64,000 nucleotides of DNA, taken from positions 124,001 to 188,000 of the forward strand of contig QPMI01000064.1 in the NCBI GenBank assembly GCA_004431415.1, given 5' to 3'. Below the pieces are notes generated by a model that saw nothing but the letters and a program-made list of their open reading frames with translations, was not told the origin of the DNA and ran no database searches. Positions 1 through 64,000 of this stretch are shown here, piece by piece (the first letter of the stretch is position 1; each line of letters starts with the position of its first letter). The translations under genes were made by a program, and so were the position numbers. This DNA is from Cyanophora paradoxa CCMP329. Lineage: Eukaryota > Plantae > Glaucophyta.

Positions 1-135
1 TGCGAAACGCGTAACATTAAATTCGAATTCAATTGAATTCGGAACACAGCACAAATGAACGCCGCGGTCGCGGGGCCGGCGGCGCACAGGACCGGAACCC
101 GGAAAAGTTTTAAAAGAGTATCGATTTGAACAGAG

Positions 136-1588
136 TTAATAGGGTATACGTATCGGGGCGTACCCGTAGGCGTGGAGGCGCTCGGAGCGGATGTACTCGA
201 CCATGCGACGGTACTGCTGGAACGCCGCCGTTATCCGCCCTGCGCATGCGCGCGCCCCCGGGCCCGCTTCAGCTCGCGCCCGTCGGCCTGCAGCTGTGCC
301 GCGCCGGGCGGCCGCCTCGGGTCCCGTGGGGCCCGGGCGCACTTGCGCGGAAGAGGACGTAGACGAGGCTCTGCGAGGCGGAGCGGGGCGCCTCAGGCCG
401 AGGAGGGGGGGGGGGGGGGGGGGGGGGCTTCGGAAGGAGGAGGGGAGGGGGGGGGGAGAGGGGGGGGAGAGCAGCTGCAGCTGCAGGCGGGGCCGGGCGA
501 CTCGGGGGCGGGGAGAGGGCCGGAGAGGGAATGGGATGGGTGGGAAGGGAGGAGGAGGGGGGGGAGGGGGGGGGAAGGGGAAGGTGGAGGGGGGTTGCGG
601 ACGGCGTGGAGGCGGACGATCTTCTGGCGGAGGGGCACGCGCATCGCCTCGAGCACGGCGAGGCTCCGCTGCGCGAGGGCCACCGCCGCATCCCACCGCT
701 TCCCCTGGCTCGCCCGCACGACTGCACCCGCGGACGCACGTGCACGGCCAGCCGCCCACGTGAACCTTCGGCCACCGCCGGCGCGCGGTGGCGGCAGGTC
801 TAGGTGCGCATGCGCATGCGCACACTCGCTCATGTGGGCGTCCACCTCTACCATACGGTCGTCGTCCGTCTCCGTGTACCAGTACCTGCCGCCGCGCGCG
901 TTAACGTTGCGGGCGTGATCATGAGGCATGCGCAGTTGCAATCGCGGGCGAGCCCCGGCGGCCGCAGGCCGGCCGTCCGGATCCGCGAGCTCGAGCGGCC
1001 CAATCAATCGCATGTTCAGCAACGCTGCGCGGGCGCGCGGGGGGCGGACATGCGGTCGATGAAGTGGTCGGCCATGTCGAGCCGGTCTGTATAGAGGTGC
1101 ACTGAGGCCAGGAACCGCAGCACCCGCGCCTGCTCGCCCCAGCGCGCCCGCTCACTGAGTCAGCGGGGGGCGGGGGCGGGGGCGGGATCGGGGGCGGGGT
1201 TGGTGGTGCCTCGAGGCGGGACGGGGAGAGGCCGGCTTTCAGGAGGAGGCTCCACGCCGCAAAGAGCGGCTCCGCGCAGTCCTCCGGCCGCTATACCCCC
1301 GCCGCGGTTCGGCGGTCAGCACCGGCGCGGGCCCCAACCCCTCTCCAAAGTGCCTGCGCTAGCGCTGCAACCTCCGGATCCGCGACCATCCCTTCCCTCC
1401 CTCCCCGAGGCAGGCTGCAGGCGTATGTACGTAGGGCGAGTCCTGCACCTTCTCGCAGAAGGCGATGCAGGCCTGAAGGAAGAGCGCCTCGAATTGCAAC
1501 TCCGGCGCCGCGTTCGCCCAGTCCGCCCCGATCCGCAGCGCCTTCGTCGCCAGCTGCCCCGCCCCGCAGCCTCGCCGGCAATGCAGAA

Positions 1589-1629
<41 letters not shown>

Positions 1630-4570
1630 CGGGGCGCGCCTGGTTGTAGCAATCGGGCCGGATAAGAAGCATGTCGTTCGTCACCATGATCTGGCGGGTG
1701 CGTTACAATCAGCGGGCGTAATACCGGCGGGGGGAGGGCGGGTGGGTGGCCGCGGGAGGCCGCACGTTGCTCACCGGCTCGATGCCGAGGGCAGCGCAGA
1801 GGTTGCAGCAGTGAGCGACCATTGCCCGCGCGTCCTCCCCGCGCTTCCAGGTGTCAGGACTGCCGCCGCCCCCGGGCCCCGGCCCGGCCCGATCGCGATC
1901 AGCCTCGACGCCGCGAACGCGATGGCGATCACGATCGGAAGGGGGTCGCGAGCGCACGCGGCGATGATGGCGGACAGAAGAGACGCTACCACCGCGTCCG
2001 ACTGCGCAGAGCGTGCGCAGAGCCGCGTCAACGGGGTCGAAGTCCGGCCCGCGGCGTCGGATTCCGGCTCGAGTGGGGGGGAGGGGGGGGGGAGGGGGGG
2101 AGGGGAGGGGGGGAGGGCGGGCGCGCGCGCGCGCGCACGGCGGCGGCGCGGCGGGCGGCGCGGCGGACGGCGTGGAGTGCGCGGTGGAAACTCTCCCGCC
2201 CCGCCAGCGTCCTCATCAGCGGCGTGTCCAGCACCTGCCGCGAGGGGCGCGGGCGGCGCCCGGCGTACGCGTGAGCGGCGCTCACGTGTACAGCGCTAGC
2301 AGCGCGCTCGCGGCGCCGGTGCCGGCCCCACTGGGCGCACGCGGGGGTCGGAGAGGAGCATGGCGAGGTGCTCGAAGCCGCCAGCGCCCCCCGCCGCCTC
2401 CAGCCGGCCCACCGCCTGCCGCCCCGTCACTTGAGATGGAGGAGGGGAGTGGGCGGGCCGCGGGGGGTGGGAGCGCCTCTTCGACAGCGCAGATGAAGGA
2501 GACACGGTCAGCCTCGGAGACGTGCAGGAAGGGCGCCGGCACCCCGAAGTCCCACACCACCACTGCCCTGCCGCCCCCGGCCGGACCGAGCTTATAATTA
2601 GCTTGGGTTCTAAGCGCGGGCGGCCGCGGGGGCGTGCCCGCGCGTAGAGGCAGATCTAGACGTCGCCCCGGCCCCTCCAGCGCCTATCTCCGCGCGCCCG
2701 CCGGCGCACCCGAGGTCGAAGCTGCTCCTGAGAGGCTCCCTGACGTGCTGGAGGATCCTGATGCTGGCCGGCATGGGGCGCTGCGAGCTCGTGGGCGCCT
2801 CCCCAGATCCAGAGCCCGGCGCCGGCAATCGCGAAGGTCCCGATCGCAAGGGCTCAGGCGGCGGCGGCTGCGCATGCGGCGGTGGCGCCGTCGCAATCGA
2901 TGCCGGCTCGAGCTTCGGCTCCGGTCGGCTCGGAGCTGGCTCGGCCCGCCGCCGCTCGGAGCTGTCGCCCGCGCGGCAGCGGCGCCCGGCGGCGGCGGCG
3001 ATCGGCCGCGCATGCGCATGCGGCGCACGAGAAGAGCGTGGAGGCCTCGAGCTCCTCGAAGGGGTTCCCCTCCGCAGCCTCCAGCGCGCCCCGCGGCCGG
3101 CCCTGCGCCGCCGCCGCCCGAGTCCTCTCTCAGGGCCCCCATCGCAAGAGAGGGCGATTGCGAGGGTCTAAATCTGCCGAGGGGAGGATGCCGGGGCGGG
3201 GCAGCGCCCACGTGCACCCCGCTAGCGCTGTCCCAGGCCGTCGCGCGGACTGCTGCAGCTGGGGGTCCTTGCCCGCGCGCCGGCGGGACCGCCGGGGCTG
3301 GCCATATGCATGGGCGCCCTCGCAATTGGGGGCCGGCTCGCGATCGCCGCGGAAGCCTGCTCCGCCGCTCTAGCGAGCACCCTCTCCAGGCGGCTGCGGC
3401 GCCCGCCCGTTCCAACAATTCGCAAAATCATGATCATGATCAGCTGCAGGCCCCCTGCGAATTCGAATCGAAGCCCCGGAGTCCGCGGACCTTGTCATGT
3501 CGTCGGATATGAAGAAAGGCTTGTCCCCTGCCGCGGCGCTGCGTCAGGAATTCGAACGGAGCGTTGCAGAGGCGCCGGCGCCGGCGGCGGGGGCGGGGCG
3601 CACGGTCCCCCTGATCGCGATCACGATCGCGAGCCTCGCGATCGAGCTCCTGATCGCGATTCCCGTCCGCCTCGGTGCTGCGAGCCCGGTGGGCGGGGGT
3701 ACGGCAAACGCTGGGCGCGCCAGCGCGAGGGGGAGAAGCTTAAGAGGGGGGTACCCGGATCCGGAGGCGTCGACGTCATTGGCAGCGATCATCAGAGCGC
3801 CGAAAGCGTCGATGAGCCCCTCGGGCTGAGGCGCCGGCGGGGGGTATACGCAGAGGGGGGCGGTGGATTCGAACGGGAAGGCGGATGTGGCCATGTGTGG
3901 ACAGGTGGCCGTGGCCACGGTTGGGGGAGGGGGGGCGGGGGGTTCCAGGCGGCCGTCGGAGGAGGAGGGAACAGATCTAGAACCCTCGCCGAATCCAAGC
4001 GCCCGCCGCTTGCGGGGGACGGACCCCTCCTGTACCCCTTGTTGCTTGACTTCCACCGCGGTACCCCTGCTTTCCAGAAGAAGCAGGGCGGGTTCCCACG
4101 AGACGAGCACGTTTGGGGCGCAGTCGTCCGCGGCCCAGAAGCAATCCAGGTACCCTTCCCAAAGTCCAGGAACCGATCGCGAATTTCTGGGGGGTTTGAA
4201 CCTGCGGCCCGCGTGTGCACGTCGGCGGCGCGGGGGCAGGGGTACCGGCGGGGCCGGGGCAGCTGCAAGGCACCCAAACGCCTCGATGGAGTCTCCCCCC
4301 GGTCCAATATTCAGCAGTATGGCGCCGCCCGGCGTCTTGACCTGCGGGTCGCCCGTCGTCAACAGGAGGTTCAGTCCTTGAGGTCCTCGGGGCCGGCGGC
4401 GGACCCCGGCGCACCGGCGCCGCCTGAGGGGCGAAGAAGGCCGGCACGAGGCGGGCGGTGTCCCGCGACTCGGGCCCAGGGCGCAGGGCGATGCGGACGG
4501 CGGCGCCGCCCGGCAGAAATGGTGCGTCATTTGCATGAAGATCGATATCAGCACCCGCGGCATGCGCAGC
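136..4570 (-). CDS. Multi-exon protein-coding gene of unknown function (3' exons well supported, 5' extent uncertain)
   Basis: GT-AG joining of exons 721-603, 370-343 and 239-136 gives one frame: ...RWDAAVALAQRSLAVLEAMRVPLRQKIVRLHA|SLVYVLFRA|RRITAAFQQYRRMVEYIRSERLHAYGYAPIRIPY*. Further coding-like stretches lie upstream (RVLRFLASVHLYTDRLDMADHF ~1130-1050; ALRIGADWANAAPELQFEALFLQACIAFCEK ~1545-1450; VVWDFGVPAPFLHVSEADRVSFICAVEEAL ~2563-2470; LWEGYLDCFWAADDC ~4165-4120). I have not shown that these belong to the same gene. Confidence 0.5.
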
Positions 4571-5033
4571 CGCGGCCTGGACCTCCGGGCTCCTAGGCCT
4601 GATGCGAAGGCGGTAGATCGTGCGGGGCCATGTCGAGACGCGCAGCAGCTGGCGCCCGCCCGCCAGCGCCGGGGCAACGCCCTCCCAGGCCGCAGTGCAC
4701 GTGGGCGATCGCGAGGCGGTGTCGAGTTGGAGGAGCGTGACCGCGGCCGTCGCCGCGCCGCCGTGGCCGCGCACGCGCATGCGCAGCGGCGAGCTTTTCG
4801 GCGCGCCAAGCCTTGCAGATCTCGGCGCCCCAAGATGGCGGGCGCCGCGCGGCGCTCCTGTAAAGAATTCTCCTTCGGCGCGCCAAGATGGCTTGGCTCC
4901 TTCGCGCCAAGATGGCGGGGCGCGGCCGTGCGCATGCGCCGCGGTGCGCGTCGACGTCGATGTCAGTCCGGCTGCATTTAATTTGCTACGAAATGAATTT
5001 GGGACTCTCGAATTTGTGAGTATACGTAATTTG

Positions 5034-5060
5034 TTTTTGAGAGACTACGGTGGGGCGAAC
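5034..5060 (-). mobile_element. 27-bp copy of the 3' tip of the adjacent retro-insertion
   Basis: tttttgagagactacggtggggcgaac is identical to 5204-5230. Confidence 0.6.
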
Positions 5061-5200
5061 AGGCCCGCATGCGCAGACTAGTACTGGCTCTACGTATACT
5101 CTAGATCTGCGCTGCAGTCGACCATCGACGTTACTAAGTTAGATCTAGGCTAGACGTACGCGTCGACGTTGCGAAGTTATCGTAGTATTGTTTTTAATCA

Positions 5201-6693
5201 TTTTTTTTGAGAGACTACGGTGGGGCGAACCCCCCGTAGGTAGTGATATTAAAGACAACAAAGCAATCACAAATCAAAGATACAGTAAACTAGCACAAAA
5301 TATATACAGAATCAAGAGGGATCACGAGAAGGGACACGATCAGAAGAACGCAAAAGATAAGGAGAACGAGCACGAGGAGAAGGAGTAGAAGAGCTCAAGG
5401 GCGTCGACGCAGAAGTACTAGTCACACTAGAACGACGAGGAGCACGGGGACGCAGCAAATAAGGAGAACGAGCACGAGGAACTACAGTCGAAGACGAAGA
5501 TCTAGACGAAGACGACAAGACAGAGCTAACAGCAGAACTAGAAGACGTAGTCGCAGGAGGCAAAGGCGGTAGAACAGTAGGAGAGGCGAAACGTAGGACA
5601 CCACTAGAGGGGAAAGTCGAAGCTGGCGGAGTGTCTAAACGGAATCGAGATTGTAGAGTTGGTAAAACAATGGACGGCTGAAGACTAATCTGTGGAACTG
5701 GGGACGACACGAGGAAAGGGGCAGAGCTCGGGTGCAGACTCGGAATCGGCAGTATAAGAGGTTGGGCGAAACGCAAGCCAGTAGTGACAGGGAAGGCAGA
5801 CGATGGGGCTGAACCAGGCGGGAGAGGCAAATATAGCGAAGTAGAAGAGAGAGAAGGGTACACACGAGGAACGTCACCATACACAAAATACTCGCTGCCA
5901 AAAACTATACGGTCTGACGGTCGCTGACTCAGTGAAGATAAAGAGGCGGAACTGCCTGAGGGCTAACAGTGAGAGATGGAGGAGGAAGAGGCAGAGCTAA
6001 CGACAAAGGGAACGGAATCAAAGGTACAGGGAAGGCATGGAATACACGAGGAACTGGAAGGTGGAGGGGGCCAGTGCTCCTAACTAACATCGATGAAGCA
6101 TCTGATGGAGGTGACGGCAAAACAACTGAGGGTAAACTAAGTTGAGGTGAAGCGAAGATTGATACAAGACTATCATGAATCAAAGGGGGCCATGCAGGAA
6201 CCGGCGGGCGAGGTGGATCTGGCGGGACAGCCAGAGGGAAGCCGAAGGTACAGGAGAGGAAAGCCGCAGGCGCCGAGACACATGGACAGGGGACGGATCG
6301 GCATCGGGAGGCAAGGTTGAATTCGACGGAGACCGGGGGCGGCGGATTCGTGAAACGGAAGGTATCAGAGAAGGACTAGGGGGGGGGCAGGGAAGTACGG
6401 AGCCGCTGAGCAGGTGGCGACGGTGAGGGTGCAGGGGAGCGAATCCGTCGCAAAGTTGGAACAGGCTGACGGGGCTCGGCATATGTAGCCGCAGCTGCAG
6501 GAGCTGGAGCAAGCACTGGGGGTGCCGGATCCGGAGACTGGAGGCGGGGGCGCTGGGCAGGAGGCACAGGATCTGGAGGATTCTCTGAACTAGAGGGGGT
6601 TCGAGGTCGGCGAACGCCACGGGCGTTAGCAGGATGTTTATCAGCCCGAACATGACGGTCACGATCAGCAGAAGACTGAAAGTTCTTCCCACA
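5201..6693 (-). mobile_element. 5'-truncated non-LTR retroelement copy (1.49 kb)
   Basis: Perfect 15-bp TSD tattgtttttaatca at 5186-5200 and 6694-6708. T8 at 5201-5208 is a poly(A) tail on the minus strand. A 3' stem-loop lies at 5215-5239. The first bases on the minus strand translate to CGKNFQSSADRDRHVRADKH (second half of a C2H2 finger), followed by Pro/Ser-rich sequence. Confidence 0.85.
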
Positions 6694-7892
6694 TATTGTT
6701 TTTAATCAGTTAATAATTAGTTATTAGTTGATTATTAATTACTTTCCCATACAAGTTGATACAACACGCGCTCTAAGGCAGACTGAGGGCGCCCCGCTGC
6801 GTTCTGTCGATATCGATGCCAGACGCGATGCAAACACACTCCAATATTAATTGAGCATACAATTTGATACAAAGCATGCAAGAGTCGCGGGACTCGCGGG
6901 AGTCGCGGCTAGACTATAGTCTATAGACTGCCAGGTTACCGGTATGATCATACTATGATGGCGGTCATCGGCGGTTTGTGCTAACACGAGGAAAACCTTC
7001 GTACCAGCGTTTCGCACCCTACGGTTCAAAAACAAATTGCTTCACATGAGCCACACGACTAGAAAAACGGACTGCGGCGGTAAAAATTGCGTGTACCCTG
7101 GATATTCGCGATCGTGTAAAAACAGTGATCAGAATCGGAGCCTCCGAGCTCTTAGCTCTAGGAGCCTTCAAGCTGTCTCAGCCTGTCTGATCCTGTTGTG
7201 GGCTGTACCCGCGCCGCGTACCGAGTACTACCGACTCTACTACCGAGCTGCTGTCAACGTTATGTTGCTGCTACCCCTGGTAGCTATATATAGGCTATAG
7301 CGCTATAGCCTATATATAGCCTATAGCTAGCGTTGTGAGCGCCTTCGAGTCTGTGATCGACTCGAATTTCGCTGATCCCACAGTAAGTTGCCTGTAACTG
7401 ATTTCCACTGGGCCAGACTTCCCAGTGCATCATCCCAGGATCCCATTCCAGTTACCGGCGAAACTTGAAACTCCGAGCGCGGGCCTGTGGCGCGGCCGGC
7501 GCCCTTCACGATCGATATCACCTCATCGGCTAGCTATAGAACTTCAGCTTCCGAAGTACTTCGATCAGTTTCAGCTTCAGCCCCCGCGCGCCATGTCGTC
7601 CGCCGCCGCCTAATATTAATATAAGCCTGCTACACGACGAGCGGTGTGCACGTGTGGCGCCGCCGCCGGGCCGCGCCCGGGCGTCGGCGCGCGCTCGCTA
7701 TACTTACGTACGAAATGTTCATGGCCCATGGCCAGCGGCGGCCTCTCTCTACTCGGCGTGCAGCCAGCGGCCTCTTCAATTCATGCCTGCTTCATTACTT
7801 GAATATGCTGGCTTGCAATTGTAGCTTACTGAAGTTAATCTCAATTGCCGCTCGCGAGTTAGACTTGATGATTTAATTTCGCGTTCTGATCA

Positions 7893-8550
7893 TGGGCCGC
7901 TCGATCCTTGACTGCGGATCGAATTCAGCCACATGTACAACTGCTCGGATTCGGCGCCGCTCGCCCTTGGAACGAGCCTTGGAACGACGACCGACCCGTG
8001 AGCGCGCGCGCCCGGCCTCGAACCCCTTCAAACGTCTTATATCCGGGCACGCGTCAGGTCGAGCTGCCCCGCGGGGGCCCTTGGGGGCTTCAAGGCCGGC
8101 GCCACGGGCGCCACCTGCCGGCCCCTCGCCAACCTCTACCGGGCCGGATCCACGTTCGTAACTATAGCGCCGACCCCCGCGGCCGCCCCGAAACTGCAGC
8201 TTTGGATCTGACCGCGCGGCTCCGGTCCGCCCAGGTGGCAGCCGGCGACGCTGGACGCGGCCGGCAACCTCCTCGTCCCCTACGACGCCCAGGCCGCTCG
8301 ACGCTTGACTTCAGCCACAACTGCTCGGACGCGGCGCCGCTCGCCTTTGGAACGACGACCGACCCGTGAGCGCGCGCGCCCGGCCTCGGATCGGACCCCT
8401 TCGAAAGCTTAAGTGTTATGTATGTCCGGACACGCGGCAGGTCGAGCTGCCCCGCGGCCGCGCCCGGCGGGGGCCCTGCCAGGCTGGGCGGCTTCCGGGC
8501 CGGCGCCACGCCCGCCGCCTGCCGGCCCCTCGCGAGCCTCAACCGGGCCG
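7893..8550 (+). repeat. Diverged local duplication (~7893-8140 vs ~8291-8550)
   Basis: Shared blocks in the same order, e.g. ttggaacgacgaccgacccgtgagcgcgcgcgcccggcctcg and caggtcgagctgccccgcgg. Confidence 0.7.
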
Positions 8551-8998
8551 AAACTCATCTCCCAGCTCCCCAGGAACGCACTACAAGGCGGTGACGACGG
8601 CCAAGCTGGTGGACTCCGCCACGGGCGAGGCGGCGGCGACGCTGCTGGAGGGCCAAGTCGGGGTCTGCACCGCCCTCCCCAGCGGCGTCCGGCGCCTCGA
8701 CGACGAGCCCCAGGCTAGGTCGGCCCCGCCGGCCGGTCCGGGCCCCCCTCCACCCTCTCTTCGAGAAGTCTGACGGCCCCGCAGACCGCCGAGGAGGAGG
8801 CGGGAGCAGAGGCGGAGGCGGAGGCGGAGGCGGGGGCTGCGTTGTCGGGCGGGCTCGAGCCGGAGGACGAGCTGCAGCTGCTGGCCGGGTTTGAGTTGAA
8901 CTTTGAGGTGCGTTTCTAATTATAAATTCTAGCCGTTACTCCCGCACCGAACGGATCGTCAGGATCTGGAGGGTATGGTGGCCCTGGGCGATGCTTGA
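8234..8998 (+). CDS. 3' exons of a spliced gene or gene fragment of unknown function with an acidic C-terminus
   Basis: Exons 8574-8713 (THYKAVTTAKLVDSATGEAAATLLEGQVGVC..., GC donor), 8785-8907 (TAEEEAGAEAEAE...FELNFE) and 8963-8998 (DLEGMVALGDA*) join in frame. No start codon identified. Confidence 0.45.
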
Positions 8999-9363
8999 AT
9001 ATCAATACATGATCATGAGGAAGCACATGATGATCACCTTGCCGATTCGGAAGCACAGCGTGGCCCAGTGGTCCGATTATATATATTGCATGTTGCGCAT
9101 GCGCATGTGTACGTATATATACCTATACATTTGAATGTCGGCTTGCAATCATTCCTCGAGCTCGACGCTGCAATGCATATATGCGGGGAGCTCGAGGGAG
9201 GTCCAGGGGGAAGGGGGGCGGGGCTGGAGGGATGGGATGGGAGCTCGGGGGGGGGGGGGGGGGGGGAGGGGGGGGGCGGGGCCGTTGCCGAGTCGCTTCC
9301 ATCCGGACCTCCGGTGCGTATACCTGCTAGCCTATATATATAGCTGGTAGTCGACGTCTCATA

Positions 9364-12300
9364 TCAGGCGAAGCCTCTTTCAGGCGAAGCCTCTTTCTCA
9401 AAACCAAAAACCGACGATCCTAATTCCTTTTTTAACCTTTTTTTCCACTCGAGATCCCCCCTGCTAAATAATTTCCGCGTCGCACTGCCTCGAGGACGAA
9501 TTATTAATTCTGCCTCGACACCGACGCGATTGCTCTAGACTACACAGCTGCCCGAACTCCCACACAGCCATTTTTAGCGTCCTGGCTCCCCTAAGACGAC
9601 CGCTCTCCCGTGGACGTCGCGCGAATATCGAATATTCCTCTGGATCAATTCCGATACTTAACCTCCGACAAACGCAGTCCGAGTCAGAAGGTGGGACCCG
9701 GTCCCGCCCGGTCCCGCGACAAAATCGCGCCAGGGACGCCCCAGAACGATACAGAATGACGCGCGAGGGCGAGCGCATCGCCGCAAACCCGATTTCGCGC
9801 GCCGTCGACGCTCCAGTGCGAAGAGTCGGCCGAAAATTTGATCCGGCCGATTCCGGCCGGTCCCGCGACGCGCGCAATCGATGCGTACGGGCGCGCATAG
9901 ACATAGCAGCGCCTGCGCACCCCGAAATCCGCTTTCGGAGCCGGAACAGCGCAGGAACGTACCCGACGGCAAAAATTCGATCCTAGACAGGCCCGGAGAT
10001 CTTTCGGCGCGCCCACGCCGCGGCGCATGCGCGGAACAATAGCATAAGCATTTGAGATGTAGACAGGGCATGCCGCACGCTTTACAGATGCGCCGGGCCG
10101 CGGGGACCCAGCCGACCCCAGAAATTCGATCCTTCACGGACCTGCACATCTTTCCGCGCGCCCTCGCATCCTCACGCGAGCGCATCGCTACAATATTCAG
10201 TTGAGATCTTTTTAAAGCTTTTCGCAAGCTCTGCGGGCGCGACAGGGCACGAGAACCCAGCCGACGCAAAAATTCGATCCTGAACGGGCCTGCACATCTT
10301 TCCGCGCGCCCACGCCGCGGCGCATGCTCAGAGCTATACAATATGCATTTGAGATATAGAAAAAGCCTTTCGCACGCTCTCTAAATGCGCCGGGCCGCGA
10401 GGACCCAGCCGACCCCGAAAATTCGATCCTGGACAGATCTGCGCATCTTTCCGCGCGCCCTCGCATCCTCACGCGAGCTTGAGCGCATCGCTACAATATG
10501 CATTTGAGATCGTTTTAAAGCTTTCCGCGAGCTCTGCGGGCGCGACAGCGCACGACAACCCAGCCGACGCCAAAAATTCGATCCTGGCCACGCCTGCACA
10601 TCTTTCCGCGCGCCCTCGCCTCCGCAACCCCGCACATCGATGCTATATGCATTCGAGATTCTGTTTAAGCGCTTCGCAAGCTCTGTGCATGCGCCTGGCC
10701 GCGAGAACCTCGCCCCTCCCGGGCCTCCTTCCCAACACAGACTACACAGCTGCCCGAACTCCCACACAGCCATTTTCAGCGTCCTGGCTCCCCTAAGACG
10801 ACCGCTCTCCCGTGGGCGTCGCGCGAATATCGAATATTCCTCTGGATCAATTCCGATACTTAACCTCCGACAAACGCAGTCCGAGTCAGAAGGTGGGACC
10901 CGGTCCCGCCCGGTCCCGCGACAAAATCGCGCCAGGGACGCCCCAGAACGATACAGAATGACGCGCGAGGGCGAGCGCATCGCCGCAAACCCGATTTCGC
11001 GCGCCGTCGACGCTCCAGTGCGAAGAGTCGGCCGAAAATTTGATCCGGCCGATTCCGGCCGGTCCCGCGACGCGCGCAATCGATGCGTACGGGCGCGCAT
11101 AGACATAGCAGCGCCTGCGCACCCCCGAAATCCGCTTTTCGGAGCCGGAACAGCGCAGGAACGTACCCGACGGCAAAAATTCGATCCTAGACAGGCCCGG
11201 AGATCTTTCGGCGCGCCCACGCCGCGGCGCATGCGCGGAACAATAGCATAAGCATTTGAGATGTAGACAGGGCATGCCGCACGCTTTACAGATGCGCCGG
11301 GCCGCGGGGACCCAGCCGACCCCAGAAATTCGATCCTTCACGGACCTGCACATCTTTCCGCGCGCCCTCGCATCCTCACGCGAGCGCATCGCTACAATAT
11401 TCAGTTGAGATCTTTTTAAAGCTTTTCGCAAGCTCTGCGGGCGCGACAGGGCACGAGAACCCAGCCGACGCAAAAATTCGATCCTGAACGGGCCTGCACA
11501 TCTTTCCGCGCGCCCACGCCGCGGCGCATGCTCAGAGCTATACAATATGCATTTGAGATATAGAAAAAGCCTTTCGCACGCTCTCTAAATGCGCCGGGCC
11601 GCGAGGACCCAGCCGACCCCGAAAATTCGATCCTGGACAGATCTGCGCATCTTTCCGCGCGCCCTCGCATCCTCACGCGAGCTCGAGCGCATCGCTACAA
11701 TATGCATTTGAGATCGTTTTAAAGCTTTCCGCGAGCTCTGCGGGCGCGACAGCGCACGACAACCCAGCCGACGCCAAAAATTCGATCCTGGCCACGCCTG
11801 CACATCTTTCCGCGCGCCCTCGCCTCCGCAACCCCGCACATCGATGCTATATGCATTCGAGATTCTGTTTAAGCGCTTCGCAAGCTCTGTGCATGCGCCT
11901 GGCCGCGAGAACCTCGCCCCTCCCGGGCCTCCTTCCCAACAATATTATAAAAACAAACTCCTCTCAGTCTAGATCTGCTCCACCCTTTATTTCCTCAGTA
12001 CATTAATATTCCTCTAGCCGGCCAGCGCTAGCTGGACTGGCCGTCATGATCAGCCAGCCAGCTTCCAGCCAGAAAGCTGTTCGCGATCGGCCAGGCCGCT
12101 GGCCACACTGGCCAGTGCCCAGGTGTGCCCTATATATATAGGCCTACTGTGACAGCCGCGAGGGCGTCCGCGAGGCTTCGCCGTACTTAGTGCTCCGCAG
12201 GAGCACGGATCTTGTCTCAAACCCAAAAAGAAACGTGCCAAATTCCTTTTTTAACCTTTTTTTCCACTCGAGATCCCCCCTGCTGAATAATTTCCGTGTC

Positions 12301-14187
12301 CCACCTCCTCGAGGCAGAATTATTAATTCTGCCTCGACACGGACGCGATTGCTGCTGGTAACACAGCCACCCGAACCCCCACAGACCTCTCTAGATCCAT
12401 TTTTAGCGTCCTGGCTCCCCTAAGACGACCGCTCGCCCGTGGGCGTCGCGCGAAAATCGAATTTCCCTCTGGATCAATTCCGATACTTAACCTCCGACAA
12501 ACACAGTCCGAGTCAGAAGGTGGGACCCGGTCCCGCCCGGTCCCGCGACGAAATCGCGCCAGGGACGCCCCAGAACGATACAGAATGACGCACGATCGCG
12601 AGGGCGAGCGCATCGCCGCAAGCTCGATTTCGCGCGCCCTCGACGCTGCAGTCCGAACAGTAGGCCGAAAATTTGATCCTCCCGGTTCCGGCCTGTCCCG
12701 CGACGCGCGCAATCGATGCGTACTGGCGCGCATAGACATAGCAGGGCCTGCGCACCCCCGAAATCCGCTTTCCGGAGCCGAAACAGCGCAGGAAGGTACC
12801 CGACGGCAAAAATTCGATCCTGCACGGGCCCGGACATCTTTCCGCGCGCCCACGCCGCGGCGCATGCGCGGACCGATAAAATAAGCATTTGAGATGTAGA
12901 AGAAGCCTTCCGCAAGCTTCGCAGGTGCGCCGGGCCGCGAGAACCCAGCCCACCCCGAAAATTCGATCCTTGACGGACCTGCACATCTTTCAGCGCCCCC
13001 TCGCATCCTTGCGCATGCGCATCGCAACAATATTCATTTGAGATTTTATCAAAGCCTTCCACAGGCTTCGAAGACGCGAAAGAGCACGAGAACCCAGCCG
13101 ACGGCAAAAATTCGATCCTGCACGGGCCCGGACATCTTTCCGCGCGCCCACGCCGCGGCGCATGCGCGGACCGATAAAATAAGCATTTGAGATGTAGAAG
13201 AAGCCTTCCGCAAGCTTCGCAGGTGCGCCGGGCCGCGAGAATCCAGCCGACCCCGAAAATTCGATCCTTCACGGACCTGCACATCTTTCAGCGCCCCCTC
13301 GCATCCTTGCGCATGCGCATCGCAACAATATTCACTGAGTTCATTTGAGATTGTATCAAAGCCTTCCACAGGCTTCGAAGACGCGAAAGAGCACGAGAAC
13401 CCAGCCGACGGCAAAAATTTGATCCTGGACAGGCCCGGACAGCTTTCCGCGCGCCCACGCCGCGGCGCATGCACGGAACAATAGAATAAGCATTTGAGAT
13501 GTAGGCAAAGCCTTCCGCATGCTTTGCGTACGCGCCGGGCCGCGAGGACCCAGCCGACCCCGAAAATTCGATCCTCGACGGACCTGAACATCTTTCCGCG
13601 TGCCCTCGCATGCTCACGCGAGCGCATCGCTACAATATTCAGTTGAGATCTTTTCAAAGCTTTTCACGAGCTCTGCGGGCGCGACAGGGCACGAGAACGC
13701 AGCCGACGCAAAAATTCGATCCTGAACGGGCCTGCACAGCTTTCCGCGCGCCCTCGCCTCCGCAGCCCTGCACATTGATACTATATGCATTCGAGGTTCT
13801 GTTTAAGCGATTCGCAAGCTCTGCGCATGCGCCTGGCTGCGAGAACCTCGCCCCTCCCGGGCCTCCCCCGCAACAATATATTAATATTAAATTAATCTCC
13901 TCTCAATCTGCTCCACCAGTTTAAAGCAAGCGTTACCGGTCCAACTCCTCCCCTAATTAATTATATATTCCCTCTCCTCATTACATTGCTCTCTGGCCAG
14001 CCAGCTCTCCCTCGAGCTGGCTATAGCGGGCCAGCCCATTGCCAATTGCAAGCCGGCGAAACCCGGCGAAACCCGGCCATGCAGCTGTGCGCGCGGGGCT
14101 GCAGCTGGCCGCCTACGTACTGTGACAGCCGCGAGGGCGTCCGCGAGGCTTCGCCGTACTTAGTGCTCCGCAGGAGCACGGATCTTG
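9364..14187 (+). mobile_element. Non-autonomous Helitron2-like element, family A (outer copy: 9364-9379 plus 12215-14187)
   Basis: 5' TCAGGCGAAGCCTCTT. The 3' end has an inverted copy (gaggcttcgcc), a perfect hairpin GTGCTCC-GCA-GGAGCAC and terminal CTTG at 14184-14187. Inserted between A9363 and T14188 with no TSD. Confidence 0.85.
9380..12214 (+). mobile_element. Non-autonomous Helitron2-like element, family A (inner copy, nested after base 16 of the outer copy; contains a ~1.2-kb internal tandem duplication)
   Basis: Second TCAGGCGAAGCCTCTT at 9380-9395. The same 3' end (hairpin 12190-12206, CTTG 12211-12214) is followed directly by the outer copy's body, tctcaaa... Segment ~9539-10740 is repeated at ~10741-11940. 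Confidence 0.85.
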
Positions 14188-16160
14188 TACGTAGTCTGTG
14201 CTGCCGCCGATGTGCTCGACTATGCCGTACGTTAGCCCTGCCAATTTCGGGCGAAGCCTCTTCGGGCGAAGCCTCTTCGGGCGAAGCCTCTTCCATAGGT
14301 CGATGGTGAACGCCCGATTCTATTTTTTTTCCACTCGAGTCCGATTGGTCCGAGCGTCCAGATTCGCGACCTCCGCAATGAAGGCGAACGGTCTCCGACG
14401 TCAGTCAAACGTTACAGGTACTCGACTGATTTATTTTTGGGCTCGAGGCTCCCCTAAGACGACCGCTCTCCCGTGCGCGTCGTCCGAAAATCGAATTTCT
14501 CTCATGGATCAATTCCGGTATTTATACCCCGGGGCTCGATCGCGAAACCCCAAAAAGTGGGACCCGGTCCCGCGACGAAAGCGCGCCAGGGACGCCCCAG
14601 AGCGGTCAGAATGACAGCCAAGAGCGCGCGCACCGCGGCAAGCTCGATTTCGGCCGCCCTCGACGCTCCAGTCCAGAGAGTCGGCCGCAAATTTGATCCT
14701 GCCGGTCCCTCCCGGTCCCCCGACGCGCGCATTCGATGCGTACTGGCGCGCATAGACATAGCAGGGCCTGCGCACTCCAGATATCCGCTTTTCGGAGCCG
14801 GAACAGCGCAGGAAGGTGCCCGGCGGCGAAAAATCGATCCTGCACAGCCCCGGGCAACTTTCCGCGCGCCCTGGCCGCGGCGCATGCTCGGAACGATAGT
14901 ATAAGCATTTGAGATGTAGAAGAAGCCTTTCGCACGGTCTCTAAATGCGCCGGGCTGCGAGGATCCAGCCGACCCCGAAAATTCGATCCTGGACGGACCT
15001 GCACATCTTTCCGTGCGCCCTCGCGTCCTCACCCATGCCCATCGCTACAGTATTCATTTGAGAGCTTCTTAAAGTCTTTCGCAAGCTCTGTGGCAGCGAA
15101 AGAGCACGAGAACCCAGCCGACGCCAAAATTTCGATCCTGGACAGGCCTGCACATATTTCCGCGCGCCCTCGCCTCTGCAGCCCTGGACATCGATCCTGT
15201 ATGCATTCGACACTCTGTTTAAGCGATTTATAAGCTCTGCGCATGCGCCTGGCCGCGAGAACCTCGCCCGTCCCCTCGACAATCTCCTCTCAATTTCCTC
15301 AGGGCCTCGAGCTCAACTACAGCTAGCTGATTGGCAGCACAACTCCTCCCCTCATTATATATATTCTCTCTCAGCCACAGCAATGTTAATTCTTCCGGCC
15401 AGTCCCACGACTCGCGCAATCGATGCGTACTGGCGCGCACAGACATAGCAGGGCCTGCGCACCCCAGAAATCCGCTTTTCGGAGTCGGAAGAGCGCAGGA
15501 AGGTGCCCAGATCCGGAGGCGAAAATTCGATCCTGCACAACCCCAGCTGCAGGCAACTTTCCGCGCGCCCACGCCGCGGCGCATGCGCCGAACAATAGTA
15601 TAACCATTTGAGATGTAGAAGAAGCCTTCCGCACCCTTTGTAGATGCGCTCGACCGCGAGGACTCAGCAGATCCAGAAATTTGATCCGGACCATGCCCCC
15701 CCCCCCCCCCTTAAACCGAAAAAAAAGCCGAAAAATGGAGAGCCGCAAGCGCGCACAACGAACGATGGCCGCAAGCACGAACGACGAACAAGCACAGCAA
15801 GCCGCACAGCTGCTTCGACGAAGACCTAGTGCAAGCTGCCGCGCCCGTCCGGGAAGTCACTCGAGCCTCGCAGCCTCCCGTCCTCGGTCTTTCCGTGAGC
15901 ACGTCCACATGTTTGACACAGCTACTCATCGTCCAGCTGATGTGCCCCTCGCAGGTCCCCGGCCGGTCCCGTTAACGTTTATGTTAACGTAAGCAGGCCG
16001 CAGCGCGGCCGCGGTCGCAAGCACAGTGCGCAGCTGACTCGCAGCTGTCGTCGATCTTTCTGTGAGCTCGCCCGTGCCTTTGGTTCGCCTGCGCACCACT
16101 GAGCTGATCATCGGATGTGCGCTTCGCAGGCCGATCTTCCCATCTCTGCAGAAGCCGCTC

Positions 16161-17300
16161 CGCTCGTCAGTCGAAGCGGCCGGAACCTGCATCGAATCTC
16201 GTCAGTCGAACCGGCCGGAACCTGCATCGAATCTTCGTGCCCGTGAGCCTCCCGGCCCGCCCGCCACCTCCCTCCCGCCGCCCGCCGATGTCCCCATCTG
16301 TGCGCAGGCCGCCGGCTCCTCACTCGAAGCGGCCGGCGCCTCCATCGAGTCGTTTTCCCCGTGAGCCTCCCGGCCCGCCCCCGCCATCTGCGCCCTCGCC
16401 TGACTGCCGCCCTCTAAGCCTCCCGTCGTCCCTAGCCGCGCTCGTCAGTCGAAGCGGCCGGCACCTCCATCGAGTCGTTTTCCCCGTGAGCCTCCCGGCC
16501 CGCCCCCGCCACCTGCGCTCTCGGCTCACTGCACCTGCGCCCTCGGCTGACTGGCGCCTTCCAGGCCTCCCGTCGTCCCTAGCCTCGTCAGCTCGCCCGC
16601 CCGCCCTGCCCCCCCGCCCCCCGCTGATCTCCCCGCCTGTGCGCAGGCCGCCGCGCTCGTCAGTCGAAGCGGCTGGCGCCTCCATCGAGTCGTTTTCCCC
16701 GTGAGCCTCCCGGCCCACCCCCGCCACCTGCGCCCTCGGCTCACTGCATCTGCGCCCTCGGCTGACAGGCGCCCTCCAGGCCTACCGTCGTCCCTAGCCT
16801 CGTCAGCTCGCCCGCCCGCCCTGCCCTCCCGCCCCCCGCTGATCTCCCCGTCTGTGCGCAGGGCGCCGCGCTCGTCAGTCGAAGCGGCCGGCGCCTCCAT
16901 CGAGTCGTTTTCCCCGTGAGCCTCCCTGCCCGCCCCCTGCGCCCTCGCCTGACTGGCGCCCTCCAAGCCTCCCTTCGTCCCTAGCCGCGCTCGTCAGTCG
17001 AAGCGGCAGGTGCCTCCATCGAGTCGTTTTCCCCGTGAGCCTCCCGGCCCGCCCCCGCCCCCCGCGCCCTCCGCTGACTGGCGCCCTCCAAGCCTCCCGT
17101 CGTCCCTAGCCTCGTCAGCTCGCCCGCCCGCCCTGCCCTCCCGGCCCCCTCTGATTGCTGATCTCCCCGTCTGTGCGCAGGCCGCCGCGCTCGTCAGTCG
17201 AAGCGGCCGGCGCCTCCATCGAGTTGTTTTCCCCGTGAGCCTCCCGGCCCGCCACCGCCCCCCGCGCCCTCCGCTGACTGGCGCCCTCCAGGCCTCCCGT
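16161..17300 (+). repeat. Composite minisatellite inside the Helitron, upstream of the RepHel gene
   Basis: The ~60-bp core cgctcgtcagtcgaagcggccggcgcctccatcgagtcgttttccccgtgagcctccc recurs 7-8 times at ~120- or ~200-215-bp spacing. The intervening modules are related to each other. Confidence 0.85.
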
Positions 17301-18095
17301 CGTCGTTACCGTGTGCCTCTCCATCCCCCACCACAGTCCGCACCCTCAGCCGACAGAAGCTGTCCAGACAGGCCGTTCCCACCATGTCTAGTTCAGAATC
17401 GTCTTCAACAGAGCCACCAAAGCGAAAGAAAGCAGGCAAGTAATTTGCACGCCCGAAATTGCATAGAATTACAGTTGATCCTTTAACCAGGTTTCCATCC
17501 AAACACTGGGAAGCACCAAAGCCATTCTCAGGCACAATTTCAAGCTCCGACTCCAGTGCGCACTGTTTATCATGCATGGAGTTCAATGATGTCCCTAATT
17601 TTGCGCATGTTGCTTGCAGCCGGGTGCAGCACCTGGTAAAGACTATGATACACAATTTCCTCCTTCAGCCGCTGCACTGCGAGTGCGCGCCAGCCGTGCT
17701 CGAGCACGCGGTGAATCACCTCAACCACCAGCACACGTCACACCGCCCAGTACAGGTAAATCAACCCCGTAAAAAGCATGATTCGTGAAATTTATTTCAG
17801 TATCTACAGAATCACAAACGACAAGCCATGCCCAGCGGCAACAACAGTACGCAAAACGAGCACACGGTACTTCACCGATTCCATGAGCTCGAATATTAAT
17901 GCAGTCTATGAACCTCACAAACCGACAGAGCGAGCACACGCAACAACTGGAACATCACCTGGAACCATCGGCTCCACACTGACACAGTTGTGGAAGTGGG
18001 ACCGCTCCGTGGAGAAGCTGTGCAGCAAGATTGCTACGTGCTCCATCACAGCCGCCGTCCCCCAGCACCCAGCGACATCGAAGGAGTCCAGATCG

Positions 18096-21000
18096 ATGGT
18101 GCACATTCCTCAACCGGTGCTCCGGTCGTCAACAGAGATGGGAACGGACGTGGACGCGGCAACTCTGGCATTCATCAGAACGTACTATGAGATCCTCCAG
18201 ACGCAGCCACGGCAAATGTTCCGCTTCTACAACCCTGAGAGCATCCACCTTTGGATCACAGACGAGACGACCCCGATGCCGCAGGCTGCCATCGGGATCA
18301 CGGTGCAAATTTCCATGCATCCAACGGAGACAGTGAAATTGACCCGTTCGCAGAGCATCGAGCAGCGCATCGCCGACCTCATGCTGCATAGGGTCGTTGT
18401 CGACATTGCGGCCATCACGGCCCACAACGTCGCCAACACTTACATCCTCGCCACGATCTCTGGCACCATGTCCCCAACGCCCGATGCCCCTCTGCGCGGA
18501 TTTGTTCAGACCCTTACACTGGCGCCCATCCACGGCGGCATGTACATCGCATCCGATGTCCTCATGTTCCTTCCCATCGACTTGACGTGGCCAGACGTGT
18601 CAGGTGTGTACTCGAAAATTCCAGGATCACGGTTTCTTTGATTGGAATTGAATTAATGATTGTGCTCACAGACCTGTCTACATTGTTTCCGGCAGCGCAC
18701 CCCACATCGGCTGCAAACCAACACATCCTCTCCAGTATCCTGCACGGCAATCCAGAAGGCAAGGCAATTGGCCGGTCAGTCGAACAGCTCTACTTGACCA
18801 GTGGCACACAACATGTGTCCATCACTCATGTTGCCAGCATGCCATCCCCCCAAGGCGGCGCTTCCATCACTGCAATCGGTCTGCAGAAGCACATAAATGG
18901 AGCCTGCGTGCCTTTCGCTGTGAACTGGCATCTGCATTTCAACGTCTTCACTGGCCACTTCTTCATCGATGACATCCAGCTCCACTTCTGGCCCATGCTT
19001 CATGGCTATTCACGAACAGACCTTTACCGATGGCCGTCACTTGCAAGCCTTCCACCGCCAGTCAAACCAGCTTCGCACGCCCAGGCTCCACACGCTGCCA
19101 TTGTCAATGCCCAGCACGTGCAAGAGAGGTGGCCGGCAATAGGTGACACCATCACCATTGGCTCGAAATCAGCAAACAGCACTCCACAGTCGAGTGCATG
19201 GTGTACCATCACAGTTGACAATGTCCGCAACCACCCTGTGACGGAGGATATGCATGACGAGTCACGCTTTGTCCCTGCAACCATTCGTGGCACTCCTGCC
19301 GGTCGTCCCCAGCACAAACTGCCCGACGACCACCGCTGGTTTGGAACAGTCCCAGTCTCCGTCGCCACGACCGCATGCAACTGTGACGATCACATGGCCC
19401 TGCGTAGAGAGCATCATCCAGCATCCAGAAAAAAACTCAAGGAGAAGCAAGCGTCGGTGACGGAGTTCCAAACTCGGGACACACGGCAAGCCGACCGGCG
19501 CCAAGTCCTACGCCAACATGCATCTCCCGAGAAGAAGGATGCCGAGGTTGACCGTGTTCGCAACCTCCGTCATCACAATCCAGATATGGCCTGGAAACGG
19601 CGCGAGGAGAAACGGCAGGCGCGCCTGGAGCGCAAGCTGCAGGACATTGAGAAGCATGCACTCGAGTGGGGCTTCCGCTACGACCACCCGAAGGAGCTCC
19701 TGCGCGACGTGGAGATCGAGATGGCTCGCGCGGCCCCCGAGAAGAAGCCCTTGTTCGAGGCTCTCCGCGACAGCGTTCTTCAGTACATACACAGTGCGCT
19801 GATTGTGTCACACGAATTCAATGCGCATTGACTCATGCATGCGCGCGGCAGCTATGTACCAGCCCATCTTCACGTGCGACTGCTGCTCGATCCGCGACTA
19901 CGTCGATGAGCTGTACACCGTCGACGCAGAGGATTCGTACACGCTTGCGGTGCATGGCATCACGCAGGAACACATCGATCGGATCGCCAAGGACCCTGAG
20001 GACGTCGGCCGCCATCCACGCCTCTGCTCTGCCTGCCACCATTTCCGTGCGAACCCCGAGCAGGGCAAGCCCATCTGTCCCCTTTCGCGCCAGGTGCCCA
20101 TTGTCAGACAAGCACATCCTGCCATCCGAGCTGATTGGCTTCTCTTTCCGCAGAACGGCGTCCACCCCACTCCTCCGTCGCAGAAGCTCGCCGACCTCGC
20201 CCGGGAGCTCACGCTACCGGAGTCCCTCGCCGTCCGCACCGTCGTGCCGTTCGTCCCGCTCTGCAGCTCGCCCGGCAGCGCCCAGGAGGCGGCGCGGGCC
20301 ACTGTCGTCCTCCTCCGTTCCCACCCCCAGCATGTGCTCAACGCTGTCGAGCCCATGCCGCCGAAGAACGTCATGATGTACGTCAACATGCAGAAGCCGA
20401 CGGCGCCGACGGCGGACCCGGAGTTCACGGGCTACTGGAAGTTCGACGTTGACAGAGTGCGCGCGACGATGGACGAGCTCGTCGCAGCTGGCAACAAGTG
20501 GTACATCAAGGCCGGCCTTGACAAGCTCGACGAGGCCTGGTGGTCGAAGTACAAGGCGAACGTCGAGACGTGGAACAGCAGCGTCGACAAGGAGGAGCCC
20601 CGCGAGCCCGCTCCCCACAAGCCCGTCCGCCACCGCAAGAAGCGCGAGCCCAGCGAAGCGCTTGAGTGCGTCGACGTCAGCAAGATCGGCACGGCCCTCG
20701 AGAACATGCAGACAACCGACGATATCGTGGACGACGACTCGGACGCTGGAGAGCCCGATATCGATGAGGACGACTTCGACCTGACGGTTCGCACCGGCGA
20801 CGTGCCGGAGAGCATGGCGGATGTGTTGCGCAACGTGGCAGCTCTGGAACTCGCGCGAGCAAGTGACGGGACCGCCCCGCTGCCATTCGACACACCGGGC
20901 AGCGTAACTGAGCCTGCCGAAGCGCCCGTCAGCGCCGAGTCCGACGAGCCAGCCGAGAAGACGACGCGCACCATCCCCAACCTCGACGAGCGTGCTCGAA

Positions 21001-24000
21001 CCAACAATCAGGAGTTGGCGGGCATCTTTGGCATCGCGCAGGAGTGGGCGGCGTCCACGCAGATCGATGCGAAGCTCGACCTCGGCCCCGACATCGAGAT
21101 CCTGCGGGAGACGCCAGCAGCGCCGGCGCCTGTCGTGCTGCCCGGTCGTTTTCGGGCTACACGTGTTGATGCGCTGACAGCACTTGGAATGGAGGCCGAA
21201 CTGCGCACCGTGCCCACCTGGGAGCGCGAGTACCCTGACTTCAAAACGGCCGAGCGCCAGACGGCTCCGTTCCCGCTGTGCTTCGTAGACGGTGCGCCCG
21301 ACCGAGCGAATCGCCTCCCTTGAACATCCAGTACCAGCGAGCTCACATACCTCCCTGATGCAGGCCGTCACGGGCGCGACGGTGATCCCGACGATCCTCT
21401 GGACCAGCGACTGACGCCGTTGTCCATCTCGACGTACGACCGCTTCTTCCTGCTTGCCGAGAGCACGAAGGCGCTCGCTGCAGACCCGGGCTTCTTCTTC
21501 ACGCAGCTCAGCGACTACATGCACCTGAAGGCGTACCAGGTCCGCCCGCAGGCCCTGGGCATCGCCTGCCCGTCACCCACACCACCGCGCAGGCTAGTCA
21601 GACCGCCATCCAGAGCAGGGCACTGCAGACCCTCCACGAGCAGGGCCACGAAGTCACGGCCTCGCATGTCATCGACCAGCTGGAACGTGCTGTCGACGAT
21701 CCCGAATTGACGTTGAACTTCGTGACGCGCAACTTGACGCGCACGACGCTGCGAGCGGTCCGCCGCCCCCACGCCACCGATTGTGCGAGCGCCTTCTGAC
21801 GTTCCGATCATACAGATCCCAGGCTCTCACGAGGATCTGCGCCGCGGGCATGGCCAGCTCATTGCAGGCGCACAGACGCTCGGGCCGCCGCAAGGCTGGC
21901 TCACGATCAGCTTCAACGACCATGGCGACCCCAGCCTCTACCGTGCCATCGACAGGCACCGGTTTCCCGACCAGGCCTCCGTCGACGCGCTCTCCAGCGA
22001 CGAGAAGGACGAGCTGCTCAACATGAATGCCGGCATTGCGACGCGCCATTACATTCGGCGATGCAACGCCATCCTCGCGTTCCTCACCTCCGAAGGAGCA
22101 CGAGCAGCCTTTGGCGGCTACAAGGTGACCGACTGGGTCCTCCGGCACGCAGAGCAGAAGCGCCGCACGCTCCACACGCACTTCGTCCTCTGGTTCAAGG
22201 GCATGCCGACGTACGACACGTGCCCGCCGGGCAAGATGGCCGAGTTCCTCGCGCTGTTCGACGAGTGCATCCATGCGGAGATCCCGCGCCCGCCGGCGGA
22301 CGAGCACGACCCGGGCTCCGTCCATCTCAACTTCCCGCCCGAGCTGCGCCAGCCGTGGGCGACAATGTTCCTCCGGAAGCTCATCCGCCGTCACAACATC
22401 CACAAGCACTCGGCGACGTGCCGCACCTACAAGCCCGGCCGCCCCCAGCGCTACTCCGCTGAGACGCGGAAACGGCACGAGGAGCTCAGCAAGGCCATCG
22501 AGGAGATCTTCAACAGGGGCGAGGCGATCGTGAACCCGGTCCTGGAGGGCTGCGGGCCCGTCGTCCGCGAGTCGCTCGCGAAGCAGAAGGAGCTGCATGT
22601 CCTTCTCAACAAGCTCAACGCCTGGTGGTGGATGGCGCGGCGCTGGTGCCGGTTTGCGCTTCCGGGCATCGCATCCGGAACCGCGCGCCTCATGTGCGTG
22701 ACGCCCACGGCACTGATCATGACACGTCCGTGGTTCTGATGCCCGTCGCAGGAATTCGTCGGAGCTCAAGCACGCCCAGCGCGGGGACCGGCTCCTCGTC
22801 CCGAAGCGCTGAACGGTCATGGACCTCTTTGTCAACACGTTCAACGGCTGGGTGGAGCGGATCGCGCTCGCAAACACGGACGCCTCGCTGCTCGCGGATG
22901 CCGCCGCCAGCATGGCGTACATGTTCGCCTACCAGATGAAGGTGACGACCCGAACACAGACTGACGCAGTGCCATGCATCACGCCGGACAAGCGCACCGT
23001 CCGGACGCTGCCTCGGTCCATCCTGCAGGCCATGCTGAAGCGGAACCCGGAGTACACGGACATCTTCGTGAAGAACGACATCGAACACTACATGGCCCGT
23101 CCCGCCGGCAGGTTCTGGGACAACATGTCGCTCTTCCTGTTCCTCCAGTGGTTCACGCCCGTGCCCCGGCGGACGGACCGGCCCCCCGACACCATCCGCG
23201 ACGTCAACCTCGCGTCCACTCTGCCTCAGTCACCAACAGCCACACTGATGGAGGGTGTCGAACCGACGGCAGGCCCGAGCGGCACCGACACGAGCAGCAG
23301 TGACGTCGACGACGACGACGACGACGACGATGGCCCGCCCGACGACGACGACCTTGCAGACCTGCGGACCGACGCGCGCGAGTGGGACATCTCCCCCTGC
23401 TGGGCGACGTGGCTGACGGGAACGGAACGCACCCCTGATACCCTGGAGGAGCTCCGAACAACGCCTCCGCTCATCCTCGATCCGCATAGCCGAGCACTCC
23501 CACGCTTCCAGTGCACGTCGACCAAGAAGCAGCTTCGAATGCGCCGTGAGCCAACACCGGTCGTGATGCCCTTCGACGCAAACGCTGGACAGGGTGGCAA
23601 GTACGCCATCCTCCTGTTCCACTATCCGTTCCGCAACGAGCTCAGCGATCTGCTCGACATGCACAAGCTTGGCGAGGTCACCGACGACGATATCGACGCC
23701 TCCATCGCGAAAAGGCGGGAGACGATCGCGCGGTACACAACCACGGGCAACCAGCACATGCGACAGCGAGCGCAGGCCCTGCTCGAACGGATCTCTCGCC
23801 AGGCGGCGCGAGGCGGACCGGGCGCCATCATCGGCGAGGCGCTGGAGCCCGGCGTCCTTCCACAATCGGAGTCGCTCCTCGGAGCCGGCCCACCTGCACC
23901 CGGCTTCGAGGCGCCGTCCGAGCAGCAGCGAATCAACGCGCTCAGAGCACGCACAAAAGGCATGCAGTCCTCCGGACGCGAGCCAGACACAACAGCGCCC

Positions 24001-26440
24001 TCGACAGTCGTGCCCGTCCTCGGCTCTGACGATCTCAGCGCCCCCCAGCGCGAAATCTACGACAAGGTCATGGACTGCTGCGACCTGCGACAGCAGCACG
24101 AAGACTTGAAGCTCAAGACCCGTGACTACGCCCAGGATGCGGAGGCCGGGTTCCCCGTCCCGCCGATCCTGCAGCAGTGGTACATGCCGTCCGGGCCGCG
24201 ATTCTACATCACCGGAGAGGCGGGCGCCGGCAAGACCGTGCTCGCCAGGGCAATCGAGAGCGGTGTCAACAGCCGCTACATGCGTCGCGCGAAGGGCGGC
24301 GAGGAAGCGGTGCCCCACGGACGCGTCAAGATCGTCGCACCATTCGGCTCCGCAGCCTTCAACGCCGGCGGCAGCACGGTCCACAGCAGCTTCAACGTGT
24401 ACTACAAGATTCCGAACGACAAGACGGCCTACGAGTCCTCCACCGCCCGCACCAAGTACCTCGACGACCTCCGGCGCCAGCTCGATGGCGTCTGGGTCGT
24501 GATCATGGACGAGGCGATGTCGGCATCGAGGCAGCTCTTCTACTGGTTCAAGAGCCTGCTGGAGGACGTCGCCTGCGGGCGCGAGGACCTGACAGGCGGT
24601 CTGGCGGAGGCCGGCGCCCACCCGCCGAACATGACCGAGTTCCAGACGAGCGTGGACGGCAGGCCGGTGCAGCAACGCTACCCCTTCGGCGGATTCTGCG
24701 TCCTCCTCTTCGGCGACGTGGCACAAGTGTCGCCGGTGGGATCGGACTCGCTCTGGCAGACGTACATCGCGAACAACCAGACCGCGGTGACGGATACGAA
24801 GTGGGACGGCCCGTACCACGCGTTCCACAGCTTCTTCACCTCCCACGTCCTCCCCACGTCATTCCGGCACGTCGGCGATCCGGAGCTTGCGAACATCCTC
24901 AACTGGATGCGCAACGCCGATACGAGCCACATGCGAGACGTCTACAACTACCTCCTACGCCGATCCCTGGACGACAGCGGCCTCCTGCACGACGACGGCG
25001 AGACGGCAGCGAACAACCGTTTGAAGCTGCAGCAGGACCGAGCGTGGGATGGCGCGATGCGCATGATGCTGACGAACAGGCGAGCGGAGCAGTACAACAT
25101 GGATCGGATCGGCAAGCTGCACGACGAGCGTGGCGTTCCAGTGCTGAAGATCGTCGCCATGGACACCCAGCCGGACGAGAGCCACAACAAGAACTGCGAG
25201 CACTTCGACACCAAGGGCGAGTTCGTCCCGTGCACAGAGGAGGCCGGCGGCATGCCCCACATCCTCACCGTCGCGCGCGGAGCCAAGGTCATGCTCCGCC
25301 AGAACCGCAACGTCGAGGATGGCCTCGCGAACGGCACGATCGGGTTCATTGCAGACTTCGACTGGCCCCCCGGCGACCCGACGGTGGACCACCTTCGCGA
25401 GCACGGGTCGGAGTACACGGCAACCGAGCCTCTTCAGCTCGAACACGCAATCGCAGATGCCGTGACGGAGCTGCCCAAAGTCGAGAGCGACGCCGAGCAG
25501 GCCGCCACAGCAGCGGCAACCTCGGCGCCGGCTGCGGCCTCGAGCTCGGCACCAGCAAAGGGCAAACGCAAGTACAAGAAGTCGCAGATGGTGAAGATGA
25601 TCGAAGGAGCTGAGCGGGCGGGCGCGCTGGCGACGGAAGCCACCAGCAAACCCACCACTGGCCGCCGTCTCGTCCCCCCGACCGCCTACTGGGTCTACTT
25701 CCCCGACGAACGCGTGGGCAGGCGAGCAACGGACGTTAAGCAGGTCACGATGCCCGACGGCAGGATCGTGCACGTGATCAAGATCGAGCCGATGCTCCGC
25801 AAAGCAGGTGAAACCACCCCCATGCATGCCGCGCGCATTCCAGTGATGCAGACGCTGAAATATTTCCCCAGATCTCGACGAGAACAGCTTCAAGAAGCAG
25901 ACATCGGTGCACGCGAACAACGAGCGAAAGGGCCCCCCCTTCAGGCTTGCGTTCGCCTCAACGGTCTACAAGGCACAGGGGCACACGCTGCCCCGCGCGA
26001 TCGGCGACCTGAAGGGCATGATCGCCAGCTACAACCACCGGCGCCAGCTCTACGTGATGCTCAGCCGCGTCAAGAACGGCGACCACATCCTCCTCGCCCA
26101 CCTCGCATCGCTCAAGCCGGGCAAGCTCTGGGACATCCTCGTCAAGATAGATTGGGACATGCAGGCCGAGCTCGTCCGCGAGAAGAAGGAGACCGACTAC
26201 TACGCAGAGCTCCGCACCACCGACCCCACCGCGCACACGCGCACCTGGGGCCACAAGTTCGAGGCGCTGCGCTGGGTCCGCGATGCAGCAAGCGGCCGCA
26301 TCAGGCTGGAGCGCGCCCCAGCAGCGCAGCAGATGGTCGAGCCTGGAACCTGGGACGACGTGCGGCGCTTCCAGACCATGTTCAAGCAAGCAGAGCAGGA
26401 CTACGCCCGGACCCCCTACCCCCGCCGCAGCGCTGAGTGA
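18096..26440 (+). CDS. Helitron RepHel transposase (NTF2-like x2, DUF6570-like Cys region, HUH Rep, PIF1-family helicase); spliced; one in-frame TGA at 22810
   Basis: GT-AG introns at 18303-18353, 18604-18671, 19794-19851, 20094-20153, 21292-21363, 21540-21592, 21758-21815, 22694-22751 and 25808-25871 join the ORFs in frame. Rep motifs: GPPQGWLTIS, HUH EQKRRTLHTHFVLW (HTH 22173-22181), CRFALP, YMFAYQMK (22918). Helicase motifs: GEAGAGKT (24214-24237), IMDEAM, FGGFCVLLFGDVAQVSPV, GAKVMLRQN...GLANG, AFASTVYKAQGHTL, YVMLSRV. The true start may be further upstream (candidate MSSSESSSTEPPKRKKA at 17384), but I could not join that exon in frame. Confidence 0.9.
18150..18995 (+). other. Tandem NTF2-like (G3BP-type) domains at the N-terminus of the RepHel gene
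   Basis: Domain 1: AFIRTYYEILQTQPRQMFRFYNPES...AIGITSIEQRIADL...ILATISGTM...RGFVQTLTLAPIHGGMYIASDVLMF follows the G3BP/NTF2 pattern. Domain 2 is more degenerate: SITHVASMPSPQGGASITAIG...PFAVNWHL...GHFFIDDIQLHF. Confidence 0.75.
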
Positions 26441-26934
26441 CCCGGTGTGCACCCTCCCCCTCCGTCGCGCGTGAAGCCTGCTGACGGTCTTCTCAGCGCG
26501 TTCCTATCCCTGACGTCCCCCACGTTCACATGTACAGTTGATATCAGCACTTAATTGTACCTCCTGCCCTCTACCCGTCCTCTCACCTAGACGTCCAATG
26601 CATCACATTTCCAGCTATCTCATTCTGCCAATATTTAATACTGCTCTAGGTAGTATTTATAATGTATTCTCCAGGTCGTAAATATAAAAACCCTTCGTAC
26701 TGGAACTGCCCTGCAGGAAATTTTAAACTGCTAGCTGCTATTATATTATATAGCTAGCTGCCCTGCAGGAAAACTGCTCCCCTAATTATATTTCCTCTCA
26801 GCGGCCCTCCCCTCCCCTCTCCCTGCCCTGACACCCCACCGACAACCGCGACGGGCCGCGATGATCAAGGGGGGCGCGAGGTGGGCGGCAGAGGCTTCGC
26901 CCGATGTTTGGGACCCGCAGGGGCCCAGGGCTTG

Positions 26935-29900
26935 TCCGTAAATCGATGGTGAACGTGCGGAATTATTTTTTTTTCACTCGAGTCCGATTCGTCCGAGCGT
27001 CCAGATTCGCAACCTCCGCAATGAAGGCGAACGGTCTCGCATGTAACACAGTGCCCCACAGACGTGACATAGACGTGACATTTATTTTGGACTCGAGGCT
27101 CCCCTAAGACGACCGCTCTCCCGTGGGCGTCGCGCGAAAATCGAATTTCTTTCATGGATCAATTCCGGTATTTATACCCCGGGGCTCGATCGCGAAATCC
27201 CAAAAAGTGGGACCCGGTCCCGCGACGAAAGCGAACCAGGGACGCCCCAGAGCGGTCAGAATGACAGCCAAGACCGCGCGCATCGCGGCAAGCTCGATTT
27301 CGGCCGCCGCCGACGCTCCAGTCTAAAGACTCGACCGAAATTTTGATCTTGCCGGTTCCGGCCGGTCCCCCGACGCGCGCATTCGATGCGTACTGGCGCG
27401 CATAGACATAGCAGGGCCTGCGCACTCCAGAAATCCGCTTTTCGGAGCCGGAACAGCGCAGGAAAGTTCCCGATGGCAAAAATTCGATCCTGCACAGCCC
27501 CGGGCAACTTTCCGCGCGCCGACGCCGCGGCGCATGCGCGGAGCAATAGTATAAGCATTTGAGATGTAGAAGAAGCCTTTTGCACGGTCTCTAAATGCGC
27601 CGGGCCGCGAGGACCCAGCCGACCCCGAAAATTCGATCCTCGACGGACCTGCACATCTTTCCGCACGCCCTCGCGTCCTCACCCATGCCCATCGCTACAG
27701 TATTCATTTGAGAGCTTTTCAAAGTCTTTCGCAAGCTCTGTGGCGGCGACAGAGCACGAGAACCCAGCCGACGCCAAATTTCGATCCTGGACAGGCCAGC
27801 ACATATTTCCGCGCGCCCTCGCCTCCGCAGCCCTGGACATCGATCCTGTATGCATTCGAGATTCTGTTTAAGCGATTCGCAAGCTCTGCGCATGCGCCTG
27901 GCCACGAGAATCTCGCCCGTCCCCTCAACAATCTCCTCTTAATTTCCTCAGGGCCTCCAGCTCGACCACTCCTCCCTCCCCTCATTATATTCTCTCTCAG
28001 CTGCAGCAATTCCCCTTATTACATAATTATATTCTCTCAGGACAATTCCTCTCAGGACAACTCCTCCCATAATTGTATTCCCTCTCAGCAGCCCTCCCCT
28101 CCCCTCTTCCTGCCCCGCCGACCCATTGACAGCCGCAACGGGCCGTGATGAATAAGGGGGACGCGAAGAGGGCGGCCGAGGCTTCGCCCGATGTTTGGGA
28201 CCCGCAGGGGCCCAGGGCTTGTCCGTTGGTCGATGGTGAACGTGCGGAATTATTTTTTTTCCACTCGAGTCCGATTGGTCCGAGCGTCCAGGTTCGCAAC
28301 CTCCGCAATGAAGGCGAACGCTCTCGCATGTAACACAGTGGCCCACAGACGTGACATAGACGTGACATTTATTTTTGGACTCGAGGCTCCCCTAAGACGA
28401 CCGCTCTCCCGTGGACATCGCGCGAAAATCGAATTTCCCTCGTGGATCAATTCCGGTATTTATACCCCGGCTCGATCGCGAAACTCCAAAAAGTGGGACC
28501 TGGTCCCGCCCGGTCCCGCGACCAAAGCGCGCCAGGGACACCCCAGAGCGGTACAGAATGAGAGCCGAGGGCGCGCGCACCGCGGCAAGCTCGATTTCGG
28601 GCGCCGCCGACGCTCCAGTCCGAAGAGTCGGCCGAAAATCTGATCCTGCCGGTTCCGGCCGGTCCCCCGACGCGCGCAATCGATGCGTACTGGCGCGCAT
28701 AGACATAGCAGGGTCTGCGCACTCCAGATATCCGCTTTTCGGAGCCGGAACAGCGCAGGAAGGTGCCCGATAGCAAAAATTCGATCCTGCACGGCCCCAC
28801 GCAACTTTCCGCGCGCCGACACCGCGGCGCATGCGCGGACCAATAGTATAAGCATTTGAGATGTAGAAGGAGCCTTCCGCACGGTCTCTAAATGCGCCGG
28901 GCCGCGAGGACCCATCCGACCCCGAAAATTCGATCCTGGACGGAACTGTGCATCTTTCCGAGCGCCATCGCGTCCTCACCCATGCCCATCGCTACAGTAT
29001 TCATTTGAGATCTAAACGAAGCCTTTCGCAAGCTCTGTGGGCGCGAAAGAGCACGAGAACCCAGCCGAAGCCAAATTTTCGATCCTGCACAGGCCCGGCG
29101 GCCTGCACATATTTCCGCACGCCCAGGCCTACACATATTTCCGCGCGCCCTCGCCTCCACAGCCCTTAACATCGATCCTGTATGCATTCGAAACTCTGTT
29201 TAAGCGATTCCTAAGTTCTGCGCATGCGCCTGGCCGCTAGAACCTCGCCCCATCCCCTTACACCACTCCTCCCCTCATTAATATTATATTCTCTCTCGAT
29301 CAGCCACAGCAATGTTAATTCCCCTAGACATAATTATATTCTCTGAGTACAACGTTAAATTAACTCCTCTCAGGACAACTCCTCCCATAATTATATTCCC
29401 TCTCAGCAGCCCTCGCCTCCCCTCTCCCTGCCCCGCCGACCCAGCAACAGCCACGACGGGCCGCGATGATCAAGGGGGGCGCGAGGTGGGCCGCTGAGGC
29501 TTCGCCCGATGTTTGGGACCCGCAGGGGCCCAGGGCTTGTCGGGCGAAGCCTCTTCGGGCGAAGCCTCTTCCGTAATCCGAAAACGAACGCCCCCTTTTC
29601 CTTTTTTTCCAGTCGAGTTCGATTGGTCCGAGCGTCCTGATACGCAACCTCCGCAACGAAGGCGAACGGTTCCGGACATTTCATAGTTGCCCACGGACGT
29701 GACATTTATTTTTGGACTCGAAGCTCCTCTAAGACGATCGCTCTCCCGTGGGCATCGCGCGAAACTCGAATTTCCCTCCAGGATCAATTCCGGTATTTAT
29801 ACCCCCGGGCTCGATCGCGGTCCCGCCCGGTCCCGCGACGAAAGCCCGCCACAGACGCCCCAGAGCAATGCAGAATGAGAGCGGAGGGCGCGCGCACTCC

Positions 29901-32900
29901 GGCAACCTCGATTTTGGCCGCCGCGGACGCTCCAGTCCAGAGAGTCGACCGAAATTTTGATCCGGCTGGTTCCGGCCGGTCCCCCAACGCGCGCATTCGA
30001 TGCGTACTGGCGCGCATAGACATAGCAGGGCCTGCGCACTCTAGAAATCCGGTTTTCGGAGCCGGATCAGCGCAGAAAGGTGCCCGACAGCAGAAATTCG
30101 ATCCTGCACAGCCTTGCGCATCTTTCCGCGCGCCCACGCCGCGGCGCATGCGCGGAGCAATAGTATAAGCATTTGAGATGTAGAAGAAGACTTCCGCACG
30201 GTCTCTAAATGCGCCGGGCCGCGAGGACCCAGCCGTCCCCGAAAATTCGATCCTGGACGGACCTGCGCATCTTTCCGCGCGCCCTCGCGTCCTCACGCAT
30301 GCCCATCGCTACAGTATTCATTTGAGATCTAAACGAAACCTTCCGCAAGCTCTGTGGCCGCGAAAGAGAACGAGAACCCAGCCGACACGAAATTTTCGAT
30401 CCTGGACAGGCCTGCACATATTTCCGCGCGCCCTCGCCTCCGCAGCCCTGGACATGGATCCTGCATGCATTCGAGACTCTGTTTAAGCGATTCGTAAGCT
30501 CTGCGCATGCGCCTGGCCGCGAGAACCTCGCCCGTCCCCTCGACAATCTCCTCTCAATTTCCTCAGGGCCTCGAGCTCAACTACAGCTAGCTGATTGGCA
30601 GCACCACTCCTCCCCTCATTATATTATCTCTCAGCTGCAGCAATTCCCCTGATTACAAAATTATATTCTCTCAGGACAACTCCTCTCAGGACAACTCCTC
30701 CCATAATTATATTCCCTCTCATGATCAGCACCCCTCCTCTCCCCTCTCCCTCGATATAATACTGACAGCCGCGACGTTGACGGGCCGCGATAAATAATTA
30801 TAAGGGGGACGTGCGCTGCACGAAAACTGCTCCCCTATTTATATTTCCTCTCACCAGCCCTCCCCTCCCCTCTCCCTGCCCCACGGACCCACCGACAGCC
30901 GCGACGGGCCGCGATGAATAAGGGGGGCGCGAGGAGGGCGGCTGAGGCTTCGCCCGATGATTGGGACCCGCAGGGGCCCAGGGCTTGTCCGTATGTCAAT
31001 GGTGAACGACCGGAATTATTTTTTTTCCACTCGAGTCCGATTGGTCCGAGCGTCGAGGTTGACAACCTCCACAATGAAGGCGAACGGTCTCCGACGTTAC
31101 ATAGCTGAACACAGACATTACACTTATTTTTGGAGTCGTGGCTCCCCTCAAATTCCGTCCGCACTCCTGAGTCCCCGCCCGAAAATCGAATTTCCCTCCA
31201 GGATCAATTCCGCTATTTATACCCCGGGGCTCGATCGCGAAACTCCAAAAAGTGGGACCCGGTCCCGCGACGAAAGCGCGCCAGAGACGCCCCAGAGCGG
31301 TCAGAATGACAGCCAAGAGCGCGCGCATCGCGGCAAGCTCGATTTCGGCCGCCGCCGACGCTCCAGTCCAGAGAGTCGGCCGAAATGTTGATCCTGCCGG
31401 TTCCGGCCGGTCCCCCGACGCGCGCAATCGATGCGTACTGGCGCGCATAGACAAAGCAGGGCCTGCACACTCCAGATATCCGCTTTTCGGAGCCGGAACA
31501 GCGCAGGGAGGTGCCCGACAGCAAAAATTCGATCTTGCACAGTCCTGGGCAACTTTCCGCGCGCCAACGCCGCGGCGCATGCGCGCATCAATAGTATAAG
31601 CATTTGAGATGTAGAACATGCATTTTCCATGCTCAACAGATGCGCCGGGCCGCGAGGACCCAGCCGTCCCCGAAAATTCGATCCTGGACGGACCTGTGCA
31701 TCTTTCCGCGCGTCCTCGCATCTCCACTCGTGCCCATCGCTACAGTATTCATTTGAGATCTAAACGAAGCCTTTCGCAAGCTCTGTGGCCGCGACAGAGC
31801 ACGAGAACCCAGCCGACGCCAAATTTTCGATCCTGGACAGACCTGCACATATTTCCGCGCGCCCTTGTCTCTGCAGCCCTGGACATCGATCCTGCATGCA
31901 TCCGAGAATCTGTTTAAGCGATTTACAGGCTGTGCGCATGCGCCCGGCCGCGACAATCTCGCCCCTCCCCTCAACGCTCTCCCCTCAATTTCCTCAACTA
32001 CAGCTAGCTGATTGGCAGCACCACTCCTCCCCTCATTATATTATTCTCAAGCCCAATAATATTGTCTCAGGAAAACTCCTCTCAGGACAACTCCTCCCAT
32101 TATTATATTCCCTCTCAGCAGCCTTCGCCTCCCCTCTCCCTCCCCCGCCGACCCAGCAACAGCCACAACGGGCCGTGATGAACAAGGGGGGCGCGAGGTG
32201 GGCCGCTGAGGCTTCGCCCGATGTTTGGGACCCGCAGGGGCCCAGGGCTTGTCGGGCGAAGCCTCTTCCGTGGGTCGATGGTGAACGTGCGGAATTATTT
32301 TTTTTCCACTCGAGTCCGATTGGTCCGAGCGTCGAAGTTGACAACCTCCGCAATGAAGGCGAACGGTCTCCGACGTCACTTGGCTCGACACGGACATTAC
32401 ACTTATTTTTGGAGTCGTGGCTCCCCTCAAATTCCGTCCGCACTCCTGGGTCCCCGCCCGAAAATCGAATTTCCCTCCAGGATCAATTCCGGTATTTATA
32501 CCCCGGGGCTCGATCGCGAAACCCCAAAAAGTGGGACCCGGTCCCGCGACGAAAGCGCGCCAGAGACGCCCCAGAGCGGTCACAATCACACCCAAGAGCG
32601 CGTGCATCGCGGCGAGCTCGATTTCAGCCGCCCTTGACGGTCCAGTCCAGAGAGTCGGCCGAAATTTTGATCCACCCGGTTCCGGCCGGTCCCGCGACGC
32701 GCGCAATCGATGCGTTCTCGCGCGCATAGACATAGCAAGGCCTGCGCACTCCAGAAATCCGCTTTTCGGATCCAGGACAGCGCAGGAAGGTGCCCGATGG
32801 CAAACAATCGATCCTGCACAGCCCCGGGCAACTTTCCGCGCGCTCAGGCCACGGCGCATGCGCGGAGCAATAGTATAAGCATTTGAGATGTAGAAGAAGC

Positions 32901-35900
32901 CTTTCGCACGGTCTCTAATTGCGCCGGGCCGCGAGGACCCAGCCGTCCCCGAAAATTCGATTCTGGACGGACCTGCACATCTTTCCGCGCGCCGTCGTGT
33001 CCCCACGCATGCCCATCGCTACAGTATTCATTTGAGATCTAAACGAAGCCTTTCGCAAGCTCTGTGGCCGCGAAAGAGCACGAGAACCCAGCCGACGCCA
33101 AATATTCGATCCTGGACAGGCCTGCACATATTTCCGCGCGCCCTCGCCTCCGCAGCTCTGGGCATCGATCCTGTATGCATCCGAGATTCTGTTCACGCGA
33201 TTCATAAGCTCTACGCATGCGCCTGCCCGCCGGAACCTCGCCCGTCCCCTCAACACTCTCCCCTTAATTTCCTCAGGGCCTCGAGCTCAACTACAGCTAG
33301 CTGATTGGCAGCACCACTCCTCCCCTCATTATATTCTCCCTCAGCTGAACCAATTCCCCTAATTACAAAATTATATTCTCTCAGGAAATCTCCTCTCATG
33401 CAGGACAACTCCTCCATAATTATATTCCGTCGCAACAGCCCTCCCCTCCCCTCTCCCTCCCCTGCCAGGCCAGCTGATTGGCAGCACCACTCCTCCCCTC
33501 ATTATATTATTCTCAAGCCCTATAATATTCCCTCTCAGCAGCCCTCCCCTCCCCTCTCCCTGCCCCGCCGACCCAGCAACAGCCGCGACGGGCCGCGATG
33601 AACAAGGGGGGCGCGAGGTGGGCCGCTGAGGCTTCGCCCGATGTTTGGGACCCGCAGGGGCCCAGGGCTTGTCCGTTGATCGATGGTGAACGTGCGGAAT
33701 TATTGTTTTTCCACTCGAGTCCGATTGGTCCGAGCGTCGAGGTTGACAACCTCCACAATGAAGGCGAACGGTCTCCGACGTTACATAGCTGAACACAGAC
33801 ATTACACTTATTTTTGGAGTCGTGGCTCCCCTCAAATTCCGTCCGCACTCCTGAGTCCCCGCCCGAAAATCGAATTTCCCTCCAGGATCAATTCCGGTAT
33901 TTATACCCCGAGATTCGATCGCGAAACTCCAAAAAGTGGGACCCGGTCCCGCGACGAAAGCGCGCCAGAGACGCCCCAGAGCGGTCACAATGACAGCAAA
34001 GAGCGCGCGCATTGTGCCAAGCTCGATTTCGGCCGCCGCCGACGCTTCAGCCTCTTCGGGCGAAGCCTCTTCGGGCGAAGCCTCTTCCGTAGGTCGATGG
34101 TGAACGTTTCCATTTGGTCGATGGTGAACGTTTCCATTTATTTTTTTTCCACTCGAGTCCGATTCGTCCGACCGTCCAGATTCGCGACCTCCGCAATGAA
34201 GGCGAACGGTCTCCGACGTGACATAGACGTGACTGGTACCCGGCGCACCGCTCTCCCATCAGTCGGGCGAAGCCTCTTCCGTAGGTCGATGGTGAACGTT
34301 TCCATTTATTTTTTTTCCACTCGAGTCCGATTCGTCCGACCGTCCAGATTCGCGACCTCCGCAATGAAGGCGAACGGTCTCCGACGTGACATAGACGTGA
34401 CTGGTACCCGGCGAACCGCTCTCCCATCAGCGTCGCGCGAAAATCGAATTTCCCTCCAGGATCAATTCCGGTATTTATACCCCGGCTCGATCGCGAAATC
34501 CCAAAAAGTGGGACCCGGTCCCGCGACGAAAGCGCGCCAGGGACGACCCAGAGCGGTCACAATCACACCCAAGAGCACGCGCATCGCGGCAACCTCGATT
34601 TCGGCCGCCCTCGACGCTCCAGTCCAGAGAGTCGGCCGAAATTTTGATCCTGCCGGTCCCTCCCGGTCCAACATCGCGCGCATTCGATGCGTACTGGCGC
34701 GCATAGACATAGCAGGGCCTGCGCACTCCAGATATCCGCTTTTCGGAACCGGAACAGCGCACGAAGGTGCCCGACGTCAAAAATTCGATCCTGCACAGCC
34801 CCGGGCAACTTTCCCCGCGCCGACATCGCGGCGCGTGCGCGCATCAATAGTATATGCATTTGAGATGTAGAAGAAGCCTTCCGCACGGTCTCCAAATGCG
34901 CCGGGCCTCGAGGACCCAGCCGACCCCGAAAATTCGATCCTGGACGGACCTGCCCATCTTTCCGCGCGCCCTCGCGTCCTCACCCATGCCCATCGCTACA
35001 GTATTCATTTGAGATCTAAACGAAGCCTTTCGCAAGCTCTGTGGCCGCGACAGAGCACGAGAACCCAGCCGACGCCAAATTTTCGATCCTGGACAGACCT
35101 GCACATATTTCCGCGCGCCCTTGTCTCTGCAGCCCTGCACATCGATCCTGCATGCATCCGAGAATCTGTTTAAGCGATATATAGGCTGTGCGCATGCGCC
35201 CGGCCGCGAGAATCTCGCCCCTCCCCTCAACGCTCTCCCCTCAATTTCCTCAGGGCCTCGAGCTCAACTACAGCTAGCTGATTGGCAGCACCACTCCTCC
35301 CCTCAAATCTCGAGCTCAACTACAGCTAGCTGATTGGCAGCACCACCCTCCCCTCATTATATTCTCTCTCAGCTGCAGCAATTCCCCTAATTACATAATT
35401 ATATTCTTCAGGACAGCTCCTCTCAGGAAAACTCGATCCTCCCATAATTATATTCCCTCTCAGCAGCCCTCCCCTCCCCTCTCCCTGCCCCACCGACCCA
35501 GCAACAGCCACGACGGGCCGCGATGATAAAGGGGGGCGCGAAGGGGGCGGCAGAGGCTTCGCCCGATGTTTGGGACCCGCAGGGGCGAGAATCTCGCCCC
35601 TCCCCTCAACGCTCTCCCCTCAATTTCCTCAGGGCCTCGAGCTCAACTACAGCTAGCTGATTGGCAGCACCACTCCTCCCCTCAAATCTCGAGCTCAACT
35701 ACAGCTAGCTGATTGGCAGCACCACCCTCCCCTCATTATATTCTCTCTCAGCTGCAGCAATTCCCCTAATTACATAATTATATTCTTCAGGACAGCTCCT
35801 CTCAGGAAAACTCGATCCTCCCATAATTATATTCCCTCTCAGCAGCCCTCCCCTCCCCTCTCCCTGCCCCACCGACCCAGCAACAGCCACGACGGGCCGC

Positions 35901-38900
35901 GATGATAAAGGGGGGCGCGAAGGGGGCGGCAGAGGCTTCGCCCGATGTTTGGGACCCGCAGGGGCCCAGGGCTTGTCCGTTGATCGATGGTGAACGACCG
36001 GAATTATTTTTTGCCGCGATGATAAAGGGGGGCGCGAAGGGGGCGGCAGAGGCTTCGCCCGATGTTTGGGACCCGCAGGGGCGAGAATCTCGCCCCTCCC
36101 CTCAACGCTCTCCCCTCAATTTCCTCAGGGCCTCGAGCTCAACTACAGCTTGCTGATTGGCAGCACCACTCCTCCCCTCAAATCTCGAGCTCAACTACAG
36201 CTAGCTGATTGGCAGCACCACCCTCCCCTCATTATATTCTCTCTCAGCTGCAGCAATTCCCCTAATTACATAATTATATTCTTCAGGACAGCTCCTCTCA
36301 GGAAAACTCGATCCTCCCATAATTATATTCCCTCTCAGCAGCCCTCCCCTCCCCTCTCCCTGCCCCACCGACCCAGCAACAGCCACGACGGGCCGCGATG
36401 ATAAAGGGGGGCGCGAGGTGGGCCGCTGAGGCTTCGCCCGATGTTTGGGACCCGCAGGGGCCCAGGGCTTGTCCGTATGTCAATGGTGAACGACCGGAAT
36501 TATTTTTTTTCCACCGCTCTGCGATTGGTCCGAGCGTCGAGGTTGACAACCTCCACAATGAAGGCGAACGGTCTCCGACGTTACATAGCTGAACACAGAC
36601 ATTACACTTATTTTTGGAGTCGTGGCTCCCCTCAAATTCCGTCCGCACTCCTGAGTCCCCGCCCGAAAATCGAATTTCCCTCCAGGATCAATTCCGCTAT
36701 TTATACCCCGGGGCTCGATCGCGAAACTCCAAAAAGTGGGACCCGGTCCCGCGACGAAAGCGCGCCAGAGACGCCCCAGAGCGGTCACAATCACACCCAA
36801 GAGCGCCGCATTGTGCCAAGCTCGATTTCGGCCGCCGCCGACGCTTCAGTCCAAATAGTCGGCCGAAATTTTGATCCTGCCGGTTCCGGCCGGTCCCCCG
36901 ACGCGCGCATTCGATGCGTACTGGCGCGCATAGACATAGCAAGGCCTGCGCACTCCAGATATCCGCTTTTCGGAGCCGGAAGAGCGCAGGAAGGTGCCCG
37001 ACAGCAAAAATTCGATCCTGCACAGCCCCGGACATCTTTCCGCGCGCCCAGGCCGCGGCGCATGCACGGAACAAAAGTATAAGCATTTGAGATGTAGAAG
37101 AAGCCTTTCGCACGGTCTCTAAATGCGCCGGGCCGCGAGGACCCAGCCGACCCCGAAAATTCGATCCTGGACGGACCTGCACATCTTTCCGCGCGCCATC
37201 GCGTCCTCACCCATGCCCATCGCTACAGTATTCATTTGAGATCTAAACGAACCCTTCCGCAAGCTCTGTGGCCTTGACAGAGCACGAGAACCCAGCCGAC
37301 GCCAAAATTTCGATCCTGGACAGGCCTGCACATATTTTCGCGCGCCCTCGCCTCAGCAGCCCTGGACATCGATCCTGTATGCATTCGAGACTCTATTTAA
37401 GCGCTTTATAAGCTCTGCGCATGCGCCTGGCCGCGAGAAACCTCGCCCATCCCCTCAACAATCTCCTCTCAATTTCCTCAGAACCTCAGGGCCTCGAGCT
37501 CAACTACAGCTAGCTTATTGGCAGCAGCACTCCTCCCCTCATTATATTCTCTCCAACTCCGCCCATAATTATATTCCCTCTCACGAGCCCTCCCCTCCCC
37601 TCTCCTTGCCCCACCGACCCAGCAACAGCCACGACGGGCCGCGATGATTAAGGGGGGCGCGAGGTGGGCCGCTGAGGCTTCGCCCGATGTTTGGGACCCG
37701 CAGGGGCCCAGGGCTTGTCCGTAATCCGAAAACGAACGTGCCCTTTTCCTTTTTTTCCACCGCTCTCCGATTGGTCCGAGCGTCCAGAGGCGCAACCTCC
37801 GCAATGAAGGCGACCGGTCTCCGACGTCAGTTAGGCGAACTTTCGAGCGGCCAACCTCCACTGATTTATTTCTGGACTCGAACCTCCCCTAAAGTTCGTC
37901 TAAGACGACCGCTCTCCCGTGGACGTCGCGCGAAAATCGAATTTCCCTCACGGATCAATTCCGGTACTTATACCCCGGCTCGATCGCGAAACCCCAAAAA
38001 GTGGGACCCGGTCCCGCCCGGTCCCGCGACGAAAGCGCGCCAGGGACGCTCCAGAGCGGTCAGGATGACAGCCAAGACTGCGCGCACCGCGGCAAGCTCG
38101 ATTTCGGCCGCCCTCGATGCTCCAGTCCGAAGAGTCGGCCGAAATTTTGATCCTGCCGGTTCCGGCCGGTCCCACGGCGCGCGCAATCGATGCGTACTGG
38201 CGCGCATAGACTCTGAGACATAGCACGGCCTGCGCACTCCAGATATCCGCTTTTCGGAGCCGGACCAGTGCAGGAAGGTACCCGACAGCAGAAATTCGAT
38301 CCTGCACAGCCCCGGGCAACTTTCCGCGCGCCGACGCCGCGGCGCATGCGCGGAACGATAGTATAAGCATTTGAGATGTAGAAGATAACTTTCGCACGGT
38401 CTCTAAATGCGCCGGGCCGCGAGGACCCAGCCGACCCCGAATATTCGATCCTGGACAGACCTGCACATCTTTCCGCGCGCCCTCGCATCCCCACGCATGC
38501 CCATCGCTACAGTAATCATTTGAGATCTACACGAAGCCTTCCGCAAGCTCTGTGGCCGCGACAGAGCACGAGAACCCAGCCGACGCCAAATTTGCGATCC
38601 TGGACAGGCCTGCACATATTTCCGCGCGCCCTCGCCTCCGCAGCCCTGGACATCGATCCTGTATGCATCCGAGATTCTGTTTAAGCGATTCGCAAGCTCT
38701 GCGCATGCGCCTGGCCGCGAGAACCTCGCCCCTCCCCTTACCAATCTCCTCTCAATTTCCTCAGGGCCTCGAGCTCAACTACAGCTGCAGCTAGCTGATT
38801 GGCGGCACCACTCCTCCCCTCCTAATATTATCTCTCAGCTGCACCAATTCTCCTAATTACAAGATTAATTCTCTCAGGACAGCTCCTCTAGATCTCAGGA

Positions 38901-41900
38901 CAACTCCGCCCATAATTATATTCCCTCTCAGCAGCCCTCCCCTCCCCTCTCCCTGCCCCACCGACCCAGTAACAGCCACGACGGGCCGCGATGAATAAGG
39001 GGGGCGCGAGGGGGGCCGCTGAGGCTTCGCCCGATGTTTGGGACCCGCAGGGGCCCAGGGCTTATCGGGCGAAGCCTCTTCGGGCGAAGCCTCTTCCGTG
39101 GGTCGATGGTGAACGTGCGGAATTATTTTTTCGGGCGAAGCCTCTTCCGTGGGTCGATGGTGAACGTGCGGAATTATTTTTTTTCCACTCGAGTCCGATT
39201 GGTCCGAGCGTCGAAGTTGACAACCTCCGCAATGAAGGCGAACGGTCTCCGACGTTACATAGCTGAACACGGAGTCACGGACATTACACTTATTTTTGGA
39301 GTCGTGGCTCCCCTCAAATTCCGTCCGCACTCCTGGGTCCCCGCCCGAAAATCGAATTTCCCTCCAGGATCAATTCCGGTATTTATACCCCGGGGCTCGA
39401 TCGCGAAACCCCAAAAAGTGGGACCCGGTCCCGCGACGAAAGCGCGCCAGAGACGCCCCAGAGCGGTCACAATCACACCCAAGAGCGCGTGCATCGCGGC
39501 GAGCTCGATTTCAGCCGCCCTTGACGGTCCAGTCCAGAGAGTCGGCCGAAATTTTGATCCACCCGGTTCCGGCCGGTCCCGCGACGCGCGCAATCGATGC
39601 GTTCTCGCGCGCATAGACATAGCAAGGCCTGCGCACTCCAGAAATCCGCTTTTCGGATCCAGGACAGCGCAGGAAGGTGCCCGATGGCAAACAATCGATC
39701 CTGCACAGCCCCGGGCAACTTTCCGCGCGCTCAGGCCACGGCGCATGCGCGGAGCAATAGTATAAGCATTTGAGATGTAGAAGAAGCCTTTCGCACGGTC
39801 TCTAATTGCGCCGGGCCGCGAGGACCCAGCCGTCCCGAAAATTCGATTCTGGACGGACCTGCACATCTTTCCGCGCGCCGTCGTGTCCCACGCATGCCCA
39901 TCGCTACAGTATTCATTTGAGATCTAAACGAAGCCTTTCGCAAGCTCTGTGGCCGCGAAAGAGCACGAGAACCCAGCCGACGCCAAATATTCGATCCTGG
40001 ACAGCCTGCACATATTTCCGCGCGCCCTCGCCTCCGCAGCTCTGGCATCGATCCTGTATGCATCCGAGATTCTGTTCACGCGATTCATAAGCTCTACGCA
40101 TGCGCCTGCCCGCCGGAACCTCGCCCGTCCCTCAACACTCTCCCTTAATTTCCTCAGGGCCTCGAGCTCAACTACAGCTAGCTGATTGGCAGCACCACTC
40201 CTCCCCTCATTATATTCTCCCTCAGCTGAACCAATTCCCCTAATTACAAAATTATATTCTCTCAGGAAATCTCCTCTCATGCAGGACAACTCCTCCCATA
40301 ATTATATTCCGTCGCAACAGCCCTCCCTCCCCTCTCCCTCCCTGCCAGGCCAGCTGATTGGCAGCACCACTCCTCCCCTCATTATATTATTCTCAAGCCC
40401 TATAATATTCCCTCTCAGCAGCCCTCCCCTCCCCTCTCCCTGCCCCGCCGACCCAGCAACAGCCGCGACGGGCCGCGATGAACAAGGGGGGCGCGAGGTG
40501 GGCCGCTGAGGCTTCGCCCGATGTTTGGGACCTCGGGCGAAGCCTCTTCCGTGGGTCGATGGTGAACGTGCGGAATTATTTTTTTTCCACTCGAGTCCGA
40601 TTGGTCCGAGCGTCGAAGTTGACAACCTCCGCAATGAAGGCGAACGGTCTCCGACGTTACATAGCTGAACACGGAGTCACGGACATTACACTTATTTTTG
40701 GAGTCGTGGCTCCCCTCAAATTCCGTCCGCACTCCTGGGTCCCCGCCCGAAAATCGAATTTCCCTCCAGGATCAATTCCGGTATTTATACCCCGGGGCTC
40801 GATCGCGAAACCCCAAAAAGTGGGACCCGGTCCCGCGACGAAAGCGCGCCAGAGACGCCCCAGAGCGGTCACAATCACACCCAAGAGCGCGTGCATCGCG
40901 GCGAGCTCGATTTCAGCCGCCCTTGACGGTCCAGTCCAGAGAGTCGGCCGAAATTTTGATCCACCCGGTTCCGGCCGGTCCCGCGACGCGCGCAATCGAT
41001 GCGTTCTCGCGCGCATAGACATAGCAAGGCCTGCGCACTCCAGAAATCCGCTTTTCGGATCCAGGACAGCGCAGGAAGGTGCCCGATGGCAAACAATCGA
41101 TCCTGCACAGCCCGGGCAACTTTCCGCGCGCTCAGGCCACGGCGCATGCGCGGAGCAATAGTATAAGCATTTGAGATGTAGAAGAAGCCTTTCGCACGGT
41201 CTCTAATTGCGCCGGGCCGCGAGGACCCAGCCGTCCCGAAAATTCGATTCTGGACGGACCTGCACATCTTTCCGCGCGCCGTCGTGTCCCCACGCATGCC
41301 CATCGCTACAGTATTCATTTGAGATCTAAACGAAGCCTTTCGCAAGCTCTGTGGCCGCGAAAGAGCACGAGAACCCAGCCGACGCCAAATATTCGATCCT
41401 GGACAGGCCTGCACATATTTCCGCGCGCCCTCGCCTCCGCAGCTCTGGGCATCGATCCTGTATGCATCCGAGATTCTGTTCACGCGATTCATAAGCTCTA
41501 CGCATGCGCCTGCCCGCCGGAACCTCGCCCGTCCCCTCAACACTCTCCCCTTAATTTCCTCAGGGCCTCGAGCTCAACTACAGCTAGCTGATTGGCAGCA
41601 CCACTCCTCCCCTCATTATATTCTCCCTCAGCTGAACCAATTCCCCTAATTACAAAATTATATTCTCTCAGGAAATCTCCTCTCATGCAGGACAACTCCT
41701 CCCATAATTATATTCCGTCGCAACAGCCCTCCCCTCCCTCTCCCTCCCCTGCCAGGCCAGCTGATTGGCAGCACCACTCCTCCCCTCATTATATTATTCT
41801 CAAGCCCTATAATATTCCCTCTCAGCAGCCCTCCCCTCCCCTCTCCCTGCCCCGCCGACCCAGCAACAGCCGCGACGGGCCGCGATGAACAAGGGGGGCG

Positions 41901-44900
41901 CGAGGTGGGCCGCTGAGGCTTCGCCCGATGTTTGGGACCCGCAGGGGCCCAGGGCTTGTCGGGCGAATCGGGCGAAGCCTCTTCCGTGAGTCGATGGTCG
42001 GGCGAAGCCTCTTCCGTGGGTCGATGGTGAACGTGCGGAATTATTTTTTTCCACTCGAGTCCGATTGGTCCGAGCGTCGAAGTTGACAACCTCCGCAATG
42101 AAGGCGAACGGTCTCCGACGTTACATAGCTGAACACGGACATTACACTTATTTTTGGAGTCGTGGCTCCCCTCAAATTCCGTCCGCACTCCTGGGTCCCC
42201 GCCCGAAAATCGAATTTCCCTCCAGGATCAATTCCGGTATTTATACCCCGGGGCTCGATCGCGAAACCCCAAAAAGTGGGACCCGGTCCCGCGACGAAAG
42301 CGCGCCAGAGACGCCCCAGAGCGGTCACAATCACACCCAAGAGCGCGTGCATCGCGGCGAGCTCGATTTCAGCCGCCCTTGACGGTCCAGTCCAGAGAGT
42401 CGGCCGAAATTTTGATCCACCCGGTTCCGGCCGGTCCCGCGACGCGCGCAATCGATGCGTTCTCGCGCGCATAGACATAGCAAGGCCTGCGCACTCCAGA
42501 AATCCGCTTTTCGGATCCAGGACAGCGCAGGAAGGTGCCCGATGGCAAACAATCGATCCTGCACAGCCCGGGCAACTTTCCGCGCGCTCAGGCCACGGCG
42601 CATGCGCGGAGCAATAGTATAAGCATTTGAGATGTAGAAGAAGCCTTTCGCACGGTCTCTAATTGCGCCGGGCCGCGAGGACCCAGCCGTCCCCGAAAAT
42701 TCGATTCTGGACGGACCTGCACATCTTTCCGCGCGCCGTCGTGTCCCCACGCATGCCCATCGCTACAGTATTCATTTGAGATCTAAACGAAGCCTTTCGC
42801 AAGCTCTGTGGCCGCGAAAGAGCACGAGAACCCAGCCGACGCCAAATATTCGATCCTGGACAGGCCTGCACATATTTCCGCGCGCCCTCGCCTCCGCAGC
42901 TCTGGGCATCGATCCTGTATGCATCCGAGATTCTGTTCACGCGATTCATAAGCTCTACGCATGCGCCTGCCCGCCGGAACCTCGCCCGTCCCCTCAACAC
43001 TCTCCCCTTAATTTCCTCAGGGCCTCGAGCTCAACTACAGCTAGCTGATTGGCAGCACCACTCCTCCCCTCATTATATTCTCCCTCAGCTGAACCAATTC
43101 CCCTAATTACAAAATTATATTCTCTCAGGAAATCTCCTCTCATGCAGGACAACTCCTCCCATAATTATATTCCGTCGCAACAGCCCTCCCCTCCCCTCTC
43201 CCTCCCCTGCCAGGCCAGCTGATTGGCAGCACCACTCCTCCCCTCATTATATTATTCTCAAGCCCTATAATATTCCCTCTCAGCAGCCCTCCCCTCCCCT
43301 CTCCCTGCCCCGCCGACCCAGCAACAGCCGCGACGGGCCGCGATGAACAAGGGGGGCGCGAGGTGGGCCGCTGAGGCTTCGCCCGATGTTTGGGACCCGC
43401 AGGGGCCCAGGGCTTGTCGGGCGAATCGGGCGAAGCCTCTTCCGTGAGTCGATGGTCGGGCGAAGCCTCTTCCGTGGGTCGATGGTGAACGTGCGGAATT
43501 ATTTTTTTTCCACTCGAGTCCGATTGGTCCGAGCGTCGAAGTTGACAACCTCCGCAATGAAGGCGAACGGTCTCCGACGTTACATAGCTGAACACGGACA
43601 TTACACTTATTTTTGGAGTCGTGGCTCCCCTCAAATTCCGTCCGCACTCCTGGGTCCCCGCCCGAAAATCGAATTTCCCTCCAGGATCAATTCCAGTATT
43701 TATACCCCGGGGCTCGATCGCGAAACCCCAAAAAGTGGGACCCGGTCCCGCGACGAAAGCGCGCCAGAGACGCCCAGAGCGGTCACAATCACACCCAAGA
43801 GCGCGTGCATCGCGGCGAGCTCGATTTCAGCCGCCCTTGACGGTCCAGTCCAGAGAGTCGGCCGAAATTTTGATCCACCCGGTTCCGGCCGTCCCGCGAC
43901 GCGCGCAATCGATGCGTTCTCGCGCGCATAGACATAGCAAGGCCTGCGCACTCCAGAAATCCGCTTTTCGGATCCAGGACAGCGCAGGAAGGTGCCCGAT
44001 GGCAAACAATCGATCCTGCACAGCCCCGGGCAACTTTCCGCGCGCTCAGGCCACGGCGCATGCGCGGAGCAATAGTATAAGCATTTGAGATGTAGAAGAA
44101 GCCTTTCGCACGGTCTCTAATTGCGCCGGGCCGCGAGGACCCAGCCGTCCCCGAAAATTCGATTCTGGACGGACCTGCACATCTTTCCGCGCGCCGTCGT
44201 GTCCCCACGCATGCCCATCGCTACAGTATTCATTTGAGATCTAAACGAAGCCTTTCGCAAGCTCTGTGGCCGCGAAAGAGCACGAGAACCCAGCCGACGC
44301 CAAATATTCGATCCTGGACAGGCCTGCACATATTTCCGCGCGCCCTCGCCTCCGCAGCTCTGGGCATCGATCCTGTATGCATCCGAGATTCTGTTCACGC
44401 GATTCATAAGCTCTACGCATGCGCCTGCCCGCCGGAACCTCGCCCGTCCCCTCAACACTCTCCCCTTAATTTCCTCAGGGCCTCGAGCTCAACTACAGCT
44501 AGCTGATTGGCAGCACCACTCCTCCCCTCATTATATTCTCCCTCAGCTGAACCAATTCCCCTAATTACAAAATTATATTCTCTCAGGAAATCTCCTCTCA
44601 TGCAGGACAACTCCTCCCATAATTATATTCCGTCGCAACAGCCCTCCCCTCCCCTCTCCCTCCCCTGCCAGGCCAGCTGATTGGCAGCACCACTCCTCCC
44701 CTCATTATATTATTCTCAAGCCCTATAATATTCCCTCTCAGCAGCCCTCCCCTCCCCTCTCCCTGCCCCGCCGACCCAGCAACAGCCGCGACGGGCCGCG
44801 ATGAACAAGGGGGGCGCGAGGTGGGCCGCTGAGGCTTCGCCCGATGTTTGGGACCCGCAGGGGCCCAGGGCTTGTCCGTATGTCAATGGTGAACGACCGG

Positions 44901-46187
44901 AATTATTTTTTTTCCACCGCTCTGCGATTGGTCCGAGCGTCGAGGTTGACAACCTCCGCAATGAAGGCGAACGGTCTCCGACGTCACTTGGCTCGACACG
45001 GACGTTACACTTATTTTTGGACTCGTAGCTCCCCTCGAATTCAGTCTGGACTCCTGGGTCCCCGCGCGAAAATCAAAATTTCCCTCACAGATCAATTCCG
45101 GTATTTATACCCCGGTTCGATCGCGAAACTCCAAAAAGTGGGACCCGGTCCCGCCCGGTCCCGCGACGAAAGCGCGTCAGGCACAGCCCACAGCGGTCAG
45201 AATGACAGCCAAGAGCGCGCGCATCGCGGCAAGCTCGATTTCGGCCGCCCTCGACGCTCCAGTCCAGAGAGTCGGCCGAAATTTTGATCCTGCCGGTTCC
45301 GTCCGGTCCCACGACGCGCGCAATCGATGCGTGCTCACGCGCATAGACATAGCGCGGCCTGCGCACTCCAGATATCCGCTTTTCGGAGCCGGAAGAGCGC
45401 AGGAAGGTGCCCGACAGCAAAAATTCGATCCTGCACAACCCCAGGCAACTTTCCGCGCGCCCAGGCCGCGGCGCATGCGCGGATCAATAGATTAAGCATT
45501 TGACATGTAGAAGAAGACTTCCGCACGGTCTCTAAATGCGCCGGGCCGCGAGGACCCAGCCGACCCCGAAAATTCGATCCTGGACGCACCTGCACATCCT
45601 TCCGCACGCACTCGCATCCTCACCCACGCCCATCACACAGTATTCATTTCAGATATAAGCGAAGCCTTCCGCAACCTCTCTGGCCGCGACAGAGCACGAG
45701 AACCCAGCCGACGCCAAATTTTCGATCCTGGACAGACCTGCACATATTTCCGCGCGCCCTCGCCTCTGCAGCCCTAGACATCGATCCTGTATGCATCCGA
45801 GATTCTGTTTAAGCGATTCGCAAGCTCTACGCATGCGCCTGGCCGCGAGAACCTGGCCTCTCCCCTCAGCACTCTCCCCTCAATTTCCTCATGATCAGAG
45901 CCTCGAGCTCAACTACAGCTAGCTGATTAGCAGCACCACTCCTCCCCTCATTATATTCTCTCTCATCTGCAGGAATTCCCTTTATCACATAATTATATTC
46001 TCTAAGGACAGCGCCTCTCAGGACAACTCCTCCCATAATTATATTCTCACTCATCAGCCCTCCCCTCCCCTCTCCCTGCCCCACCGACCCAAAGACAGCC
46101 ACGACGGGCCGCGATGATAAAGGGGGACGCGAGGAGGGCCGCTGAGGCTTCGCCCGATGTTTGGGACCCGCAGGGGCCCAGGGCTTG
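26935..46187 (+). mobile_element. Head-to-tail/nested array of ~13 non-autonomous family-B Helitron units (1.25-1.46 kb each)
   Basis: Hairpin+CTTG 3' ends at 28221, 29539, 30987, 32251, 33671, 35975, 36471, 37717, 39064 (CTTA), 41958, 43416, 44874 and 46187. 5' 15-mers occur at 29540, 29555, 32252, 34056, 34071, 34263, 39065, 39080, 39131, 41968, 41998 and elsewhere. All units are in the same orientation. Confidence 0.88.
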
Positions 46188-46397
46188 TCGGAAATCCAGA
46201 TCGGCGACCGAAATTCCTGTAACTTCCAGGTTACGTCCGCCCCACGTGTTTGCCCCGTACTCGTCCTGAATCAATTCACGCACTCACCTCGACGATGACA
46301 TCACGCAACTTTCCATCGACTCTGTCTCATGGATCTAATCTCGAACTTGTACGCTGCAATCTCCAGAGCTGTCATGAATCAATTTCGGTCCTGAAAT

Positions 46398-47090
46398 TCC
46401 CTAAGACGACCGCTCTCCCGTGGGCGTCGAGCGAAAATCGAATTTCTCTCGCAGATCGATTCCGATATTTATACCCCGGCTCGATCGCGAAATCCCAAAA
46501 AGTGGGACCCGGTCCCGCCCGGTCCCGCGACGAAAGCGCACCAGAAACGCCCCAGAGCGGTACAGAATGAGAGCCGAGGGCGTGCGCACCGCCGCAAGCT
46601 CGATTTCGGGCGCCGTCGAGACTCCAGTGCGAAGAGTCGGCCGACACTTTGACCCAGCCGGTCCCGGCCGGTCCCGCGACGCGCGCAATCGATGTGTTCT
46701 CGCGCGCATAGACATAGCACGACTTGCGCACTCCAGATATCTGGTTTTCGGGGCCGGAACAGCGCAGGAAGGCTCCCGGCGGCAAAAATTCGATCCTGCA
46801 CGGGCCTGGACATCTTTCCGCGCGCCGACGCTGCGGTGCATGCGCTGAACAATAGTATAAGCATTTGAGATGTAGAAAAACCCTTCCGCGCGCTTTGCAG
46901 ATGCTCTGGGCCGCGAGGACCCAGCCGACCCCGAGAATTCGATCCTTGACGAACCTGCCCATCTTTCCGCGCGCCCTCACATCCTCACGCATGCCCATCC
47001 GTACAGTATTCATTTGAGAGCTTTTCCAAGCTTTGCGCAAGCTCTCTGGGGGCGAAAGAGCACAAGAACCCAGCCGACACCAAATTTGGA
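46398..47090 (+). mobile_element. Diverged relic of the same element body, without recognisable termini
   Basis: Collinear with the unit body (cctaagacgaccgctctcccgtgg ... gcatttgagatgtag ... acccagccgac) but more substituted and truncated at ~47090. Confidence 0.75.
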
Positions 47091-47264
47091 GATCTAGGGG
47101 GGAAATATATATATATATATATATCCCCCTAGATTTCACCTCGAGCTCAAGCTCCACCAACCAATATATATATATTAATATCTCTATCCTCGAGCTCGAG
47201 CTCGACCTCCATCGACCCCGGCCGGTACCAATATATCGCTGCGGTGAATAAGGTGCACGTGCAC

Positions 47265-47600
47265 GTGGCGGCGGGCCCGGGGGCGCTGGCTCGCCAGGCG
47301 GAGCGCAGCCTCGGAGCGCAGCGGCCGGGCCTGGCGGCGTGACTTGGTGGACGGGGCGGAGGCGCCAGGGGCGGCGGCGTGGCTCGCCGGGCAGAGCGGA
47401 GGCGCGCGGGCAGCCGCCGGGCGCCGCAGCGCCGTGGCTCGCCGGGTGGGGTGCAGCCTCGGAGCGCGGCGGCCTGGCGGCGTGGCTCAGCGGCTTGGTG
47501 GACAGAGCGGAGGCCCCACGGGCGGCGGCGAGGCTCTCAGGGCGAGGCTGAGGCATGCAGCGTGGCAGCTCGCGGGGGGGCTCACTGGCGCCGCGGCGGC
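47265..47600 (+). repeat. Degenerate GC-rich minisatellite resembling the reverse complement of the 58790-59660 repeat
   Basis: Recurrent ggcggcgtggctcgccgggc...gcggaggc motif. Confidence 0.5.
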
Positions 47601-48926
47601 GCGGACCCGCAGGCAGCCATCTAAGCCCCATCAGGCAGACAGACAGGGAGGCTGAGGGAGCAGGCATGCATTGGCAGGGCTTACCACACGTGAGTGTGGG
47701 CTTGTTTAATGTTTCTCGGTTAAATTATAATTATGAAATAAGAATCGATATCCGACTGCGCCCCCGATCGCGAGCTCTGCCCTTCGTATTAATATTCTCT
47801 TTTCTTCGCCTTCGAATTCGCTGCCAGGCTCCGCATCCGATCCCCCTAGATCAGGCCTCTCGGTGCTCACCGCTGCTGCTGGCCCGGCCCGGTGTCCATT
47901 AGTGAATTCGCACACACCGAGACAATACGGCTAATGATAGAACTGAGGAGTCCGTAAAGTGTCAAGTCGAAAGATGAGCCTACTGGTTACGCCGGGTAGG
48001 GAACCTATCAGCCATCGGACAGGGTGGAGCTAGTCAAGGAGACGTAAACTAAAGCAAAGCTAACCCAGAGCAGAGAGCTACTACCTATACATCTAGCCTA
48101 GCTTAGGACTAGGCTACCGAGAGGACTACCCAGGGTCTACGAGAGGGAGGTAAATTAAAACACTACTACTGCTAGTGCTGCCTGCCTAGGGACCGTCGGG
48201 ACGTCCGGAGCTCGCGGGCTGTTCTACTGTACGGTAGGAAAGCCAGGACGGACCCGCGGTCTAATCTGCCTACTCTCGACGCGGCCGCGACTACAGCTAG
48301 CGCGGCGGGCTCCGCGTCGAGGGGGCCGCTCGCCCGAAGCGCGGGTGGAAGCACGTCGGCGTAGAGGGCCGAGGGAATGAGGCGAGGGGGACGTTGCGGG
48401 GAAGAAGTGGGGCGGGACGGAGAAGGTCGGCGCCGGCCGTGGCGGGGAGGGGAGGGTCGGATTTCTCGGTCAGCAGGGCTTCCAGCCTCGAACCAGCCGC
48501 CGCACCCCCGCCGCGGGCAATTGCGAGCCCCCCTCCGCGGCGGTCCTTCAACCCACGGTCCTGGCACGATGGCCGGGGTATCTGGTGGGTGCAACGACCA
48601 GCCGAAGCCTTCCGCCAAGCCTTCCGATCCATCGTTCCCTCCCTGTCGAGGCGCGAGGAGCGCGGGCGAGGTCGTGAATGGGAGGCAGGGCCAAGAGAGC
48701 GAGCGGGAGGGCAGAGCGGGAGAGGGAGGCAAGGCAGGCGCTCGCTTGGGCGGGGCCCAGCGAGTCGGTCGGGCGGCTATATCTAGTGTGTGCGAGGCTA
48801 AGAGTAGATCAGGTAAGTTTCTCGAGGACTAGGTATGGTGAAGTAGTAGGTAGGTGGTGTCGAGAGTCTCCTCCCGACGTAGCCCCCCCCCCCCCCCCCC
48901 CCCTTTCGCGCGGCTCGGGGTACCGT

Positions 48927-50806
48927 TTAGAGCGGGCTAGGATGTGACTCCCAAGGGCGTACCTTGACGCAATCGTAGAGCTCTTGGGCGCGGAGCGCCG
49001 CCTTCCAGCCCGCGTACTCCGGTGGGCAGTCTGCGTTCCGAGCGGCGTTGAGTAGATTGTGAAGGCGAATCGGCCCGTCGCAGGCGGCGCAGACTTCCTT
49101 ACAGGTCCGGGGGCCGCGGGCCCGCTCTCGGGCGCGGGCGCCCGTGCGGGGCGGGCGCGGTCGCTTCTTTGAGGCCTGGGAGACGCGGCAGTCGCGTTCC
49201 CACTCCGCGTTGATTTCGCAGCGACGTGACCAGAGGCGTCGGGCCCGTTCCAGAAGCGTTTGCCGAACGCGTTTAGCTGCGCGTGCCGCGTACCGGGGTG
49301 CAAGGTTCAGGCAGCGTGTGAGGGCGCTTTCTAGACTCTGCGGAGCAAGGCCCTGGAGCACCCAGAGGCGCGGATACGCGTACGGCCTACCATCGTAGCT
49401 GCGCGCCTCGGTGTCGTCGTCCGCGACGCGGAGGAAGATTGGGACCAGGTCGGGAGCAAGGAGGGCTCCTGCTGGCGGCGCTGTGAGGCCGTGGGCCTCT
49501 CTGTATGCGCAGAGCAGAAGTCGGTTCAGTTCGCGAGCAGTCTCCGCGCGGTGCGCGACCGCATGCGGACCCGGGCACAGGAAGACGTGCGGGAAAGTTT
49601 CAGTCGGGCCTGCGGTGAGAGCCGTCGGTGCCCGGATCGGGCGGCTGGCGCCCGCTGCTGGTTGAGCATGCGAGGCCTCTGTTGCAGTCTGGCTGTTCTG
49701 TGAGGCTGTCGGGCCGCTAGTCTCTGCACGAGGGAGCGGCGTTCTGGTGGCGCAGCCCGCACAGCGTCCCCCAGGGTTGCAGGCGGCGTAGAGTTCCTTC
49801 TGGTCACGTACCCGGACTTCGTTCGCTGGTAGCGAGCTACAGAGCAGCTGCGTCCGAAACTTGAATAGCGCGTTGCGGGCTCCATTGGCGCCTTGGAATC
49901 GGGAACCTACGCTCGTTTCCGCATATAGCCCTGCTATGTCTGCGCCGTCGGCGCCTCGGCGCAGGAGCGCGCCAGCCAGCGGTTGTTGGGTCCAGGCAAA
50001 GTGCGTCTGGTGTTCGTGAAGTGCGTCCATGTGTGCCTTGGGGTCCCCTTCCACCCGTCGTGTGCGCCCGTCGGGGTCGCTGATGGTGAGCACCGCAGGC
50101 ATGCTGAAGGCCGGCGGCAGAAAGAGAGGCTCATGCCGGTGTTCGTCCGCCAGCTCCAGGTCGGCCGCCACGTTCGCTCCGGCGTCCGCGACGTCGTTGT
50201 GGGGGTCGCGGGCGTCGCCCTTTGCGTGCGCTTTGACTTTGACGAGTTTGAGCGGCCGCCCGCGCTCCTCTAGCATTGTCCTGAGCTTGCTCCATGCGTA
50301 CAGTTCCGCGGAGCAGGCGTGCCGGATGTATTCCCGCGGGCTGCGGCAGCTCGCGTGCTGGACGAAATCGGAGTACCAGCGGATCGCGTTCATGTTGTCG
50401 ACGTGTAGAACCGCTCCGAAAGGCGAGAGCAGGTCAGCCATAAGCGCCGCCTGGAGTTCCGCCTTGTTGATCTCCTGCAGGCCCCGGAGCCGGGCAAAGA
50501 AGTCCGTGAGGATACCCGGCGGGTGCAGGCTTGCGCCAGTTCTGAGGTCCGTTTCCGGCCAGTGTACTGCGTAGCCCGCGCGAGCGTTAACCGTCTGGCC
50601 CTCTTTCAGGCTCCCGTCCGTCCAGGCGTACGCTGGGGCGTCGGCCACGTATGAGCCGCCAGGCGCCGCCTCGGCCTCCAGGTGCTCTTTGCGGTAGCGG
50701 GCTTCGAGGCGCTGGCCCGGCCCGGTGCTCGCGGCTCTCGGCCCGGCGGCCCAGCTGCTGGCTCTCCGGATCCGAGCCCTCGACTCGGCGATGATCCGCG
50801 GCCAAT
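48927..50806 (-). mobile_element. 5'-truncated LINE ORF2 fragment: RNase H plus CCHC zinc-binding region
   Basis: Intron-free ORF with RNase H motifs AWTDGS, INKAELQA, LHVDN, KVKAH and HNDVADAGA. These are followed by CAGC...ETFPHVFLCP and LWSRRC, typical of the C-terminus of non-LTR ORF2. No RT domain is present. The probable 3' UTR runs toward ~47900; no tail or TSD found. Confidence 0.8.
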
Positions 50807-51250
50807 GCATGCGCATATGCTCCGCGCGCGGCTTTCGAATTCTCTCTCTCGATCTCTTTCTCGTCTGACTCCGCCGCTCCTCTCCGGCCCAAACCTCCTC
50901 GAGCTCGTCACCTGCGCCCCACGAAACACAGGCGCATGCATATATATGCTGCAATACAACGGCGTTCCGAAAAATTCTCTCTCTCTCTTTTTCTGCTCTC
51001 TAGCTCTCCGTATGTACGTAGAAAATCATTTCTCTACGCCGATATCGACCGATATCGAACTGCAGCTGTGGCGGCATGTGGCGCGCGCTCGGCCATTTTC
51101 GAAGTTCCGCCTTCGAATTCATGACTGATCGATATCGCGAGTCGGGTGTGTGTCGATCTTTAGCTGTATATACGTATACGTATATACGTATACATATGCA
51201 TATGCATGTGCTCGCTGGTGTGACGCGTGCTCTCCTCCTCGCATGCGCAG

Positions 51251-53530
51251 CCGACGTCGACGGCGCCGGCGCCAGTCCGTTTGACGCGCTGTCTGACGAT
51301 CTCGTCGCGCAAATCATCGCTGAGGCTTCAAAGTGCGAAATTGCGGAGACGGGCTCAAACCCTGGTTATTCTCGCAATTTCCACGAAGCTCTCAGCTTCG
51401 GCGGGCTTGTTCGGCTGAGCCACGTCTCCCGCCGATTCCGCAAACTCGCTTGCAATTATCAACAGTTCCTTTCGGGCGTCAAGGCATTCGATGCCACCTT
51501 GATTTCAAAGCCCTCGCCATCTAGATCTAGATCTGCCGCAGCACTCGAGCTCGCGCGAACGATGTGGCGCTCTGCAAACGCGCTCTGGCGCTTCGCACAA
51601 GCACAGCTCGGCCTTGTGAATGAATCTGCAGCCACTGGCCATGGGGCCTCAAGCTGCCTGTCTTCCCCCTGTCCGCTGTCTTCCTTCCTGTTTACGGGGC
51701 TGTGTGGATCGCTCAGCGCGCAGCTCATGGAACTGCGATTTTCATTCAAAGGCGACATGCATATGGCCCCCGTTGTGCCGGTGCTTGCTTCGATTCAGAA
51801 TTTCCCGCGACTGGAACAAGTGCGTGACTTTAATAATAATAAATGAACTTGCGGACCTTTCCATATTTAAAAGCTTAAGGTTATTCATGATATCTCTCCT
51901 CTAAATCTGAATTACATCCGCGCAGTTGTACATTGCGTTCGAGTCTCGCTGGCTGCGAGATAACATGCGCACGGTGGCGGGACCGCTCTATCAGGGCGCC
52001 CTGCAGTCCCTGGCGTCGCTCCGGGTTCCTCTGCAGGCCCTGGAGCTGCGAGAGTGCGCCGTCATAATTAACTTGATTTTTTGAAACGGCTCACGTGCAC
52101 GTTAATGTTGACGTTGGCCATTCTCTTCCGCATTAATATTTGGCCTTCGCTTTGAATTTTCAGATTCCCGATCACATTGGAGACTCTTCGCTCTCTGGGA
52201 CCGCTTTCGCCGACGCTGAAGCGGCTTTCGTGTGGCGTTGTCATTGGCGAGGCACACGCATTGGCGATATATATGCGACCTGTGTTCGCGTCTACTGCTG
52301 TCTTTCAGCAGCTAGAGCAGCTGAGAATGGGTAACTGCGACGTCGACGCATTAATATTATAAATTAATATTTCTGTTATAAAAATTACATTCTAGATCTG
52401 GCGTGCACGTGCACGTGTACATGCATGTGCTGATCGTGGCGTGCTTCTTCCAGAGTTTTATAAATACGATGAAGACACTGGCCGCGGATATAAAGTCCGG
52501 ATATCTCTCAGAGAGTTCGACTTTCAACCACTCTCCAGCATGCCTATGCCGTCTCTGCGTGGTGAACAACGCGATCAGCCGCTCTATAGAGTGCGCGCAC
52601 GCGCGTAGTCCGGTGGATATATTGATCGCTATCATGAGCAGCGTTCGCAATTGGATATGAGCACCTCGGCTTCCTGCAAGGCATGCCGGGGCTCGAGTAC
52701 GTTGAGTTGTCCTGCCTACGCACAGCGGACATATCGCCGCTTCTCAACAGCGCCGGGCGGCTTCGGATGGCCACTTTCAGCTTCTTGTTGCAACATGCAT
52801 TAATTTCGGACGAAACAGGCCCCATGCTGTTCGCTCGGACAGTCACACGATTCTCAGAGCTAGAAGTGCGTGAGATCATGACAATATTATTTAATGGTGT
52901 TTACCAAGATATATATAAATTGGGAGTCCATGGCGTTTCATTTTTTACGTATACACAGATTCTCCAGCTTCTGGTGCCATCGGAAATCCTCTTGGCCTGC
53001 GCTCAGCACCCAATGACACAGTGGTCGAATCTCAAGTGCCTCATCGTTGCCTGTCAGGGCAGCGACAAGATCCCGAGTGCATTTCTCAAGGTGATCTCTC
53101 AATTATAATTATAATAAGTTGTTTAGAGCTTATGATCATGCAATATTAATGTGCCCTTCTCAAGATCATGCATGCGCAATGGAATATATATTTATATCTA
53201 TATCTAGATCTGCTTGACCTCTCATCTCATTTTCGCATGCACCCCTGTCAACGTCCGGCGCCTGCGCAGAGACTTGGCGCCGAAGTCCCTTCTCTCGAGT
53301 TTCTTGTCGTCGGATCGATATCACAACTTCCTCTTGACTCTGCAAGCGGCTTTGACGCCGTGGCCTCCCTGCAGCACCTCCGAGCTATTTTTACCGCGAA
53401 TTACTCTACCCATATGCATGCCATCCAAAAGCTTCAGCGTCCCAAGGCGCACGAAGTGCTCAAGCTGAAGGCTGCCCTGCCTCACGTTGAACTCTCCATC
53501 GACACCGATATTAATATTCCCTTTAACTAG
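51251..53530 (+). CDS. F-box / leucine-rich-repeat-like protein (multi-exon; first exon uncertain)
   Basis: F-box-like SPFDALSDDLVAQII...LVRLSHVSRRFRKLA. LRR-like exons follow (NFPRLEQ|LYI, LSPTLKRLSC, FQQLEQLRM, MPGLEYVELSC, WSNLKCLIV, VPSLEFLVV, SLQHLRAI), ending LKAALPHVELSIDTDINIPFN*. The GT-AG joins I checked keep the frame. Confidence 0.75.
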
Positions 53531-53689
53531 TTCAACTTGATCGAAAGTAATTGGATTCATCCATTGAATCTGCAACTGGATATCAATCCACATCCACGCG
53601 CATGCAGGCCGCCGGGCAAGCTTAAGGGAGGCAGATCATCGGATCATGAACTCCACAAGATACTATGATAGCTCAGATAAATTCGATCA

Positions 53690-55299
53690 TTGCAAGGGGG
53701 GAAAGAAGACCGAAGGTCTTCCCCCCCTGGCTTCCCGTTCCCTCGCTTCAGCCAAAAGTTTTCTATGAGGCCGTTTTCGAGGTCCAGTATGCAACACCAG
53801 AAAAAAATGATGCTTTATTCGCGATCCGATTGGCTCGGTGGACCGGTCAGCTTTCGACTTTCGAGCGTCAAAATCGAGGGGAAAAAGTGGTTTTCGAGGG
53901 GAAAAAGTGGTTTTCGAGGGGAAAACGATCGAACTTCTCCTCACTCCGGTCTTCGAATTTCTTGCGCGGTTATGCATGGAACCAGTTCTCCCTAGCTGTC
54001 TCCTCTAGATTTCGGCTTCCTCGAGCTCGCACTGCGCCGCGTACGCCGCACGGTACCCGTGCCGCCTGGACTACTTTTGACTGCATACGGTGCCTAGCTG
54101 CGCCGCTGATTGCAGCCGAGCACGCCCGGCCGTGCAGATCTAGACCGTGCTCTCTTGCTGCGCTCAGCACGTCTCCGAAATCGAGCTAATCGAGCGCCGC
54201 GGCCGCTGCCCGCAGCCGAGCACGCCGGCCGGGCCGGGCGCTTTTGTTGCGGTCGACACTCCGCTGCTCGGCTTCTCGGTTTCGCCGCGGTGCTTGCTTC
54301 GGCAGATCTAGATTGCCCCGCAGCTTTATGCCCGGTAGTAGCTTCGAATACGCCAAATTACGCGCGTGAGTCTGCTGCTGTGCAAGTCCGCATCAGATGG
54401 GACGGCGAGCTGCAGCCGCTTCTGTGCCCGGAGACGTCGTCCCGGGGCGGGACTTCGTGGCGGGTGGCGCATGCGCGCAGGCTGCACGGTGTCGTCATCA
54501 TGCAACGGCGGAATTTGCTTACATTGTCCGGACGGAGCCCGTGAACACATCTGCTGGCGCCAGAACTTGTTTCGTCATGTCCGGCAGCACAGTCGCAGCG
54601 CTCGAGTTCGTGCAGTTTAGATCGAGTCGCGCGCTGGCAAAAACACAGCTCCGGATCCTAACGCACGTATTCACCGCCACGCAGGGCACTTCCAATTCAG
54701 CAGTGCGTGCCCAGTCTTCAGTTGGCGTTCAGCTTTCTGAAATTATATTGCATACACAGGTCGCCGCAGCTGAAGACCACAGAAGCCCTCCCACATGCTT
54801 ATCGTCACCTCTTCCTCTGGCGGTACCCTGTCGTTAGTCTTCAGGACCGGCGCCGCTGGCTGCCGCTCACCCCCATGGCCGACTTCCGCCCCGACCCCCT
54901 CCAGAAGGCCTGGATCGCCTATGTTTACGGCGAGCCCTCTGCAGACAGCACCATCATCTTTTAGCCAGCTGTTCAGGGTTAGCGGTAGGCCGTGCGAACA
55001 CAGTTGATGCGCAGCGTTTTCTCGCTCCAGAACAATCTTTCTTATACAGTGCGCTGAATCTGGCCTTTCATTGAGCCTTTTCTTTATTCGGTTTGATCGC
55101 AGCGTCTGCTTAATGGGCCTTTTCTATTTTTTATAATCATATATACTCTGTGTCTATCTTTACACTTCAACCTGCCGCGCGCGCCGGGCCGGGGTCGATC
55201 TAGATCTGCCCCGTGCATGTGCGTGCCACTACGACTCTTTCATTAGATCCCGGTTCCCCCCTTGCACCCCCGGCGCGAGAATCGCGGCCGGGCCCCTAG
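53690..55299 (+). mobile_element. Non-autonomous Helitron2-like element, family C (1.61 kb)
   Basis: 5' TTGCAAGGGGGGAA; 13-bp inverted copy at 55254-55266; GC hairpin at ~55269-55292; terminal CTAG at 55296-55299. Inserted at A|T with no TSD. The empty site gatca|tattat is present at 61336-61346. Confidence 0.9.
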
Positions 55300-55781
55300 T
55301 ATTATATAAATTCCACAAGACAACGTTAATTATAACAACGGTACCGGTTCAAGCGGCAGCGATGCTGATGCGACGGGGCCGGCCGGCGATCGGGGGCCGC
55401 CGGCCGCAGCGAACACTAGGGGGGCCCCCCCCAGTTCCAATAGCTCGGAATCAGATAGTCTTACGGTTTCGGAACAACGAACTTCCCAAATTCTCCATAC
55501 TGGAAACTTCGTAACTCTGGGAACTAATGATCAAAGTTCACACCAAGTTTTGTAGCCCATGGAGATCCCAAGTCAGGAGTCCCGAGAGCATTGGCAGTTG
55601 TTCCGATAGGAATAGCAATTGTTCCGACGACAAAGAGAAGAGTTCCCAGAAAAGCTATATATAGCAGGCTCGCGCAGCCGGGCGCCCGCACCCCCGGCCC
55701 GTGCACCCTGCCCTGCAGCGCTGGTGGTTGCCATGCATGAATACTGCAATTGCAACACAGCGCCGCCCTAGCGGCCGCACA

Positions 55782-57088
55782 CTATCTAGAGCTAGCACTG
55801 CGGAGGAGGGAAAGGAGGGCCTTGGGCCAGAAGACCACTCGGCCTTCCAGCCCACTGAGAGTAGTGAGCTCTTCGTTGCCAGGCAACTCCGTGATATCCT
55901 CGGGGATCTGCACGCTAGACGTGAATGAACTGAATAAACCTGGAAGGGAGTGACAGAGCTACCTTTCTGCCCAGCACGTCCTCGTCAGCTTTGCCTTCGG
56001 CAAGCACAACCAACTTGACGACGTCCGAGGGCTCCTCAGCTTCGCCCAACTGAAATGGAGTCAGTATGTGGCCCAACTGAAGAGGGGTACGGCGTTTAGC
56101 TATGAAGCTAGCGCCCCGACGCGGCCCGCGCGAGGGGGGTACGCCCTCACCAGCGCCTTCGGACCAAGGGACCCCAGCTACCGGGGGGTACCTTGTCCGA
56201 AGACGCCGGCGAAGGCGTACCCCCATCGGGGGCACGGAGGGGGCGGGCGAGTAGGGGCATCTAGAGCTAGTGCCCGATCGGGGCCCGCGCGAGGGGGGTA
56301 CGCCTTCACCAGCGCCGTCGGCCCAAGGGACCCCAGCTACCGGGGGGTACCTTGTCCGAAGACGCCGGCAAAGGCGTACCCCCATCGGGGGCACGGAGGG
56401 GGCAGGCGAGTAGGGGCATCTAGAGCTAGTGCCCGATCGGGGCCCGCGAGGGGGGTACGCCCTCACCAGCGCCGTCGGACCAAGGGACCCCAGCTACCGG
56501 GGGGTACCTTGTCCGAAGACGCCGGCGAAGGCGTACCCCCACCGGGGGCCTGGAGGGGGCGGAGCGGAGGCGGGGCGGGGTAGGGCATCTAGATATAGCT
56601 AGGAGGGTGTACTGCGGGGGCGACGTGGGGCAAGGGGGGGCGGGGGGGGGGAAGGGTTCATCTTGGCCCGTACCTTGGGCACTAGAATGCCGATGCCGAC
56701 GAAGAAGAACCCCTCGTCGACGACGTAGACGTCGATCTTGGCGACGAAGAGCCGCACCTTGAGCCCGTCCTTGAGGAAGGGCAAGATGTGAGCGACTTTC
56801 AAGTAGCCCACAGGTTCCTGTGCGGAAGTCAGATTCAGATGGAGGCGGAAGCGTTAAGGTGAGGACCGCACCGTTTCGCAACAGAGGAAGTCGGGTGCAG
56901 CAAGGGTCAAAGTCTGGGCCGTCGGAACGCAGCGTGCGGGTTGCCTCCTCCTGCGGCGCTTCCGCGCGGGCTAAAACTGCACGTCAGACTCGTTGAGAAA
57001 TAGGCGGGGGCAGTACCTCGAGCTCCTTGAACACCGGCGCGGCTGTCGCCTCCGGAACCGCGGCCGCCGCCTCGCGCTTATCGCCCAT
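55782..57088 (-). CDS. Small spliced gene inside the CACTA element, probably TnpA/ORF2-like accessory protein
   Basis: Phase-0 exons join as MGDKRE...FKELE|PARKRRRRRQ...CCET|EPVGYLKVAHILPF...FFVGIGILVPK|APGGGTPSPASSDK|LG...DVVKLVVLAEGK...GRK|IPEDITELPGNEELTTLSGLEGRVVFWPKALL...*. The LP..E.TTL...G..V.WPK end resembles the C-terminus of CACTA ORF2 proteins (from memory, not searched). Confidence 0.55.
56123..56595 (+). repeat. 159-bp tandem repeat, 3 copies
   Basis: Units start at 56123, 56282 and 56441 (ggcccgcg...gtacgcc...gccgg...tagggcatctaga). Confidence 0.9.
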
Positions 57089-58789
57089 GTCCTGCGCAAC
57101 GAAGATCACTCTTCGAGCGCGGAGACCACGACGCTCACTCAAGCGAGCGGAGACCGCAGGGCTGGAGCGCTCACTCAAGCGAGCGGCCGGATGGACTCAA
57201 CGGAACAGACGAGCGCACGTCCACCGACCGCTCCTGCGCAACATGTTCAGCGCAACGAGCACATAAAACGACCGCGGCGCCTTGCGAGGCAAGATTTACG
57301 CGAGGGTTGCCGGTCGAACCTTGCGAAACCGCGGAAAATGCCGCTCGGCGCTCGGCGAGGAAGCCGCCCGCTTCTAGGAGCGCTCTGGGAAGCAAAGACC
57401 ACATGAGCGCTCGGCAGCCCGCCGGGGACGGGCCGTCGGACCTGGTCTGTTCAAAACCCGGCTGCAGCCGACTGCCGCGGCTTCCCTGCGCGAGAGCAAG
57501 GCACAGCAGCTCGCTAGAGGTCCCTAGACGCTGCTCAAGCGCGAGTTAGGTGCAGGTTGGCCCGCTGTTTGAAGCTGCTGGCCGTTAGCGAGGATCTACG
57601 TATACCCCGGGCCAGCCGGATCTACACTGCGCCCGGGGCTGCCGCCCCGGCTGCGAGCCGAGCTTAACGAGCCGTTAGCTTTTACCATGCAGAGGGCCGC
57701 AGCAGCTGTAGCCGACTGTAGCAGCTGGGCCGCCTGGGCGTGCTTCCAGACAACAGCGCTTGCGTCCAACAGCCTGCCGTCAGCCTGCCGTCAGCCTGGC
57801 CTACAGCTAGCCGACGGCCGACTGAAGCCGGACGTCGCCGCCGCCGGACGTCAATCGGACACCCGCCGCGTTGAGAGCCCGGCCCACCGTCCGCCGGGGC
57901 GGGCGTGCGAGACTGCACTGACCACATACGCAGATTGCACGCACTGCAGGAGTTTGCGCTACTGTCGCGCGTCGCTCGCTCGGCCACGCGCCTTTGAACT
58001 GACCCCACCACACAGATTCCACGACGCGCTGCCGTGCGTGCCAGTGCGCTTGCGCCCGTATCGCAGCATTTTGCTCTCTTCTTCATAGAAGTGCTAATAC
58101 GGTGCATAGATATACGCCTGCCTCGTCGTGGCCTTCGGGCGCTCGATTTGATCCGAGTCTGTCACGGACCCCACCTGGAGAATCTCATGCTAGTGGACAG
58201 TTCAGGGCGCGCGCCGCTCTGCCTAGTGGCAGGATCTTGTATAATGTTTGAAAAGTGATTGTTTCGCTGTCTAGTATCGAGCCCAGGCCCTGCGCACACG
58301 CCACAGCACGGGCTCTCGAAGGGCTCGATGTTAGAGCAAGCCGCCTGGCCGCATTCTCGCTGGACTCACTGAGTTAAATGAAAGTATAATGGATGTTCAT
58401 CATGCTGTCCGATTTGCATCCTGCGCGAACGTGCGGCACCGTGGCACGTTCAATCTCGATCATGATCACTGATCATGAGTCAGTGTTATGTTGAGAAGTT
58501 GAAGTCGTACTTTCGGCTTGTCAACTTAAAAGTGATAGTGCGGCACTATGTCACCCAGCACATCTCATATAATTATATGCTATAAACATCTCCCTTTCAA
58601 TAAACTTAGTTATTTAAGCGTGAATCTCCTTCGAGGCTCTAGGATCCGGACACGAAGGGGGGAAGGGGTGCATCTGATTCTGTTCTAGATCTGCAGTGCC
58701 ACAGTGCGCACTCTCGCGCAGCCAGGCCATGAAGCAGTACGTCAGAGCAACATATTTTGACACGCGTGGTAACTAGCCTTGAAGCCGCA

Positions 58790-59660
58790 GAGCCCCCGCC
58801 CCGTGCGGCAAGTCCCGCCGCGGAGCTGTTGCCCGCCGCGCCGCCGCCCCGCCCTGCGACCCGCGCCGCCGTCCGCAAAGCCGCCCGCCGCGCCGCCGCC
58901 CCGCCCGGCGAGCCGCGCCGCCACTCGCCGTGCCCTAAAGCTTTCCCCGCCAGGCGAGCCGCGCCGCCGCCCGCCGCGCCGCCGCCCCGCCCGGCGAGTC
59001 GCGCCGCCGCCCGCCGCGTCCCCACCCCGCCCGGCGTACCGCGCCGCCGTCCGCCGCGCCCCCGCCCCGCCCGTCGAGCCGCGCCGCCGCCCGCCGCGCC
59101 GCCGCCCCGCCCGGCGAGCCGCCCCGCCACCCGCCGCGCCGCCGCCCCGCCCGAAGAGCCGGGCCGCCGCCCGCCGCGTCCCGCCCCGCCCGTCGAGCTG
59201 CGCCGCCGCCCGACGAGTCTCCGCCCCGCCCGGCGAGCCGAGCCGGCACTCGCCAAGCCTCCGCCTCGTGCGGTGAGCTGCGCCGCCGCCCGCCGAGCCC
59301 CCGCCCCGCCCGTCGAGATGCGCCGCCGCCACGACCTTCCGCCCCGTGCGGCGAGCCGCGCCGCCGCCCGCCGAGCCCCGGCGCCGTGCGGTGAGCCGCG
59401 CCGCCGCCCGCCGAGCCCCCGCCCTGTAAGGCAAGCCGCGCTCCGTGCGGTGAGCCGCGCCGCCGCCCGCCGAGCCCCGGCGCCGTGCGGTGAGCCGCGC
59501 CGCCGCCCGCCGAGCCCCCGCCCCGTACGGCAAGCCGCGCCGCCGTCCGCCACGCCTCCGTCTCGCCCGACGAGCTGCGCCGCCATCCGCCACGCCTCCG
59601 TCTCGCCGCGAGCTGCGCCGCCGCCCGCCGCACTTCCGCCCCGTCCCGTGAGCCGCGTCG
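58790..59660 (+). repeat. ~40-bp GC-rich minisatellite
   Basis: Unit gccgcgccgccgcccgccgcgccgccgccccgcccggcga and variants, about 20 copies. Confidence 0.85.
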
Positions 59661-59699
59661 TCTGGCAGCCTGTGAGCTCTGCGAGCCTGTGGTCGATGG

Positions 59700-59810
59700 C
59701 GAGGCTAGTCTCGACACGCGCTCGAGCCGGACGCGCTCTACAAACGAAAGCTTGAACAGGAGCACCATCGCTAGCTCGCCCGGAAGCTCTTGCATTCATG
59801 ATCAATTGAA
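59700..59810 (-). pseudogene. F-box motif fragment inside the CACTA element
   Basis: MQELPGELAMVLLFKLSFVERVRLERVSR matches the F-box pattern LPxE...L....L..VSR. The reading frame then runs into the minisatellite. Confidence 0.55.
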
Positions 59811-60669
59811 GAAAGCTTGACCAGGAGCAGGATCCTCGGCGGGTCACTGGAACCTGCGCATTGTGAGCCAATCTGACCAGTAAGGCCCGATTCAGCGCAC
59901 CAGTTATTCAGCCGGCTCCGCTTGTCAGCGCTTCCGACCGCTTCGTGGCTTGGGGGTACTAGCACCACTTGCCAGCACGCAGTACCCCAACGAGCCTCGG
60001 CACACCCGGAACCGCGGGCTCTAGCTGTGCAAACGCGGTCTCTATAGCACATAGGCATTCCTAGCAAGGCGTTGGCACTGACGCGGCCCGCGTGCGCGCT
60101 TCCTACAAGGCGCGCGGTCGGCACCTCTATCGACAAGCCCGGCGCGGGCCGCACACGCACCAAACACGAAAGCACATCCACAGCTAGCGTTTAGAAGCGC
60201 TCAGAAGGCCGCCCGCGCTGATCGACTCGGCGGCTGCAACCGAGCTCCGGGGCCGCGCCTGCGGTGCCAGTCGTAGCTATGACCCCTACGTAGCTGCCCT
60301 AGCGCACTGATAGTGCTCCCCGGGCGCCCTGTGCCGCGCGCCGGCCGCGCCGTGTTCTCTGTGGACAGCTCTGGATTGCTCTCGTTACAACTGACGCTGT
60401 CGGTACTACATGATCGTACGAGAGCTGTGCATAGTGCGAACGAAGTTGGGAACTTCGTTGTTCCGATTTACAATAGTCACAGTTTTGCCAGCAAACTTCA
60501 TGATTCCGAGCTATTGGGACTGGGGGGGGGCCCCCTAGTGGAAGGCGCCACATGTGCGTGCGTTGAGCAAATCAGAAGGGAAGGGCGGGGGTGGGCGGAC
60601 GGGCGGGCCTCGGGACGGCCGTAGAAGGCGGCTAGGGAGGCGAAGCAGCCGGGGAGGCGGCTAGGGGAA

Positions 60670-60707
<38 letters not shown>

Positions 60708-61144
60708 TCCGAGGTTGGAGCCGGGCTGCCGGCGCCGGCCGCTGCCGCAGTGCCGCAGACGCCGCCCGCAGTGCCAGGGCCAGCAGCCAGGCTGCCAGGA
60801 GACGTCGACTCCGGATCGGATCCAAGGACACAATTCAGTGGTAAGCCACTGCTAGCGCTGCGCATGCTGCGCTGGTGCCGCAGTGCGGCAGTGGGCCAGC
60901 CTGGCATTGGCGCGTGCATGCGTAGTGCGCAGTACTAGCTATAGCCTACAGTGCGCACTACTAGTAGTACTGCGGCAGTGCGCGCAGCCCTACCTGCAGC
61001 CTGCCGCAGTGCAGCGCACTGCATGCATGATCTGCATCTAGCGCTGGCGCCGGGGCAGGCTGCACATGCTGGCATGGAGTGCCATGGAGTGGCATGGACA
61101 GTACTGGCGCCTCGGAGACGTCGACTCCGGATCCAAGGGCCCAA

Positions 61145-61618
61145 CTCCATCGACACCGATATTAATATTCCCTTTAACTAGTTCAACTTGATCGAAAGTA
61201 ATTGGATTCATCCATTGAATCTGCAACTGGATATCAATCCACATCCACGCGCATGCAGGCCGCCGGGCAAGCTTAAGGGAGGCAGATCATCGGATCATGA
61301 ACTCCACAAGATACTATGATAGCTCAGATAAATTCGATCATATTATATAAATTCCACAAGACAACGTTAATTATAACAACGGTACCGGTTCAAGCGGCAG
61401 CGATGCTGATGCGACGGGGCCGGCCGGCGATCGGGGGCCGCCGGCCGCAGCGAAGGCGCCACATGTGCGTGCGTTGAGCAAATCAGAAGGGAAGGGCGGG
61501 GGTGGGCGGACGGGCGGGCCTCGGGACGGCCGTAGAAGGCGGCTAGGGAGGCGAAGCAGCCGGGGGAGGCGGCTAGGGGAGGGGGGGGGGGGGGGGGGGG
61601 GGGGATCCGAGGTTGGAG
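61145..61618 (+). repeat. Local duplicate of the pre-insertion locus (53494-53689 + 55300-55413 + 60544-60720)
   Basis: Near-identical to the three segments flanking the family-C Helitron and the CACTA element, joined without the inserts. It includes the last codons of the F-box/LRR gene. Confidence 0.95.
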
Positions 61619-62658
61619 GCGAGCACGATAGCGCTAGCGCTGGCTGCGCATGCGACCGGCTGGAACGAGGCGAAGAGGCCCAGGCCCAGGCCCAGCTCTT
61701 TCTGGAGCGCGTGGGGCGCGTGCCGCAGCGCGCAGCGCCGCCCTCTCCCTCGCCGTCCAGGTCACCGGGTGCCACGGTGCGCGGTACCGCCCTGCAAGCT
61801 TAAGCTCGAGATCTAGAGCCAGACCCCGCGCGCCGGGCCGCCGGGCCGCGGCCCCGGCTCGACGCACTTGTTTAATTATAAATTACAATTACGGACTCGA
61901 TTCAAGAGAGCTTGAGGCCCTGATCGTGCATGTGGCCTTTCTTCAGGCTCGATCAAAAGCGACTCGGCGAACTGCAAACCCTTGCAAAACAAAATGTCTG
62001 GATCTAAATCTGCAAAATTGCAGCACGCAGATCTAGAACAGAGATATAATGCCGAGAAGATATCTACGAACTCGATCGAGCACGTCGCGATTGGATTCGA
62101 ATCTCGAGTTCAAGCTACAGTCATAGGCACGCGAAAATGGGAACGTAACGGAAGTCGTGGGCTAAATTCAAAAGGCGATGGCGAATAATAAAGTGAAGAC
62201 TGAATGTACATGTTCAAAAGCTACCACCAAGCCAAGTATTAGCTATGCATATGGTAGATAATACGCATCCGTATGCATGGGGCTATACACTACCAGTATT
62301 GCATGTTAATCTACCGGTACCCTGATCAAACGCAGAGTTGAAGAAAATTAAACTATTCACTAAACACACAGGAGCTGGCACTCGATCAAACGCTATAAGC
62401 GTGTCTGGCCGCGCAGTGCTGCGACGGCTTACAATCATGAAACAGACGGCTGGACCAGGGCGAAATTGGGCGAGCCGCTGTTGGTATCTACATATCTAAC
62501 GAGCTAGAACGATCCGGTGAAAAAACGCGCCGCAAGGCAGTTGTAATGAGTGTCTGAATCGAAGCTGGTGAAGACTCGACGCAGGCAATCCTGGCCAGTC
62601 GGCGTCGTGCGATGAGCACACATGTACACGTGCAGGCCGCCTGAGCGGACTCGCTCGC

Positions 62659-64000
62659 TCACGCCTGCTGCAGCCGCGGCAGCTGCGGCAGCTGCTGGAG
62701 CGCCCCGCTGACCATGCTGCGCGCGCGGGGCGGCCCAGGTCAGTCGGCTCGCTCGTTCGGCGCCGGCCCGCAGGCCCCCGAGGCACCTGCGGAACTCTTC
62801 CACGCGGAAGGGCTTCACGAGCACGCCCTCGATCCCCGCCCGCCTGCGACCCGGAGAAAGGCGCCGGTCAGCCGACGCGAAGCGAAAGAGCGAAGGGAAG
62901 GGCGCACCGGCAGCGGTCGCGGACGGCGGCGTCGACGTCGGCGGTGACGGCGGCCACGAAGGGGCGGGGCCCGGCGCCCGCGAGGGCGAGGATGCGCTCG
63001 CAGGCCTCCACGCCGCCCATCCGCGGCCTGCCGCACGGTCACGGTCAGCTCGGCCCGCGCGCGGTGCGATCGACAGAGATGACGTCCCCTGTAGCTAGAG
63101 CTAGCTAGAGCCGGGGCGCAGCGCCCAGATTCCCGCCCCGCCGTGCTCCGCCCTCCCTTGGCGCCCCGCCTCGCCCCGGCCTGGCCCGGCCCGCCCCGGC
63201 CCGCCCCGCCCCCGGGCCGGCGCACATGTTGAGGTCGAGGAGGACGCAGCGGTGGCGCCCGGCGGCCCAGCGCTCCACCGCCTCGGCCCCGTCCTCGGCG
63301 AAGTCGGCCCGCAGGCCCATCCCCTTCACCACCCGCGCGATCACCATCCGGTTGATCTGAGGGGGGGGGGGGGGGGGGGGGGCGGATCAGAGGGCGGCCG
63401 CGCGAGAGGGCGGAGGAGGAGCAGGGCGCACCGGTGGTCGTCAGCCACGAGGACGTCCGCCGGCGCCTCGGCCGGCGCCTCCGCCGCCGCCGCCGCCGCG
63501 GCCGCCGCCGAGTGCGGCCGCGAGCGCTGCTCCAGGACGGGTACGGCAGCCTCGGGCAGCGGCGAGAAGCGGACCGTGCTGCGGCGGTCCGCGGGCGGCG
63601 GCGCCGGCGGCGACGGGAGCGTCGCCGCCTTGATCAGCGCCCGCTGCGATCAAGCGCGCGCGGCTCGCGTCAGCCCCACAGCGGCGGCGCGGAGCGGCGG
63701 CGGGGCGCGGTTCATTGTCTTTAAATAATTTATCGCGTATAAGTTATCGCGTATAATTTATCACCTGGACGCGGGCGAAGGTGACGGGGGTGGTGAGGAA
63801 GGTGCGGCCCTGGGCCTGTCCCGCCCGGATCGGCGACACGGGGCTGCCCTGCCCCGCCGCCGTCGTCTCCTGCGCGAGCGAGCGGAAGCCGTGAGGCGCA
63901 GCGGCGGGTGGGCGGGCGGGTGTACGCACGTCGCGGCCCGATGCCTCCGCCGCCTTCTTGCGGTCGTACTCGCGGTCCTGCGTGCATGCCGCCCGCGCTC
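62659..64000 (-). CDS. 3' exons of a response-regulator receiver-domain protein (probably a hybrid histidine kinase); continues beyond the window
   Basis: Spliced receiver domain: VLVADDH|INRMVIARVVKGMGLRADFAEDGAEAVERWAAGRHRCVLLDLNM|PRMGGVEACERI...FVAAVTAD...RCR|RAGIEGVLVKPFRVEEFR|SMVSGALQQ...*. The DD, phospho-acceptor D, T and K residues are conserved. Confidence 0.85.

Follow-up and report, generated by a model that had tools for sequence, protein, structure and literature searches.

Introduction

Helitrons move as single strands via circles that are made by their HUH transposase (PMC5148889). In Fusarium oxysporum, the Helitron2 elements FoHeli1 and FoHeli2 carry 2-5 stacked 5' termini, which have been attributed to self-insertion, and one Metarhizium triple has been described as an element possibly inserted twice into a 5' end (PMC5148889; PMC13342296). 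Self-insertion is therefore known, and the original prediction for the locus analysed here, which saw no described precedent for its self-homing array, overstated the novelty. What is new is the base-precise site, the intact nests and the nesting of one family (B) within another (C); the targeting mechanism is one that we infer. In the literature searched, with most subscription papers outside its scope, we found no report of fixed-site or cross-family Helitron nesting, and no experimental account of how a Helitron2 transposase chooses its target.

Here we analyse a window of 64,000 nucleotides, the whole stretch examined, from Cyanophora paradoxa CCMP329 (GCA_004431415.1, contig QPMI01000064.1, positions 124,001 to 188,000). 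Positions are those of the window, and the Helitron features lie on its forward strand. We call "head" the first 15 nt (families B and C) or 16 nt (family A) of an element and "body" the remainder. Like FoHeli, which starts with TCAG, the elements have asymmetric inverted repeats, hairpins at both ends and no target duplication. They also show the multiple 5' termini of self-inserting FoHeli-type elements, here as 2-3 stacked heads with matching bodies.

Three related Helitron2 families in the window

Judged by their termini and transposase, the elements are of Helitron2 (HLE2) type and fall into three related families, A, B and C. Each carries its own pair of asymmetric inverted repeats, and in all three the 3' repeat is followed by a hairpin and a CTTG end, the Helitron2-type arrangement. 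As in Helitron2/HLE2 (PMC3627910; PMC11417382) and Helentron/DINE-1 elements (PMC4067079), the 5' repeat is terminal and the 3' repeat lies 21-30 nt from the end, before the hairpin; the T start, the junction T and the internal tandem repeats of non-autonomous copies, which here are 1.25-2.8 kb long with internal 149-bp repeats, are shared with them too. The joined ends fold into a 14-15 bp stem that encloses the 3' hairpin, and the termini thus fit the Helitron2 definition (PMC3627910). Note that the 5' hairpins involving the 5' repeat are predicted folds, and weak ones (-2 to -9 kcal/mol). Nested sites are T|T without target duplication; the outer junctions can be read as A|T and G|T or, with the shared T counted as host sequence, as T|A and T|T. 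The CTTG ends and the inverted repeats rule out a canonical Helitron1, which begins with TC, ends in a hairpin and CTRR, lacks inverted repeats and targets A|T. Rfam and PDB searches gave no matches.

A family B copy encoding the transposase (RepHel), putatively autonomous, spans 14277-26934. RepHel was searched as separate ORF pieces, and these matched Helitron_like_N (E 1.4e-9) and PIF1 (E 7.8e-11) in Pfam; the HUH and two-tyrosine motifs were read in the translations. The Rep (HUH) region with its Helitron_like_N match lies at 21783-22739 (HUH motif at about 22173), and the two-tyrosine motif region, the PIF1 helicase and a UvrD_C_2 end follow at 22819-26440 in two frames, with a probable intron at about 25806-25872. 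The reading frame changes near 22.7 and again near 25.8 kb, in both places at a plausible short intron. Upstream, an ORF at 19803-21323 gave no direct Pfam match but is homologous to the N-terminal part of HLE2 transposases that bears DUF6570. Its stretch 19851-20480 could be aligned with the DUF6570 region of one homologue, P0004 (E 7e-12), and this domain, a reported HLE2 marker (PMC11417382), is found in several of the closest homologues. No Pfam match to an apurinic endonuclease domain was obtained in the RepHel ORF pieces searched, so these elements are not Helentrons in the narrow sense. The best protein match and two more among the top ten are Cyanophora paradoxa proteins, with 36-53% identity. 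An exact-protein look-up with the window ORF and two Cyanophora proteins gave no contigs, and neither clear termini nor stacks were seen in contigs that carry distant homologues. The large B copy also carries, upstream of RepHel, an ORF with an NTF2-like domain (17778-18641; PF02136, E 5e-10); one or possibly more such ORFs lie within 17778-19831.

Other features accompany the Helitrons. At 51383-51409 and 61840-61870, a hairpin plus CTTG is followed by T, with no upstream inverted-repeat partner found; these are possibly other Helitron ends, or chance. A 675-aa ORF on the reverse strand (48927-50954) has a weak RNase H match (E 0.001) and is probably a retroelement or DDE remnant. A 40-nt inverted repeat (95%; 55414-55453 and 60501-60540) bounds about 5.1 kb containing a 159-bp tandem repeat (56106-56562); the flanks of this 55414-60540 stretch rejoin a sequence duplicated at 61145-61604, which suggests a TIR element that has an empty site close by.

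Families A and B are nested at a fixed base inside the 5' end

In family A, an outer copy is interrupted by an inner one. The outer head (9364-9379) consists of 16 nt, a 14-nt 5' asymmetric inverted repeat with a GAA mini-hairpin, plus TT; it is followed by a complete non-autonomous copy (9380-12214) with an internal 1.2-kb tandem duplication (99.6%), and the outer body then resumes at base 17 and runs to its CTTG end (12215-14187). The two heads (9364 and 9380) are thus matched by two ends (12214 and 14187), and the inner copy entered a T|TCTC target at base 16|17. The A and C insertions lie 44 bp apart in the same orientation, and the spacer (14188-14231) has no homology elsewhere in the window. 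A fourth element around the outer A site, proposed from a 12-nt inverted match (60799/61115), was rejected: no hairpin-CTTG end follows it.

Family B repeats this architecture on a larger scale. At its 3' end, the head recurs in inverted form and is followed by a hairpin and CTTG. Block 1 opens with two stacked 15-nt heads (14247-14276), which belong to bodies b2 and b3; the RepHel-encoding copy is innermost, and the headless bodies b2 (26935-28221) and b3 (28222-29539) follow, both from base 16. Three heads (14247, 14262 and 14277) therefore face three ends (26934, 28221 and 29539). Block 2 (29540-32251) has two heads (29540 and 29555) and two ends (30987 and 32251), for the inner copy b4 (29555-30987) and the headless b5 (30988-32251). 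Every start, end and headless body originally predicted for A and B was confirmed at its coordinate, as was the balance of starts and ends in these three blocks (2/2, 3/3 and 2/2).

Beyond block 2 the array becomes less regular. The segment 32252-34049 holds a complete young copy, b6 (32252-33671), and the headless b7, which has no spare head and is truncated by a deletion at about 34050. Block 3 (34050-39064) comprises a partial head plus two heads, the rearranged b8 with internal duplications, and the headless b9 and b10, the latter with a CTTA end. In block 4 (39065-46187), an outer head and the headless b15 surround the near-identical b11-b14 (99.4-100%), with extra heads of 51, 30 and 9 nt. 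The count had been expected to break after 32251 through deletions and duplications. It does break later, as foreseen; the first failure, at 33672 (one head for the two bodies b6 and b7), lies however upstream of the microhomology deletion at about 34050, and no visible deletion accounts for the missing b7 head. In block 3, fresh internal duplications of 379 and 496 bp (98-100%; 35206-36508) terminate within the 3' hairpin, and at 35976-36082 a 37-nt headless stub is fused to a 3' end.

All 14 complete B ends are directly followed by TCCG or TCGG, as originally reported; 13 end in CTTG and one in CTTA (39064). What follows is a headless body in eight cases, a new head in five (two of them 9-nt stubs) and other sequence in one (46187). 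The headless bodies start exactly at element base 16 (8/8). Bodies b1-b5, b8-b10 and b15 are 85-92% identical to one another, and only b6 and b11-b14 reach 99-100%; the b13 and b14 units (99.93%) resemble the products of a tandem duplication. At 85-92% identity, neighbouring bodies come from different templates and represent separate insertions, which excludes a single rolling-circle concatemer. The central claim of the original prediction, that repeated base-precise insertion just inside the 5' end built a nested array, is thus borne out.

Not all heads fit this scheme. The head duplications of 9 nt (41959/43417), 30 nt (41968/43426) and 51 nt (39080) all start at base 1 and have no matching orphan body, and those of 9 and 30 nt are not at T|T. 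The spans concerned (39080-39130, 41959-41997 and 43417-43455) are candidates for abortive restart at a nick.

The B array is inserted in a family C element

A 15-nt head of a third family, which the original prediction had overlooked, directly precedes the B array (14232-14246). Its first 14 nt pair at 13 of 14 positions with a repeat at 47670-47683, where 0.04 such matches are expected by chance; the terminal repeats of C and B agree at 4 of 14 bases. The C body occupies 46188-47704, beginning with base 16, and contains a core (46399-47090; 82-86% identical to A/B over about 690 nt), the 3' inverted repeat, a hairpin with a 6-bp stem (47684-47699) and the CTTG end at 47704. Head and body together are a single 1532-bp family C element, and the repeat pairing, the hairpin and the CTTG end place the 32-kb B array as a nest at C base 15|16. 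A GC-rich 40-bp repeat in family C (47268-47604) has an inverted counterpart 11 kb downstream, a 20/40-bp array (58785-59660) to which it is 66-68% similar.

This changes how the ends of the array are read. Removal of the B array had been noted to rejoin 14246|46188 with the same T|TCSG motif, which could pass for an independent example in host DNA. The junction is real; the sequence that it restores is not host DNA, being base 15|16 of family C, the same head position that is used in B. The homing is consequently not strictly of the self type that had been proposed, since B inserted at a C head. Cross-family use of the head site amounts to one event.

An account with no targeted insertion would have heads arise by slippage or abortive restart, and headless bodies from circles that are nicked at base 16 and enter arrays by recombination or read through them. 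It has its attractions: the 9-, 30- and 51-nt heads begin at base 1 with no orphan bodies, b7 has no head, b6 and b11-b14 are 99-100% identical, and the head duplications of Fusarium vary in length too (31, 65, 73 and 85 nt). It leaves unexplained, however, how B came to stand between a C head and a C body, an arrangement that requires true insertion and that slippage, an alternative start or read-through cannot produce. Under this account head and body counts would also be unrelated, but three of the four countable blocks balance, and most neighbours are 8-15% diverged. We therefore regard it as improbable for the array as a whole; a slippage, restart or circle process probably contributed to block 4 and to b7.

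Insertion follows T|TC next to the left terminal repeat

The targets in A, B and C share T|TC directly 3' of the 14-nt left terminal repeat, between bases 15 and 16 in B and C, and one base later in A (16|17). The cut tracks T|TC and not a fixed distance, and T|TC is chosen over the adjacent T|TT in A and C. The outer sites, which have no recognisable surrounding element, read CATA|TACG (A) and TACG|TTTA (C) and have the junction T alone in common.

In the original prediction, a preference for a short T|TC(C/G)G target that looks like the 5' terminus of the element itself was taken to be sufficient, and a TCCG or TCGG does stand after every B end. Each of these is nevertheless a B or C head position and gives no independent support for the motif. 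On the top strand, a 1.3-2 kb element contains TTC 20-44 times and TTC(C/G)G 8-12 times, and the head site alone was used; the chance that eight events all fall on one of 8-12 equal sites is about 2e-8. The inner copy of family A used T|TCTC, and TCSG is absent from the two outer sites, A|TACG and G|TTTA, which belong to families A and C with no solitary B site among them. The short motif is thus contradicted within the window, and it is most unlikely to be enough.

A longer motif, GCC-NN-T(T)|TC, could mediate recognition by sequence: it is rare and fits the targets of A, B and C, though it was derived post hoc from these three sites. With such a consensus in the heads, a pure sequence preference would need just copy number and the tolerance of repeats to insertions, and reuse of a preferred site is a published route to tandem transposons in Drosophila (PMC5932611). 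Each B element contains the motif once or twice, and flanking DNA about once every 1.9 kb. Against this reading, a second match near base 430, present in five of seven short B bodies, was never used here, and the motif is not matched at the outer site of either A or C. We consider pure sequence preference rather unlikely, if a more serious contender than the short motif. A hairpin over the target site was rejected as a discriminator: the fold is predicted for C and for five of seven B targets, yet for inner copies as well, and not for A or b10.

The array in sequencing runs

Parts of the array were present in 20 runs, all as short-read contigs. The b4 head region was recovered exactly or nearly so (0-1 differences) in contigs of three runs. 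For 29380-29720, the short-read contigs of four runs revealed a high-copy family, with no spanning contig and no usable flank logo. A collapsed or mis-joined repeat would be consistent with this last result and with block 4 units that are up to 100% identical. However, ten bodies are distinct at 85-92%, the junctions are base-precise, the C repeat pair closes across 33 kb and the b4 head region recurs in those three runs, so that an assembly artefact is extremely unlikely.

One diverged contig carries an end-to-single-head junction from another locus. In run X17, a loose end resembles the start of the C body (23/30) and hints at further B-in-C junctions; this end is, however, the consensus of two contigs, in which the present locus may be represented. 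No metagenome contig matched the pattern of the B 3' end. Matches of the 16-mer head were single, with no body homology, and were treated as chance; contig L033, labelled human-gut metagenome, was excluded from the comparisons.

Discussion

The insertions share a fixed position, leave no duplication, come from distinct donors and include one cross-family event. Overall, these observations are probably best explained if each new copy is attached at the first T|TC that follows the left terminal repeat of a resident copy, with the resident left end as the landing site. That this end serves the transposase as a landing site is the most likely reason for the fixed position, and we would give it about an even chance. 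Three points count against the account: cross-family use is known from one event, b7 has no head, and the 9-, 30- and 51-nt heads have no orphan bodies.

We propose the following sequence of events. RepHel would engage the resident left end, or the terminal repeat would be occupied by pairing or protein, and the first accessible T|TC beyond it would accept the incoming, RepHel-linked strand. As the newcomer begins with TC, its insertion would rebuild the site, and the newcomer would bring another such site with it. A further insertion behind the newcomer's head would give stacked heads, and one in front of it would give head-to-tail blocks within the nest. Since all head-to-tail junctions in the window fall inside the C nest, one rule would cover both junction types. 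The 9-, 30- and 51-nt heads would call for a second process, either abortive restart at a nick or later loss of the body, and the outcome would resemble the variable heads of Fusarium. Local duplication, deletion and abortive head duplication would then blur the count of heads and bodies.

How might the left end be found? IS200/IS605 target selection provides an analogue that is guided by base pairing. By this analogy, the incoming 3' inverted repeat would pair in trans with the resident 5' repeat and so position the cut, and the B stack unit does equal the 14-15 bp stem of the folded joined ends. The same position was used in C, however, where the repeats match at 4 of 14 bases, and we give such a guide very little credence. 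More tentatively than we hold the landing site itself, we suggest that the HLE2 transposase may recognise the left end of any related Helitron2, whatever the sequence of its terminal repeat, and join to the first T|TC beyond. If so, most new insertions would enter existing elements, in a self-renewing safe harbour common to the families, and satellite-like arrays would grow through insertion alone.

A fixed landing site beside the resident left end, used across families, is a precise substrate for target-capture tests and could yield a site-selective HUH integrase. It would open a path on which dispersed Helitrons turn into satellite-like arrays by nothing but insertion, and would support the self-insertion model for Fusarium, which was proposed there from partial remains. 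For annotation, the 1.3-1.5 kb "satellites" here are nests, and stack size only approximates the number of insertions.

Several known systems share parts of this behaviour. The Paramecium telomeric Helitrons (PMC13085455) also show apparently site-specific, oriented and recurrent insertion and form large compartments, but they target the telomeric repeat, belong to a third clade and do not self-nest at a fixed base. In the double-insertion tandems of Drosophila (PMC5932611), a site preference likewise generates tandem copies that can expand to satellite-like arrays; there, cut-and-paste and retro-elements reuse a duplicated host target, whereas here the target lies inside the element and is not duplicated. 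Helitron2/HLE2 elements have been described as targeting a simple TT (or T|C), with no positional preference for resident left ends. In FoHeli, finally, the duplicated heads vary in length (31, 65, 73 and 85 nt), usually one 3' end is left and no fixed site has been described, while the array analysed here has a base-precise site, intact orphan bodies, CTTG ends and one family within another.

Follow-up and report, generated by a model that had tools for sequence, protein, structure and literature searches.

Host domains are picked up by Helitrons, and most of the recurrent ones act on DNA or proteins by binding or modifying them. In Cyanophora paradoxa, an early-branching alga whose transposons have been little described, one such element raises the question of whether an NTF2-like domain has become part of a Helitron transposase. 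We analysed 64,000 nt of strain CCMP329 (assembly GCA_004431415.1, contig QPMI01000064.1, positions 124,001-188,000 of the forward strand); this whole stretch is called the window here, and all positions are counted from its first letter. A first-pass annotation had proposed that two NTF2/G3BP-like domains are spliced in frame onto a transposase of the RepHel type. The features on which the question turns are collected in Table 1.

Table 1. Observed and predicted features of the Helitron and its NTF2-like module (window positions)
Feature	Positions	Strand	Basis or remarks
Putative whole autonomous Helitron	15335-26765	+	~11.4 kb; 3' end well placed
NTF2-like domain, coding part 1	18096-18302	+	Pfam NTF2; ATG 18096, second ATG 18138
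Putative 51-nt in-frame intron (GTGCAA..CGCAG)	18303-18353	+	Spacing, composition, paralog substitutions; stop-free
NTF2-like domain, coding part 2 (beta sheet, FVQTLTLAP motif)	18354-18603	+	Pfam; conserved core residues
Putative 68-nt phase-1 intron (GTGTGT..CACAG); fusion depends on this joint	18604-18671	+	Composition, ORF continuity
Orphan coding-like region (claimed second NTF2 repeat and linker)	18672-19393	+	Open for ~240 codons; other frames <=106
Charged helical region, basic clusters 19427-19447 and 19595-19636	19394-19793	+	P0018 similarity
58-nt phase-1 intron (GTGCGC..GGCAG)	19794-19851	+	P0018 gene model
Cys-rich RepHel N-terminal region, CxxC at 19875-19886 and 20025-20036	19852-21291	+	GC3 0.78-0.85
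60-nt in-frame intron	20094-20153	+	Omitted from P0018, which continues into the Cys-rich region
Start of Rep region, frames 0, 2, 0, two or three short introns	21292-21822	+	Frame map, GT-AG enumeration
Rep endonuclease core, HUH motif HTHFVLW at 22173-22193	21813-22736	+	Pfam Helitron_like_N
Break at which Rep frame 0 ends (TGA 22737) and frame 1 takes over (open from 22813)	22737-22812	+	Lesion or non-canonical splice
Rep two-tyrosine motif and PIF1-type helicase	22813-25807	+	Pfam PIF1, Pif1_2B
64-nt phase-1 intron (GTGAAA..CCCAG)	25808-25871	+	Needed for helicase frame
Helicase C-terminal exon and stop codon	25872-26440	+	GC3 0.90
3' subterminal hairpin and terminal motif AGCTAGCTG + 5 nt	26722-26765	+	Array head next, at 26766

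As the first-pass annotation had claimed, Rep and helicase domains lie downstream of the NTF2-like reading frame on the same strand, and the predicted product is that of a Helitron RepHel gene, combining an HUH Rep region that bears a two-tyrosine motif with a C-terminal PIF1-type SF1 helicase. The exons were searched one by one and gave Pfam matches to Helitron_like_N at 21783-22739 (+; E 1.4e-9), to PIF1 at 22819-26436 (+; E 7.8e-11), to Pif1_2B, and to UvrD_C_2 on 25874-26437 (E 5e-5), while matches to PIF1 structures in the PDB were weak. We take HTHFVLW and YMFAYQMK (22918-22941) to be the Helitron Rep motifs; Walker A and Walker B of the helicase are at 24214-24237 and 24499-24516. Helicase motif V (STVYKAQG, 25958-25981) lies in frame 2, and the intron predicted ahead of the C-terminal exon is therefore required. 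The pieces of the Rep start region, in which 21292-21363 is the likeliest intron, gave no Pfam hit when searched singly. A homologue search with the helicase ORF found none at E 1e-10 among the 8,000 candidates scored; low-complexity words are suspected of having taken up that list, so this search is uninformative on relatives.

From Rep to the helicase, every junction has a canonical short-intron solution with the exception of 22737-22812, where short-read contigs match the assembly. No AG that might serve as a Rep-to-helicase acceptor lies between 22807 and 22855, and the only GT-AG solution (22698-22857) would delete the conserved FVNTFNGW segment. Since no canonical intron bridges the break, this Helitron copy may be damaged or inactive.

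The element, about 11 kb long and of autonomous type, would sit among arrayed non-autonomous members of its own family. Sequence 15692-26755 is found nowhere else in the window, and on either side of it lie array units belonging to the same Helitron family. Of 16 copies of the 9-mer AGCTAGCTG in the window, 15 lie in array-unit tails and the remaining one is at 26752, 5 nt ahead of an array head. Like the non-autonomous units, the RepHel element ends in this motif plus 5 nt and has the same head next to it; unlike them, it holds ~11 kb of unique coding sequence, and its 3' region is dissimilar to theirs except for the last ~15 nt. The DNA fold of its 3' hairpin has an energy of -8.6 kcal/mol. 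The putative 5' border is bracketed between 15335 and about 15692: an array-unit tail occupies 15306-15334, a unit head comes next at 15335, and 15393-15691 is 81-85% like internal array-unit sequence.

These borders bear on whether the NTF2-like ORF could instead be a host gene that adjoins the Helitron and lies outside it. The window offers neither an empty site nor a second full copy that would fix the 5' end, which leaves some room for such a reading; set against it, units of the same family flank the unique segment on both sides, the strand and codon bias of the ORF agree with those of RepHel, and the NTF2 region is itself multi-copy, with diverged short-read contigs (~90%) covering 17700-18924 at the depth of RepHel. 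We regard an adjoining host gene as highly improbable. The NTF2-like module is located inside the Helitron, on the RepHel strand and with RepHel codon bias.

The first of the two claimed NTF2-like domains is real but very divergent, and it is of the G3BP/Bre5 type, G3BP being a stress-granule protein. The ORF at 17778-18641 (+) matches PF02136 over about 18165-18566 (E 5e-10; 40.3 bits, cut-off 21), and its sequence matches in the PDB are Rasputin, G3BP1/2 and Bre5. An AlphaFold (AF2) model of the domain (pLDDT 80.6, pTM 0.76) has G3BP1/2, Bre5 and NTF2 as its top Foldseek matches, with E 5e-9 to G3BP1, a ranking within the NTF2 fold that is biased towards the G3BP type because the input alignment was made from G3BP-type hits. 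The domain shares the alpha+beta cone fold of the G3BP1/2, Rasputin and Bre5 NTF2-like domains (PF02136; TM 0.74-0.88, normalised to the target), and in alignment with G3BP-type proteins, to which it is 20-34% identical, it keeps the core residues, among them those of the FxxxYY and FVQTxxLAP motifs. Under a codon-usage model trained on the RepHel exons, its two coding parts score LLR +0.58 (GC3 0.75, in that frame only) and +0.72 (GC3 0.78), and no coding signal is seen upstream, in 17778-18095.

Within the domain, removal of a 51-nt intron had been said to restore the spacing typical of NTF2, and this is borne out. Without these 17 codons the distance from Ser to Ile falls from 38 to 21 residues, in the modal range of 19-23 found in 11 of 16 G3BP-type relatives; if they were retained, the Helitron domain would differ from G3BP-type domains by a 17-residue insert. 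The segment lies partly within a low-confidence loop of the model, scores LLR -0.16 and has a GC content of 0.49 against 0.60 in its flanks. In a paralog contig, 9 of the 14 differences fall inside it, with GT and AG kept.

Among 1.84 billion proteins, the nearest relatives of the domain are only ~30% identical and have an NTF2+RRM architecture; the best non-self match scores E 4.5e-6 (~31% identity), and those relatives that bear a name belong to a green alga and a fungus. A separate homologue search with the NTF2 ORF returned the self match only, and no relatives were found among viral and metagenome contigs. In contrast to G3BP, no RRM/RGG comes after the Helitron domain, which is followed by the orphan region and then by the Helitron transposase. 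A Pfam search of 18587-21323 found no RRM or other domain, so that the G3BP architecture (NTF2-like, acidic/PxxP region, RRM) is absent.

The second NTF2-like repeat that had been claimed (18674-19099) was rejected. It has no Pfam or PDB match and no Atlas hit, BLASTP against the first domain gave E 2.0 (no similarity), hhalign returned a probability of 3%, and a single-sequence model reached a pLDDT of 35. The same means (Pfam, PDB, BLASTP, hhalign, Atlas) linked the orphan region to no family, fold or profile, and its codon signal is weak and patchy, being strong only at 18914-18990. Beyond it, the product of 19394-19793 shares 85% identity with residues 1-132 of P0018, which EukProt lists as a 247-aa gene model for a paralogous copy in Cyanophora paradoxa, and the codon LLR there rises to +1.7. 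P0018 reads ..LQYIH-T-MYQPIFTCDCC.., which is the exact product of splicing out 19794-19851. The Cys-rich region that follows has no Pfam or PDB match.

Whether the NTF2-like domain and the transposase are one protein depends on how these frames are joined. The earlier linkage through introns at 18604-18671 and 19794-19851 is right in its arithmetic, since both are GT..AG, lie in phase 1 and link frames 0->2->0. Its second joint is the one exactly reproduced by P0018, whereas the first is left unspliced in the published Cyanophora annotation, which lists the exact 181-aa unspliced NTF2 product as a stand-alone protein. For the other ORFs, exact look-ups found no identical protein in the collection searched. 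We lean slightly towards a predicted fusion, in which the NTF2-like domain is spliced to the transposase as one gene; the fusion is a prediction because the splice at 18604-18671 is one. The Helitron would then encode a single long gene of about 2,500 codons in all, interrupted by many short introns, whose first coding exon or exons would specify the divergent G3BP/Bre5-type domain. The 68-nt intron would join this domain to the orphan region, followed in order by the charged helical segment with its basic clusters, the Cys-rich region, the HUH Rep and the PIF1-type helicase.

Several features of the 68-nt segment are consistent with such a joint. Unspliced, the NTF2 ORF stops at 18639-18641; from the acceptor at 18671 the frame is open for 374 codons. 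The segment has a GC content of 0.38 against 0.56 in its flanks, and under the RepHel-trained codon model both putative introns within and beside the NTF2 exons look non-coding. All six candidate introns of the gene have GTG..CAG ends, a length of 51-72 nt and a GC content below that of their flanks, which fits the many short introns of the Cyanophora genome (mean 86 bp, 9.2 per gene; PMC6704402). Two of the candidates are removed in P0018 and another is forced by the helicase motifs, both of which argue for one gene. Against the fusion, P0018 begins at the equivalent of 19394, without NTF2, and the intervening orphan region combines its patchy codon signal with the lack of a recognisable fold. 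The four sequencing runs that cover the stretch, all from one sample, gave unspliced, DNA-like contigs with no joints and say nothing on expression, and runs labelled as RNA contained next to none of this copy's sequence words.

RPA genes are carried as separate genes in other Helitrons, and the NTF2-like ORF could likewise be a separate small accessory gene of this one (167-181 aa, ending at TGA 18639), with RepHel starting at ATG 18656 or 19394. The annotated 181-aa product would be just that, stand-alone NTF2 proteins of similar size are among the matches of the domain (P0003, 181 aa; P0008, 192 aa), the first residue of P0018 is the Met that corresponds to 19394, and the codon signal falls after 18603. 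Yet the same annotation fragments RepHel too, with P0018 ending at 247 aa, and its authors call for manual curation of the models (PMC6704402). Moreover, the 68-nt segment resembles the other introns of the gene, and the open stretch of 240 codons at 18672-19393 would need a start of its own, the sole upstream ATG (18656) lying 15 nt past the NTF2 stop. On balance we consider a separate gene unlikely.

The age of the capture bears on the remaining alternative. Judged by sequence divergence, capture of the NTF2 segment is old, since the identity of the domain to known NTF2 proteins is only ~30%. A recent origin from a host G3BP gene is unsupported, given the E value and identity of the best non-self match. 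Of the earlier claim that a captured host module is now part of the transposase, the presence of a G3BP/Bre5-type module inside the Helitron, with the strand and codon bias of RepHel, has stood, while membership in the transposase polypeptide is a prediction. The same fusion did not turn up in other species: a search of 1.84 billion protein representatives found none that combines NTF2 with Helitron domains, and viral and metagenome contigs gave no fusion either.

This lack of a homologous fusion would also suit an NTF2 segment that was passively captured, serves the element in no way and is a decaying passenger, its frame open by youth or chance. Helitrons often capture host gene fragments (PMC11417382), and in one paralog segment (18396-18518) the codon changes are 12 non-synonymous to 3 synonymous, a pattern close to neutral. 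However, neither this nor the other paralog fragment has stops, the flanking exon of the latter shows 4 synonymous changes to 1 conservative, and an old capture has nevertheless retained invariant core residues, a confident fold and RepHel-like codon bias. A mere passenger therefore seems to us quite improbable.

Should the ORF prove to be a mere passenger, or a small gene of its own, the locus would represent ordinary Helitron gene capture. Accessory domains that Helitrons have gained by capture comprise RPA, OTU and AP endonuclease together with the 17 further domains of a survey of 404 genomes (HELIANO), with OTU, and RPA in HLE2, reported upstream of RepHel on the same strand (PMC11417382). 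The NTF2-like module resembles captured accessory domains of this kind in being an extra protein-binding module inside the element, upstream of RepHel and on its strand; it differs in that the main text of the survey does not name NTF2, and full-text literature searches found no link between Helitrons and NTF2. The statement that NTF2 falls outside the known accessory domains thus agrees with these sources, in which we found no NTF2-like accessory domain reported for Helitrons, capture by Helitrons as such being already known. A G3BP/Bre5-type domain would add a peptide-docking module to the list. If the predicted fusion is real and conserved, it would offer a testable handle on how a rolling-circle transposase of ~290 kDa reaches the nucleus or avoids host control.

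The NTF2-like domains of G3BP, Bre5 and NTF2 dock short Phe-containing peptide motifs of their partners, and this module, which on G3BP is a viral target through FGDF motifs, recruits a deubiquitinase in yeast and animals. From these known roles, the Helitron domain may be a protein-docking module that holds Phe-containing motifs of host proteins, and it may dimerise; a homodimer prediction scored 0.16 against a mark of 0.32, which is no verdict for or against a dimer. Candidate partners would be nucleoporin FG repeats, or the USP10/Ubp3 deubiquitinase partners of G3BP/Bre5, and docking would help a very large transposase to enter the nucleus or to escape ubiquitin-dependent turnover. The first-pass annotation had proposed nuclear import, dimerisation or interference with stress-granule defence as possible roles. 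Only tentatively, and with more doubt than confidence, do we suggest that the domain was recruited as the N-terminus of the transposase to bind host Phe-motif proteins (nucleoporins or a USP10/Ubp3-type deubiquitinase) and represents a new class of accessory domain under selection. Other Helitrons capture OTU, UCH or Ulp1 proteases, and deubiquitinase docking, if true, would achieve in trans what these give their elements. The aromatic residues of the peptide-binding groove of G3BP1 are F15, F33 and F124 (numbering in part after the title of PDB 7s17); the third position is Met in the Helitron domain, whereas Phe stands at both positions aligned with F15 and F33 in the HMMER alignment.

Long open reading frames are chained on the + strand of this GC-rich eukaryotic DNA from ~18.1 to 26.4 kb; the published Cyanophora genome has 67.6% GC (PMC6704402). 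Because the Pfam domains of a Helitron transposase (RepHel) are found together with its Rep motifs and the helicase Walker A, Walker B and motif V, a Helitron RepHel with a same-strand NTF2 domain ~3.2 kb upstream is a fact of the sequence. In the searches, each exon served as a separate query. A codon-usage model trained on RepHel exons, in which noncoding controls score an LLR of -0.05 to -0.53, reveals a codon bias common to the NTF2 exons and the transposase. This pattern of LLR values makes 18096 or 18138 the most likely start of translation.

Features of the NTF2-RepHel region, with window positions
Feature	Position	Strand	Evidence
Stretch upstream of NTF2	17778-18095	+	Codon LLR +0.05
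NTF2, part 1	18096-18302	+	Codon LLR +0.58, negative in both other frames; GC3 0.75
51-nt segment	18303-18353	+	Codon LLR -0.16
NTF2, part 2	18354-18603	+	Codon LLR +0.72, negative in both other frames; GC3 0.78
NTF2 domain (PF02136)	~18165-18566, in ORF 17778-18641	+	Pfam E 5e-10, 40.3 bits (cut-off 21)
68-nt segment	18604-18671	+	38% GC vs 56% in flanks
Helitron_like_N	21783-22739	+	Pfam E 1.4e-9
Rep HUH motif	22173	+	Motif present
PIF1	22819-26436	+	Pfam E 7.8e-11
Rep two-tyrosine motif	22918	+	Motif present

The first-pass annotation had read an NTF2-like domain in the first ORF and called for profile searches and structure prediction, both of which bear it out. The domain scores above its Pfam cut-off and matches Rasputin, G3BP1, G3BP2 and Bre5 in a phmmer search of PDB sequences (E 1e-4 to 1.5e-3), and an AlphaFold2 model built on the alignment of its HMMER matches (pLDDT 80.6, pTM 0.76) finds G3BP1/2, Bre5 and NTF2 as top Foldseek matches in the PDB. 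Invariant and near-invariant core residues are kept in that alignment; all ten scanned relatives carry NTF2 and five also an RRM, one being a named G3BP-like protein from a green alga. The domain is therefore real and of the G3BP/Bre5 type. It is also old and divergent: among 1.84 billion representatives HMMER returned just 17 matches below 1e-3, and with a best non-self match of E 4.5e-6 and identities of 24-37%, its recent derivation from a host gene is not supported.

A second NTF2-like repeat, claimed for 18674-19099, failed every sequence, profile and fold test and is rejected. This region has no Pfam, PDB or Atlas match, aligns to the first domain at BLASTP E 2.0 and to the NTF2 family alignment at 3% in hhalign, and yields a single-sequence model of pLDDT 35. 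The region may still fold, since 18914-18990 encodes a hydrophobic beta-like stretch with a strong codon signal.

Cyanophora introns are short and many, averaging 9.2 per gene and 86 bp in length (PMC6704402). The six candidate introns here share GTG..CAG ends, a length of 51-72 nt and a GC content below that of the sequence on either side; one, a 64-nt phase-1 intron at 25808-25871, is required for an in-frame helicase motif V. The candidate at 19794-19851 finds independent support in P0018 (EukProt EP00741 Cyanophora paradoxa tig00021438_g21456.t1), a gene model from a paralogous copy and the sole close protein relative of the NTF2-to-Rep interval, which reads ..LQYIH-T-MYQPIFTCDCC.., the exact product of the splice. 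P0018 also takes out the equivalent of 20094-20153 (60 nt, in-frame, stop-free, GTGCCC..CCGCAG), a second case of a short in-frame intron invisible to an ORF scan and a precedent for the putative 51-nt one.

Removal of the 51-nt segment (17 residues) would, as had been proposed, restore NTF2 spacing: the conserved Ser-Ile distance falls from 38 to 21, within the 19-23 seen in 11 of 16 relatives, and, read by eye, a Gly comes to lie at the family's conserved pre-helix Gly position. In a ~90%-identical paralog contig, nine of 14 differences lie inside this segment, its GT and AG being intact, and the flanking exon changes are four synonymous and one conservative. A further paralog contig (run X4) matches the window exactly over ~700 nt, after which 20 of the 123 positions of 18396-18518 differ; 12 codons change non-synonymously and 3 synonymously, the changes are mostly conservative and no stop arises. 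This pattern could reflect a gene-conversion mosaic between copies or a chimeric contig.

Fusion of NTF2 to RepHel depends on the putative 68-nt intron. The frame arithmetic first reported for it and for 19794-19851 is correct, both being GT..AG and phase 1 and connecting frames 0, 2 and 0. The 68-nt segment resembles the other candidate introns in class and AT-richness, and the frame entered at its 18671 acceptor stays open for 374 codons, against at most 106 in the other frames. On the other side, the unspliced 181-aa NTF2 ORF (18096-18641) is an exact EukProt protein from the published annotation, whose pipeline thus modelled NTF2 as a single-exon gene, and P0018 begins at a Met equivalent to 19394, without NTF2. 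Codon signal over 18672-19393 is weak and patchy, and the copy occurs in no run recorded as RNA, the contigs of the four runs containing it being unspliced across all three introns. These observations speak against the splice, although the annotation fragments the RepHel gene in any case, as P0018 stops at 247 residues, well before Rep. Overall, we give splicing of NTF2 onto RepHel slightly better than an even chance and consider a separate small NTF2 gene within the Helitron element rather unlikely. The authors of these BRAKER/Augustus models state that they "require additional manual curation" (PMC6704402).

Fused or separate, NTF2 lies within the element. The element sits among arrayed units of ~1.3-1.45 kb, all of whose tails carry AGCTAGCTG, then 5 nt, then a head starting CAG. 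This 9-mer has 16 occurrences in the window, 15 of them in unit tails; the remaining one, at 26752, marks the exact point at which unique RepHel sequence gives way to an array head. A hairpin precedes it, and hairpin, 9-mer and 5 nt together span 26722-26765; tails at 15321, 30585, 32002, 33295 and elsewhere share the 9-mer plus 5 nt, and the head behind them, with the RepHel 3' end. At the left side a head comes after the unit tail at 15306-15334, a stretch of ~300 nt (15393-15691) then resembles internal unit sequence at 81-85%, and unique DNA starts at 15692, so NTF2 at 18096 is internal whichever placement of the 5' end is right. Diverged contigs cover 17700-18924 at RepHel-like depths and show that the genome has more than one copy of this segment. 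The RepHel element may be the autonomous partner of a self-nesting array family. GC-rich tandem repeats at 16435-17111, between the element's 5' part and the NTF2 ORF, have periods of 215 and 119 nt (89-95% matches) and proline-rich ORFs without a Pfam match.

Rep frame 0 stops at TGA 22737 and frame 1 first opens at 22813, encoding FVNTFNGW, in our judgement the conserved Rep segment that precedes the two tyrosines. No AG occurs between 22807 and 22855, the sole GT-AG solution (22698-22857) would remove the FVNTFNGW segment, and assembly and short-read contigs agree over 22737-22812. This copy may be damaged, with an inactivating lesion at 22737-22812 in an otherwise well-kept element, or the splice may be non-canonical.

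NTF2-like domains of G3BP, Bre5 and NTF2 dimerise and dock short Phe-containing motifs, among them nucleoporin FG repeats, the FGDF of USP10 and viral proteins, and Ubp3. At the positions aligned with the three groove phenylalanines of G3BP1, the domain here has Phe at two and Met at the third; a homodimer prediction scored 0.16 against a mark of 0.32, which counts neither for nor against dimerisation. By analogy, we infer that the domain may act as a docking module. Basic clusters in the charged region downstream could be import signals, so import is not the sole candidate role of the domain. Helitrons are well known to capture genes. Deubiquitinase recruitment by NTF2 would parallel the OTU, UCH and Ulp1 domains of other Helitrons (PMC11417382). 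Across 404 genomes, the HELIANO survey counts 20 extra domains as stably included, and its main text makes no mention of NTF2 (PMC11417382). Full-text literature searches pairing Helitron with NTF2 returned only unrelated papers, and with 'nuclear transport factor 2' none, which upholds, as far as these sources extend, the view that NTF2 lies outside the known accessory domains. A large protein library, viral contigs and metagenome contigs yielded no protein in which this NTF2 is joined to Helitron domains. Elsewhere in the window, a 675-aa ORF (48930-50954, - strand) matches RNase H weakly (E 0.001, 19.7 bits, under the cut-off of 25.8) and may be a retroelement remnant.
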